Shown: positions 1-64,000 of the stretch, piece by piece
Numbering within the stretch: position 1 is the first letter of the stretch
Layout: each line of letters opens with the position of its first letter
From: Cyanophora paradoxa CCMP329
Lineage: Eukaryota; Plantae; Glaucophyta
NCBI GenBank assembly: GCA_004431415.1
Contig: QPMI01000102.1
Coordinates: 124,001-188,000, forward strand
DNA: 64,000 bases
Reading direction: 5' to 3'
The notes under the pieces: generated by a model
Told to the model about the DNA's origin: nothing
What the model saw: only the letters and a program-made list of their open reading frames with translations
Databases searched by the model: none
Made by a program: the position numbers and the translations under genes

Positions 1-674
1 GCCCCCCCGGACATGGTCGGCCACACCGGCAAGTTCGACCCCGCCGTCATCGTGCGTACCCCCCCCCCCCCCCCCCCCCCCGCCCACTCCGCTCCACCTC
101 ATATGCCTTCTTCGAGCAGGCCGTCGAGGAGACGGACCGGTGCATCGGGGAGATCCACGCGGCCTGCAAGGAGCTCGGCTACGCCCTCCTCATCACCGCC
201 GACCACGGCAACGCCGAGGCGCGTTTGTCTGTGTATATCGTCTCTCGCGCCCCTCTGCGTATCATAGTATCTCCCTACGCCCCTGCGCTCTGAACGCTAT
301 CAAACAACCATAGTATCTCCCTATCATAGAACCCTGAACGCTGCGTGTATCATAGTATCTCCCTCCGGAGACTCGAACCCTGAACCCTGCGCCCGCGCCC
401 GCAGGTCATGAAGACGGAGGCGGGGGAGCCCGTGACGTCGCACACGACCTCGCCCGTGCCCTTCGTCCTGTACGACCCGCGCGGCAAGGCCAAGTTCACC
501 CGCACCAAGGGCGAGGTCGCCGGTGCGCAGACAGCCGCCTCTTCTTTCCTCCGTCCGTTCGTTCCATCTCTCCCGTTCTGAAAGCGGTTCGAACGATCAG
601 ACGTGGCGCCGACGCTCCTGAAGCTCATGGGCATCGAGATCCCCGCCGAGATGACCGGCAAGAGCATGATCTAA
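1..674 (+). CDS. gpmI: 2,3-bisphosphoglycerate-independent phosphoglycerate mutase, 3' part (4 exons visible; 5' end outside window)
   Basis: Spliced translation DMVGHTG...AVEETDRCIG...LITADHGNAE...TSHTTSPVPF...ADVAPTLLKLMGIEIPAEMTGKSMI*, the iPGAM metal-binding motifs. Introns at about 52-119, 219-404 (GC-AG) and 523-600. Stop TAA at 672-674. Confidence 0.93.
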
Positions 675-971
675 TCTGAGCATGATCTATCTGAGGAGGC
701 TGTCCGGCCGCCGGCCGCCGGGCTGTGTTTAACCCGCAGCTCAGCGGCTGGAACCTGGCCGGCCTTTGCGTCGCTGCGCGCTCGTGTCGCGAAATCGATG
801 CAGCTAGCGCAGCTTGTGCTTTATGATCAATGAAAAGTCAACGTAAGTAAAACAGGCCCGTGCGGCGCTGGCGACGCTTCCATGGCAGAACTGTACACGT
901 AACCTTGCATTTGATCGATTGATTGAACGATTGGTCGAGGCCGGCGCGAGGCCGGCCCCGGGGTGCACGGT

Positions 972-2040
972 CTAAGAGGGGGGCGCCGCATCATCGTCCC
1001 CGGCGTCCTCCATCTCGTCCTGTACCCCCTCCTGCTGCTGCTCCTCCCGCTCCTCCTCCACCAGATCGGCCTCCCCGCCCGCCGCCTCCGCGCCCTGGGG
1101 GTACAGTGCGCGTCAGAAGCGGCGACGGCGGGCGCGCGGGGCTGGGCGAGGGGGGTACGGCACCTCGTCGGCGGCCTCGCCCTCCCCGGCGTCCTCGAGC
1201 ATGTCGGTACCCTCCCCCGCCTCGGCTCCCTCCTCGCCGACGGCCTCCGCCTCCTCGTCGGCCAGCGCGGCGGCCGGCGCCGGAGGCTTGGCAGGGCTCT
1301 CGGCGGGGGCCGACGCGGGCGCAGCAGCCGCCGCCGCGGCCGCGGTGGCCTTGATGAGAGCGGCGGCGGCCTTGGTGATGCGGCGGCCGGGCCCGGAGAG
1401 GGCGGCCGCGGCGTGCGCCTCACTGCGGGCGCGGCGCGGTCAGAGGCGGGTCGATAGCGGGCGCCGGAGAGGCGAGGGCTGACCTGGAGCCGGCCGCGGC
1501 CTCCGAATCCGGGACCGCCGGCTGCGGGGCCGGCGACTCGCCGGGGTACGCCCCGCGCTCCTCGCCCGCGTCGGCCGGCGGGAGCGGGGGGCTACCCAGC
1601 GACGCTAGGAACGCGTCCGCAGCGCTCGGGGCCTGCACCGCGTGAGAAAAAAAGGGGGGGGCGAGCAAGGGGGTACGCGAACCGCGGTCGGGGCCTCGTC
1701 GGCGGCCGCTCCCTCCGCGCCCGCCGCCTCGCCCTCGCCGCCCTCCTCGGCCGCGCCCGCAGCAGCCGCAGCCGCGTCGGCCTCCGCCTCTTCCTGCGCC
1801 TGCACCTCGGCTTCCATCTGAGCCGCCGCCGCATCCTCCTCCTCCTGAGCAGCAGCCGCCTCCTCGGCCGCCGCCGCCGCCTCCTCCGCGGCCGCAGCAG
1901 CAGCGGCGGCGGCGGCGGCAGGCGCCGCTGCCGCCGCAGTGGTCTCCATAGGCTCCGGCTCCTCAACAGCGGCCGGCGCCGGCGCCGGCGAGGGCACGGG
2001 CACCGGCGGCAGAGGCGACGGCATCTCCGCGATCGGGGCG

Positions 2041-2072
<32 letters not shown>

Positions 2073-5000
2073 GGGCTCGGGCGCCGCTTCCGCAGCGGCG
2101 GCCGGCGCCTCCGCCTCGCCCATAGTGACGTCGCCTCCCGCCGGCGCCTCCTCAGCCGCCGGCGCCGGCGCCGGCGCGGCCGCGGGCGGGGCCGCCGCGG
2201 CCGGCGCGGCGACGGGGGTGAAGGGCGCGGCGGCAGGGTTCAAGACCGGGGTCGGCGACGCCTCCGCGGGCTTGGGCCGGACGGCGGGCGCCGCGCGCAC
2301 TTCCTCCTCTGCGCCCGCAGCGGCCGCCGGGCGCTTCCGACGCATCTGGGGCGTCGGGGCGGCCGGGGCGGCCGGGGCGGCCGTCGCGATCGGCGCGGCA
2401 GGGACCACAGGGGCGGCAGGCGCCGCAGGGGCGGCCGGCACGGTCGGCGCGGCCTGCACGGAGGTGCGGCCGGCGCTGCAGGAGCGGCGGCGGCGGCCGG
2501 CTTGGCCGCAGCGGCCGCGGCACCCGCGACGCCAGCGCGCCTGATGGGAACAGGCTTGCCAGCGGGGGCCGCCGGCTTTGCGGCGGCGGGGCCGCCGCCG
2601 GCTTCGGCGCCGCCGCGGCCGCGGGGGCCGCGGGCTTTGCAGCGGCGGGGGCGGCGGGGGCGGCGGCGGCGGACGGCGCTGCTGCAGCCGCGGCGGCGGC
2701 GGCCTTCTGCTGCTGCTCAAGCAACTTGGCCTCCAGCTGCGCCTTCATCTGCTGCTGCTTGGCGAGCAGGTTCGCGCGCATGGCGGCCTCCCCGTCCTCC
2801 TGCGGCTGCTGCTGGGGCGCCTCGCTTGCCGCCGCCTCGCCCGCCGGCTTGGCCGCGGCTGCTGCGCGCAGCGCGGCGCAGCGCGGAGTGAGCAATCCCT
2901 TCGCTTTCGCTCGAGGAGGGCCGGGCGGGCGGGCGGGCGGGCGGGCGGGCGGGCGGGCGGGCGGGCGGGCGCACCCTCCGGGTCGAAGACCGCGAGGCGC
3001 GTCCGCAGCTCCTCGCACTCCTGCTTCAGTGCCTGGAACTTCTCGGCCATGGTCTTGCCCTGCGAGAAGAGCCTCTTGGATGTGGCCTGCGCCTCCAGGG
3101 CCGCCTTGTTGGCCGAGGCGACCTGAGCGGCCGCCTCCTGCGCCTTCTTGTTCGCCTGCGGGGGGTGCGTTGAGTTAGGCCGAGTTCGCCGGCGGAAAGG
3201 AAGAAGCAGAGATCCGGCGCGCGCGCCTCTTCGAGCTCGGCGCGGACGGCCGCGAGCTGCGAGGCAAGCTCCGAGATCTCCGCTTCCTTCTTGGTCTTAA
3301 TGGTGCCGCCGACGCGTTTCACCCTGTCGAGCCTGCGCGGCGGCGGTCAGAGTGCACTCGAACACGGAAACACACGCGACAGCGCAAGCAAGGGAGAGAG
3401 GGCGCGCGCTCACTCGTCGCTGGTCTTCTTGTGCTGCTCGGCGGCGGCCGCCGCCTCGGTCTTGAGCTTGCCCAGCTCCTCGCGAGCCTGCTTCAGCTCC
3501 TCCTCCGCCTTCGCCTTGTCCTCGCGCGCCTTCTGGGCTACGGCCGCGGCCCGCCCGCGCATGTCCTCCGCCGCCTACGGAGTTCCAAGGTCAGAGATGC
3601 GGCGGAGAGCGCGGCGCAGAGGCCTAAGGAGCACAGCCTCGTCCCGCCCGGCCCGCCCCGGCGGCCTAGCCGGCTTGAGAAGCCCAGCCTAGCCTAGCGG
3701 GCGGGCTGCAACCCCTCTAGCCTCGCCTCGCCTCGGCCCGCCCAGCCCCGGCCCGCCCCGGCCCGGGCGCCCCGGCCCGCCCTGACCTTCTTGGTGGCCT
3801 CCTCCTTGAGCGAGGCGATCTCGGCCTGCGCGGCGGCGAGCTCCTCCTCCAGCTTCTTCAGCTTCTCCTGCAGCCGCCGGTGCTCCGCCGGGTCCACCTG
3901 ATAGATAGATGGAGTGAGTGAGATGGACGGGTAGGTGGAGAAGGTAGGTAGATGCTAGGCCATGCTAGGATTCTTAAGCCGGCCGGGCCGGGTCGGGCCG
4001 GGCCGGGCCGGGCCGGGCCGGGCTGAGAAGAGCGATAAGGATAATGGATGAGGCGAAGGACGAAGGACGAGGATAAGGATAATGGATGAGGATATGGATG
4101 AGGTCCGATCTATAACAGAAGTGGTGTTCTCTATTATGATCGGTCTTATGAGACCTAATAGTCTCTTATGAGACTTTCATCGTGAGGGCGGACCATCTTG
4201 TACTTGTTGACGAGCTCGGAGACGCGGGCCTCCCAGGCCGCCGACTCGGTCTTGAGGGCCGCCTTGTCGGCCTGCAGCTGGTCCAGCTCGGCCAGCAGCC
4301 GCCGCCGCTCGTCCTCCAGCGGCCGAAGCTTGACCTGCCGCGGAGATCAGGCGGAGGCGGCGAGGCGGCCACGCTTAGAGATAGAGATAGGGCGCTTTGG
4401 TAAGAGCTCGGGCGAGGCCGCTGCGCTTAGAGAGGCGCGGAGATAGGTGAGGGCGTGGGTGCGGGCGCGGGTGAGAGCTCAAGCTTAGAGGTAGGGCTTA
4501 GGTTCGAGGACGACGCTTAGGGCCGGCGTCGAGCGAGCGACTGGAAGCCGAGAAAAGAGGAGGCAAGGCAAGGCAAGGCAAGGCGAGCACCTCGAGGCGC
4601 TTGGCGTCGGCCTCCCAGCGGCGCGCCTCGCGCTGCGCCGTCTCCGCCTGCTCCCGCAGCGTGGCGTTGGACTCGCGGAGCAGGTTCATCTGCCCCAGCT
4701 GCTGCATGAGCGCCCGGTGCTCGGCGTCCGTCTGGTCCCGCTCCGCGCGGCTCGCGATGTCGGCCTCGAGCTGCGCGCGCAGCGCGTCCGCGGCGCGGTT
4801 GGCGTGCTCCAGCTGCTGCTCCAGGCTGGCCTTGTCGAGGCTGGCGACCTGCAGCTTCGCGTCCACGATGGCGCGCTCCCGGCGGAGGTGCCGGACGACC
4901 TCGCGCAGCTCGGCCACCGTCTCCCGCTCGCGCTCGGCCGTGCCCTCGGCCGCCTCGGCCGGCGCCCCGCCGGCGAAGTGCGCCGCCTGGAACTCGCCCA

Positions 5001-8000
5001 GCTGCGCCGAGAGGCGCTCCAGCTGGCTGTGGAGCAGCTCGTTCTGCGCCGCCACGTCCCGCCGCCCGGCCTCCGCCTCCTCCGCGCGCCGCTCGAGCAG
5101 GCGCCGCTGCTCGGCCCACGCCGCCTCGCCCGACGAGAGCGCCGCCTGCGCGCCGGCCGCCTGCGCCTCGGCGCGGCGGAGCGCGGCATCCAGCCGCTGG
5201 GCCTCGGCCTTGGCGGCGTCGCAGGCCTGCACGGCCCCCGCGTGGAGCACGAGCTCGCGCTCGTAGCTCCCCTGCGCCTCGCCCAGGCGCCCCTCGGCCT
5301 GCGATGCCGCCGCCCGCGCCGCCTCGCTCTGCTGCTTCGCGGCGGCCGCCTCTGCCGCGAGCCGCGCGTTGGAGCGGCCCAGGCCCTCCAGGTCGGCCCG
5401 GAGGTCCCGAACGAGCCCCTCGTAGCGCTCCTTCTGCTCCTGCTCGCGCTGCGTCCCCGCCACCGCCGCCTCCCGGATCTCCTTCAGCTGCGCTTCCGTC
5501 TGCGCCCGGCCGGCCCGCTCCTCGGCCAGCTCCGCCTCCAGCTTGGCGCGCGCCGCGGCGTCGGCCGCCGCCTGGCCCTTGGAGGTCTCCTCGGAGACCT
5601 TGAGCAGCGCGCGGAGCTCGTCGACGTGGCGGCGGGCCTGCGCCGCCTCGGCGCGCAGGTTCTCCAGCTCGGCCGCCGCGCGCGCGAGCTCCACCTCGAG
5701 GTGCCGCTCCCGCGCCCCGGGCGCCTCGGAGGAGCCGGCGGCTGCGCCGGCCTCGTCGGAGGCCCCCGCAGCGGCGACGGCCTCGGAGGCGCGGCGGGCG
5801 GCGGCGGGCGGGCGGATGAGGCGCGTGATGCGCTGGTCGCTGCTCTTGAGCTGCTGCTCCAGCGACGCGATGCGCTCCTGCGCCACCTCCAGCTGCGCCC
5901 GGGCGCGCGCCAAGTCCTCCCGCGCCTCCTGCAGCTTCCGGTCCCGGTCCTCCAGCCCCTGCTGGTGGTCCCGGGCCTGTAGAAGAGCAAGCAAGCTAAG
6001 AAAGGCAAAGCGAAGGAAGAAGAAGAAGAAACAGAGCGGGCGCGCCTGGATCGCCGAGTGGAGGTTGAGCTCGTGCAGGCGCGAGCGCTCCTTGTCCAGC
6101 TCGAGCTTCAGCGCGCTCCACTCCTGCCGGGAGCGGTCCGCCTCGTCGCCGGCCCGCCGCACGCGCTCCTCGGCGGTCGACTGGAGCGTCGCCAGCATGG
6201 ACTGGCGCGCGCTCGCTCAGAAAAGAAGAAGAAAGAAAGAAAGGAGGAAAAGAAAGGGTAGAACGGACCTGGAGGCCTTCGACGCGGGCGTTGAGGCGGG
6301 CGATCTCCGCGGAGCGCTCGGCCCGCTCGGCGGCGGCGCGCTCGTCGGCGGCCCGGAGGACCTTGTTCTCCGCCAGCGCCTCGTCCTTCTCCCGCTGGAG
6401 CCGCTTCTCGCCCGCGACGGCCGCCGAGGCCGCCGTGTTCGCCTCGTGCATGGCGCGCTCGTGGCGGATGACGGACTCGGTCAGCTCGCCGTTCTTCTTG
6501 CGGAGCATCTCCAGCTCCTTCAAGGGTTAAGAAGAAAGTTAGCCTTGGATGAGTGTGAAAGAAGAAGGCTTTCTTTCTTATTACCTTCTTCTGGGTGTCG
6601 AGGCTCTTCTGCAGGTTGTCGTAGCGCTGCATCATGGACTCCAGCTCGGCCTTGGCGCGGGCCGCCTCCACGCGGCGGTCGGCCTCCGCCTCGCGCGCCT
6701 CGTTAGCCGCCGCCTTCAGCTCGCGCTCGCGGTTGAAGGACTGCGCGAGAGACGACAGCGAGTCAGCGGACGGGCGGGCGGTGGGAGAAGGGAGGCACGC
6801 GCGGGCGCACGTCGTTGCGCCACTGGGCGAACTGGTCGTGCAGCTCGCGCAGGGCCTCGCTGTGCTCGGCCGCCAGCAATGCGCTCGCCGCCGAGGCCCG
6901 CGCCGGCGCGCCGGACGCGCCCGACGGCCCCGCCGCGCCCTCCGCGGCGGCCGCGGCGCCCTCAGCGGACGACGAGGCCGCGCCTGCGCCGGCGCGCGCG
7001 GGGGCGGGCCCGGACTGCTCCGCGAGGGTGCGGAACATGTCGCGCTGGCGGACGAGGCTCTTGACGATCTCGTCCTGGCGGGCGCGGGCGTCCCGGATGT
7101 CCTGCAGCTCCAGCAGCGCCGGCTGCAGCCGCTGCTCGACCGCCGCGTGGACGCGCCCCTCGAACTCGAGGCGCTCGCGCTCCAGGTCCTCGGAGAGCTT
7201 CCGCGTGAGCTTGAGCAGGCGCGCGTTGTTCTCCTGCAGCTCCGCGATGTCGTCAAACTCGACGAGCTGCTGGCTGATCACCGCGTCCGCCTCCGACTCG
7301 GCGAGCACGGCGGCCGTCGTCCGGACGATGGCGGCAGCCGCGACGGGCGCGCCGGCCAGGCCGTGCTTGTGAAGCGTCTGCAGAAGGTGCTGCACCTGGC
7401 GGCAGAGGTCCCCGCGCTCTGGAGCGACCGGTCAGGAAGGAAGGGCGGGAGGGCGGGCGGGGGCAGGGGAACGCTCGCCCTTGGTCAGGGACGCGTTCTC
7501 CCGCTGGAGAACGGCCTTCTCGCGCTCCAGGTCGTCCGCCTCGGCGCGGGCCCGCTTCGACTCCTGCAGGCTCGTCTCCAAGCGCGCTGCGGGGCGATCA
7601 GAGGGTGGGGAGAAAGAAGGAGGAAAGGAAGGGAGGGGACAAGAGGCGCACCGGCGATCTGGGCGTGCATGCGCTGCATGCGGGCGTACTCCTCGCGCTG
7701 CTCCTGGAGGAGCGGCGCCTTCTGCTCCAGCTCGCGCAGGATGTGCGAGAGGTACGTGTTCAGTCGCCTGTTCTCCGCCTTCTCCTTCAGGAGCGCCTCC
7801 TGTCCGTCCATGTACCGCGTGTACTGCAAGCGAGGAGAAAGAGTCACAGAGGAGACCAAGAGGCCGAATGCAAGAAGGTTCGAATAGGAAAAGGTCGCAC
7901 CAGGTCGACGAGGGAGAGCTCCTGGATGGCGGAGGCCGTGGCGGCCGCCGGGCTCATCTCCATCATCGTCCGGCGGCGGGCCGCCTCCGCCGAGCCCGGG

Positions 8001-9782
8001 TCCTCCTGCGGTGAGTGAGGGAGGGCGGGAGGGCGGGAGGTGAAGCAGGGGTGGAGCGAAGCGAGCGGACCGAGGCCGGGGTGGCGCGGGCCGGGCTCGC
8101 GAACGCCGAGGCGCGGGGGGCCGGGGCCGGCGTGGAGACGGGCAGAGCGGGGGCGGGCGGCATCCCCTCCGCGGCGGCCGTGACCTCGCCGCCCGCGGCG
8201 CCCGACCCGCCGGGCACCGCCAGCACGGTCGAGAGCGCATCGGCGAAGCGCGCACGGAGCTGCGCCGGGATACGCGAATGGGCGGAGGGGGGGAAAGTCC
8301 GGGGGGGGCACGGCACCTTCACGAGCTCCTCCTCCGTCTTGCGCAGCTTCTCCTCGGCCTCGCGGCGCGAGGCCTCGGCCTGTACCCCGGGGAATAGCGG
8401 TCAGGGCGGGGTACGCGATTTCGGAGCGGATCGCGGAGGCGCGCACCTGCTCGACCGCGACGGCGCCGCCGGACTCCTGCTGCCGCATGGCGACCTGCAT
8501 CTCCTTCACGGCGCCTGCCGAGATGGGGACCGGCTCAGGGGTACGCGGTTTCATCGCGCGGGGGGGGGGTACGCCGCACTCTGGAGCTCCTCGAGACGCT
8601 TCTTGGAATCCTCGGCGTCCTCCTTGTAGAGCGTGGCGAGGCGGCGCTGCGCGGCCAGCTCCTGCTTCAGCTGCTCCTCCGCCGCGGCGCGCGCCGAGCG
8701 CTCCTCCTGCAGCTCCTTCGCCTTGTCCTGCGCGGGCGCGGCCGGTCGGCGTCAGCGCCGGATTCGGCGGAGCGGTCGCGAGCTCGCTGCGGCGCGGCGC
8801 GGCGCGGGCGGACCTCGGTCGCCTTCATCTGCTGCTCGAAGCGCTCCTTGTAGCTGTTCGCGGTCTGCGTGCTGGATGCGGCCTCGCTGCTCGCTGTGTC
8901 GAGCTTCTTCTGCAGCTCCGAGACCTGGGCGAGCTTCTCCCCGCGGATCGCCTGCAGCTCCGCGGTCTTCTTGGAGATCTCCTCGCTCAGCGACTGGCTG
9001 TGCTTGCTCAGGACCTCCTTCTCGCTCTCCAGTTTCTTTACCTGGATCTGCGGCACCGCGGATCGTGTCGGCGCCCCGCGCGGGAGCGGGAGAGGCGACG
9101 GGCCGCACCTGAGAAGAGAAAAGCTCGGACTGGGCGCCGGCCAGCTGCTCCCGCAGCTCCGCGCTCCGCTTCGCGCCCTCCATGATCTTGTCCGTGAGGA
9201 CCTTCGCGTCCGCTGCAGGGGTCGCGGGCGTGAGCGGGGCTAGAGTGGGAGGCGGGGCAGGCCGACCATCGCGGGTGCTGATCTCGGTCTTGCGGCGCTC
9301 CAGGTTGTCCAGGAGCGTCTTGCGCTCGGCGCTCAGCTCCTCAATCTGCTTCTGAAGTACGGCGACTTTCGCGTTCTGCTCTCCGACTGTCGCCTCGAGC
9401 GTGGATGCGCGGGCGTTCGCGAGGGCGACGCTGTTCGCTGCGAGATGTCCAGGCTCCGTCAGAACACACACCAGCGCACACGAGAAAGACGCGAGACAGC
9501 TGCAGGCGGCGCACCGTAGCCGTCGTGCTCGGCGCGAAGCTTGGAGTACTCTTTCTTCATGTCGTCGTACTCCTTGCGCACATCGATGTACTGTCTCTCA
9601 AGCTGGTTGAAAGCCTGCTCCGCGTTGATCGAGGCGGCCTCGGCATCGGCGCGCTGGCGCGACAGCTCCTCCTCGAGCGTGGCCACCCGCGCCTCGGCCT
9701 GGCGCACGAGGTACTCGACGCCCTTTGCGCCATTCGGGTCCGCCTTGGCCGCCGCTACAGCGGCTGGCTCGAACAGGCCCAT
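972..9782 (-). CDS. NUA: Nucleoporin TPR/Mlp1/NUA-like coiled-coil protein (multi-exon)
   Basis: N-terminus MGLFE...RADAEAASINAEQAFNQLERQY resembles plant NUA. Conserved TPR blocks are present: LSHILRELEQKAP, FDDIAELQENNARLL, VRQRDMFR, YERELVLHA, QNELLHSQLE, MNLLRESNATLR, VDPAEHRRL. Acidic Ala/Pro-rich C-terminus ends ...DDDAAPPS* at 972. Internal exon boundaries are approximate. Confidence 0.88.
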
Positions 9783-9910
9783 CGCGCCCAGTCGGGAGTT
9801 CCGCTGCAGACGCCGAGGGACTGCCGACCGATCGCTTCCTGCGGTTCTGCAGCGATCTCCGACGAAGACCGAGGAAGACCCCTGTACCCCCTAAAGCAAA
9901 AACTTTCGCC
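9783..9910. promoter_or_regulatory. Probable bidirectional promoter between NUA and the 2OG-Fe(II) oxygenase
   Basis: Only 128 bp separate the divergent start codons (9782 on -, 9911 on +). Confidence 0.55.
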
Positions 9911-12900
9911 ATGCCCCTCCTGTTCAGCGCCCCGGCTGCAGCGCTCCGGCCAGCGCGGTGGCTCCAGTGCGGCGTGGCGAGGTTCTGCGCGACCCCGGTC
10001 GTGGCCGCGAGGCGGACGAGGACGGAGACGCCCAGCGCGCCAGCTGCAGCGATCGAAGCGAAGGCGACGAAGAAGAGCTCAAAGGCCGCTGAGAAGCCGA
10101 GTAAGGCGGACGTGAACAAGCCGGCCGTGCACAAGCTGATTCAAGATGACTTCCTGCCGGCTGCGAAGGCCAAGCAGCTGCGGGCCGACTACGACAGGGT
10201 GCGGGTCCCAGCCTCGTCTGGCAGAGCTATCGACCGCTTCTATTCTCTTACGGGCGCCCGCCAGCGCTTTGCGACGCCGAGAAAGACGGAGACGCGCGCT
10301 TTTATGTACGTACGCGCGATCGCGGACGCCCCGTGTTAGCTGCCCGCGTCCCGGCGGGTCCCCTGGGCGCTCGGCGCACTCTGTTCTACCTTTGTAATGC
10401 ATAGCTAACCTGTCCCACGCGGCCCACCCCCTTCGATCCAGGTTTGACTACTGGTGCGTCCCAATCCTGGCCCGCACCCCGACCGCGGCGCCGCGCCCGC
10501 CCGACGACCGCCGCAGGTACGTCGAGAACCAATACAACCTCCTGCGCGCCCCCGCGAGCGAGTTCTTCCCCCCGAAGGTGCCCCGCCGCTTTCGCCGATG
10601 TCGATGCCCAGTGCTCACCGCGCCGCGCGCCCCGCCCTGCCCCGCCCCGCGCTCGCAGACGTACAAGCTGATCGAGGAGGCGCTGCTCGAGTTCGGGCAG
10701 AGCAGGCTCGGCTGCCGCTCCCTCACCCCCGTCTGGCGCGCCTTTCTCCCCCGCCCCCACCCCTCCCCCCCCCACCCCCCCATTCCTCCGAATCGCGTAC
10801 CCCGAGCAGGCTCTCTCTCTACATCGGGGGCTGCCGGCAGGTCCGTTCCGCGAGGAACCAGGGCGCCGCCGCCCTTGCCCAAGCCTGGCCCTCCTCACGT
10901 ACCCCCCCCCCTTACCCCCTACCCCCCCTCTCAGGACTTCCACATGGACAACGCAAACCACGGGCCCTGGGCCTTCGTCTACAGCATCACCAACTGGGAC
11001 GAGCGCAAGGCAAGCTGCTCCTACCCCCCCCTCCCCCACCCCGAGCCCGTCGTACCCCCCTTGTCCTCAACCTGCCCCCCAGTTCAGCGGCGGGGAGACG
11101 ATGATCCTTCAGAAGGACATGCTCAGCTTCTGGCAGGCGAGCGCGCTCCGTCTCTCCCTTCTCTTCCGTGGCGCCCTCTCTGCCTTCTAATTCTAGGCTC
11201 CCGGGGCAGAACTACGAGCGGGAGAAGGTGGTGGAGCGGGACCAGATCCTCGACTTCGTCGAGCCCCGGTCCGCCCCGCCCCGCCCCGGCCCCGGCCCTA
11301 GCTTCGCCCTAAGAAGCCTTAGCTTCTTGAGTCCATTATTCTAGAGATCCCCCAAGTTAGCTTCTAAGTTAGCTTCGCCCCGCCTCTGCCCCTCCCCAAA
11401 AAAATTAGCTTTCTCTATAGCCGCGGAGCGGTCTGCTTTTGCCCGCCCCTTCCGTCCCGCCCCGCCCCGCCCCCGCCCCTGCCCACGTCTCAAGGTTGCC
11501 GGCCCAGGTTCAACCGACTCACTTGCTTCGACCCGCGCTTCCCGCACGGCGGTGAGATGAGAGCCCCCCGGCCGGGGCGCTAGCTATGCTCCAGATCCCT
11601 CCATCCCCGGCTCCAGCCCCGGCCCCGGCCTAGCAGCGCGCGCCCCCCCTCTTCGCCCTGGGGCGCTAGCTACGCCGACCCGCCGCTGACCCTACGCCGC
11701 CGCGCAGTGCGGCAGGTGGAGGGGACGATCAACCCGATGGACGCCCGCGTCGTCCTCCACGGCTGGTTCACCGGTCCGCCCTCCCAGATTCTAGGCAGCC
11801 GGCTTGGTCCTAGATCCTAGATCCTAGATCCTAGATTCTAGCTAGATCCTAGACATTCCTCCACGGCTGGTTCACCAGTCCGCATCCCAGCTTCTTGTAT
11901 TCTACACAGCTCGATCCTAGATCCTAGGTTCTAGAGTCTTCTAGATTTCTAGGTTCAACGGTCCGCCTCCGTATATTCTACACAGTTTGATCCTAGATCC
12001 TTGATTCTAAATTTCTGGATCCTAGACGTCTTTAGCTAGGCACCTGCGCGAACGCGGCGCTCCCTCCACGGCTAGTTCACCGGTCCGCCCCGCGCCTCGA
12101 GCTCGATCTCGCCCGCCCAGGCCCACCCAGCCCTCTGCCTAGTCGGCCAGCCTGGAAGCTAGCGGCCGCCGACGAGGCCTCACTCTCCTCTCCTCGCCCC
12201 GCCCCCGGCCCGCGACGGCAGACCCGGAAAGCCGTTCTTCTAGACCCCACCGCCCATCTAGTCGACAAGCGCGCGAAGTCCGCCGAGCCCGCCGAGCCCG
12301 CCGAGCCCGTGCCCGTGCTAAAGCGCTCCCGGCCCGGGAGGGATCGCGGTCGCGCCCCCGGCCCTTGCGAGTCGTTCTTCCAGATCCCACCACCTCGCCC
12401 TTCTCCCCTCGCCCCCTCCCCAGGCCCCTGCTGCCCCCCCCCCCCCCCCCCCCTCTTCTCCGACCCACCCCATTCTCTCTTCGCCCCGCCCCCGACCTTG
12501 GCCCGTGGCCGCGGCCGCAGACCCGGAGCCGTTCTTCGAGGGGGCGCTGGGGGAGGAGGAGGCGACGGAGGCCCTCAACGCCATGCTCGACGCCCTCTAC
12601 GAGGAGCTCCAGGCGCGCTTTAAGAATTTAGAGCGTTCCGATTCTAGAAGGGGGGTTCTTTCTAGAGCCCTAGGCCCCCGAGCCCGAGGGGACGAGGGGC
12701 GCCGCTGCTCCGCCGGGTCGGCGAGACGCTCGTCCCGCCGGAGATCTAGACTCTCGGGCTCTCGTCGGGAGGGCCGGCGCCGAGAGGTCTAGAGCGAGGC
12801 CTAGAGCGAAGATGAAGTTCATCTCTTCTCATAATTAGCGCCGGCGCCGGCGCCGGCGCCGGCCAGAGGTCTAGAGCTAGGATGAAGAGATCTGAATGCC

Positions 12901-13781
12901 CTCTCGTTACGGCCCTCTGACGCTGCTCGGCGGGCAGGAGGGCCCCCGGATGAGCGGCTGCCTCACGACCAAGTACCACGTCGAGTGCGCCCCGGCCCCG
13001 GCCCCTCGTCTCCAACCTAAGCTGTGCACGCGAATTCGAACCCGGTACCCCCGCAGCGCGTCGGGGAAGGTGGAGGTGGAGTTCCTCACGGACAACCTCG
13101 TCCCCCTCGAGGCGCGCCGCCCTTACCCCCGCCCCCCCCCCCAGGCCCAGCTGGGCCTGGGCTCAGTCCTTGCCTTGCCGGGCCCCGCCGGGCCCCGGGC
13201 GTTCAAATCGGAGGGCAGAGCTAAGCCCGTTGATCGTGATGCGGGCCCGGGCCAGCTGGGCCCAGCTGGGCCTGGGCTCATGCCTCGCCTTGCCTGGGCC
13301 CGGCCTGTCTAGCGACCGTCACAATCGGAGGCCAAGGGCCGCGCCCGCTGACGCGGGCCCGGGCATGCGCAGGCGTTCGGGGAGGAGGAGGCGGCCGAGC
13401 ACCGCGCCCACATCCTCTCCCTCGTCCTCAAGGCGCGCACCCGGCCCGCCCCGCCTGATCTTCCTGCTCGAATATTCTCTTCTCCCCCGCCCCGCCCCGC
13501 CCGCCCCGCCCGCCCGCCCCGCCCCGCCCCGCCCGGTGCCGCGGGGCCCCGCCCCGCGCCCGCCCGGCCTGGCTATATATATTCTAGACCGGGGATGCAT
13601 AGGGAATTTCCCTTCGTTAAATTTCCCTTTTGTTAAATTTCGGGCCGCCCCCCTCTCCCCGGCCCCTCTCCCCCCCCTGATTGCGTGGCCCGCCTGGCCT
13701 GCCCGGCAGCACGGGGAGGGGGCGGTGTTCCCGGCGGCCGGCGGCGAGTCACACATCATCATGCCCTTCCTCTTCGACTGA
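9911..13781 (+). CDS. 2OG-Fe(II) oxygenase superfamily protein with probable organellar transit peptide (multi-exon)
   Basis: Spliced translation contains WLSLYIGGCRQDFHMDNANHGPWAFVYSIT (HxD), FSGGET, EPRFNRLTCFDPRFPHGVRQVEG (distal H) and RVVLHGWF (2OG-binding R). Ends IIMPFLFD*. N-terminus is Arg/Ala-rich. Confidence 0.78.
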
Positions 13782-14313
13782 GCGGCGGCCGCCGGGCACC
13801 GGCTTCTATATGCAGCTATGGCTATAGCTAGCATCGTTTTCCCCTACCCCTCCTGCCGGAACCCGGCTCCTTCCTCCCGATCCCTGCCCCAACTCCCTCT
13901 GCCCTGTGGATCTGTTCTCTCCTCTCCTCTGCAAAATGATATCCCCCTGCAAAAAAGCGAAAATGAGAAGCGCCGAGAGCAAGGATCCGGACATTTTTTT
14001 ATTTCGCGTGAATGGATCGCTGTGCAGAACTTCGGGAGCTGGCTTCGGAGGACACTGCGCCTCGGCCCCCTCAGGGCCTCTCGAGCCCTCGACATCTAAA
14101 GGCCCGCCCAGGCTCCCAGGTACCCCCAACTGCCCGTCCCCGGGACTCGAACGCTACCCCCATGGCCACCTGCTGCTGCGAAAAACCTGCCCTCGCCCTG
14201 CAAAACTGCAATTATGGCGCGAACAATTGTATTTATAGCTATTCCTATCAGAATAAAGTTCGGGAAACTGCGTGTGTACATCCCTGGCCTAATTGTATCC
14301 TTTTTACAGCTAG

Positions 14314-15040
14314 CTATACCGGGCTGGCCATGCATATGGGCGCCGGCGCGTGGTCGGCGAGGAAGACGCGGGCGGCGCGCTCGAAGGGCTCGCGGCACTG
14401 CGGGCACTGCCGCGCCGGTAGGCGCGCCACGCACGCTGCGCACGCCGACGCGTGCAGGCACCTGCCAGCTTGTATTCGAATTCAACTTATAATATTAAAG
14501 CGGGGGCCGCACGCACGGGAGCAGCACGCGCAGGTCCTCCTCGGGGACGGTGCTGAGGCAGACGGCGCACTCGCGCTGGCGCGCCCCGGCGACGATGGCC
14601 GGCCAGAGCCGCCGCAGGAGCCCCGGCAGCTGCCGCGCCGCCCGCTCCGGCTCGGGGCCCGCGAGCCCCGCCTCCAGCTCCTGCAGCACGGGCCCCAGCG
14701 CGCCCCGCAGCCGCCGCTCCCCCGCCGCTCGCAGCGCCGCCAGCGCCCCCTCCGCCTCTCCCGCCCGCCGCTCCGCCTCTCCCGTCCGCCGCTCCGCCGC
14801 CACCGCCCGCCGCTCCGCCGCCGCTGTCGCCGCTGCCGATTCGCGCGCCGCTCGCCGCTGCGATTCCGCCTCGGCCCGCGCCCTCGTCGCCTCCTGCCCC
14901 GCCTTCCGCTCCGCTGCACGCGCCGCCTGCGCCTCCGTCTGTGCCCCGGCAGCCTCCGCCCTCGCCGCCGCCTCCGCCTTCTTCGCGGCCGCCAGCTTCC
15001 GCCAAACCAGGCACAGAGCGATGCCCTCGGCCGAGCACAC
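14314..15040 (-). CDS. C3HC4 RING-finger protein (coiled-coil plus C-terminal RING); 5' end uncertain
   Basis: ECAVCLSTVPEEDLRVLLP|CLHASACAACVARLPARQCPQCR after removing a GT-AG intron at about 14462-14516. Confidence 0.68.
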
Positions 15041-15585
15041 GAGCAGAAGCGCCAGAATTGGAGAATTCGAACCAGCTGCAGGCTGCGAAGATGCGGCATT
15101 GAAGCGGTGAGGTCTCTGGGACCGCGGGTAATAATTAGAATTAAATAGTCAAGATCTATATCTAGACTCTGAGATCTAGAAGCATAATTATACTTAGCTA
15201 TAGAAGAACCGTTGACCTGCGGCTGCAAGCGCGCACCAATTCGCAATTACCGCCCGCCGATCGCGGAAGCTGTGCATTTATGCACGGTGACGACTCATTT
15301 GACGTCGACGAGGCTCCGGGCCCCGTCGCGAGTTCACGGGTGCGTGCATCGATATCTGCGTGCGCATCTGGGGCCTCGAGCTCCGTCGACGTCTCCGCCT
15401 GATGCGAAATCATGCGAAATTAAACCACGGGACGGGAGATTTCATTATAATTATAAATTAGAGAAACGTGTAAAGCAATTTTCTACCCGCGCAATTGCTT
15501 CCTTGTCTTTCGAATTCGTTGAAATCGCTTCGTTGTCTCTCACGTCGTCCTGTAATTAATGCGAAATTAAATCACGGGAGATTTC

Positions 15586-15761
15586 ATGGGTAGTAAAGTA
15601 GATTTACTGAGGTTAGCGAGCCGGCTGTTCGATCGCGAACCCCGATTTCGCAGTCTGAACTTCAAGTCCCGAATTTGATTCAAGTAGTCAACTTGTACTA
15701 GCGTACCCATACGCGTTTCGCACGCAAGCGCGGCGCTCGAGCCGCCTCAATTTCGCGTTTC
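15586..15761 (+). repeat. Split direct repeat A1 (176 bp)
   Basis: ATGGGTAGTAAAG...CAATTTCGCGTTTC; identical by eye to 20674-20849. Confidence 0.95.
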
Positions 15762-15793
15762 GCACAGCACCGTGCACACAGCATCAGCAGCAA

Positions 15794-17128
15794 ATGTCAG
15801 ATCACGCTGAAACCAGCGGCACGCCCCACGCCGGCACCGCCTCCAGCGCCGAAGCAGCAAATCGGCGCGAGACCCGCGTCTCGAATCGCAGTCGAAAACC
15901 TGCCCCAGCACCGTTAATTTCCATTCGCGCACCAGCGGCCAGCGGCGACGAGTCCGCCACGGCCACCGACGTCGACACCGACGCCGCGTCAGAGTACTGC
16001 TCAGCCTTGTCCGGCGGCGAGACGGATGCGAGCCAGAGCGTCAGCTCGCGCACTAGCCGCTCCGTACGTTTTGCAGCAGGCGTGGCCTCGCCCGCCCCGC
16101 GCGAAAAAGATTCAAAAATTTCGCGCCAGCGGCAGCGGGCGTCGCCAAGCGATTCCTCGATAGTAAAGGAGCTCGCCGAGCTCAAGGACGCCCTTATCCT
16201 GCAGGCCCAGGAGCTCGCTCGCCTCCGCGCGGCCCCCGCATCCGCCGCTCGCAATGACCGCGGCTCCACTGTCCCCAGGGCCGTCGGCGCTCCGGGCACG
16301 CAGCTGGCCGCCCGCCTCGCGAGCGGCGAGTTCATCGATCTTTACTCTCAAGTCTTCCGTCCCGCTTTCTCCCCCAATTCCACCGAAATTGCCAAATCCG
16401 CTCCTCTCGATCCCAACCTCTCCGCCATTCTCTCCGCCGCCGGCTTCCAACCCGCCTCCTCCGCCTCCAATCGCGTGCTCAATCCCATCGATTTCGCGGC
16501 CTCTCTCCACATGCTGGCAATAGCGGCGGGCCGGCCAGAGAACGCGCCGATCTCCTCCAGCGGGCAGCCCGACTTCGAGGAGCAGCTTCGCCGTGTGCTC
16601 GAGATCAATCGGCACGGCTGGGAGATCTTCTCGCTCGCCCGCCGGGCCCCGTGGGAGGCGGTCCACGAGTATTCTGTTCGGATCCGGACCGATATCGCCG
16701 CCCGCTCTGACCGCTCCCGGGCGCACGATCTTGGCGACGGAGACCCAATGATGCTGCAGTCCTGCATCCCCGGCGGCGCTCGCATCTCCTCGGAGCCCCT
16801 GCCCTTTCGCGCCTCAGGGCCCGCGGCGGGGTCCGCGGCACAGCACGCGAGCTCGAGCTCGCCCCGCCCCGAGGCCGCAAGCTCGCGGCCCTCGGCGGGC
16901 GCCGCAGTGCGCCTCGATCCGCGCTACCGGCAAGCAGAGGAGTCCGCGGACGGCGGGGTCTGCTGGCTCTTCAACAACGGGCGCTGCGACCGCGACGACT
17001 GCAGCCGCCGCCACGTCTGCATCGCCTGCGGCCACGCCGGCTGCCGCGATGGCGAGGGGCACCCGTGCCGCGCCGGCCGCCCGCGAGGCACGGGCGGCCG
17101 CACCCGCGGCCCGCAGGGTCGCCCCTGA
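15794..17128 (+). CDS. gag: Gag-like ORF of the DIRS/Ngaro element
   Basis: 444-aa intronless ORF 33 bp after A1. C-terminal CWLFNNGRCDRDDCSRRHVCIACGH...HPC is typical of DIRS/Ngaro gag. Confidence 0.85.
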   Translation: MSDHAETSGTPHAGTASSAEAANRRETRVSNRSRKPAPAPLISIRAPAASGDESATATDVDTDAASEYCSALSGGETDASQSVSSRTSRSVRFAAGVASPAPREKDSKISRQRQRASPSDSSIVKELAELKDALILQAQELARLRAAPASAARNDRGSTVPRAVGAPGTQLAARLASGEFIDLYSQVFRPAFSPNSTEIAKSAPLDPNLSAILSAAGFQPASSASNRVLNPIDFAASLHMLAIAAGRPENAPISSSGQPDFEEQLRRVLEINRHGWEIFSLARRAPWEAVHEYSVRIRTDIAARSDRSRAHDLGDGDPMMLQSCIPGGARISSEPLPFRASGPAAGSAAQHASSSSPRPEAASSRPSAGAAVRLDPRYRQAEESADGGVCWLFNNGRCDRDDCSRRHVCIACGHAGCRDGEGHPCRAGRPRGTGGRTRGPQGRP

Positions 17129-17263
17129 GCACAGCCAGGCTCGGGCGCGGCCGCCGCCCTCCCCCAGCGGCCACCCTGGGCGCCAGCATCAGCAGCCAGG
17201 CGCCTTCCCGCCCCTCCCTCGCCGTGCCCCCCGCTCTTCGCTCCTCCCCAATCCATTCTGCCC

Positions 17264-20200
17264 ATGGCCCCTCTTTTGCCACCTCCTTGCCCGCCCGACC
17301 CGCCGGCCCCCGGGCCCCGCGGCAGGCGCCGCTGGCGCCATCTTGCGTGCTGGTTTCGCGGGTCGACCCCGCCCTTCCGGAGGCGCCGCTGCCGCCTCCC
17401 TGCGCCCTCGCCCCACCGGCCCTCCGGGCCCCGCGGCGGGCGCCGCCGGCGCCGTCTCTCGCGCTGGTTTCGCGGGTCCATCCCGCCCTTCTGGAGGCGC
17501 CGCTGCCGCCTCCCCGCGCCCTCGCCCCGCCGGCCCTCCGGGCCCCGCGGCGGGCGCCGCCGGCGCCGTCTCTCGCGCTGGTTTCGCGGGTCGACCCCGC
17601 CCTTCCGGAGGCGCCGCTGCCGCCCCCCGCGCCCTCGCCCCGCCGGCCCTCCGGGCCCCGCGGCGGGCGCCGCCGGCGCCGTCTCTCGCGCTGGTTTCGC
17701 GGGTCGACCCCGCCCTTCCGGAGGCGCCGCTGCCGCCCCCCGCGCCCTCGCCCCGCCGGCCCTCCGGGCCCCGCGGCGGGCGCCGCCGGCGCCGTCTCTC
17801 GCGCTGGTTTCGCGGGTCGACCCCGCCCTTCCGGAGGCGCCGCTGCCGCCTCCCCGCGCCCTCGCCCCGCCGGCCCTCCGGGCCCCGCGGCGGGCGCCGC
17901 CGGCGCCGTCTCTCGCGCTGGTTTCGCGGGTCGACCCCGCCCTTCCGGAGGCGCCGCTGCCGCCCCCCGCGCCCTCGCCCCGCCGGCCCTCCGGGCCCCG
18001 CGGCGGGCGCCGCCGGCGCCGTCTCTCGCGCTGGTTTCGCGGGTCGACCCCGCCCTTCCGGAGGCGCCGCTGCCGCCTCCCCGCGCCCTCGCCCCGCCGG
18101 CCCTCCGGGCCCCGCGGCGGGCGCCGCCGGCGCCGTCTCTCGCGCTGGTTTCGCGGGTCGACCCCGCCCTTCCGGAGGCGCCGCTGCCGCCTCCCCGCGC
18201 CCTCGCCCCGCCGGCCCCCCGGGCCCCGCGGCGGGCGCCGCCGGCGCCGTCTCTCGCGCTGGTTTCGCGGGTCGACCCCGCCCTTCTGGAGGCGCCGCTG
18301 CCGCCTCCCCGCGCCCCCGCCCTATCGGCCCCCGGGCCCTGCGGCGGGCGCCGCCGGCGCCATCTCTCGCGCTGAGCTCGCGGGTCGACCCCGCCCTTCC
18401 GGAGGCGCCGCTGCCGCCCCCCCGCGCCCTCGCCCCGCCGGCCCTCCAGGCCCCGCGGCGGGCGCCGCTGGCGCTCAAGGCTCGATCATGAGCCCCACTG
18501 CCGCCTTGCCCCATGCCAGTGTGTCGGGCCCGGGCCTTCCGGACGCCGGGCCGCGCCTCCTTGCCGGGGGCAGGGCGCCGCCGCCGCCGCCGCCCTTCTC
18601 CATTGAGGTCCCAGACTTCGATGTCGACGAGCTCCTCCCAGGCGTCCCGCCCCGCCTCGCCCCCACGCCCGTGCGGCCCGATCGCATCGCCGCAGCCCTG
18701 GAGGGCCACCCCGATCCCTCCCTTGCCGCCCGCCTCGCACACGGGTTCGCCCACGGCTTCCCGCTGCAGTACCGCGGCCCTTGCTTCTCTGCAATTTCCC
18801 GCCCCGAGCCCTCTGCCCTTGAGCACATCGACGTAGTGCGGCAGGACGTCGAGAAGGAGATCGCCATGGGGCGGGTTGCCGGCCCGTTCCCGTCTCCTCC
18901 CCTCGCCCCCTTCGTTGCCTCCCCGGTCGGCGCCATTCCAAAGAAGCGTTCAACCAAGTGGCGCCGAATTCACAACCTTTCGTACCCCAAGCATCGCGGC
19001 CCGTCAGTCAACAGCGGCATCGACCCTGACGAGCTACACTACCAGAATACGAAGGTCAGCAGAGCGATTGAGCTTCTGATTCAGCTCGGCCGCGGCGCCG
19101 AGATGGCTAAGGCGGATATCGAGTCTGCTTTTCGCCTGCTGGCGGTACGGCGGAAGGACTGGTGGCTCCTCGGCTTCGCCCTCCCCTCCCGCTCCAATCC
19201 CACCATCCTCGAATTTTTCATCGACCTCTGCCTCCCCTTCGGTGCCCGCTCCTCCCCTCGCATTTTCGAGGACCTCGGCCAGGCCCTCGATTTTGCCCTC
19301 CGCCGCCGTGGGCTCGATCCCACCCGATATGTCGACGACATTTTTCTCATCGGGCGGGCCGGCACCGGCGAATGCCGGCGGTACATCGACGTGCTGCTCG
19401 AGGTCTGCGCGGACCTTGGTATCCCTCTGGCCCCGCATAAGCTAGAAGGACCCGGCACCCGCCTCACCTTCCTCGGCATCGAGCTTGACAGCCTCGCGAT
19501 GGTGGCCCGCCTGTCCCCGGAGCGGCTCGCTGATCTCGAGGCGAAGCTCGCGGAGTGGGCCACTCGCAGCCACGCCTCAGCCGGCCAGCTCCGCTCCCTC
19601 GCCGGCTCCCTCGTCTCGGCCGTGCCCGTCGTCCCCGCGGGGCGCTTTTTCCTTCGGCGGGTCGTGGCGCAGCTCGCCACTCTACGGGCCAATCACCATC
19701 GCGCCCGGCTTCATGCCGGCTTTCATGCTGACCTCGCCTGGTGGCGGGACCTCCTCCAGCGGCTGCACGGAGTCCGGCTCATCCCTACGTCTGACTGGCA
19801 ATCGGCCAAGGTGCTGCGAATCCAGACCGACGCCAGCAATCTCGGCTTCGGCGCAGTTTTCGGCAGCTCATGGACCTTCGGATCTTGGCCAGAGGGCACG
19901 ACTCGCAGCATGCCCTGGCGCGAGCTGATGGCCCTCGTCATCGCAGCGGCGACCTGGGGCCCCAGCTGGCAACAGCAGCGAATTATTTTTGAAACCGACT
20001 GTAAACCTGTCTTCCATGCCCTCTCCGGCGGCCGCATTTCGCAGCCGGCCCTCGCTCCCCTCCTCCGCTCCCTCTACCGCCTTTCCGCCCTCCACCATTT
20101 CGAGTTTCGCGCTGTACACGTCCCGGGCCTCGAGAACGCGCTCGCCGACCCGCTCTCTCGCCTACAGATCAGCGTTTTCAAGGAGCGGCTCCCATCAGCG

Positions 20201-20362
20201 GATTCCTCGCCGACTCCCCCTCAGTGGCCCGAGACCCAGGGCTCGCTGCCACCGCCGCCTTCTCCTCCTCGAGCTCCCGCACCGTCTGCCGCCTCCGCTC
20301 CTCAATCAGGCCACCTGCAGGCCCCGCGGGGGCGCGGGCCAGTCTCGAGCCCGCTCCTCTAG
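17264..20362 (+). CDS. pol: Reverse transcriptase-RNase H ORF of the DIRS/Ngaro element (true start possibly about 17049, overlapping gag)
   Basis: RT motifs KWRRIHNLS, KADIESAFR, LPFGARSSP, YVDD (19328-19339), FLGIELDS. RNase H motifs TDAS, WRELMA, ETDC, HVPGLENALADPLSR. Confidence 0.93.
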   Translation: MAPLLPPPCPPDPPAPGPRGRRRWRHLACWFRGSTPPFRRRRCRLPAPSPHRPSGPRGGRRRRRLSRWFRGSIPPFWRRRCRLPAPSPRRPSGPRGGRRRRRLSRWFRGSTPPFRRRRCRPPRPRPAGPPGPAAGAAGAVSRAGFAGRPRPSGGAAAAPRALAPPALRAPRRAPPAPSLALVSRVDPALPEAPLPPPRALAPPALRAPRRAPPAPSLALVSRVDPALPEAPLPPPAPSPRRPSGPRGGRRRRRLSRWFRGSTPPFRRRRCRLPAPSPRRPSGPRGGRRRRRLSRWFRGSTPPFRRRRCRLPAPSPRRPPGPRGGRRRRRLSRWFRGSTPPFWRRRCRLPAPPPYRPPGPAAGAAGAISRAELAGRPRPSGGAAAAPPRPRPAGPPGPAAGAAGAQGSIMSPTAALPHASVSGPGLPDAGPRLLAGGRAPPPPPPFSIEVPDFDVDELLPGVPPRLAPTPVRPDRIAAALEGHPDPSLAARLAHGFAHGFPLQYRGPCFSAISRPEPSALEHIDVVRQDVEKEIAMGRVAGPFPSPPLAPFVASPVGAIPKKRSTKWRRIHNLSYPKHRGPSVNSGIDPDELHYQNTKVSRAIELLIQLGRGAEMAKADIESAFRLLAVRRKDWWLLGFALPSRSNPTILEFFIDLCLPFGARSSPRIFEDLGQALDFALRRRGLDPTRYVDDIFLIGRAGTGECRRYIDVLLEVCADLGIPLAPHKLEGPGTRLTFLGIELDSLAMVARLSPERLADLEAKLAEWATRSHASAGQLRSLAGSLVSAVPVVPAGRFFLRRVVAQLATLRANHHRARLHAGFHADLAWWRDLLQRLHGVRLIPTSDWQSAKVLRIQTDASNLGFGAVFGSSWTFGSWPEGTTRSMPWRELMALVIAAATWGPSWQQQRIIFETDCKPVFHALSGGRISQPALAPLLRSLYRLSALHHFEFRAVHVPGLENALADPLSRLQISVFKERLPSADSSPTPPQWPETQGSLPPPPSPPRAPAPSAASAPQSGHLQAPRGRGPVSSPLL
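17321..18470 (+). repeat. About 10 tandem copies of a 114-bp (sometimes 113-bp) GC-rich unit inside the pol ORF
   Basis: Unit CGCCGGCCCTCCGGGCCCCGCGG...GTTTCGCGGGTCGACCCC...GCGCCCTCGCCC; e.g. 17641-17753 (113 bp) and 17754-17867 (114 bp). Confidence 0.95.
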
Positions 20363-20466
20363 ATTTATCGATACCATTTTCTTGTCTTTCCTCGCTGCTT
20401 CACACCAAACAAATTTTCTATCATTTATTGGATGCCGCTTCTCTTCATTACATTTCGTTCGCATCG

Positions 20467-20676
20467 GAGGCGCCCAGAGGCCAGCACCCTCGTAGCTGTC
20501 GGTCTAGTCGCAGACCTTAGCCTCGTGTGCAGCCCCCTGATCGTATACAGGCATCCAATTGTAGTCAACTAGAGTGTACGGCCGGCAGTATATTCATATC
20601 AGATATCTCCAGCATACGATCCTGATTTAGATCTCAGAGCCCTCCCCGTGCGAGGAATGAGCCGAGTGAGTTAATG
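20467..20676 (+). repeat. Split direct repeat B1 (210 bp)
   Basis: GAGGCGCCCAGAGG...GAGTGAGTTAATG; identical by eye to 20868-21077; shares its terminal ATG with A2. Confidence 0.95.
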
Positions 20677-20849
20677 GGTAGTAAAGTAGATTTACTGAGG
20701 TTAGCGAGCCGGCTGTTCGATCGCGAACCCCGATTTCGCAGTCTGAACTTCAAGTCCCGAATTTGATTCAAGTAGTCAACTTGTACTAGCGTACCCATAC
20801 GCGTTTCGCACGCAAGCGCGGCGCTCGAGCCGCCTCAATTTCGCGTTTC
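20674..20849 (+). repeat. Split direct repeat A2 (176 bp)
   Basis: Copy of A1. Confidence 0.95.
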
Positions 20850-20867
20850 CCGCCCGCCCTGTCCCAT

Positions 20868-21077
20868 GAGGCGCCCAGAGGCCAGCACCCTCGTAGCTGT
20901 CGGTCTAGTCGCAGACCTTAGCCTCGTGTGCAGCCCCCTGATCGTATACAGGCATCCAATTGTAGTCAACTAGAGTGTACGGCCGGCAGTATATTCATAT
21001 CAGATATCTCCAGCATACGATCCTGATTTAGATCTCAGAGCCCTCCCCGTGCGAGGAATGAGCCGAGTGAGTTAATG
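20868..21077 (+). repeat. Split direct repeat B2 (210 bp)
   Basis: Copy of B1; forms the right terminus of the element. Confidence 0.95.
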
Positions 21078-21210
21078 ATCATTAGAAAATCTTGGAAAGC
21101 GATTTTCTATCCGCGGTCACACCCCCTGCAGCTTCGAATTCGTTGCGATTGCAATTGCTTGCTTGTCTTTCACGTCGTCCTGCAATTTGTTCATAAGTAT
21201 ACGGTGGGAT

Positions 21211-21511
21211 TCAAATAGGCTTAGTTAGTGTCCCAATGTGATCCCAGCCCCATGCCTAGGCAGCAGGCGCGCAGGCGTAGCACGAACGGGTCGCAGCTGG
21301 GCTTCTTACAGGACTGAGGGGGTATCGAACAACGTAGGGGGGGGTACCGAATCTGTCTACGAACCGGCAACGCCGGAGGAGTCCTAGGCACTGCGGAGGT
21401 ACCGGCAAGTCTATGAGCTATTGAGAAGTGCTACAGCCTCAGCCCGCGCACTAGCACTATACTACAGAGTGGCTCGAAGGCCTGAATGCAAGCTAAACTA
21501 CAGTGGCAACA
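21211..21511 (-). repeat. 3' LTR (301 bp)
   Basis: Plus strand TCAAATAGGC...GTGGCAACA; identical by eye to 40315-40615. Confidence 0.96.
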
Positions 21512-21525
21512 GCCCTCTTGTCCCT
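21512..21525 (-). other. Polypurine tract
   Basis: Minus strand AGGGACAAGAGGGC directly abuts the TGTTG start of the 3' LTR. Confidence 0.8.
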
Positions 21526-21918
21526 AGGTCGCGTCCTCGCGGCCACACCAGGCGGCCGTCCCGACAGACTTACGGGCCCCGAGGCCCCGCTGCAGCCTTG
21601 ACAGAGCAAAACCAAGCAGCGGTGTACAGCCGCTACCCAGCCGCTCGCTGCGCAAAGGAAAAGTTTTATTTTAGCGCGAGCAATGGCCCTCGGCCCGCGA
21701 CATCGGTCCGGCATGATCCGGTACTCGCCTCGTCTCAGAATGGTAGCAGGGAAACCCAGGGGCCACACATTCCAGGGGAGCGCGCGTGCAGGGTGCACCG
21801 CCTCAGAGACGGGGAGCAAATCACCATCCAATTTGTCATCGCTCAGAAAGGATCCCAACCGTTAACGTCGACTGATCAGCGTGAGGCAGCCGTGGCCGCG
21901 TCACGTGTGGCAATCGAC

Positions 21919-23234
21919 TCACGCCGAGGTGGCGTCAGCATCTCCATCCTCAGAGTCAACATCACAGTCATCTACAACGACGGCCTCGCCGACAGGTTCC
22001 GGGGGTACCACGACCTCGTCCTCTTCGACCTCGTCGTCAAGGGGTACAGCTCCATCAATGGCGTCGGGATCGCTCGCGGCCGGAGGGGGAGCGGCTCGAG
22101 GCGGTCGGCCCTGACGTCGAGGCTCTGCCACGTCGGCCGGCCGACCGTAAAAGGGGATCATGAGGTCAACGTGAACAAGGATCGACTGGGATCGATGCAT
22201 GTTCGACGATGGCTCCCCGCGTACAGTGTACAGAAGGCCTCGGGAATGGATCTCCTGCACCACGTAGGGACCCGTCCAGCCATTCCTCGGCCCCTTGATT
22301 CGCGCGCTAGTCTTGGCAGTGATAATCCACACCAACACCTTGTCGCCAGGCTGGAAGACATAGGTAGGCTCGCGGCCAGTCCCGTAACGGAGCAACTTCT
22401 CGTTGTAAAGACGCCGGTGCTCGGCCACCGCAGTGATCCGATCCTTAGCGGCCCTCGCCACCGACAGCGCGTACTCGTACAGAGAGATCGACTCTTCGTT
22501 TGGTTCCCGCAGTACCAGATCGAGTCGAAGCTCATCGGGTAGGAGCAGTTCGCGCCCGTAGTGTAAGACTGCCGGCGAGAACCCAGTCGCCGCATGGATT
22601 GTTGTCCTCAAGGCAAAGAGAACTTTGTAATGATGGAAGGGCCAGTGAGCGCGAGGCTCGTGGTTCTCGTCGCACATCGCGTACACCAATCGCTTGTAGA
22701 TGCCGCCCAGACGCTCAGCGCCACCGTTGGTAGATTGGTGGTTGATCCAGTGTAGATCATGCGCGTACCCTTGGCTCGCCAGAAGGTTCCCCAAAGAGAC
22801 TTCGGTCCGAGGACCGTCCCGTTGTCAGAGAGGTAACGCTTGGGAGCACCGTTAGCCGCGAAGATGATCTGTGCCGCCATCTCCAGGGCCTGGCCGTCAG
22901 CCGCGGTGTACATGATAATCTCCGGGAACTTGGTGAAGGCGTCGACGTCGACTATCACGCCGGTGAAGAGGTGGACCCCGCGCCTGTGAGGTTCCATGGG
23001 GAACAGGTCGACCTGCCTCAAGTCCCAGGATGCGCGGATTCCAGCACCATGTGTTGGACTCTCGGGCGGCGTTGCGCCTTCGCGAACTGGCAGTGTCGGC
23101 ACGTTTTCACGAAGCGGTGAACAGCGTTCGTCATCCCCGGCCACCAGAAACGAGACGCGATACGCCGCGCCACAATGGGAGCGCCGCGGTGTGCCCACCC
23201 GTCGTGATACACCTCGAGGAAGGTGCGTCGCCAC
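21919..23234 (-). CDS. Gypsy integrase (H2C2 finger, DDE core, GPY/F), split by two -1 frameshifts
   Basis: YHDGWAHRG...CRHCQ; QVDL...DAFTKFPE...LSDNG; TNGGAER; LRTTIHAATGFSPAVLHYGRE; WTGPY...VHVDLM. No chromodomain seen. Confidence 0.9.
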
Positions 23235-26200
23235 GACGGGGGAACGAGGATTTGAGCTCGCATGGTAGGCAGGAATGGTAGCCGAAGGACAGTGCCCTCC
23301 TCATCGATCGTGTAGCCCTCGGCTTCACGAGCGAACCGTCGTCTCGCAGACTCGCAGTGAATGCATTGCTGCACAATCTCTGTTTCTACCGTCGCCGCTC
23401 GCCGGTGCCGAAGGCACATGGCGTTGTTCTCGCCCTTGCAGATGAAGGCTCGCAGCAGTTGACAGAGCGGGTCCTCCGCCTGTGCTGCAACGACGGCGGC
23501 GCCGTCGACAGCGAGTTTGGCAACAGACGGTGGTACGGGGACGTCGACCAGTGGTCGGGGTCCCTGCAGCCACGTATCTTCCACCACCACGTCGTCAGGT
23601 AGATGGATGACTGCGGGCTTGTTGCGGTCTCCTCCGGCAGGGCCAATAGGAGACTTGTCCAGCGGCGCGACAGCGTCGGTGCTCATCGGAGTAGGCTGAG
23701 GAATTCCAGAGTCGCGTTGCTGCTGTAAGTACGCCTCGTACTCAGCTTCGTCGGCGACGTCGAGAACGGCGGGGGGCGCAATGGAGTGGCGAGAGGATCG
23801 AGATCTCCTCCCTGGGAGGCGAGGGGGCAGGTCTGCGGCCCGCTGAGGGGTGTCTGCTGACTGCTTCCACGCTTCCCAGTCGGCGTTCCTCGCTTCGCGT
23901 CGCGTCGACTTGGTCGGCGGTTCCGGTCGGTTGCACGAGCGGCGGTTGGCATCGTGACGACTCTTGGCCTGGTCTGACAGCTGCTCGCGGCGGTTATCGA
24001 GGGCCTGCTTGTACTGCGCCTCTGACTCGCGGCGTTGCTGCTTGGTTGTCGTCTTCGCCTTGTCTCGCTCACCACGTGCAAGCCGCTCGGTGAGCGGGTC
24101 GCGCGGAGGTGGAGCGGGGATTCCGTTGCCGACGGACGAGGTAGAAGGGCCAGCTTGCGCCTGGAGGCGTTTCCGATCTCGTTCGGATTCCAAAGCTCGC
24201 AAGTACGAGTCGTTTAGAGGGGAGGAGGGGGAGTTTCCGCGGGCGTCCACGTGGTCGCTTCGGGAAAGGGGCACGGGGGCTGGGCAGCCCTCTTGTCCCT
24301 GAGACTGAGCTCCGTCCGCGTGGGGTGGTAGCGAAGGCTCAGTGCGGGTGCGTCGGGGCGGAGGGGGCTGTGCACTCTCGTCCTCGTCACCGGTGTCACT
24401 GTCGCCGTCGGGCCGAATTCGCCGTCGCGAACTGGGGGGTGACGTCGGCGGCTGGGGTGCTGTAGAGGAGGGACCGAGCCGTTGGCCAACGGGTCGATGC
24501 TCGTCTACAGGGGGCGCTTGGCGACGCCGCTTCGCTCCCGGCGCCAACGCCCATGCTGGCCCGTCGAGCGTGTCCGTGGGGGCTACCGCGAAGAGCTGGG
24601 TTGGGTCGTCGAGATCGCCTCGGCGGGGTACACCGAATCCTCGAGCTCCGTCGGGGATGTCAGTCGTGAGGTCTGAGCCGTCACCCGCTCCTGGGAGGAA
24701 GAGGTCGTGTGACGGTTCCAGACGCGACTCGAAGTCTGCAACAACGTTGGTGCGCCCCGCGCGGTACTCGATGGTGTAGTTGTAGCCCTGAAGTCCCAGC
24801 GCCGCTCGACAGAGCGCCTTGTTGTTCGTCACGTCCTGTGACTTCAACCATTGGAGTGCCGAGTGATCAGTCCGGACTGTAAATGGGTGCCCGCACTCGA
24901 AGTAATGGCTCCACACTTTCACCGCCCAGAGTACCGCGATGCATTCCCCTTCCGTCGGACTTTGAAACTTGCGCTCCGTCGCAGTCAGGGTCCTGCTGAT
25001 GAAAGCGATGGGACGCTCTCGTCCGCAGTCGTCAGCCTGCATGAGGACCGCCCCCATGGCGCGCTTGCTCCAGTCCGTGTGGATGACGAATGGTTTGGCA
25101 AAGTCGGGTAAGAGTAGTGCGACATCCTCCATGATGGCGGCCTTGAGGTCGTCCAGCGCCCGTCGAGCGTCATCGTCCCAGGTGACCGTCAGCGAGTCAG
25201 CTCGTGTTGCTCGCGTGACTAGGTCGCGTAGGGGCAGTTCCCGCTTCGCGTAGTTGCGAATGAACCGTCTGTAGAATCCAGTCATGCCGATGAAGCTGCG
25301 AATGGACTCGACAGTTCCGAGATCTTTTTCCTGGGTCTTCTCGATGAGGGCCATCTTGGTCTTGTCCATCTTCACGCCGTTGCGGCTGACACGGTGTCCG
25401 AGTAGGTCGATCTCTTTCACCATGAAACGGCATTTGGACGGTTTGAGCTTGAGGTTTCCTCGCTCGATCGCGGCGAAGAAAGCCTCAAGGTCGACAAGGT
25501 GTTGTGAGGCCGTCGGGGAGTGGACCGTGAGGTCATCAACGTAAGCGACAACGCTTGTCGACAGCAGATTGCCCAAGATCGATGTCACTGCTCGACAGAA
25601 CGCCGCTGGTCCGTTCGTAATACCAAACGGGGTAACTCGCCATTGGTACATGCCCCAGGGCACGATAAACGTCGTCAGAGGCCTGGATTCTTCGTCGAGT
25701 TCAAGCTGCCAGAACCCGGAGGTGGCGTCACACGTCGAGAAGTACGTCGCGCCTTGCAGGCGTTCGAGTTGATCGTCTATTCTCGGGAGAGGAAAGACGT
25801 CGCGCTCCGTGAGCGAATTCAACTTGCGGTAATCGACGCAAAATCTCATTGTCCCGTCCTTCTTGGGCGCCAGTACCACTGGGGAACCGTATCCAGCTTG
25901 GGAGGGTTCGATCAGACCATCTTGCAGCAGTCGTTCGATTTCGGCTTTGGCCGCCTTCTCAGCAGGGGGAGAGAGGCGCCGGGGCACGCTGTACAAAGGC
26001 AGATGCTTCGTAGGTACGCCGGGGAGGAGTCGGATGCTGTGACGGTACTTCAGTAGCTCTTTGGGGTTGATGCGCTGCGCGAAGCAGTGCGCCATCCGTG
26101 TGAAGAGGCTACGTAGTTGGTCACGCTCCTCCTCCGTCACATCGTTGTCGTCTTTCGACGGCTGCATGAGATCGTCGACGAGTTGTCGGACCTCCTCCTC

Positions 26201-27127
26201 CGTCTGTGGTGGGGGGGTGGCGTTGGCGCTCGAAGGAGGTTCCATTGCGTGGGGTTCGGCGGGTGAAGCGGAGGAGATGGTGATGCAACGCGGTTGCGCC
26301 GACGGCGTGGTCGGGGCAAACGTGATGCATACAGGGCTGAGGAGGGGCCTGCCTTGCCGATAGGTATCGGCAAAGTGGGGTTCGAAGATCTTGCACAACT
26401 CGTTGATCTCCGATGGCGTCAGAATCGCGCGTGATTCTCGGGTGTATCGCGTGACGAACGCAGTCACGAAGCGTGAGAGTTGGGTTTGAGCTTCGGAAGT
26501 GAGGACTGGGGGCGTCGGCGCCGCTCTGTGAGCGGGGTCTAGGCCTTGTTCCTCGGTCTGGGGTTGTGGTGGCCGTGCAAAAACAGAGGGGTACTGTTCG
26601 TGCACTCGGGATACGTAACGTCGAGGCTGTGATCGCCCAGGTACAATCACGGGTTGCACATTGGAGAGGATTTGGACGGCGATGGAAGAGATGGGGAACT
26701 TGCGCTTCTCGTCACTCGACCAGGTCTTGTAAGTACCCGTCGGGTATCGATGGACGTCGTCGTGGGGTCGGAACTCGCTCTCGGGCCACTTGCCGAATTC
26801 CGCCTCCGCGATGACGGTCCCCGCTTTCAAGCGGACGGGTCGGCGTTGTGGATTGCAGACCTGAGCGAGGAATGCTCCTCCTCGAGGACGTCGATGTATT
26901 TGGTGAGGGACAAGATGACGCGGTTCATCTCCTTCACCGGGGTCGTCGGCTCCGTCGTCGTCTCCAACAATGTGCGGCGGCGGCGTGAGGAGCATCTCCG
27001 GCGCATCGTCAGTCGCGTCTTGAGGGCCCGTCGAGACGTAACAGCGAACGAGAGCTTCGCCTGGCCCGACGGTGACATCTTGGGCGATGCGGACCAGAAC
27101 GCCCCCGTCGGTCTGGTCCGCAAGCAA
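23018..27127 (-). CDS. pol: Gypsy pol segment: degenerate dUTPase-like region, RT, RNase H, long spacer, integrase N-terminus
   Basis: SPVVLAPKKDGTMRFCVDYRKLN, DATSGFWQ, PFGITNGPAAF, YVDD (25532-25543), SFIGMTGFYRRFI, HTDWS, ECIAV, TDHSAL, NVVADFESR. Confidence 0.96.
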   Translation of the reverse strand: MLADQTDGGVLVRIAQDVTVGPGEALVRCYVSTGPQDATDDAPEMLLTPPPHIVGDDDGADDPGEGDEPRHLVPHQIHRRPRGGAFLAQVCNPQRRPVRLKAGTVIAEAEFGKWPESEFRPHDDVHRYPTGTYKTWSSDEKRKFPISSIAVQILSNVQPVIVPGRSQPRRYVSRVHEQYPSVFARPPQPQTEEQGLDPAHRAAPTPPVLTSEAQTQLSRFVTAFVTRYTRESRAILTPSEINELCKIFEPHFADTYRQGRPLLSPVCITFAPTTPSAQPRCITISSASPAEPHAMEPPSSANATPPPQTEEEVRQLVDDLMQPSKDDNDVTEEERDQLRSLFTRMAHCFAQRINPKELLKYRHSIRLLPGVPTKHLPLYSVPRRLSPPAEKAAKAEIERLLQDGLIEPSQAGYGSPVVLAPKKDGTMRFCVDYRKLNSLTERDVFPLPRIDDQLERLQGATYFSTCDATSGFWQLELDEESRPLTTFIVPWGMYQWRVTPFGITNGPAAFCRAVTSILGNLLSTSVVAYVDDLTVHSPTASQHLVDLEAFFAAIERGNLKLKPSKCRFMVKEIDLLGHRVSRNGVKMDKTKMALIEKTQEKDLGTVESIRSFIGMTGFYRRFIRNYAKRELPLRDLVTRATRADSLTVTWDDDARRALDDLKAAIMEDVALLLPDFAKPFVIHTDWSKRAMGAVLMQADDCGRERPIAFISRTLTATERKFQSPTEGECIAVLWAVKVWSHYFECGHPFTVRTDHSALQWLKSQDVTNNKALCRAALGLQGYNYTIEYRAGRTNVVADFESRLEPSHDLFLPGAGDGSDLTTDIPDGARGFGVPRRGDLDDPTQLFAVAPTDTLDGPAWALAPGAKRRRQAPPVDEHRPVGQRLGPSSTAPQPPTSPPSSRRRIRPDGDSDTGDEDESAQPPPPRRTRTEPSLPPHADGAQSQGQEGCPAPVPLSRSDHVDARGNSPSSPLNDSYLRALESERDRKRLQAQAGPSTSSVGNGIPAPPPRDPLTERLARGERDKAKTTTKQQRRESEAQYKQALDNRREQLSDQAKSRHDANRRSCNRPEPPTKSTRREARNADWEAWKQSADTPQRAADLPPRLPGRRSRSSRHSIAPPAVLDVADEAEYEAYLQQQRDSGIPQPTPMSTDAVAPLDKSPIGPAGGDRNKPAVIHLPDDVVVEDTWLQGPRPLVDVPVPPSVAKLAVDGAAVVAAQAEDPLCQLLRAFICKGENNAMCLRHRRAATVETEIVQQCIHCESARRRFAREAEGYTIDEEGTVLRLPFLPTMRAQILVPPSWRRTFLEVYHDGWAHRGAPIVARRIASRFWWPGMTNAVHRFVKTCRHCQFAKAQRRPRVQHMVLESAHPGT

Positions 27128-30100
27128 AAAGGGACATGGTATCGTTCGCCATTGTCGGCGTCAGGTGCCGTGATCGTCATTCCCCAGTTAGTCGGGTCGA
27201 GCGAGATGTGAGCGTTCATGGCAATGAGCGTCGCCAATCCAAGGAGCATTTGAGTAGACCCCATGAGGCCCTTGTCCACCACTAGGACCTCTCTCACCGA
27301 CCGTACGGGACCAATCATGACCGCCATGTAGGCGATGCGAGCGTAAGCCGTCATGTCGTCGCCAAATCCGGTCAGTTGTACTGGCGGCGCGCGGCTGTAA
27401 CGGAGGCCCTCGATGCGCGCAGCGAGGTCTCCGTCAATCACGTCAGCTGCGGCGCCCGTATCCACCAACGCCAGAGTTTTGACGGACGGTCCGACTTTCC
27501 GTCCTGGTGCATAGGACCCGAGTCGCACCGACACGCAGATGCGACCATCTGCAATCCGTTGCTTCATTGTCCGGTCGGGTTTTGTCAGCTGAGCGATTCG
27601 ACGTCCAATTGCCGTATCCTCGGCTGTAGGTATGTCGTTAGGAGACACGATGTCACCCAGCCAACCGAGCATTCTTGCCGTGCGGACACGAAGTGCTGTC
27701 TGGTAGCTCCGTTCCACTGGCGTCGTCAAAGGTCGTGACGATGAGATGGCGTCAGGTGGGAGGCGGGCAACCCGGATGCGGGCAGTCTTCTCCACCTTGG
27801 AGACCGATTCATGTGCTCTGTTGAAAACATGTACCGCCGCGAAGGTTCGAGGTCGGTTTGGAATCAGGCGGGTGCTGTTGGACGGCACCGGGCCGCTGCT
27901 AGGACGAGTGCTGTGGTCCTGCCGGCTGAATCCGAGTCCTCGTCTCGGGGATGTTGTGAGGTATTGGGCGTGTACGCTGGTCTTCCGGCCAAACCAGATG
28001 TAAGCGATGCTCTCATCCGAGTCAGGGTTGGGATCGAAGTCGACGAGCGTGTCGTATTCCGCGTAATGATGGCCGTGGCGACTGAGGCCCTCGCGCAAGT
28101 AGCTGACCAGCGTCTTCCACTGGTGAGGTAGGCGGGTGTCGCCCTGCAGGATCGAGTTGAAGTAAAATCGAGCGCGGTCCCGATGGATGGAGACGAGCGA
28201 GGCGTGTTTGACCGCGTCCCACGCGGTGAACCCCAAAGTGTTCATGATGAACGCCATGCGAGTGAACAGGGCGCGTGTGCGCACGACGTCCAAGGAGGCT
28301 CCCGCCGAGTTGGAGAGGTCAGGCGGCCGTGCTCGCAGATCCTCAGCCAATGACACGAGGGCGTCAGCATTGAGCTGATGCGGTGTTCGGAATGCGCTCC
28401 AGTCATACAAATCGTATTCAGTCCTGAAGTTCGTTCCGTCTTCGTCCCAGAGGTCTGGCCAGAGTACGGGGATGGACTCGTGAGACTGACCGTGTGCCGC
28501 GAAGCGTTCCCAGCTGTACTCCGTGTACGAGGTGTCCACAGGCGTTTGGGAGAGGTCACGGTAGTGTGCGCGGAAGTAGAAGGTAGGCGGGAGGGCTCCT
28601 TTACTTCCGCGTGGAGCTAGTGCCGAAGTTCGAGAAGTCGTGCTTGTGGTGTCGCTGTCGCTGCCCGCTACCGGTGGTGTTCGGGCGACGCGCCGGAAGC
28701 GAACGCGGTGAACTCCTGTTTGGGGCAGACGGGGCTTGAACTCGGGTGCGACGTCGAAGCGACAAAGGCGAAGTGCCCGAGCCGTGTCACCCCTGTCAAT
28801 CACGACGGGCGTCTTGCCGCCGACCCGAGCGCCGTCAATTGTTCGCGGTGTGATCCACAGGGCCCATTTGTGCTCCTTCTCGCCGTCGTTCGGGAGGTCT
28901 GTCTCCTTCATGCGCTTCGGCCTCGGCTTCGTACCGGCTAGACTTGGATTCGCGGCGGCCGCGTTCTGCCGTCGTACCAGCCTGGGCTGCTCCATCGTCC
29001 CCGTCGCCTGGTCGTACAGGTACGTCCGCGGGTATCGGGGGTCGACTTGTAGAGCGCCGCGCAGCGGGTTGATGGACAACCCGACGCCCTCAAATGGTCC
29101 GGGAGGAGCTCCGTCCTCGTCGTCACCGATGTAGAGGTGGGGCCCGAAACGGCTAGGATTTGCTCCGTCGGCTTCTGTGAGACCTCCGCTGTACCGCAAG
29201 GGGGGTGCCAGTTCAGCTGTCATGGTGATGCGGTCGTCCCGTGACGTGCCAGAAGCGTTGTAAGCCAGCGTTATCCAGCGCGTACGATGCTCCACGAGGT
29301 CGTCGGAGAACAGTATTGCGCCGTAGTCAAGGAGAAACAATTCGGGAATCGAATCTTCCTCGGACGCGTGGATCTCATTGTACTGTAGGAGTACCTCCGG
29401 ACCCACGTGCTGTTCGTAATGACGCCAGGACCGTTCGAACTCGTTCCTGTTGAACGTGTATTGGCTCACGCCCATGCCGAGGTTGTCCATGCCCCTGTTG
29501 CCGACCATGGTTCCGTCGTGTCCAAACATCTCGATGACGTTGACAGGGAGGTCGAAGGCAGCGGGAAAGTGTGCATGCTGCGACTGGCGATCTTCGTAGC
29601 GTTGCCATGTCTCCTTGGCTGTTGTGGAGGCGCGCCCGGCATTGCCGAGGGCCCCGTGGCGGACAACTGCCGCGAGTTGCGTTGTAATCGCCGTGACTAG
29701 TAGTGCCATGAAGGCCGTTGCAAACATGGCGCCGGGTGGTGGTGTTGCCGTGCCAAAATCCCGGGCGTACCAGTCTTGCAGTTCCTGAGACACGGTCATG
29801 TTGCCGTCGTCGTCGACACGGAAGTGTAGTAGGCTCGCATTCGAAGTCACGTATTCGTCGAGAATCTCCAGCAGGCCGTCGTGGATTGGCATCTGTTTCG
29901 ACGGGAACGCCGTGTACAAACGGATTGAAGCTGCTACGTGATGTGCGAAGTGGTGGACCCAGTGATGTACTTCCGGCTTGAAGGGGATAACGTGGATGAA
30001 TGCACCCTCCGTCGGCCTAGTAGGCCTCTCGATGGTCTTCCAGACGCCGCCGGGTAGGATCGTCTCCTCAAGCAGAATTGGTATGCGATTGTAGTCGAAG

Positions 30101-30438
30101 TATGCAGGCTGGTCCGCGGGCCGTTGTGGCCTGTTCGAACGGGCGATTTGGAGCCAAGTGTCACGGTTGTTGGCATCGAACACGTGAACGACAGCCTGGG
30201 TGTCCCTGGTCCGCGTCTTTGTGTAAATTCGCGGGCCGCCGTTGGCGAAGACTTCCAGGGTGTCGCTCAGTATTGTCGGGGAGTTGAACTCGTGGAACGT
30301 GCCAGCATGGGGTCCGCCGTTGCCAAGCGGGGGAGCCATTTCATGTCCCTGAGGCCGCTCGAGTGGGCTTCGGAACGCTGTGAGGTAGTTACCGAGCTCA
30401 TTCAACGGGTTGTGCTCATTGGCGGGAGCGATTGTCAA
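26827..30438 (-). CDS. Pol segment: about 950 aa of unknown function followed by aspartic protease
   Basis: 1203-aa ORF with LALVDTGAAADVI (about 27455-27470) and MLLGLATL retropepsin motifs near the C-terminus. Confidence 0.85.
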   Translation of the reverse strand: MTIAPANEHNPLNELGNYLTAFRSPLERPQGHEMAPPLGNGGPHAGTFHEFNSPTILSDTLEVFANGGPRIYTKTRTRDTQAVVHVFDANNRDTWLQIARSNRPQRPADQPAYFDYNRIPILLEETILPGGVWKTIERPTRPTEGAFIHVIPFKPEVHHWVHHFAHHVAASIRLYTAFPSKQMPIHDGLLEILDEYVTSNASLLHFRVDDDGNMTVSQELQDWYARDFGTATPPPGAMFATAFMALLVTAITTQLAAVVRHGALGNAGRASTTAKETWQRYEDRQSQHAHFPAAFDLPVNVIEMFGHDGTMVGNRGMDNLGMGVSQYTFNRNEFERSWRHYEQHVGPEVLLQYNEIHASEEDSIPELFLLDYGAILFSDDLVEHRTRWITLAYNASGTSRDDRITMTAELAPPLRYSGGLTEADGANPSRFGPHLYIGDDEDGAPPGPFEGVGLSINPLRGALQVDPRYPRTYLYDQATGTMEQPRLVRRQNAAAANPSLAGTKPRPKRMKETDLPNDGEKEHKWALWITPRTIDGARVGGKTPVVIDRGDTARALRLCRFDVAPEFKPRLPQTGVHRVRFRRVARTPPVAGSDSDTTSTTSRTSALAPRGSKGALPPTFYFRAHYRDLSQTPVDTSYTEYSWERFAAHGQSHESIPVLWPDLWDEDGTNFRTEYDLYDWSAFRTPHQLNADALVSLAEDLRARPPDLSNSAGASLDVVRTRALFTRMAFIMNTLGFTAWDAVKHASLVSIHRDRARFYFNSILQGDTRLPHQWKTLVSYLREGLSRHGHHYAEYDTLVDFDPNPDSDESIAYIWFGRKTSVHAQYLTTSPRRGLGFSRQDHSTRPSSGPVPSNSTRLIPNRPRTFAAVHVFNRAHESVSKVEKTARIRVARLPPDAISSSRPLTTPVERSYQTALRVRTARMLGWLGDIVSPNDIPTAEDTAIGRRIAQLTKPDRTMKQRIADGRICVSVRLGSYAPGRKVGPSVKTLALVDTGAAADVIDGDLAARIEGLRYSRAPPVQLTGFGDDMTAYARIAYMAVMIGPVRSVREVLVVDKGLMGSTQMLLGLATLIAMNAHISLDPTNWGMTITAPDADNGERYHVPFCLRTRPTGAFWSASPKMSPSGQAKLSFAVTSRRALKTRLTMRRRCSSRRRRTLLETTTEPTTPVKEMNRVILSLTKYIDVLEEEHSSLRSAIHNADPSA

Positions 30439-31490
30439 GGTGGTAAACTTGATCTCGCAACGGTTCTTGCGGTATTGCCGTCATCTGTCACGGTCTGCAC
30501 CCCGTGCAGGTACGGGTTGGAACGATTGCGTGCCCGATGGCGTACCACGCCGTCGAGCGCCTGTAGTGCTCCGCGCCAACGAAGCTGGTTAAGCGCGTGG
30601 ATCGGTCTGAACTCTGGAAGCTTCCGCATGAACTTGTCCATGTTCGTGTCGCCGTGCATGAAGTACTGAATTTGGCTCTCTGCCAGTGGGTGTTCCCATT
30701 CAGGCTTCGTATTCACGTACTCCTCCAATGCCGTCAAGTCACGCGTGAACGAGGACCGAGGTTGCGAGGCACTGCACATTTCTGCCACGAGGACGGCAGA
30801 CCACGGAGTGTATCTCATGTTCTCGGCCATCGCGGAGCTGAGAGTACTGAGAAAGAATTCGACGCCTCGGAATGCGAGCGGCTATTTGTTGATCGTGTAT
30901 ACTTCGTTGCGCGTGTCTGAGCGTGTCACGTCGTAGAGTTGCACCGTACTATCCTCGGGGATAGTGGGGTCCTCCAGACGTTCGAGTGCCGGCAGATCCT
31001 TGTGGTAAGACAGCGTGAACAAGCGGAAGTCGTTGTGTTGTCCCCTCCCGTGCTGGAGGCCCGAGTGCCCCGCCTCAAATGCCCACTGAGTATCGACGCT
31101 GTCGTCGAGTCCCCGCACTTGAGTATGATTGCTTGCGGTGGATGCGTTCCTGGGGTCGCCCCACCATCCGACGCGTTCGAACTTGTCGGTAACGTAGCCG
31201 TTCTCGATGATGTCGGCACCGAAGAACTTGTAGTAATACCGGGTACCGAATATGGCCCGGGCGTTCCGGCTGAGGTCGACAGTTTCGTAAAACCAATCGT
31301 CACCAGCCTCGTCTTCCGATATTACTGTCTTGCGGCCCTTTTTCAGGCCCACGCGTTTAGCAGTTGAGCCTGAAGTTGTGCTACGTGGTTGCTGCACCGG
31401 TGCCGGGGGCGGTCGTTTCCGTCCTGAGAACATGAGGGGGTGACTCCGCAGTGTGGTCTCGTCGTCGGCCGTAAAGAACATGGAATGCAA
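30435..31490 (-). CDS. Unknown-function N-terminal segment of the pol polyprotein (one in-frame TAG at 30882)
   Basis: ORFs 30882-31490 and 30435-30830 are in the same frame, separated by one TAG, and join 26827-30438 by a -1 shift. Composition is protein-like. Confidence 0.6.
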
Positions 31491-31630
31491 GTACGGACCC
31501 GTCCAAGACCGGCCTCTACCTCACAAACATTTCCACGCTGCCTGACGGACTCACGGAGCTGAACCCGGCTAACCGGCACGTCCTCGACAGACTCGTCACG
31601 TACGTCGATGTCGAGGAGCAATCAGCGATT

Positions 31631-33250
31631 TTGCTCAAACATACCGCCCATCTCCGCGCTGTCGCTTATGCGATCATGAGAATTGCGGGCACAGCCGACA
31701 CTACGGATAGCTTGGAAGAGACGCTGCGTCACGCATCTGTCCTCGAGCTGCTGGGCCTTGATGCACAACAAGCAATAACCCTGACGACTTCACGGCAAGG
31801 AATATTGCCTTGGCTCTTCGACGTCATGATCTCGTACGGCCGAAGCATGCGGGCACAATTCCCTACTTACTTCGAACCGCACGGGGACTACTATGCGCCT
31901 TTCCCCACTCTCGCCGACGCGCTGACGGTCCGCATGACGGCACTGGAACGCTTAATCCTCGAGTCGCACCTGCCGCCGCCCTTCGACGACGAATTCGCGC
32001 CTTACCCCACGGCGACACCTCCAGCGCTCGATCGAGACATCGCCCTCGAGATGCGGGTGACAGCCCTGGCCAACGCAATTCACATTGCAGCGGCTGGAGC
32101 ACGCATCTACTTCCACTCGAAGCCTCGGGAGTTGGAACGGCATCACTCATGGCGCAGCCCTTGGCTTCGCTGTTCGGATCCGTTCTCGGCAAAGCCAAAT
32201 AGGCTGCTGTGGCCGACAAGCCCAGACTTCTACTTCACAATGGGAGTCGAAATGGTGGAGTACATCACGCGCGTGCTCAACCTGCCCTTCGGAGGCCACT
32301 TCGCGAATAGCCCCAACAGCTGGCTGGCTACCGTCGACCGGTACCTTGACCGGACACAGACGCCCCCGGAACAGGGGACCTTGGACGTTCCCCGGAAGCC
32401 CTTCGAGCTCCACGGTGTATTACTCGACGAGTACAAACTAGCGGTGATTGAATGTAACGAGCGACGCCTCGACTACTCCGAAGACCCGCTTTCTCCACTC
32501 TGGAGAGGTCTTCAGGCGTTCCGGACCGGTGCCGAGAACTCCGGCAACGTGTTCGTGACCCATCTCTCCGCGAGGACAGCCTTAGGGCGTGCCCGCGAGC
32601 TCGGCGACGTAGCAGCATTCCGACAGGCCCTGCGGCTCCATCTGGACCGTTACCCGGAGAGAGTACATGAGCGCGTCGGTGCTCGTAGCTACCCGAGCAG
32701 CTTCGAGCTCAGCCGTGTGGAACCGGGACCTGACCTGCAACTGTCACTGGTTGAAGGCTACCCTGAGGGCCCGTACACCATCCGTATTCAACATCAGGAG
32801 GCGGTACTCCTCTCCAACCCCACGTTGTGGCACGCCACTGTTCTCGACGCATTGTATTGGGCGTTGAAGCGTAAATACAACGGGGACAAATGGACGGATG
32901 CGGAGGATTGGCAGGCTCAGTGCCTGGCATACGGAATGACAAACCGCCTTCGACTGATCGACTCCCAGCCGAACACCCTAGTCCGGCTCTCCCTCGTCCG
33001 GGCGATCATGTACGGGGCCGACAAGATTCTCGGAATTTTCCAGTACTGGAACAAGTCGAAGGAGAACCTACTTGCGGATCTTACACCCTGCGTACCGAAC
33101 GATTACGTGAATCCAAGCACGGCAACCATCGACATTATGCAGGCGTACAACGTCCCATTTCCCCCGATCGCTGGGGCTGAGGACACCACTCCCGGGATCG
33201 TCCAGAGTTGGGGCTTGGGGGTCGGCCGAGGTCGCCCTGAACGGGGGTGA
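31631..33250 (+). CDS. Antisense ORF (539 aa) of unknown function inside the LTR element
   Basis: Long complex ORF rich in W/Y/L; frame open from about 31475; the minus strand here has only short ORFs. Confidence 0.75.
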   Translation: MLKHTAHLRAVAYAIMRIAGTADTTDSLEETLRHASVLELLGLDAQQAITLTTSRQGILPWLFDVMISYGRSMRAQFPTYFEPHGDYYAPFPTLADALTVRMTALERLILESHLPPPFDDEFAPYPTATPPALDRDIALEMRVTALANAIHIAAAGARIYFHSKPRELERHHSWRSPWLRCSDPFSAKPNRLLWPTSPDFYFTMGVEMVEYITRVLNLPFGGHFANSPNSWLATVDRYLDRTQTPPEQGTLDVPRKPFELHGVLLDEYKLAVIECNERRLDYSEDPLSPLWRGLQAFRTGAENSGNVFVTHLSARTALGRARELGDVAAFRQALRLHLDRYPERVHERVGARSYPSSFELSRVEPGPDLQLSLVEGYPEGPYTIRIQHQEAVLLSNPTLWHATVLDALYWALKRKYNGDKWTDAEDWQAQCLAYGMTNRLRLIDSQPNTLVRLSLVRAIMYGADKILGIFQYWNKSKENLLADLTPCVPNDYVNPSTATIDIMQAYNVPFPPIAGAEDTTPGIVQSWGLGVGRGRPERG

Positions 33251-36200
33251 AGGTGTCCGTTCCGGGGTCTCAGATGACGACGTCGGTGGTGTATCTTCCA
33301 TCTTGTTCGCGATGGTCTGTACCCGGACTTGTCGTGGCTTGTATTTCCGCGTAGCGCTCGAGGCGGTCCTGTTCGCTTCGCGTCCCCGTGCTCGAGCGTA
33401 ACCAGTAAGCGCCGCCGCCATGTAAGGACCTTTGCCCTCACCCAAGGCGTAATCGGCGTCGTACGCCGTGTTCACGCTCGCCGTCAGATCCACGGATCCA
33501 GGCGCCGTTCGGGGTTTGGTTCCAGCTGGTCGTTGAGGCGCTCGGCTCGGGCGTCGTTCCCGCTCGTACATAAGATCGATAAAGTTACGCTTGTCGTCGT
33601 CAGTCGGGTATGTCCATGAGGGGGCCAGGTTGTACTGGTCTCCAGCTGGGCTGCAATGAAGTCATATGACTCAGGGATGATCTTCATGGCTTCCTTATAC
33701 TTCCGCTGCTCGTCCGGGTCGTAAATTCGGCGCAAGATGGCTGTGACTCGGATTGGATTGAAATACTCGTAGGCGGATCCGTGCTCGCCGATGCCGAAGT
33801 AAGGAATGGTGCAGCCACGGCTGTCTACCACTCCGGCCTCGTGAGACTGGTACGAGATGACCGTCGTTGGCTTCAACAGCCGCGGGGGATTGCGAGCTTC
33901 CTCAGGCCAGTGCTGCTGTGGTTGCGTCGTGAGGCTGACCAATGGGCCGTGAGCCGGTGTCGGGGGTGCGCTGCGCGTGTCCCCGGTCCTGGTTGGAGTT
34001 CGAGTTGCCGTGCGTAGGGTCCCGTAGTTGAACCGCTGGTTGGGTCGCGTGCTGGACCATTCTGTGTTGGCGTGGACTCTGTACGCACGTACGTCGAACG
34101 GCTCCATGTTAAGGTTGATGAAGCGGTCGTAAACATTGGCATAGCCATGCTTGCAGGCGAGCTGGCTCTCGGGCCACCAAGCGAGCGCTTCCATGATGAT
34201 TGCATTGAACGTCTCCTCGGCTCGAGTTGTTACTCTCCGGTCCAAGGGGCCGTCCGGGCCCACAGGCGTCGGATGGGGTACAAGCCTGTCACCTCGGCGT
34301 CTGGGTAGTTGCAATAAGACACGAGTGGGTACTTGCCACACGTCCCACAGTTCATAGTCATCTCGACGCGAGTGCTGGTGAACTGTCCGTCGGGGTTGTA
34401 AAGGTGCCGTCGGTAAAATAACATGTTCAGCTGTTGGCAGTGGTGGTGACATGTGGCTGCGTGCCCTTGTGATGGCGCCGTTCGGGCGACTGGCGTTGCC
34501 GGGCATGGTCCGGGAAAGCCAACCGCCTCGCAGCGGATGTAGATTTGCTGGGCGCCAGGGCTCACAAAGACGCTGTTCACCGTCTGTTTGGTAAAGAAGC
34601 TATCGCCTCCAAACATGTTATAGTCACCATTGCTTCCGGCCCGGAATCGCTGCCGCAGGATGCTGACAGCGTCCGTGGTCAGGCATTTAGCTTGGCTTCG
34701 CATGTAGCTCATGGAAGGTTTCGCGTTGCGACTCCGGTTCCGAGTTGCGAGCATCCATTTGACAGAGGAGTTCGTCGGCTCTGGCACGAGCGAGTTCCGT
34801 GGGTACGTTTCCAGATAAGCGTCAAGAACTGCTTGAGCTATCGTGGGGTACGTCGTGGGGGGCATCATGGTGACGATCCATGTGAGTGCCGCCGTTGGGC
34901 TGCAGTTGTAGAGTTCCCAAAGATCAACGTTTTCTCGCCGTGTGCGATTATGTACTGATTCGGCCCATCCTCGTATCAGTGATACTTGTTCTGAAGTCCA
35001 TTGGGTACCGCGGTCCAATGGCATTTCAAGTGATGTCGGAGGAGGCTGGGCTACCCCGTCAGCTATTGCTGGTGTGGGTGTCGAGTGTGGTGGAGGCGGG
35101 ACATGTACTGCGCCGGCCGTGGTCGGGGCAGGTACTGAGTCTCGCGCAGTAGGGACGGTGATCGCGCCGGCCGTGGCCGGGGCGGGTGTAATATCTCGTG
35201 TCGTAGGAACTGGTACTGCGCCGGCCGTGGCCGGGGCAAGTGTTCGTTCCAAGTTGTAGTTGTCGGATGGTCGGTCCCGCCGTGTCCAATTCACGGCCTG
35301 CTGCCATGCACCAGTGTTGATTGCATTGGCCGTCCGCTTCGCCCACTCATTGAGCAGTATGAGGTCAGCGGAGGTTGTGCGCCTGAGGATTGTAGCCCGG
35401 ATAGCTGTCGTCAAATTAAGTCGATCTGTCAAGTCTGGGGGTTGCTGGACTGGATGTTCAGCTAACGTATCCCAGTGTTCGTGATCACGGTCACCACTGA
35501 GGGGTCGAGCGTCCGGTACGCAAGGTCGATCCATGTCAGTTCCCGCAACTGGGTTGCCGTTCCAGAATGCTTGCACTGCCGTGCGTTTAAGTAGTGTGAT
35601 GTACTGAGGTCGGCCCGTGGCTGCGTTGGCTGGGTGGGCCTGGCCCAAGCTGCGAAGTGAATCCACAAGCGTCGTGAGATGCAAGTGGAGTGCACGGTCC
35701 GCCGGTCCGTTCGAAGGCTGCCGACTCTGACCGTGAATCTCGCGCGGTTCCAGTGCTCCGGCTGCCGACTGCTGGATTGTTATCGGCTTGCACCGGTCAC
35801 AGCACTCGTGAATGAAAGTTGTCTCGCCGCCAACGTCACCGTGAGGCTCGTACTGAACCACGTCTGGGAATGTGGAAAGGTCGTTCTCCCCAGCCGTTTC
35901 CGCTAACGGGTGGTGTTGGCGTTGAGGTGCAGCTAATTTGTTGACGTTGTAGTCAAGAGCGTGGTGAAAGATGGGCCGTACATGTTCGTGAGGGATAGGG
36001 TACCGATGAAGCATCGTTACGTCATCGACGTCGGTACTGCCGTTCTGCAGTGCCTGCTCTCTTGCACCCGCTGCTGTCGCACACAGTCCCGCACCCTTGT
36101 GTCCGAAGAGTATGGTAATGTGCTTCAGTTGGGGGCAATAGAGGACAGCGTCGATGAACGCCTGTCGGAAGTCGCAGCCAGGGAAGCCATGTGTGAACCA

Positions 36201-39164
36201 TGCACTTCCGGGCACTTCGCGAAAGTAGACGGGGTTTGCGAGGCGTCGTCTGTGCATGTAGCCCAGTACTTCTCGTAGGTACGTCGTGAGCGGCCCTACG
36301 TACTCAGCGATACATTCGGCCGGCTCCACGATCTGGTTCACCGTAGGCGAGATGACCGGTGTTGCGTGCTCCACTACCGGCTTCTGCGCCGTCGAGGCAA
36401 CGGGTGGCTGGCCGTCATGAGCCTTTGCCGTCGAGACGTTTGTGGTCTTGCCCCCTTTGCTGGTAAGTGCCGCCTTCGTTGCCGCGATCTCGAGACCGAG
36501 GTTGGCGGCCCGCGCCGTAACGTCCTGCAGCGTCTTTACCAGAGGCCCTTGGAGGTGTTCAGCGCACGTGTCCGTGTTCCAGCAGGTCTTTGTCGCGTTC
36601 TTGTCGACTTCGATCCGCCGTACTGGGATTGCCGCGGCTTGTGTAATTGCAGAGATACGTTCCCGAATGAAGCCAAATTTGGTTGTATACTTGTTGCTCT
36701 TGGGGCGGGTTGGGGTGGCAGCTCGCGCTCCAAGGTTGGCCATTTTAGCCAGTGCTCTGTTGACCTTGTCGAGGACGGTCGATGTCACTGCCGACACTCG
36801 TACTTCTTCTCGCTGCAAGTCGTATAGAGCTTGTGTTACGTTAACAGGTCTGGGCTGGAAGTGTGGTTTAGTAGCCCGCGTTCTAGCTTCTTGCACCAGT
36901 TCTGCGATTTGCTGTTCCGTAGGCGTGGAGGTAGGTGCTGGCGCCGACGTCGTGGTCGGGGCTGGCACTTCTCCCATTGGAACTGGCTGTGCGACGTGTA
37001 CCGGCACAGTTTGCAAGACTGGTGTCTCCACTGGGTTCGTCGGCGCCGGCATCGTGGCCGGGGCCTGCGTTGCAGTGGTTGGCACTGTCGGCGTGTGTAA
37101 TGAAGCCGTAGTTCCAGGTGGGCCCACGGGCGCCGGCGTCGTGGCCGGGGTCTGTGGTACACCTGTTGTGAGGGGCGTAGTGGTGTCAGACGGGCACGTA
37201 GGCGCCGGCGTCGTGGCCGGGGTCTTTGGTGCGTCCGTCGTCGTTGTAGGATTGTCATTGGCAGTGATGCCGAGGGGGGGGCGCGATGAAGGTCCTCCAC
37301 CACCGCTGCGACCGCCGCCTCGTCCGCCACCTCGTCCACCGCGGCCACCACGGTCACCGCGACCCCAGGGGTAGGTGTCCTTATTACCGCCTCCTGCGCC
37401 GCCACCGCCGTCACGGTTGCCGTTCCGGGGGCAGTTTGCTTGGAGGTGTTCAGTTGAGTTACAAAGTCGGCACTTCTTGGGTTGAGTGCATTCCGATTGG
37501 CGATGTCCGTAACCTTGACAGTTAAAGCATTGGAGGTTCGACGTCGGGTTAGCCGCTGCATTTTGCGTGGGCTGCGTCGGCGCCGTCTGTCCGTTTGAGC
37601 CAGTGGGAATCTTGCAGGTTTCTGCCGCCATTCGTACAATTGGGTTGTTGTCGCCGCTCTGGATCATCTCCAGTAGCTTATACCGGTAGTCATGCCGTGG
37701 GCATTCCAGGTAATCGTCAGCGTAATGGTGGCGTTCGGCCGGCGGTAAATTGTCAGGGCACCGCCAGCAGTAGAAGTCGTGGTTGGTACCGCGGTGTTTA
37801 GGCTTCTCTGCTCGGTGGTAACCTTCCCGTTGTTTAATTGCAGTAATCTTCTCAACGCGCGGGTAATTGTAATTGGGTTTCCCCGTCTGCTTCTTGTCGT
37901 TGGCCGGTGCAGGTATAGCTGCCGTGTATGCCGAGTTCGGGTTCGGTTGTCCGGAGCTTGGATGAGTGTAAACCGCGGACGCCCCGAGGGGTGCCCGGCT
38001 TGAACTCTTCCTACGCTTCGAATGTCCCGAGCTGGAGTCAGAGCCGTCAGAGTCGTCTGAGCTCTGCGATTGCCGTCGTGCACGTTGCTCCCGTCGTTGT
38101 TCCCGGCGCTGTTCCCGCTCGACTCGAGAGATCTTCTTGGAAGACTTAGCCTCCCAGTCGATGCCGAGCGGACCTCGACGAAGAGGCCAGGTGGTATAGC
38201 GGCGAAGGCGTCGGTCATGAAAGAAGCAAGCTTCATTTCCCTGAAGTCTGCTGAAGCGTCGTCCTCGGGTTCGTGTTCGAGGGCGATCCGCTTCAATTCA
38301 GGTATCTTGTCGCGGGCGTTCAGGAAGTTACGGTACCGGTTGTGACCCTCCTGGGTGTTCATGTTGGTGTAAGATCCCCACTGTGCCCAGCGCGTCGGTT
38401 GATCTGGCTCTCCAGCGTCTTCACAATGTCGATGGGCTTCATCTTCTGTCCGTCTGGGAGGAGGGTCGAGGATGGGAGTAAGTCGTGTACGGCCTTCAGC
38501 GCGTCGGGTAAAGGACTGCCGTCGTAAGGTGACTTGAGGCGCGTGTCCAAGGCCTCACTCTCCTCGGGGCTAATCTTGCTGATGAGGAATCGCATGTATG
38601 AGGGGAGGCCCTTGATCGTGCCAGGTTGATCGAGCGCGGCTTCAGCGCTCTCAAGTTCGGCGTTGGCCTTCTTAAGGCGTTCCAGTAACCGCTGCCCGTT
38701 GAAGCTCTGCCTCTCCGTCTTGCTCATGGCCAAGATGCGCTTGCCGAGCTCCTGGCATCTCTCGTCGGCCGCCTCCTTGGCGTTGACCTTGACAGCGGTG
38801 CCTTGCACAAGGGTCGATACGATGGACCTGAGGCCTGCCGACAGGGCTTGCAGTAGAACAAGGAGGAGGGCGAGGCTCTTCTGAGAGCCGTCGTTCTCGG
38901 TCGAGTACTTCTTGGGGTCCGATGCAGCAATGGCGCGGCCGTCGTTGATATGAGTAATGACGCCCTCAGGTTTGAGGGGCTGGCCGGGGCTGGTGGCGAT
39001 GAGCCCTCCGCAATCTTCACGCGCGTCGGGGGCTCTGCGTCGACTCCGCCGCGTAGCTGCGAGGACTCCGCACGGTTGGTCGCCGCAATCTCAGCCGAGT
39101 CGCCGTACGCGTGCGTCGGCACCGGGTTCCGGATGCGGGAGCCGCCGTGCTCGTCGCGGTTCAT
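33068..39164 (-). CDS. gag: Gag-like polyprotein (about 2,000 codons after joining six frames) with CCHC knuckles and a long C-terminal extension
   Basis: CFNCQGYGHRQSEC and CRLCNSTEHLQANC (about 37430-37530), an RGG tract and Pro/Thr repeats. Starts MNRDEHGG at 39164. Consecutive ORFs join by -1 shifts. Confidence 0.75.
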
Positions 39165-39216
39165 GTTGACGTTGATGGTCTCTGAGTGATTTCGAAGACC
39201 GTCGGTGAACGGAGCG

Positions 39217-39685
39217 CAGCCGCTGCGTGAGCGGGTGTGATCTGAAGTAAGATGTACGGTGGTGATGGTCCTGAGAGCTGAGGTGCTCCGTAGACCGGCG
39301 ACGAAGTCGAGGATGATCTTCTGAGCGGGGTGCTCTGAAGATCGACGACGCACAGATCTCAGCCGCTACGTGAGCGGGTGTGATCTGTAAAAATAGATGA
39401 CGGGGTGGATGATCTTCTGAGCTGAGGTGCTCTGAAGATCGACGACGCACAGATCTCAGCCGCTACGTGAGCGGGTGTGATCTGTAAAAATAGATGACGG
39501 GGTGGATGATCTTCTGAGCTGAGGTGCTCTGAAGATCGACGACGCACAGATCTCAGCCGCTACGTGAGCGGGTGCGATCCGTACAAGTTGACGAGGGGGT
39601 TGACGGTGACCTTCTGAGCGGGGTGCTCTGAAGATCGACGTACAGATTTCAGCCGCTACGTGAGCGGGTGCGATCCGTACAGGTT
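39217..39685. repeat. About 4-5 tandem copies of a 96-97-bp unit in the 5' leader of the LTR element
   Basis: AGCCGCTACGTGAGCGGGTG recurs at 39361, 39458, 39555 and 39651, with a diverged copy near 39218. Confidence 0.92.
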
Positions 39686-40314
39686 GCTCGTTTACGTCCT
39701 GCGTGTCACGTACGCGGCGTATGCCGGTGTGTCCGTAACGTACCGCGTCGCGATCGCGGCCGCCGTGTGGCCGACTACGAGGGCGAGGGCAGTCGAGCAG
39801 TCACTGCGTGTCGTTGGCCGAGCTGCTGACAGTGTTGTCAACAGCTGCGGAGCTCTCAGCGCGCGTGCACGAGCACGACGATCGCGACGAGAGTACGACA
39901 CGACAGCGACAGCAACGTGCAGTGCAGATCGCGCACCGATACACGTTGCCCTTTAGGCGTAACGAGCCGCAAGTCACGGGTCGCTACACGTAAAGGTCGA
40001 GTGATTTCGCCTCACTCTCTCCTGCACTGGGGCAGCGAGCCGCAAGACACGGGTCACTGCCTGCAGCGAGTGTTCGTTCCCGCACGTGTCCTGCGTAGAG
40101 CAAGGCACGCCGCGCGACAAGTTTGGCGAAGGGACAAGGAAGTCAGCTCCGTCAGTTAGGTCGTGCTCCGGCCGGTCGGCGCGTCCAGCGGGCACGCGGT
40201 CGTGTAGTCTAGCACGTCCGTCGAGGGTGACGCACTCTCCTCCCGCGGGTTCACGCCGGGTGGCGGCGGGTCGTTGTCGAACCGCCGTCAGGCCAGCGAT
40301 CGTCCCGGCGAGGG

Positions 40315-40615
40315 TCAAATAGGCTTAGTTAGTGTCCCAATGTGATCCCAGCCCCATGCCTAGGCAGCAGGCGCGCAGGCGTAGCACGAACGGGTCGCAG
40401 CTGGGCTTCTTACAGGACTGAGGGGGTATCGAACAACGTAGGGGGGGGTACCGAATCTGTCTACGAACCGGCAACGCCGGAGGAGTCCTAGGCACTGCGG
40501 AGGTACCGGCAAGTCTATGAGCTATTGAGAAGTGCTACAGCCTCAGCCCGCGCACTAGCACTATACTACAGAGTGGCTCGAAGGCCTGAATGCAAGCTAA
40601 ACTACAGTGGCAACA
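40315..40615 (-). repeat. 5' LTR (301 bp)
   Basis: Minus strand TGTTGCCAC...CCTATTTGA; followed on the plus strand by GGATT. Confidence 0.96.
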
Positions 40616-40678
40616 GGATTTTATTAATTGCAAAGAGATAAATACGTAGCTATAGACAGAGCAATCAATATATAGAGT

Positions 40679-42058
40679 TCAAAGTCGCACATGTCCATGT
40701 ACATCGTTGAACGTCGCACTTAAGCTTTTCTGCGGTTTTGCCTCCTCCGGATTCGTGCTCAATTGCATTTGCGTATGCTCGCGTTCATAATGCGATGTTG
40801 ATAAGCATAAGGCCGTAGATGCCTCGCAACCGTTTGAGCGCTCCGCATCTGCAGCTGACGCCTCGAGCTCCGGATCCGGATCCTGGCAGAGAACTCATTA
40901 AACATGTCGAACTTCAAAGGATGCAAAATTCGCGAACCTGCCGGTTATTATTGTACGCGAAGTCACGGGGGAAGGGCGGCGTCCAAGGGCAGGAGCCCCC
41001 GCGCAGGCCGAGCGGCTCGAGAATCGGGCGGGGCACGAAGTACTGAAGCACGTAGAGGCGGCCGATGTCAAAGTGGGAGAGGCGAGGCGTCTCCTGTCGT
41101 TGGGTCCTGGATGTGCTCGGCACGAATGGCGGCAGAGCGGAGACGCGACGGGACTCCCGATCCACGTTAATCAGCTGCACCTCCATCTGCAAAGCATACG
41201 CAGCGGCCCAGAAAGTCTCCACTAGAGGTCCGTCAGCACGCAGAAAAACGAGATCCAGATCGAGCTATAAACTTGAAAGAAACTCGGCGCAGGATTTATA
41301 ATTAAATGCGCACCGGTGCTTTCATTGATTTCTGGGTGTGTGTAAACGCGCCGCGGGGGTAGTCGCATAATGAGCCGCTGTAACGTGTCAAGCACAGCCT
41401 TTTCGTAGAAGTTATCATCCTCAAGGCGCGTCCGGTTCAGACGGTATCCCGCTTCCGCAAACGTCCACTCGTCGGCGACTTCGAGCACCTGAAGAAACCG
41501 ATTCCACGTAGGCCTCCAGTCGTCGACGTCCGTATTCAGGTCCAAGAGCTCCTGACTGAGAAACTGGAATGTGAATTTGCGATCGAAGCGCGTCGACGTT
41601 AATTATATAATGAACAACGTTCAAGCTTAAGCGTACTACGGTAAGGCGCACAAGGGCCGAATGCGAATGAAGTGCCTCTGGAGGGCGCGCGCGCCTTCCT
41701 CGTCCGCGAAGTCAGAGAGAAGATAGGGCGGCTCAGGCCCGAGGAACTCGCGTTCCGTGGAGCGCCGCCGCAAGTGGAGGCGGCGCTGCTCCTCGGTGAG
41801 GCTGCTCACGACGCCTTCGAGCTTGGTAGGCGTCCCGTCGCCGCTGGGGCTGCGCATGCGCGTCTGGGCGAGCCACGCCATGTCCTTCGCGCTGGGTTTG
41901 ATATTGCCTTCCGGCCACGGCATGCGGGGCCCTTGGCACTCGAGCTCGATACTGGGCTGCAGCTGGTCCGCCGCGGCGCTGGCGGGGTGCCCGCTGGCTG
42001 CAATAAAAGTCGCCAGTGCAAGCCCCAAGATAAATTTTGCAAGCCACTGCGAAGCCAT
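40679..42058 (-). CDS. Hypothetical secreted protein (spliced)
   Basis: Signal-peptide-like MASQWLAKFILGLALATFIAASGHPASA, then same-strand exon-like ORFs (41222-41545, 40914-41222) with GT/AG-bounded gaps. No family recognised. Confidence 0.5.
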
Positions 42059-42370
42059 GAGACCGACTGCGAAGCCTGAAGCTGAATATTAAATATTGGC
42101 GCGGATAGGAATTTCGACGAGAGAAATCCAGGTGATGTGCAGACCTCGCAATGCACGCATTCGATTTCCTCCACCTGCAGCTGCTTACGCATGCGATCAG
42201 CATGGGAATTTGAGTGCAATAGCGGGTCGATCCGCGCAATGCGCGCGATCGCGACGTACCGCTATCGCGATCGATGCGCTCTCGGTCGCGGGCGCTCGCG
42301 CGCGGCGCGTCAGCGCTTGAGCTCGACAGCTCTTGCAGTATTGGAATGCGCTCCGAGGTTCTTAAAAAAT

Positions 42371-42860
42371 TGCCTGCTTTGGAGCTTGTTTGATATAATC
42401 TTCTTCTGCTTAATTAATATTAGCTCTTCGAATTCTAGCCTACGTATATACGCGATAACGACTAGATCTCCTCAAGATCCATGCAAGATCCTTCAATTCG
42501 ACCCGATCCCCTCTTCGGGAAACTCCCGGTCCGGTTCCCCCCCTTGAAACTTCCTTGAGCTCTCTCCTCTCGACCCTTGCGATTTAGCTGCGAATGCGCT
42601 CGAGCTCTAGCTTGCTTGCCTTGAGCTTGTTCTATATACCCTTCTTCAAGGCTTCTGCTTTATTAATATTAGCTCTTCTAGCCTCGCGGATCCTCCTATA
42701 TATATATGGTCTGCTGGCAGCGTTTAATTCGCGGATCCTCCTTCAATTCCGATCCTCCTTCAGTTCCTCAATTTCCGGGTCCCCCCGCCCCCCCCCCCTC
42801 CCCCTCCCCCCCTTGAAACCTCCTCGAGCTCTCTCCTCTCGCCCCCTTGCGATTTACCTT
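42371..42860. repeat. Degenerate tandem duplication (about 240-260-bp unit) in intergenic DNA
   Basis: GAGCTTGTT...TTAATATTAGCTCTTC...CCTTGAAAC...GAGCTCTCTCCTCTCG...CTTGCGATTTA occurs twice. Confidence 0.7.
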
Positions 42861-43093
42861 GCTCTCCGTCCGGATTCGGGAGGCTTTCGTGCTCAATTGC
42901 CCTTCGATTTCCCGATCTAATTATTTTTTGTTGTCTAAGCCACTGGGCCAGTTGTTGCGCGCGCACGTCACGACCTCACACGGCGTGATTATCACGTTTA
43001 ATTTCGCGATGTGCACATATCAAGAAAAAAAGGTCTACGTGCACATACGCTGCGCTCAATGAATGGCTTCGAAAGAAAGAGCCGCGATCATGA

Positions 43094-43523
43094 TCAGGCC
43101 CGGGCCTCCGGGGCGCCCACGAGGGGCTCGAGGAGGCGGCGGAGCGTCCGCGCCGCCACCCGCTGCGCGAATCCCGACGCGATCTGCCGCCCCGCGCGCT
43201 TCAGTAAACTTGACATGCCTAAAATCGCGTCTTAAGGTCTCAAGGCCTCTTTTAAGGAGCGCGGGGACGTCCTGCGGACCTGCTCGCCCATCTCGCGGGC
43301 CTCGGGGCGGCGAGCGAGGGCGGCGAGGCGCAGCGCCGCCTCCCGCAGCGCCGCCAGCTGCTCCGGCGAGAGCAGCGGCGCGGCGGCGGGGAAGGCGGCG
43401 GAGGAGGAGGAGGAGGAAGAGGCGGAGGCGGAGGCGGGGGGGAGGAGGGAGGGCGGGAGGCCACCGCGCTGCGGGCGAGCGAGGGAGGGGCGGTCAGGGA
43501 CGGGAGGGGGGCGGAGCGGGGAT

Positions 43524-43564
<41 letters not shown>

Positions 43565-46500
43565 TAGGCAACGAAATGTCCTTCCTCTAACTAACGGCCA
43601 CCTTTTTCATCTAGATCTAATTCACCTCGGACTCTGGATCTAGTGATCAGAAGGGGCGCCCGCGAGGATGCACGCGACTTTAGAAGGAGAAGGACATAGC
43701 AACAGTTGCTTCTAACGAACCGATTTAAGTGCGTCCCTCTTAATGTAATGTCCTTCCTTATATCTTGTCTAGCAATCAAAATCGAATTCGAAGGGGCGCA
43801 CGCGAGGATGCGGCGGAGGCGGTCGGCGAGCTCGCGGTCCTCGGGGCGCAGCAGGCTCCCACGCGCCTCGATCTCCCCCGCCGGCGCCGACGAGAGCGGC
43901 GCCAGCACCACCCTGCCGCCCCGCGCCGTCGGGTCAGATTGGTTTGATGTCGGGTGGTTCGAGAGCGATTAGAACTCTTCACCGGCGGAGGAGGGGCTGG
44001 AGGGGCGCCGGGGCGAGCCCGGCGGAGCGGTCGAGGAGGTCGAGGCCCAGCGCGTCCGCCGCCCGCACCACCTCCTGCGCGCGAGGCGGGGAGGGCGCGT
44101 CAGAAACTGGAAGAGGGCCTTGAATGTGCGGGGAGGCGGGTCGGAATCTATGGCCGCATTCAAGGCGGCCCTCTGTGGAAGCCTAGAAGAGGGCCGTGGG
44201 GCGGGTCGCGAAGGGGGGTCTACGTCTAGATCCGAGACGGGGGCGGAGCCGGCGGCCGGGCGGGGCGTCCAGGTGAATGCAGGGCGCTATATTTAGATTG
44301 AAGGGAGGGGAGGGGGCGGCGGGGCGGACGCGGGCGAGCTTGGCGCGGAGGTCGGCGGCCCCGGGGCTGAACACGTACTCCACCATCGAGTCCACGATCT
44401 GCGGGGCGGGAGGGCGCGGGGGCGGGGCGTTAGAGAAGTAGTAGAAGCTTAAGTATTAGGCAGGCCTCTGCGGGGAGGCGGCGGGGGCGGGGCAGGGGAC
44501 TTATTGTTAGGGCGGGGGATAGGCCTAAATAGAGTAACGGCTCCTTAAGAACGGCCGGTTCGAGGGAGAGGAGGGGGCGGGGGGACCGGCGCACGTCGTC
44601 GGCGCCCGGGTTGGCGTAGGTCTGCGAGGCCTGCACCACCAGGTTCTCCAGCCGGTTCCACCTGCCGAGGCGAGGCGAGGCCGGGCACCGCCCGTCAGCA
44701 ATCGCTCGGTGGGGGCCCTCGGCCTATCCCGGGCCCGGGGCCGCAGCCTAAGCGTCTAGCAAGACCCCTTGCGACCCTTCTCTGATGACGAAGGGAAAGG
44801 AAGGAGCGGGGCGAGGGGGGGGGAAGAGAGGGACGGGGGGTACCGGAACTGGCCGTCCTTGAAGAGGAGCTCCTCGAGGTAGCGCCGCAGCTCCGGCGCC
44901 GGGTCCGTCAGCAGCCGCCGCGCCATGTACGGGTACGCCTTCCCGATCACCTGTGGGGGGGAAGGAGTTGGAGGGGGGGGGGGATAGTGGGGGTACAGCC
45001 GCTGAGAGCGGGGGCCCACGGCCTCTCTAACCGGCCGGCGCTAGCAGCTAGGACGGACGGGAGGAGGCGGCGGGATGGAGTTGGAAGTAGGGGGGGAAGA
45101 AGTGGGGGAGGGGTACCTTGAAGTCGGAGTCGGTGAACATGGCGAGGCCCTCGAGGACCGTGAGGGACCGCAGGATCAGCGCGTAGTAGGGGGGTACCTG
45201 CTCGACAGGGTCGGAGGGGGGTACGGCATACTTTTTGTTTGGGGGGGGGGGTCGCACGGAGAAGGGGTACTGGTAGAGGACGCCCCCGAGCCCGTCGACG
45301 ATCGTCTTGAAGTTGAGCTTGCTCACGTTCGTCTGCGGGGGTACGCGGATCGTCAGGGGATGCGTTCCCCTCCAGGAATCCTGTACCCCGGCTCGCCTGG
45401 AGTACGTCGTCGAAGAAGGCCTCAAGGGCGGGTACGATGGGGGAGGTGTCTATGTCCCGGGGGAGGAAGTCCAGGTCGTCTGTGGGGGGGTACGGCGATC
45501 AGGTTCGGGGAGGGGTCTACGGGGGCTTCGGGAGGGGGTACGGCCGCACAGTAGTCGTTCGCCATCCCGACGAAGTCGCGGTTGACTGTGGCGAAAGAAG
45601 AGGGGGGGCCCGGTGAGGGGGGTACGAGAGTGAAAGGGGGGTACGAACCGAGGTGGACGACGTGGCCCATGAGGGCGTACCGCGCGCTCACGGGCGCCTC
45701 CGCCATCATACCCTTCGCGAGGCGGGGAGAAGGGTCAGCCGAACGCGGACGGACCCGTTGAATGAAAGAGGGGTACGCGCGCACAAAGTCGAGGAAGGCC
45801 AGAGTGTTGTCCTGCGAGGGGGCCGGCCGGCGCGTGAGCACACGAACAACTAGAAGAGAGAAGGTGCTGGGCGGGGCGAGGAGGAGCTAGAGGCCGTTCG
45901 GCGCGTGGAGAGGAAGATAGGCGAGGGGGCAGGCGGGGGTCGGGGGGCGGGGCGGGGGCGGACGGGGGTGGCGAGGAGATTGCCGGGGTGGGGGTCGGCG
46001 TGGAAGAAGCCCGCCTCGAAGAGCTGCCGCAGCGTGCACTCGATCCCGATCTGGCCCCGCCCGGCGTCAGGCCGATGGCTCTTTCTGGGGAAGAGAAGGC
46101 GGGGCGGGGCGGGGGGGGGCGGGGCGGGGCGGAGCGGGGTAAGTCAATCTCTATCCTAAACAAGGCGCTAGACCCCGGTCATCTAATCCCGTCCTGGACG
46201 AAGCCGGGCGGGGCGGGGCGGGGCGGGGCGGGGCGGGCGTGGACGGGGCGCAGTTCTTATCCTGTCCTTCTTATCCCGTTGACGTTTTCGGGCGGGGCGG
46301 GCGGGGCGGGGCGGGGCGGGGCGGACGTTGACGAAGTGGATGGGGTCCTGCCCGGCGGCGCGGATCGCCTCCTGGTTCGACAGCTTCACCCCCTGCGCGC
46401 GCGCGAGCGCGGCTCAGACGAGCCGCCGAGAGGCGACCGTCTCTACGGATCCAGACTAGAGCGGGATCTCGCAGGGCGGCCCGCCGAGGCTCGGCCGGGC

Positions 46501-48857
46501 GTTCCTACGCTAGAGGTCTAGAGGGCTGCGGGGAAGGGGGAGGACCTCGATCCACTCCATGGTGAGCACGCGCGTCGTCGTCGCCTCCCAGTAGATCTGG
46601 CGGGGGGGCGTAAGGCGCGAACAGTAAGCGAGGGAACGAGCGAGCGAGCGAGCGAGCGAGGGGGATACGCAGGGATCTCCAGGCCTGGTTCTAGTTCCGC
46701 TAGCGCTAGCCCCAAGGGCAGAGTGGGGGCGGAGCGGGGGCGGAGCGGGGAACGGGGTACACGCACTTTGGGGACCTTGACGCCGGGGAGGGAGCCGTAG
46801 AGCCGCTCGAAGCGCTCCGCGTTGCGGCCCTCCTGCCCGGGGGTCAGGTGGAGGGGAAGCAATGGAGCAGGGGCCGGGGAAGGGGCGCGAAGGGGAACGA
46901 AGGGGGGGGGGGGGGGGGGGGAGGGGTTAGTTTAGTCGAGCTCGAAGCTCAATTGGGGAGGAGGGCGGGGAGCCGCAGGCTCCAGGTGAGGGAATCGCAG
47001 GCTTGGTCATAGGCTGGAGGGTCGGGAAGGGGGGGTACAGGCGGGGTCGGGCGGGCCTGGCGGTAGTCGAGCTCGCCGAAGATGCGGCGCGCGAACTCGT
47101 CGACGACGGCCGTCAGGTCCGTGCTGATGAAGTCCACCGCGTTCTGAGAGGGGGGGGTGAGGCGGGGTGAGGAGGGGGGTAGGGGGGTGGGCGGAGGGCC
47201 AAGGGAGGGGCGGGGCGGGGCGCTAGGGCTAGGGTTTTGAAGCCCCGGCTGGGGGGCCAAGGGCCGGGCGGGGCGGGGCGGGGGCGGGGCGGGACGGGGC
47301 GGGCGCCCCGTTGTCTAACTGTTCCTGGTGTTGATCATTATATACTTCTAAGGGCCCGCTTAGCTCCGCTCAGGTCATTCTAAGCTCAATCTAAGCTCAA
47401 TCTAAGCTAAATCTAAGCTAAAATCTGAAGGCCCCGACTAGAGGGCCAAGCAGCACCTGGGCGAAGGCGGCGAGGCGGCGGGCGATGTAGAGATCCAGCA
47501 CGATCCCGTCGTACAGCCCCGGCCGCTGCACCTGCGAGAAGGTTGGGGGGGGGGGGGGGGGGGGGTTGTACGGGCTTAAAGGTAAAAGGGGAGGGAGGGG
47601 AGGGGAGGGGAGGGGGGGGGAGGGGGTACGAGCCTTGACGGCGACCTCCTCGCCCGTCCGGAGGCGGCCCCGGTACACCTTTTTTTGAGTGAGAAGGGGG
47701 TACTGGAATTTGTTTGGGGGTGGGGAGGGGGGGGTACCTGGCCGAGGGAGGCGGCGGCGACGGGGGAGGGGGACAGATATTCGAAGAGCTCCGAGATGCG
47801 CTTGCCCTGCGGGCGGCGCGCGTGTTCGAATCCGGAAGGAAGGAAACTTCCTATCTGAGTGGGAGGGGGGTACAGCGCACGGTCTGCTCCTCGATGAGGG
47901 CGTACGCCTCCTTGTCGGGGAACGGCGGCAGCTGGTCCTGCATCTGCGTGCGCGGGTTCGAATCCGGGCGGAACCGCTTTTGAGGGGGGTACGTGGCCAC
48001 CTCGGACAGCTCCACGAGGTAGGGCTGGGGGAGGAGGTCGGGCCGCGTGCTGAGGGCCTGCCCGACCTGGAAGCAGGGGTATCCCCGTATCAGATCCGGG
48101 TTCGAATCCCGCTGGAAAGGGTTTTTCTTACCTTGACGAAGGCCGGCCCGCAGCGGGTGAGGATGTCCCGGAGCTCGCGGGCCCGCATGCGCGCGTTCTC
48201 CTCGAGCCGCCCCGTCTGCTTGTCCGCCACGACCTGAAAGAAGTTAAGAAGTTAAGCGCGAAATGCAATCGGGGAAGCGCGCGGGGAAAGAAATCGAAAT
48301 GCGAATGAAGCGCGCGGGGAAGGACGGACCTTGGCGAGAAACGCTGTGATTGGCGCGCCGACCTCGGCGATGCGGCGGCCGACAGTGCCGGGGCGGCGGG
48401 CGAACTCGCGCGCGACCTCTTCGGCGTCGTAGACGAACAGCGGCTGCTCCTCGTCCTCCTCCAAATGCGGAGCCACGCGCACGAGCGCCGAGGAGGGCGC
48501 GGCCGGCCCGGCGGGCGAGTCGGACGCGCCGGAGGGAGCCGGCGGCGGAGTCGTCGATGCGGACGGCCTCGGGGGAGCGGAGACGGCGAACGCAGCGCCG
48601 GGGCTGGCGGATCCGTGCGCGGTACCGGTGCGCGCGGACGCGGCCGCCGCAGTCCGCGGGCGGTCGCCGAAGAAGCGGCGGCGGCGCGTCAGAGAGGCCG
48701 CAGGAGGCTGTAGAGGACCGCGAGGAAGCCGGGCGCTGACCCTGGCGGCGCCTGCGAGCGGTGCCGCCGGCGGCACGCGCGCCGACACGCTCGGCGCCGG
48801 AACGCACGCCGCGAACGCGTGCCCGGGCTCTGTGCGCGCCGCTCTGGCGCTGTGCAT
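43094..48857 (-). CDS. ABC1K3: ABC1/UbiB atypical kinase, ABC1K3-like, with plastid transit peptide (more than 20 exons)
   Basis: GPAFVK|VGQALSTRPD, LQDQLPPF, AAASLGQ|VY, VAVK|VQRP, ELDYRQ|EGRNAERF, FFHADPHPGNLL, FLDF|GMM, ELLFKDGQFR|WNRLENL. The segment VVHLVNRD...LNFKTIVDGLGGVLYQYPF...VPPYYALILRSLTVLEG matches the ABC1K3 subfamily as recalled. Confidence 0.92.
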
Positions 48858-49732
48858 GGCTGGAGCTTCGAACGCTGGGCCGCCTAGGCGCTGGCTGTCC
48901 AAGCCTACTCTGCACGCGAACCTGCCGCGAAGGCACGTGCTGCCCTGCTGGGTTGCGGGGCGCAACGAGGTCGCTGTAAGAGAGCGCCGGATGAACGCTA
49001 GGAGCGCCGGGAGTCTGTGCTGCGGCCTCTGGACCTCGGCGCGAATTTGCTCCTGTACCCGTCGCGGCTGGATCAATTCTCGAACTCAACGCACGCGCGC
49101 TTTTTGCTCGCCGGCGCACGCCGGTACCCGGATCGATCGCGAATCGTGCATGCTGACCGAGCTCCGGTCCAATCCATGCCAACCGGTACCATGGCCAGCG
49201 GCAATCTGCAGCTGCAGTGCCACGCGGCCGTACGCGTGCGCGCGGCCGCGCCGTGGCGCGCGGCCGGCCTATAGCTAGGCTTGCATGGCGGCGCAGAGGC
49301 TTCGCTTAGCTGCGCATGCGTATATGCTGCGCGTGCCGGTCATCGGATTCGGATCGCGAGGCTGAATTCCTTGAGCTCTAGATCTAGATCGATATCTTGC
49401 AATCATTGCCAGACTCTCGCTTTGCATGGCATTGCCAGACTCTCGCGATCGCTCAGCTTCCTCTTGCCAAGCTCTCGCTCTCGTATCGCGATCGGGGGCA
49501 TCGGGCTTCCAGCTAGCGCTGAGCTTTGCCGCCTCGGTTGAAAGGCTAGCGCTCAATTTCCTCCGGGATCCGCTACGAGTCTGGACTCGCGGGATCGATA
49601 GAATAATTGAGATCGGATGTAGGTCAAACCCTGAGCCTCCCCGCCTCCTCTTTCTCGGCAGCGGCCCGGCGGGGCGCAGGTGTGGAAGATGTGAGGATCG
49701 GAGCGAGATGATGGCATGGGCGGCGGCGGGAT

Positions 49733-50174
49733 GAAACGCCCCCCGGAGTCTACGAGTCCAGGGCCGGGCCGGGGGCAGTCCAGGGCCAGGCCTAGGCCCT
49801 GTCGAATGCCAGGCCGGGGGCAGGCCTAGGGCAGGCCAAGGCCTGGTCGGGGGCAGGGCATGCGCAGGCCAAGGGCAGGCCGCGGGCTTCCGCGACGGGC
49901 TTCCTGACTGATAGAAATTGAACACACAGGTAGTCCGTAGCGCGAAACGCCCCCCGGAGCCTCGGAGTCTACGAGTCCAGGGCCAGACCGGAAACAGCTA
50001 CATGTACAGTTCATGATCAGGGCCAGGCCGGGGGCAGGCCTGGGGGAGGCCAAGGCCTGGCCGGGGGCCGGGCCGGGCAGGCCAAGCTTAAGGGCTGGCC
50101 GCGGCCGCGGGTTTCCGGGACGAAAATGTGGACGTGACTAATAGAAATTAAGCACACAGGTACTACGTAGCGCA
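49733..50174. repeat. Degenerate tandem duplication (about 210-230-bp unit)
   Basis: GAAACGCCCCCC...GGAGTCTACGAGTCCAGGGCC...ATAGAAATT..CACACAGGTA..CGTAGCGC occurs twice. Confidence 0.7.
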
Positions 50175-50548
50175 CATGACTCGATGATGAAAGCGACAAA
50201 AGCTTGTCGACGTTGCACTGCAAAGCCAGCCGCACAGCTACGTATACGGATCCCCGGAGCTCGAGAATAGAACCAAATAAAACACGTCGAATAATAATTC
50301 AGATGACGGCAAAGAGACCGCACCAGCCCATGAATCGGGCCTTTTCTGGCCCTGCTTACAATTCTAGATCTGCTCTCCATATAGCTACAGCCTGCCGGCT
50401 GCAGGTTGAAATCGCGGGTCAAATGAGCCGGCGTCTGCGAAGATTCGAGCCAAGATTCGAAGATTCGAAGGTGAGCGCGCGAAATGAGAGCGAAGTTGCG
50501 TGGTTTCCTACCAGTCTCCCTCGCCACGCGATCGTCGCGCGCTCATGA

Positions 50549-53500
50549 TCAGTGGTCATTGCCATGGGAGGGCGTGCAGCCCGAGCAGAATGGCTTGGGG
50601 CGGGCGATGGCCGGGCTGCAGAAGGCGCTCAGCGGGTCCTCCTTGTAGTTCGCCGCGGCCGGGCAGTCCTTGTTCGGCAGGATGTCGAGCGGGCTGCGCG
50701 CGCGTTCGATGTCAGCAGAAGGAGCTCGCCAATAACATTAACAAGCTTAACATTAGCAATCAAGCGCACCGCATCATCTCGTTGTCCTCGTGCGAAAGGA
50801 TGTGGCTGAAAGGCGCGTCACTCAGTCAGACTCCGGGATCCACCGCTCATTTCAAATTCAGGCCGTGGGCAAATGAAATGAACTATATATGTATATATAT
50901 TTTCTTTTATTTAGACGTTAAAGCGAAAGACGTTAGCTATAGTTGATCTTGAATTTTGAATGCGCACCAGTGCCAGACGTACTGGGCCGGGTGGTCGGGC
51001 AGCGAGAGGAAGCTTTCCTGTAGCAACGGCATAGATCAGTTCAGTCCGTTTGTCGCAAATGTCTTTAGAAAAACATTGCAAGACTAGTTCGAGCTCCACG
51101 GGCCTGGTTGAGCCGGGACGGGAGCGAGAAGCGGGCGAGGACGCGCGTGATCGATCCCGGGGGCACGATGATCGTGTCCTACGTATACGGGCGCGAAAGG
51201 TTAGCTTCTATGTTGCGTACTTCAAGTGAGCGCGAGCTCGAGCGGCTCCGCACCATCGGGCCGCGCTCGTTCGGGTCGGGGCCGACAATGCTCGCACCCT
51301 GAATCGAAAATTCAATTTCTTGCGAGGCGGCTCCGATCCAGGGGCAGGACTCGCGATCGCATTTAATTTCGCGGAGGCACCGACCATGTGCGGATTTCGC
51401 GGCGGGCTATTTACGCACCGAGAGATCGAATTGCGCGTCAGCAACAATCGGCCTGATGGGGTCGTTGGGGAAATCGGCCGGCGCGGTGACGTTCAGTTTC
51501 CTGAGAATTTCCGTTTTTCAGCATCAGCAGCCGGAAGCGACTCAATCTCAAATCAAAGAAAAGCCAAATTGCACCCAGCCTCACCTCTCAATAGCCTGCA
51601 GAGAGGCGAGGTGGAAGTGGATCGGGTGCGAGTCCGCTGCGCATGCATATGCCCCCGATCAATATGCTAACATTTCCAGGCGCAAGGACAGGCGGGGGTG
51701 GCCATGACTTAAGTTCCTCATAACCACTGATCATGAGCTTTATGCTTTAAGAGAGAGCCCTCGAGCAGGACGGGGCGGGGCGAAGGGAGCGAGGGCGCAC
51801 GCGTCAGGTTCCAGATGTCGTACAGGACGGCCGTGTTGTCGTTCGCCACCTCCGTCACCGGGTCCTGCGCTCGCGGTCGCAATGAGACTCTAGATCTGAC
51901 CGCTCGCAAAGCTTCAGCTAGCTTAAGATACGTAGATTAGATAAAGCCCGCTCAGAAACATCTCAAGGTTAAACACTCCAGATCCGAGGCGCACCTCGTA
52001 GTGGAAGAGCTGGGCCTGGTATCTGGTGGGGATCTCCTCGCGATCGCGATCGCGATTGGCCGTGTGCAGGAGCGCGCGCATCCGCATCCCCCCGTGCCTG
52101 CTCGCAGCATGTCATATGATCGAGTGCGGGCGAGCCGCGGCCGATCATTCTCCGTCCCTTTGAAAATGTGATTTAATTTAGCCGTCGCGATCGCACCCTC
52201 CGGATCCGTCGCCGCCGACGGGCGTCGACTCCGTCGAGTTGGCGGGGCACGTGAGCGGCCTGACGATCCCGAGGAGCGGCTGGATGCGGTTGAGCTCGTC
52301 CATGTGCTGTAACGTGAGATTGATCGGTTTGCGAAAGACGAAAAAAAACATTTAAGTAATTAACAGGACCGACCTCGCCGAGCGCGAGGTCCTCCGGGGC
52401 GCCGATCTGCAGCGTGTGCTCCTCGGACTGCGAGCGTTGTCGTGAATACTAATGAAAGCTTAAGCTCAAGACTCGCGGGACCTTGATGGCTTCTGCGAGG
52501 CCGTCCTCGGGGCTGGCGAAGGTCGAGTCGGAGCGGAGGGGCCTGCAGCCCTTCAGGAGCGCGTCCAGCTGCGGCACGCGCGGCGGACCGGATCCGGATC
52601 AGATCGATCACGATCGTGGCTTTTCTTTAATTTGTGCAGTAATATTGATATTGATTTCAATGCACCCGCTGGTCGCGGCGGTCGAGGGTGCGGTCGGCCT
52701 TCTTCGGGAGGGAGACGTCGAACTTGACGATGGAAGTCATGCGGATCCCGCCCAGCGTCACGTCGTCGCCGCTGCGTCCGAGTTCGAATTCGAATTCGGC
52801 ATCGAGTGGGCGGGCGCGCGGACTTGGGGAACGGGGTCGGCGCGTCGTTGCGGAGCACGATGGACTGGCCGGCTGCGAATTCGAAGCTGGCTCAAAGTGG
52901 CCTCGAATTCGAAATTCAGAGATCAGAGAAGCGGCCTCGCGGCGCGCACCGAGCTTCGAGAAATCGATGATGACGTCCGCGCGCTTGCCTGGACCTTCGC
53001 GCGTGTGTGCACACGTGGGACGAGGTCAGTCTCTCGCGACCGCTTTTCGGACCGCGCGGGGCTTCGAATCCGGACCGAGGAGGAGGCGGCTGTCCCAGGT
53101 GGTCTCGTTGCTGTCCATAATTCGCACGGGGGCGTGAAGCAGACCTGCGCCCGCAAGCTTAAGCGCGCTTGACCATTCAAGCTTAACGGACTTATAATTA
53201 ATTAGAGGCTCAGCTGCAGAAGTAATATTCATAGGGGAACAAGTCATATCATATGCATGGCGCAGGCCAGCGGAATTTCGAGCGCTAGAGCCGCAACGCT
53301 AGCTCCAATTGCAAGCGTGCTTGAACATTGAAGCTTAACGGACTTGGAAGCTCAGAGCTAATTATAGCATTCATAGGGGAACATCTCATGGCGCCGGCCA
53401 GGGGAATTTCGAATTCGAACGGTCGAGCCGCGGAGCCGGCGCATGCATATGCGCACCGTCGTCGGTGCCGATCTGGAAGACAGGGACGACGTCCGGGCCG

Positions 53501-55875
53501 AGGCCGTCGAGGGCGAAACTGACGCGGCCGAGCGGGTCCGGGGTCCCGGTGGCGTAGCTGCGTGAATACGTATATACTCGAACGGTCATTGATCAACGAG
53601 CAAAATTAAGGCACATAGGAAAGGCCGGGTTCACATTTTATAAATATGCGCTTATTATTAATGAAGCTTATATTAGTATACGTAAACGCACCTGAGCCAC
53701 ATGCGGAGGAAGCGCGAGTCGGCGCCGTTGAGGAGACTTCGCGCCCAAGAACACGCAACGATCAGATTGAAGATAATAATGAAACCGAACAGTCAGAACA
53801 CGGAATTCGAATTATAATTATGGAATTAATATTGGAGCTTCAAGCGAGAAAGAGCCGGACCGCAGGCGGTACTTGCGCGGCTCGACCTTAAGCACGGGCC
53901 ACGCCTGCGTTGATTATCAAATCAGGTATTTATTCGCTCTTTACCTCATCGCATTAATTTATGATCTTTCGCTCGCCTTGCCGTTGGCGAGGAAAACGCT
54001 GCCAAAGAACTCGGGGCTGATGCTCGGCTCGCGGCGGAGGCGGCCGTCCTCGTAGAAGTCTGAGAAGGGCAGGGCGCGAGCGCTCGCGGCCTCAGATCGA
54101 TGCGAAACTATTTCATTCGAAGCAAATTGAAGCCCTCGTGTACGTACCCTTGTCCTGGATGGCGATGGGGACCTCGTAGGGGTGCACCGGGAGGGGAAGG
54201 AAGCCATCGGTCCTGCCCGTGTCGCGGAAGTCGCTGATCATGGATATATATATGAGTACTCACGAATCAAGATACGCATACAGTGAGCGCGCGCTCGCGC
54301 GATCGCGAATCGAACCGGATGAGGTAGAAGCCCGCAAGGCCGGTGTACGGGCCGAGACGGGTGATCCCGAGCGTGTGGTCTGAAAAGAATAAATTACAGG
54401 CATGTACTCGTGCACATGGTAAAATTAAATGCATTCGCTTTTAAAATTGATTATATAAAGGAGGCACCGTGGTACCAGAGGTTGCCGGCCTCCTGCTCGT
54501 TCGAGTAGACGAAGTCGCGCTTGCGATAAGCGGGCCCTGAGCATTGTAATTCATAATACTTAGAAACATGGCGTTCCGAACGATATCGATGCGTTTATCA
54601 TATAAAATGCCGAATCAAACACGATCGCGCACCTTGGCGAGGAATGCCTTCGCCGTAGGCATTAAGGGTCTCGAGGGCGGCCCGGCACTTGTCGTTAGAG
54701 TTCAAATAAGCTTCGTCGGCAAGGAACCACGTCTGATATCATTCGTGCATGGAGGTTGCTTCAAGATTGGCAATACATCAATACTGAATAAATAAATCAG
54801 AGCGGCTCTCACCTCGGGATGCCCGTCGGATGCAGGCTCAGTCCGGCCGCCGTGGAGGTGGGTCACTGCGAATCCACACAACACTCAGATGAACCGTTGA
54901 AGTGCAATCGAAAAAGAATTATATATGTTAAACGCTGCGGCCATCGGATCCGATTGCAATTGCAAGCACCCATGGGCATGGGGCCGTAGTAGAACTGGTC
55001 AGGGAAGGTGCCGGGCGGGCTCGCGGCCCCGAGCGCCCAGTGGATAGTGGTGTCGACGGGGACGGTGTCCAGGGGCCCGCACTGTGCACCGCGTTTAACA
55101 TAATTCGACTAAAGCAAAGTCGAAGCTTAAGTGAGCGGCTAACCAGCTCGTTGATCCATTCGACGCGCGTCCGGAGACCCTTCCGCACCTCAAACGTGCG
55201 CCCTTTGGGGAGCGCGGTCAAGTTCGGGACACGAGTATTGATTTGACGTCTAATTATTATTTTAGGCCTCGTACCGGGATAGGTGGGCTCCTGCTGCCCT
55301 TCGCTGGAGCACGACGCGTGCCCTGCGTAGCCGAAGAGCGGGGTCGGGCCGGTGCCGAGGCCCAGGTCCTGGGCGAACTGCGCCCGCGCTTGCATCAGCG
55401 GTGCCGGGCTTAAGCTTAATCATGAGAGTGGAAGCCAAAAGACCTCCCGGGCGGCGATCTTGAACTTGCCGCCGCAGTTGCCGGACTTCCACACGAAATC
55501 CGGATCGAGCGCGTTCTTGAGCTGCGCGCGCGTGTCCAGACCGGCAGTGTGGTCATGATCATGACCGGTACCGCTGCTCGAGTCGCGCATGCATGCGCAG
55601 GCCGCGGGCGACGTCGAGAACGTTACTCACCTCATTCACAAAGAATGGTACGGTCTCCGGGACCAGCGGTTCCAGCGGCGGCGGCGACGCTGCGCCGACG
55701 CGCGCGCGCGGCGCTACATGAGAATTTCTGCGGGGCAGGGCGAAGGGACGGCGCGGGCCGCCGGGCCGGGCCGGGACATCGATGGCGCACGCTGCTCAGG
55801 CACGTGCACGGCGGCGGCGAGCGCGAGGCTCAGCAGGCCCAGGCCCAAAAGGGCGACCAGGGCGGAAGCGCGCAT
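50549..55875 (-). CDS. Secreted multicopper oxidase, CotA/bilirubin oxidase/LPR-like (many small exons)
   Basis: Signal peptide MRASALVALLGLGLLSLALA. All four copper motifs recovered across introns: VTHLHGG, LWYH|DH, HPIHFHL, YVWHC|HILSHEDNEMMR. Also NGK|AWPVLKVEPRKYRLR and QIGTDD|GLL. Confidence 0.9.
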
Positions 55876-57011
55876 TCCTGCAGATGCCTCGGAGCGCGCC
55901 GCGCACCAGATTCCGAATGCGACGACGACGTCGATTACTGGGCTTTGCTTTGCTGGGCTACCCGCCAGCTGCAGGCTGCTTTTATATGATTATACCTTCA
56001 TGATCAAGTTCACTCCGCGTTGTCGAACTTCAATTGTAATTGACAATCGCCGCTGAAAGACAGTCTCACCAATCAATTATCCGAATCGGGTCAGAGAAAA
56101 CCAGTTCGGTCGAATTGTTTCATGTTTCGGAGCATTGCACACGCATATTCCGCACCAGAAAACTAGTTTATTAAGGAAAAACCCAGAAAACCAGAAAGCA
56201 GCATTTTGACGTTTCGCATGTGAACGTTCGCGAGCAGGAAAACCCACTTCGCGGCTTTTCGTCCTCTGAGGTTGATTGCGGAACCGAATGGGCGTGCTCG
56301 TTGCGTTCCTAAGCTGCACTGCCACTGCGGCACCTGCACGTCAAGCTAAGTTCAACGGTTCGAACGTCAGGCATAACGTCGACCCGTCATGCCAGAATTG
56401 TGGCCTCAGCCTCTCTCACTTCGCATGACTTGACGCGCTTCTTTACTCGCTCATGAGAGAGAACCAGTTAACGTTTGATTTTCTTTGGAGACGGATAACC
56501 AGATATTTAACCGTGACCGGCTACAGTGAAGAACAGATTTAATTTCATGTTGATCTAGATCGCTGCCTTCGAATTCGACAGGACTGCAGCTAACTGATTG
56601 AGCTGACCTGCAGCTGTTCAACACAAAATATAAAAGACTTTTGCTTGATATGAACTGCCTTCCAGGGCCTACAAAAACGTATATAAGGGCCTTTCTCCGC
56701 CATCGACAGTCGATATCGATGAATGTCTACGTTTTTCGAAGATCATCTTGGCCCTTCTAATCTAGATCTGAAATGAATCTAATCCTGACTCGACGAATTC
56801 AATCCATAAATGAATTTAATCTCGTGAGTTGGGCGCGAGCTCACGCATGCGGAACCTAATGCAACATTAAGGTGGCGAAACACGCGCCAATGAACGATAT
56901 ATAAAAAGTTAACGATACGCATATATAGAATAAACGCTGCGACGATACACAAATGCATGTCGAGTCACATGCATGATGCTGCCGCCGCCGCTGCGCGCTG
57001 CTGCTGCAACT

Positions 57012-57750
57012 TCAGCTGCAATCGATATTATATTCACTGCCGATCCCCTGCAGCTGCAAGAACGGGCAGCAAGCAGGCCACTTTGTCGGGGATTTATCGG
57101 TGGAATAGCGAGACCTGTCCCAGACCCAGTCTCTGCAATAAACGCCCACGTCCTGCTTGGATGGCCGCCTCGCCGGGGGCAGCACGAACGGCACGTCGTC
57201 GCCGATCACCGTTGCAGTGGCCGAGCCCGGCGGGGACGTGCCGGCGCTGCTCGTGAGGGTTGCGTTGCATCTAATTTCACCCGCTGTCTTCGCAAGAAGG
57301 GTCACATCTGCCGCAACTTGCGACGTACGCGAGGGGAGGCTGTCCTCGAAATACGTCTGGATGGTCTGCTGCGTCGAGTACGCGGTGATGTGGGCCTCGA
57401 TGCGAGCGCGCGAGGAGAAGATTACATCGACGGTCGCCGTGCTGAAATAATCGTCGAAGTTGAAGTACCCGTCAGGAACAACCGAGGGACCGCAGACAAT
57501 ATTGGCAGTCGTGGGGACCGCATCGCCGCTCCACACGTTGAAGACGAAGACGCGCAGGGACTGCTGATATTGCCTGAACTGGCCCCAGTCCGTCGAAGTG
57601 ATGAATACAATGGGCTCCGCGGGCAGAGACTGGCGGAGAGGGACGAACGGTCCCCGAGCTCGCATCGATATCGGCGATGATCGTCGGCGCTGGCGAGACA
57701 CGGCCGATGAAGCGCACGCCCCTTTCTGCAGCTCCATTCACGTAGAACAT
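57012..57750 (-). CDS. Hypothetical protein (terminal exon; 5' part uncertain)
   Basis: 241-aa ORF with beta-rich, protein-like composition and a Cys-containing C-terminus. No family recognised. Confidence 0.4.
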
Positions 57751-58773
57751 TGATATGTTTTACATGTGCCGTGGTGTATCAATGCGACGTCCTTTTTTTG
57801 CGAAAACAAAGCTCGCCAAGTCGTTCGGTAGAGGTAGGTTCTAGGGGATACTTCGCCTGCGAAAAGCTGCTCGGGCCGCAACACTGTGACACGTTCAAGC
57901 TCACAGCGGGCTCCACCGGTTCACAGCGGGCGAGGCGGGGCGGGGCCGGAGCCCCCTCCAACCCCTCCGCCCCCAGCGCACCTCAGCGCTAGCGGAGCCC
58001 GGCGAAGCCCTTCGGAGCCCGCGGCCGGCGAAGCCCAGCGCTAGCGGCGCGTTGCAGCGGTACACAGCGGGCGGGGCAGGGGCAATAATCACGTCTCCAG
58101 AAATTCGGCATGCCTCACCAGACCGGCGTGCATCTGGACAGCGCGCCGCGCGCCCCACCCTCTGCCCCGCCCTACCAGGCCCAACAGGTTTCACAGCGGC
58201 CAGCCCGTTACCCCTTCCGAAGGACTTCGCAGGCGTAGATCTAGACGGACTGCGTGAGACAGTCGCCAATTCGTTCATTGGTGTACTATGTATACGTGAC
58301 GGCCATCGCCAGGGACTGGCAGGGCCGGGCGCCTCATGCCATGATCAGGGAGTTCGCTGCCATTCGAATATTATTTCGACAAGATTGTACATATTCATAT
58401 CGACTGATCTCAATCTAGATTGTATGGGAAGACTGATTATGATAGGAGCTGATCCGACAAAGCCAACGTCGACGTCGACGCCGATAAGGTTAGACGCCAA
58501 CTTTCGAGGTTTGCAAGATCGAGAAGATATGAAGTACGAAAGAAATGCTACGTTTACGGCAGAGAGAATGTAAATGTATCCATACAAACTTCGAGTCGAT
58601 TGAATTAACGTTAGAGATCGACTCGTAAACAGAAGAGAATTTCGAAAGTGTACGATTCGGAAAGCATGCCTTGCAACCGCACACGAATGTACTGCATTCG
58701 AGAGTAGGTCTTTCATGTAAAGCCTTGAATTTCACTGAACGTTGCAGCGGCCGGCCGTGCCGAAGACTGGGGC

Positions 58774-61700
58774 CTACACCTTGAGGCGGCTGAGGAAGCG
58801 CAGCTTCAGGGTGAAGAAGGGCGCCTTCTCCTTCCCGTGCGGTCCGTCCTCGAACTCGGCCGGCTGCAGCTGCTTGAGCTTGGCGCTCTGCCCGAGCCCG
58901 AGGGCGTTGGCGGGGTCGACCTTCCCGAAGTACAGCAGGTCCAGCAGATTTTGCAGCTGCGCCTTCGCCTGCGGATTCCAGGGCGCGCGCGCGCGCGTGA
59001 GCGCAGATGCAGATCTAGAGCTCCCAGCGCAGCAGAGGTCGCGCTGGCGCTTCTCGGGGCTGCCGATACTGCGGCGCGCACCAGGGCAATGTACAGTTCC
59101 TTGGTGCGACGGGAGAGGAGGCAGAAGGGCTTGATGTAGAGGGCGGGGAGGGTGGGCGGGTCCGCGTATAGTTGGGATTTCGGCATCTTTTCCAGGTCGT
59201 CCAGCTCCTCGTCCGACGGGGCGAGGCAGCCGGCGTTGATGAGGCGGCGGCAGAACTCCGCGTGCTTCGACTGCGCCAGCAGGTCTGCTCGCGGCGCCGG
59301 GATTGGGAATCGGTCAAAGATCACGAGAGGCGGGCGGCCGCGGGCGGAGGCAATTGCAAGACGCACATGGCAGCTCGGACATGATACGCTCCTTGTGCTT
59401 CTCGAAGCGCGCGGCGCTCTTCTCGTCGTCGGTGTTGGAGGCGCTCACGCGACCCAGGTGGTACCTGATTAAACTTCAATACGAGCGAGCAAGTTCATGC
59501 ATTCAAGGAGGCGAATCGGCGAGTCGCACCCGCAGGCGGCGATCTTGCGGAGGTACTCGACGGGGTCGTCCCAGCACATTGCCTTGAGGTACCGCCCCAT
59601 GGTGATCGCCGCCTGGTTGGTCCCCTCCTCGCTCCCGATCGAGTCGTCGGGGTTCTCCCTCGACTCCTCGACTAGATCGCTGTGCCCGAATTGAGGTAAC
59701 CGGTCAACTTAAATTCAAATGCTCAAATAGTAGTAAAGGGGATTAGAATTCGAAGCGGTGATATGCGCACAATTCATCCTTGACCTCCTCCGGGAGGTGG
59801 ACTGGCCCGTAGCGCTGCGGCCAGCGGGTCGCCTTGTTCCATTCAAACCAGTTCGAAGCCCACGTGAAGCGGATGTTCGGATTTTGTAGGGGGTCCGACG
59901 TCCAGACCGGCTTCAAAAAGGCGTTTTGTTTTTCCAGGCGCATTTCGGAATCCAAAAATATGAGGGGCCATTGCCAGACTCTGACTTGAAGCCTGCAAGA
60001 CAGTTGTGAATGATTGTGAACGACGACACTAGGAGAGACCTCCCGCCCCCTTTTCTACATACATGTTAGCTACATACATAACTATATAACCTTTAACATA
60101 GATATATAAGAGTTTGCCTGGACGTCTCTCCTCTCCGCATTTGTGGGCATGGCGTCCAAATACAATTGAAAATGCGCACCAGTTTTTCACTACGAAATCC
60201 ACGATCGCAGGGAAGCGGATGGCGGGGTCCTGCCCCGCGAACATTAACGTTAGCTGAAGTAATGTAATGAAGCTGAAGTTAGCTGTAATGTAATAACGTA
60301 ATGTTAATTAACGTTAGCTGAAGTAATGGCGACGATGCGCGCGTCGGCTCCACGATTGCATAATTTATAGTCAGCAGACCAGCGAGAGGCCGCGAATCTC
60401 GCGCGTGTCGATAGGGCGTGGGACGTAGTTCTTCGCCTCGGCTGCCTCGTCGACGTAGTCGAAGCACTCGAGCGAGAAATCTGACGAAGGGAATTTCAAT
60501 ATTCAGCGGCTCGACCTAGCTGAAGGAGCGCACCGAGGAACATGCGCTTCGTCTCGCGGGCCAGAGCGGCTGCGTCGATGCGGGTTCCCAGGATCCACTC
60601 CAGGAGACGGCCGATGAGAAAGGTGCGCCGAATCTCGGCCCCGGCGCGCGCCTCCCACTGCAGCAGCGCCTCCTGGCGCACGAGGTAGCAGAGCTGCGAG
60701 AATTTGTAGATTGATATTGTAATCAATTAATCATAATACAAGCTCCGGAAGGAAGTCGATCGGACCTCGTCGAATCGGAGAGCGTCTGGAAGGATGGATG
60801 TCCCGTGCATCTGCTTCAGCTTGTCGCGAAGCGCCGTGATCTTGTCGGACTTCTCGCGGATCTAGAGAGCGTAATTCTCATTTTAGATAAATGAAGACGC
60901 TGGCTTACAATTGGGTACCTTCACTTGAAGATTTAGAATATCTGCTTTCAATTCTTGGTTCAAGTTGTACTTGACATGCCACTTCGTTTTCGAATTCAAA
61001 TTCGAATTCGAGTTCTTCTTTGCTTCCTCGAGCGCGATCGCCTCCAGCTCGTTCAGCTTGTTCAATTGCGACTTTAAGTTCGCCTTCATCCTGATGCGTA
61101 CGAGATGAGCGTTAAGCCTTTCTGAAGCACGGCGAGTTCGAAGGCAGATAATGCAATTGCTCAGTTAAGAGAAATAATTTAAGTTGAAGGGGATTTAAGA
61201 CGTTTTGAATATATGAACGTAGAGCTGCGGGGCGACTCACTGGTCCAGTTCGATCTCGTCCTTGCCCACCTCCAAGACGGCGTTGACGGCCCACTGATCC
61301 AGATTTCCTACGACGCCCGCGCCGCTGACATTCACCCACGCGTCGGCGTGGCCGTCGACGTCTCCGGAGCCAAAGCTGTCGTTCTCGAACGTGAGGTCGC
61401 CCTCCGCCATCACTGCGTTCAGCCTGCGCGAGAATCAGATCAAGATCAAGAACACGGTCCATGTACTCCTCTGGCTTCAAATTCAGCGATTTGAAGGCAG
61501 GCGGCGCACTTCCACTCCTTCATCACGCGGTGGGCCTGCACGAGCCTTCCGATGAAACCCTCCAGCTGCATGTGCGTGCCCGCGGGTTAGACACATCACC
61601 ATCGCAGCAGCTCGCGCTCCGGATCCCCGGCCCGAGAATGTATTGCAGCGCACCTCTTCCTGAGATATGAGGTAGTGACGTGTCAACCGCCGCAGGAAGT

Positions 61701-62473
61701 GGCCCAGCCCGCGTCCGGCACGGTTGATTCCTTCAATACCGCTCCACTCGAGCTCTTTCTTGCGGCGCTGATTGAAATACGTTTCCCTGTTCCATGCAGA
61801 CCGAGGTTAGACAAGGGCAAGTCGCCACCACAAGCAAGTCTCGAACCTCGCCGCGTCCAGGGTCGGGGACATTGCAGTACGCTGGAACCAGGACTGCGAT
61901 AACGAATCGAGGGCGCGCGTCATGATCAGCTTGGCGGTGCGAATGCACGTGCAGACGACAGCGCGTGCGGACCCAGTGGAACGTCTTTGCTGCGAGCTCG
62001 AGCGTGAGGGCACCCTCTACTCCGAGCTGGAAAACGTTGGCGCTGTTAAGGCTGTACATGTCCCACGCGCGTCGCTGATGGCTGCCCTCCGGCTGCCCGC
62101 TCGCCATCGTCCGCGGTATTTCTCTCGAGCTCAGGCCGGCTCCGATCTCCAGGACCTCAAAGTCGATGAAGGCGCCGTGCTTGTTGATGCCGCGCTGCCA
62201 CACGCGAACGCGAGATGCGCGATTTAATTAGAATTCGAAGCCGACAGCATTCAACTTGGCAATTAGCCAAGCGACTGCAAGATTGCGCACGAAGACGGAA
62301 CGCAGGTGGATCTTCTTCTCCGCTTCGGAAAACAGCTCCGGGTTGCTCTGGTCTCGTCCCAAGCAGCAGCACAGGTACCTCCTCAGCTCGGTGCGCAGGC
62401 GCTTCCAGAAAGATTTTGACTGCTGGTCGCTAAGCGCCAGATCTTGTAGAAACGCCTCCGCTCCCTCGCTCAA
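58774..62473 (-). CDS. Orphan multi-exon gene or degenerate pseudogene
   Basis: Chain of minus-strand exon-like blocks bounded by AG/GT (e.g. LCYLVRQEALLQWE..., AITMGRYLKAMCWDDPVEYLRKIA, LLDLLYFGKVDP...LSRLKV*) separated by AT-richer gaps. Some blocks contain stops. Confidence 0.4.
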
Positions 62474-64000
62474 AACCTGGAAGTCGCGATCGACAAAACT
62501 TCAGAAGAACCTTCAGGAAGTCGACGAACTAAATTGTTCTAGAAAGCTGTTCTGGAAAGCTTAAAGAAGCTTCTACTGTTCTAAAATTGCAATTGATCTA
62601 ATATTAATTGTTCTAGAAGATTAAAAACCGTACGTCGAATATGAAGCGCATGTGGTGAGGCCGCCCGTTTGCGTACACGCTCCAAACATTGTAAAACTTC
62701 CCGGATGCATCGCCACATCGGTGGCCAGACCCCGTGGCAGGCTCTCCCTTGGAATTCGAAGCCAGATGTTCTTTTACTCGCCCCGTCCCTTGACTGCGAG
62801 CCTCTATTGGTATGAAAGGATTGCCTTCGTCATTCTTATCGACGAGAACTCCCGCCGGCGACGACCACGGGTTCGCGATGCCTCCACCGTAGAAAGGTTT
62901 ATCGTGGCGCGAGCTTACGTTGAACCAAATCTGCCGGATTGCGAGCATGAACACCCGAAGCAGTGCTCACATTTATGTTTCATTTGTATGTGCACGTGCG
63001 CGGACCCGGAAACGGTTCGGGCACGTGCATGTCTTTGATGCATCGGAGCCGGAGGCAGATTTGGGACCATGGCCACGAGCTCGTCCATTCTTTGGAAGGC
63101 TCACGCAATCCTGGACGCGATTCGAATTTGAGATTAAAGCGGTTAATGTACAATTCGAAATACATTTGAAATCGGCGTCAAGATTCAAATACGCACCAGG
63201 TACGAGTACGAATACTTACGGGGGCCGCTTCTGGCGGAGACCAGCGCTGAGGCGTGCTCGACGGGCTTATCCATGTGGCGGTGCGAATCTTTTCGGGCGT
63301 GTTGGACAAGACCAAATCCATCCGCTGTCACGACTGCGCGCTCGCGCAAGCTTTATGATAAGCTCAAGCTCGATCGCGAGCTAGCGCTCTAGAGCTTCGG
63401 ATCTCCTCGGCCTGAACGGATTTACCGTCTGGCAGAGATTTGGCAAACATCTGAAGGCCTGTGCGATTGACTGGTCGATTCCCTTTGAGTTCTGCCCCAC
63501 TCGTTGCCGATGTGGCAGTTGGATCGGCCCAGGTCACTTTCTCTAGGATCGTGGTCTGGAGCCCACGTGGTTTCGACGACAAAGTGATCCTGCAGGAATA
63601 AACTTAAGTATAGACCGATCGAGCGATAAGGAGCTCGAGAAAGCTTCTTACGTCGAGTAAAGAGCGTTGCCCATGGGCCATATCGGTCCTAGGGCCGTAT
63701 CATCAAAGGCATATATAGATAGAAGCTTAAGGCGCTAGCGCTGCAGCTGGGCCGGGGTTCCGATGGTACCATGCTCCTTGATCGTGTCCGACTCTTCCTG
63801 CATCTTCTCTTTCGTTTTCCTGGTGGCAAGCGGAAAGTAGGGGGTTGGAATTCAGCAAGACGCGCGTGCATGTGGAAAGGGGCATTCTCGCCGACCTGTA
63901 AATCTCCTCGTAGCTGCACCCAGGAAGAGAGCCACATTAAAATATTATTGAGACAGCGAAGGCAAGCATTCGAAGAATTCGGAAGGGTCGCGCCTCTTGT

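Follow-up and report, generated by a model that had tools for sequence, protein, structure and literature searches.

The 64,000-nt stretch of Cyanophora paradoxa DNA that we analysed (the window) contains a giant LTR retrotransposon, which an earlier note, made from the letters alone, had read as a gag of about 2,000 codons, a 539-aa antisense ORF and a pol of about 3,200 codons. This raises the question of how the element is laid out and what its extra coding sequence might be. Our answer, to which we give a probability of about 0.8, is that the locus belongs to a multi-copy, 19-kb Ty3/Gypsy family but holds a copy that is damaged or in part wrongly assembled; an intact member would encode a Gag-NC-cargo-protease polyprotein of ~4,000 aa, with a predicted -1 shift into RT-RH-IN.

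Boundaries and affiliation of the element

Carried on the minus strand, the element runs from a 5' LTR at 40315-40615 to a 3' LTR at 21211-21511. As the earlier note had stated, the two 301-bp LTRs are identical (301/301, 0 mismatches). They enclose an internal region of 18,803 nt with a coding-like signal throughout, except in a 5' leader of 1,150 nt (39165-40314) and a trailer of 407 nt after IN, which bears out the description of 18.8 kb that is nearly all coding. The leader contains a tandem array (97-bp x 3.8, 39311-39679), and a polypurine tract (21512-21525) adjoins the 3' LTR. The flanks fit two readings: a 4-bp target-site duplication (TSD; 21207-21210, with its partner at 40616-40619) around LTRs that start with TG and terminate in GA, or a 5-bp duplication around 300-bp LTRs with TG...TG ends. 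TG...CA termini were not found in the one copy examined; likewise, no TGG primer site follows the LTR in this copy, and the longest complement within the LTR is 6 nt. The 64,000 nt contain no tRNA genes, and an Rfam search yielded two matches, both at chance level. Host genes of the window seem, by eye, to be rich in short introns.

Pfam domains occur in Gypsy order (zf-CCHC, aspartic protease, RVT_1, RNase H, Integrase_H2C2). The pol frame (21919-27127, about 1,736 codons) encodes RT (25867-25388, with a YVDD motif), RNase H (25180-24782, matching RT_RNaseH Pfam models), a low-complexity insert and IN, of which the H2C2 finger lies at 23245-23075 and the core and GPY region were assigned by similarity to rve-bearing relatives. 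Between PR and RT is a conserved pre-RT domain of ~110 aa, which, searched as a 3-sequence profile, matched no PDB chain at E<=10. The closest solved structure is Ty3 Pol (E 2.5e-70), followed by an entry at 7.8e-37 and by retroviral RTs at 2e-30 or weaker. RT-RH identity to non-Cyanophora matches is 34-43%, and in an RT-RH tree of 115 rows, built by FastTree after 8 of 122 proteins with coverage below 85% were left out and with no Burro sequence among the rows, a single branch (SH 100) separates all 25 Cyanophora-labelled rows from the rest. Neither the C-terminal frame nor the full-length relatives gave a Pfam match for a chromodomain after IN. An env ORF with a transmembrane anchor was likewise not found: the trailer beyond IN is 407 nt long, and no hydrophobic helix is conserved. 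The element belongs to Ty3/Gypsy (Metaviridae), and the earlier assignment as a PR-RT-RH-IN Gypsy element stands on its domain order, LTRs and TSD.

Reading frames and the inverted segment

Neither the gag nor the pol of the earlier note proved to be an open frame: the minus strand shifts frame by -1 at nine places and has one in-frame stop (30882-30884). The gag/pol boundary falls after the protease. Besides the step after PR, these are three breaks in Gag, spanned collinearly by the family-A model P0124, two in the first part of the cargo (about 34230-34600 and 33480-33660), one near 30470 in its second part, and two in IN, which relatives read through. Relatives read through six of these eight in all, and, judged by that comparison, the six are damage or assembly error. 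The break near 30470 is also present in P0152, and two of the three models covering it read through. Homologues fix the position of three of the eight (30473, 23026 and about 22743), and one is tied (39002/38981). Our view of the other copies comes entirely from predicted gene models, and such models can conceal a frameshift behind a false intron.

The plus-strand frame described as a 539-aa antisense ORF does exist (31475-33250; 524 codons from its first ATG), but the segment beneath it (31485-33169) is a piece of the sense polyprotein that is inverted in this copy. In four models of the same family on four other contigs (P0152, P0153, P0155 and P0157), the segment lies in sense and is fused in frame to the downstream sequence: each matches 31847-33169 (+) and then 31484 downward (-) within one protein, with 98.7-99.8% identity over the segment. 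Three of these models are 503-1,706 aa long, and both parts are joined by a 29-codon linker that is absent from the window. The same orientation and a collinear order are seen in two sister families, A (P0121, P0161) and B (P0160, P0166, P0167). An extended search with the segment as query returned no match. On these alignments, the inversion is confined to the present copy.

It is therefore extremely unlikely that the element is intact and combines a gag, a long pol and a genuine antisense accessory gene that is expressed separately. In favour of this layout, the plus frame runs for 591 codons from stop to stop, has a coding-like composition and is predicted as a 467-aa gene (P0154), and extra antisense ORFs have been reported for plant Gypsy elements. 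Against this, all four other same-family models, as well as families A and B, carry the segment in sense, and both frames begin back to back, within 46 nt. We rejected the antisense gene on the sense orientation and fusion in the four models; more generally, where just one long-read copy is at hand, what looks like an "antisense ORF" may be an inverted piece.

With 31485-33169 read as an inverted piece, the supposed gag therefore likely joins the initial 40% of the supposed pol in one Gag-NC-cargo-PR frame of ~4,000 codons with a cargo of ~3,300 aa. The same-family models found do not include one for the stretch from Gag to 33170, so the case for an unbroken Gag-to-PR frame is built on the 1,355-codon frame that crosses NC in the window itself and on the sister-family models. 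The earlier three-ORF layout was thus wrong for a copy that is damaged or mis-assembled, but the element and its extra coding are real, and the amount of unexplained coding was right: the NC-to-PR interval spans ~3,300 codons, and the interval from RH to the IN zinc finger adds up to about 490.

A cargo produced instead as a set of individual proteins, by additional recoding events or from internal start codons, is unlikely. Such a scheme would suit the same-family models, which begin at an internal Met (31847), and the two upstream breaks, which no same-family model covers. Yet the frame and the similarity to families A and B continue upstream of this Met, neither of the two breaks has a heptamer with a strong stem, and P0146 runs from Gag to IN in one model of 4,924 aa.

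The frame switch after the protease

The aspartic protease, with its DTG motif (27226-27474), lies at the C-terminus of the long frame, and the -1 step just after it is common to three families. A predicted frameshift signal at 27066-27133 comprises the slippery heptamer C CCU UUU (27133-27127) and an 11-bp stem (27122/27088) that begins 4 nt after it, or 6 nt counting its G/C core, with a possible second stem of 7 bp (27111/27066) that may form a pseudoknot. The element strand contains nine slippery-type heptamers, and only the one at 27133 is followed by an 11-bp stem, a length attained by 2 of 749 background positions. Its fold is the strongest among the six junctions folded (z -3.77, 0/200 shuffles); the 101-nt fold of the site is unremarkable (z -1.24). 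At a second CCCTTTT, at 22155 in IN, the 50-nt fold is stronger (-28.4 vs -25.3 kcal/mol), yet its stem is only 7 bp.

Conservation extends to both frames around this site. Beyond Val-Pro-Phe at the end of PR, the family-A and family-B models follow the frame that matches the window's dead zero frame, with identities of 23/66 (A) and 25/95 (B), where 2,000 shuffles reached no more than 14 and 19. P0153, of the same family as the window's element, terminates in the same post-PR tail. The -1 frame directly past the site is conserved as well (43% and 51%). For family B, a single DNA sequence could encode both the tail of the PR frame and the start of the RT frame: offset by one base, the two are compatible at 50/54 positions, and other offsets reach at most 21/54. 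The step after PR is likely a programmed -1 ribosomal frameshift, as predicted from these features.

That Pol is reached without frameshifting, by splicing of an Ogre-like PR-RT intron or from a separate pol RNA, seems quite unlikely. The short introns that appear common in the window's host genes would favour it, as would the gene models of relatives, whose switch from PR frame to RT frame looks like the crossing of an intron. The jump points, however, vary among copies of one family, the skipped -1 frame codes for a conserved domain, and a canonical heptamer with an 11-bp stem sits exactly at the switch.

With a frameshift, an intact element would translate one Gag-NC-cargo-PR polyprotein of ~4,000 aa. 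The majority of ribosomes would terminate about 100 codons past the slip site, and a minority would yield a Gag-cargo-PR-Pol of ~5,750 aa. A shift placed after PR implies that cargo and PR would be made and packaged 1:1 with Gag, with RT and IN as minor products, and PR would then cut the packaged cargo and Gag apart. The present copy, as written, would make no PR or Pol and could move only in trans.

The cargo and its counterparts in known elements

Gag (37428-39164) consists of an N-terminal region in capsid position, in which neither Pfam nor PDB matched a capsid domain, and two CCHC knuckles (37428-37532). The cargo follows, with a first part (33170-37427) made of a Pro/Thr-rich linker and blocks that weakly resemble family-A and family-B models (about 36320-35950 and 34800-34530, E 2e-5), and a second part (27520-31484) that includes a conserved helical domain at about 27970-28620. 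Matches to other families at E<=1e-3 cover 4,613 of the 9,901 nt of the cargo interval, with 25-42% identity between families. Because it is conserved between families, the cargo is not a nested insertion; we rejected that origin on its collinearity in sister families and on the repeat scan, which listed no second LTR pair inside the element. Nor is the extra coding confined to this copy, as the family recurs in four other contigs, with diverged relatives in at least three other families. The NC-PR cargo varies in size from about 3,300 codons here to 2,448 aa in P0146 and about 800 aa in P0158, and the genome holds at least seven RT groups.

Searches for relatives of the cargo gave little. Pfam identified none of it (sets of 13 and 11 proteins), with only sub-threshold matches to Dynactin_p22 in Gag (E 0.0085) and LEM in P0146 (E 0.073), and PHROGs and NCBIfam matched 0/7 and 0/8. 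One PDB profile search had a sole match, VP24 (7chk, E 0.079), which we took as chance, and a second search with cargo had none. The ESM Atlas offered no usable match for either of two cargo queries. A 3-sequence profile of 27940-30468, run against 1.84 billion proteins, found eight matches, seven of them from C. paradoxa; the eighth, a repetitive ENA protein with no match on the window, was dropped as spurious, leaving no credible relative of this deeply searched part outside Cyanophora. Viral contigs (RT query) and metagenome contigs (cargo profile) likewise held no relatives. AlphaFold gave no confident model for P0152 (pLDDT 32) and, for 27940-28650, a helical bundle with 91 of 237 residues at pLDDT >=70. 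Foldseek matched this bundle to nothing in PDB or BFVD at E<=0.001, and VIA-align only generically (best ATRIP, Z 7.3, rmsd 2.7, 90 aligned). The missing fold matches for this region do not demonstrate a new fold.

The virus-like transmission proposed earlier found no backing in an env match or a conserved transmembrane helix, and it is very unlikely that the cargo contains an entry protein, env-like or otherwise, and that the element is thus an infectious endogenous algal virus. Burro has env homology in the same slot, as far as the available account describes it (PMC6431247), but here no transmembrane helix of the cargo is common to the families. Their hydrophobic peaks differ (2.04 in Gag and 1.89 in cargo for the window, at most 1.62 in family A, and 1.97 elsewhere in family B), and Pfam, PHROG, PDB and viral-fold searches gave no match. 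We lean slightly towards a cargo of intracellular, particle-associated helper proteins, serving counter-defence or particle scaffolding and targeting, rather than an envelope. More speculatively, and in our view doubtfully, the element could represent glaucophyte-specific giant Metaviridae with an exchangeable NC-PR cargo bay independent of Burro. Its ~3,300 residues would comprise several new protein families, which an RSV-like frameshift would allow to be packaged 1:1 with Gag, its Gag-Pro-Pol of ~5,750 aa would exceed the Burro polyproteins given in the consulted part of PMC6431247, and it might bring a new activity, such as small-RNA silencing suppression or envelope-free cell-to-cell spread.

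If the main reading holds, Gypsy elements have grown through cargo in the NC-PR slot a second time, probably independently of the planarian Burro elements, here in an early-diverging, culturable alga and with cargo resembling nothing searched. A frameshift after PR predicts cargo and protease at capsid stoichiometry, which is directly testable. With cargo of about 800, 2,450 and 3,300 aa in one genome, the seven or more RT groups offer a probe of the upper limits on LTR-retrotransposon RNA and polyprotein size, and are also suited to asking what accessory cargo proteins do. No description of Gypsy elements from Cyanophora turned up in our literature search, whose scope did not extend to Repbase, GyDB or subscription papers, in line with the earlier suggestion of a possibly undescribed lineage.

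Among known systems, the element shares with Ty3/Gypsy its PR-RT-RH-IN order, YVDD, H2C2 and GPY motifs, LTRs, PPT and 4-5-bp TSD. It differs from yeast Ty3 in being much longer, with PR in the Gag frame and a long RH-IN insert, and from usual, though not universal, Ty3/Gypsy practice in its LTR ends, which are not TG...CA, and its lack of a TGG primer site. It has neither the CG...CG termini nor the 3-bp TSD of Troyka (PMC12440569).

A parallel of expression strategy only links it to RSV/ASLV, with PR in the Gag frame and Pol beyond in another. In RSV, the -1 shift is located between PR and Pol. Alpharetroviruses encode PR as part of Gag, in the excerpted account (PMC12789967). In contrast to them, the Cyanophora element has no env, a Gypsy-type RT/RH and a huge cargo. 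Ogre separates gag-pro from RT and has an intron between PR and RT. Plant Ogre/Tat elements are likewise large Gypsy elements with extra coding that has no assigned function, but owe their size, in the text available, to LTRs of 1.9-6.5 kb and separate extra ORFs (PMC6431247), whereas the Cyanophora element has short LTRs and carries its cargo within Gag-PR.

The closest precedent, compared by description and not in the RT tree, is planarian Burro (GYPSM1). In the consulted part of its source, Burro exceeds 30 kb with LTRs, has one reported ORF, and carries extra domains (Smc, MATH, BIR, ankyrin, BCL2, env) between the zinc knuckles and PR of a ~5,000-aa polyprotein (4,873 and 5,140 aa; PMC6431247). 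Both elements have a CCHC Gag, thousands of extra residues, PR-RT-RH-IN and an extra domain between PR and RT. In Burro this last domain is dUTPase-like; its ~110-aa counterpart in position here matched no PDB chain. The Cyanophora element differs in its 301-bp LTRs and predicted -1 shift after PR, and none of the six Burro domains had a Pfam match in the window's frames or in eight relatives. Given the Burro precedent, as that source presents it, cargo between NC and PR is not new as a general design: the slot is the same and the cargo is other.

Organization of the element and its surroundings

The Gypsy element lies on the minus strand, from 21211 to 40615. The two LTRs are identical, as the earlier note had stated (301 of 301 positions match), and the 3' LTR borders on a polypurine tract. 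The flanks accommodate either a 4-bp target-site duplication with TG...GA ends or a 5-bp duplication with TG...TG ends, and the LTR 3' end (21211-21215) is GA or TG instead of CA. No TGG-starting primer site was found directly after the LTR (40290-40319). These termini do not fit those of Troyka, as described in the accessible part of PMC12440569. Pfam domains follow the Gypsy order, namely two zinc knuckles, protease (PR), RT, RNase H and the integrase (IN) zinc finger, and Ty3 Pol is the top match among solved structures.

The 5' leader holds a 97-bp x 3.8 tandem array (39311-39679). Upstream of the two knuckles lies a Cys/His-rich block (37600-37960, minus), kept in the sister Cyanophora family A (35%, 129 aa) and possibly an additional zinc-binding module in Gag. 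Several hundred low-complexity residues separate RNase H from IN (23250-24720, minus); by eye, this insert recurs in the full-length relatives examined, and it ends, shortly before the H2C2 finger, in a Cys/His cluster that can be seen in families B, C and D.

Elsewhere in the window, a DIRS/Ngaro-like retroelement (15575-21077) ends 133 nt from the Gypsy LTR. It has split direct repeats (15575-15761 with 20663-20849, 98%; 20467-20676 with 20868-21077, 100%). It also has a gag-like ORF (15659-17128) and an RT-RNase H frame (RVT_1, E 4e-10) with a 114-bp x 10 tandem array ahead; judged by eye, none of the ORFs of at least 80 aa looked like a tyrosine recombinase. A long coiled-coil host gene (about 4500-10100, minus), split by short GC-rich introns, is one that we take to resemble nucleoporin Tpr/NUA.

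An inverted segment and frame breaks in this copy

The earlier note described two long frames, gag and pol, and an antisense ORF. Read from the codon model and ORF list, the minus-strand coding is instead interrupted nine times in succession by a -1 step and once by a stop, and the plus-strand frame (31475-33250, 591 codons) is no separate gene. Four gene models of the same family (P0152, P0153, P0155 and P0157) match this plus frame as far as 33169 (98.7-99.8% identity), continue with 29 residues absent from the window and then follow the minus frame from 31484 onward, both matches sitting within one protein in each model. The homologous block is in sense, at the same collinear position, in family A (P0121, E 1e-17; P0161) and likewise in the second sister family, B (P0160, P0166, P0167). 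Because the same-family models and both sister families carry the segment in sense, fused to its neighbors, we conclude that this copy carries 31485-33169 in inverted orientation and has lost ~87 nt at one end of it. The flip arose either in the cell or in assembly.

Most other breaks are bridged by relatives. In P0152 and P0153 a sense codon stands in place of the stop (30882-30884); P0153 and P0156 read through the -1 break near 30470, but P0152 shares it. The family-A model P0124 runs collinearly across all three Gag breaks, and many relatives read through the two integrase breaks; two further breaks sit in the first part of the cargo (33170-37427). Three other same-family models depart from the window frame, each at a private position. 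One-base losses that differ between copies are in keeping with consensus error when repeats are assembled from long reads, and they may also be real mutation. According to the accessible text of the genome paper, a published C. paradoxa assembly used PacBio reads of ~15 kb with majority-rule correction (PMC6704402); such reads are shorter than the element, and this combination could also inflate LTR identity.

The frame step after the protease

The step that follows PR differs from the rest. PR ends in Val-Pro-Phe (Ile-Pro-Phe at the matching place in the distant model P0146), and beyond this point the sequence of family-A and family-B models corresponds to the dead zero frame of the window, with identities of 23/66 and 25/95, respectively (shuffle maxima, 14 and 19); the same-family P0153 terminates in that same tail. 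In family B, the PR tail of one model (P0005) and the start of another in the RT frame (P0003) fit one DNA with a one-base offset at 50/54 positions, compared with at most 21/54 at other offsets. The window has the heptamer C CCU UUU at 27133-27127 and, behind it, an 11-bp stem; a 7-bp pairing between the loop of this stem and 27066-27072 could form a pseudoknot. Of the nine heptamers on the element strand, no other has an 11-bp stem, a length reached at 2 of 749 background positions. The fold z at this site is -3.77 over 48 nt but only -1.24 over 101 nt, and at 22155 another heptamer folds more strongly over 50 nt but has a 7-bp stem. An intron at the PR/RT junction would also join the two frames; the -1 frame directly downstream of the site is conserved across families, which counts against it. 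On these sequence features, the post-protease step is likely a programmed -1 frameshift.

Cargo, relatives and known systems

An intact family member would encode at least ~4,010 codons between the ATG at 39164 and the slip site, plus a pol frame of ~1,736 codons. Some 3,300 codons lie between the knuckles and PR. Matches to other families at E<=1e-3 cover 4,613 of the 9,901 nt of this interval at 25-42% identity, with weaker similarity in its upstream part (E 2e-5); frames that stay open and alignable at such divergence suggest selection on the cargo protein. In more distant giant Gypsy families, represented by the EukProt C. paradoxa models P0146 (4,924 aa) and P0158 (3,310 aa), the same slot holds unrelated sequence of 2,448 and ~800 aa, respectively. 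PR and cargo share the frame of Gag, so they would be produced and packaged 1:1 with it; PR would then cleave them apart, and RT and IN would be minor products of frameshifting. Searches in Pfam, PHROGs, NCBIfam, PDB and the Atlas and by fold gave no match to the cargo, and no membrane helix was found conserved across families. A profile of one 843-aa part, searched against 1.84 billion proteins, matched only C. paradoxa, bar one spurious hit. One part was predicted as a generic helical bundle, and a second prediction gave no usable structure. Our best guess is that the cargo acts as intracellular, particle-associated helpers, in counter-defence or scaffolding.

The nearest RT relatives among the matches listed are EukProt gene models, at up to 76% identity. 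There were 27 among the 120 matches listed; all 14 that were checked are Cyanophora paradoxa, and the rest were labelled by naming style. The protein predicted in the window itself falls into one cluster with five named C. paradoxa models, located on four other contigs. A FastTree was computed from 115 RT-RNase H rows, after 8 of 122 proteins had been left out for coverage. A branch with SH 100 separates the 25 Cyanophora rows, which fall into at least seven groups, from the 90 others; identity to the element is 47-80% for the Cyanophora rows and 34-43% for the others. This tree was built without GyDB, REXdb or Burro references, and so leaves the clade unplaced.

Dictyostelium Skipper has a pro/pol frame change. 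The accessible part of PMC5911963 holds no confirmation of it, and the portion of a frameshifting review covering retrotransposons describes gag-pol shifts only (PMC5009743). PR forms part of Gag in RSV/ASLV, an arrangement like that here, in the available text of PMC12789967. Rotifer elements carry a dUTPase between PR and RT, per the part of PMC5408684 available; none was detected there in the Cyanophora element. LTRs are given as 1.77% of the C. paradoxa genome in the text available, and "gypsy" is absent from the paper's main text (PMC6704402). No description of these elements was found in the literature searched; Repbase and supplements, outside that search, may bear on novelty. The giant-polyprotein plan itself has a precedent: as far as the available text of PMC6431247 goes, planarian Burro shares the order of Gag knuckles, extra domains and PR-RT-RNase H-IN in polyproteins of 4,873-5,140 aa, and Ogre derives its size mostly from LTRs. 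Burro's cargo consists of recognizable domains, env among them, in contrast to the Cyanophora cargo. The Cyanophora Ty3/Gypsy clade combines a giant Gag-cargo-PR frame, unmatched cargo and, likely, a post-protease -1 frameshift.
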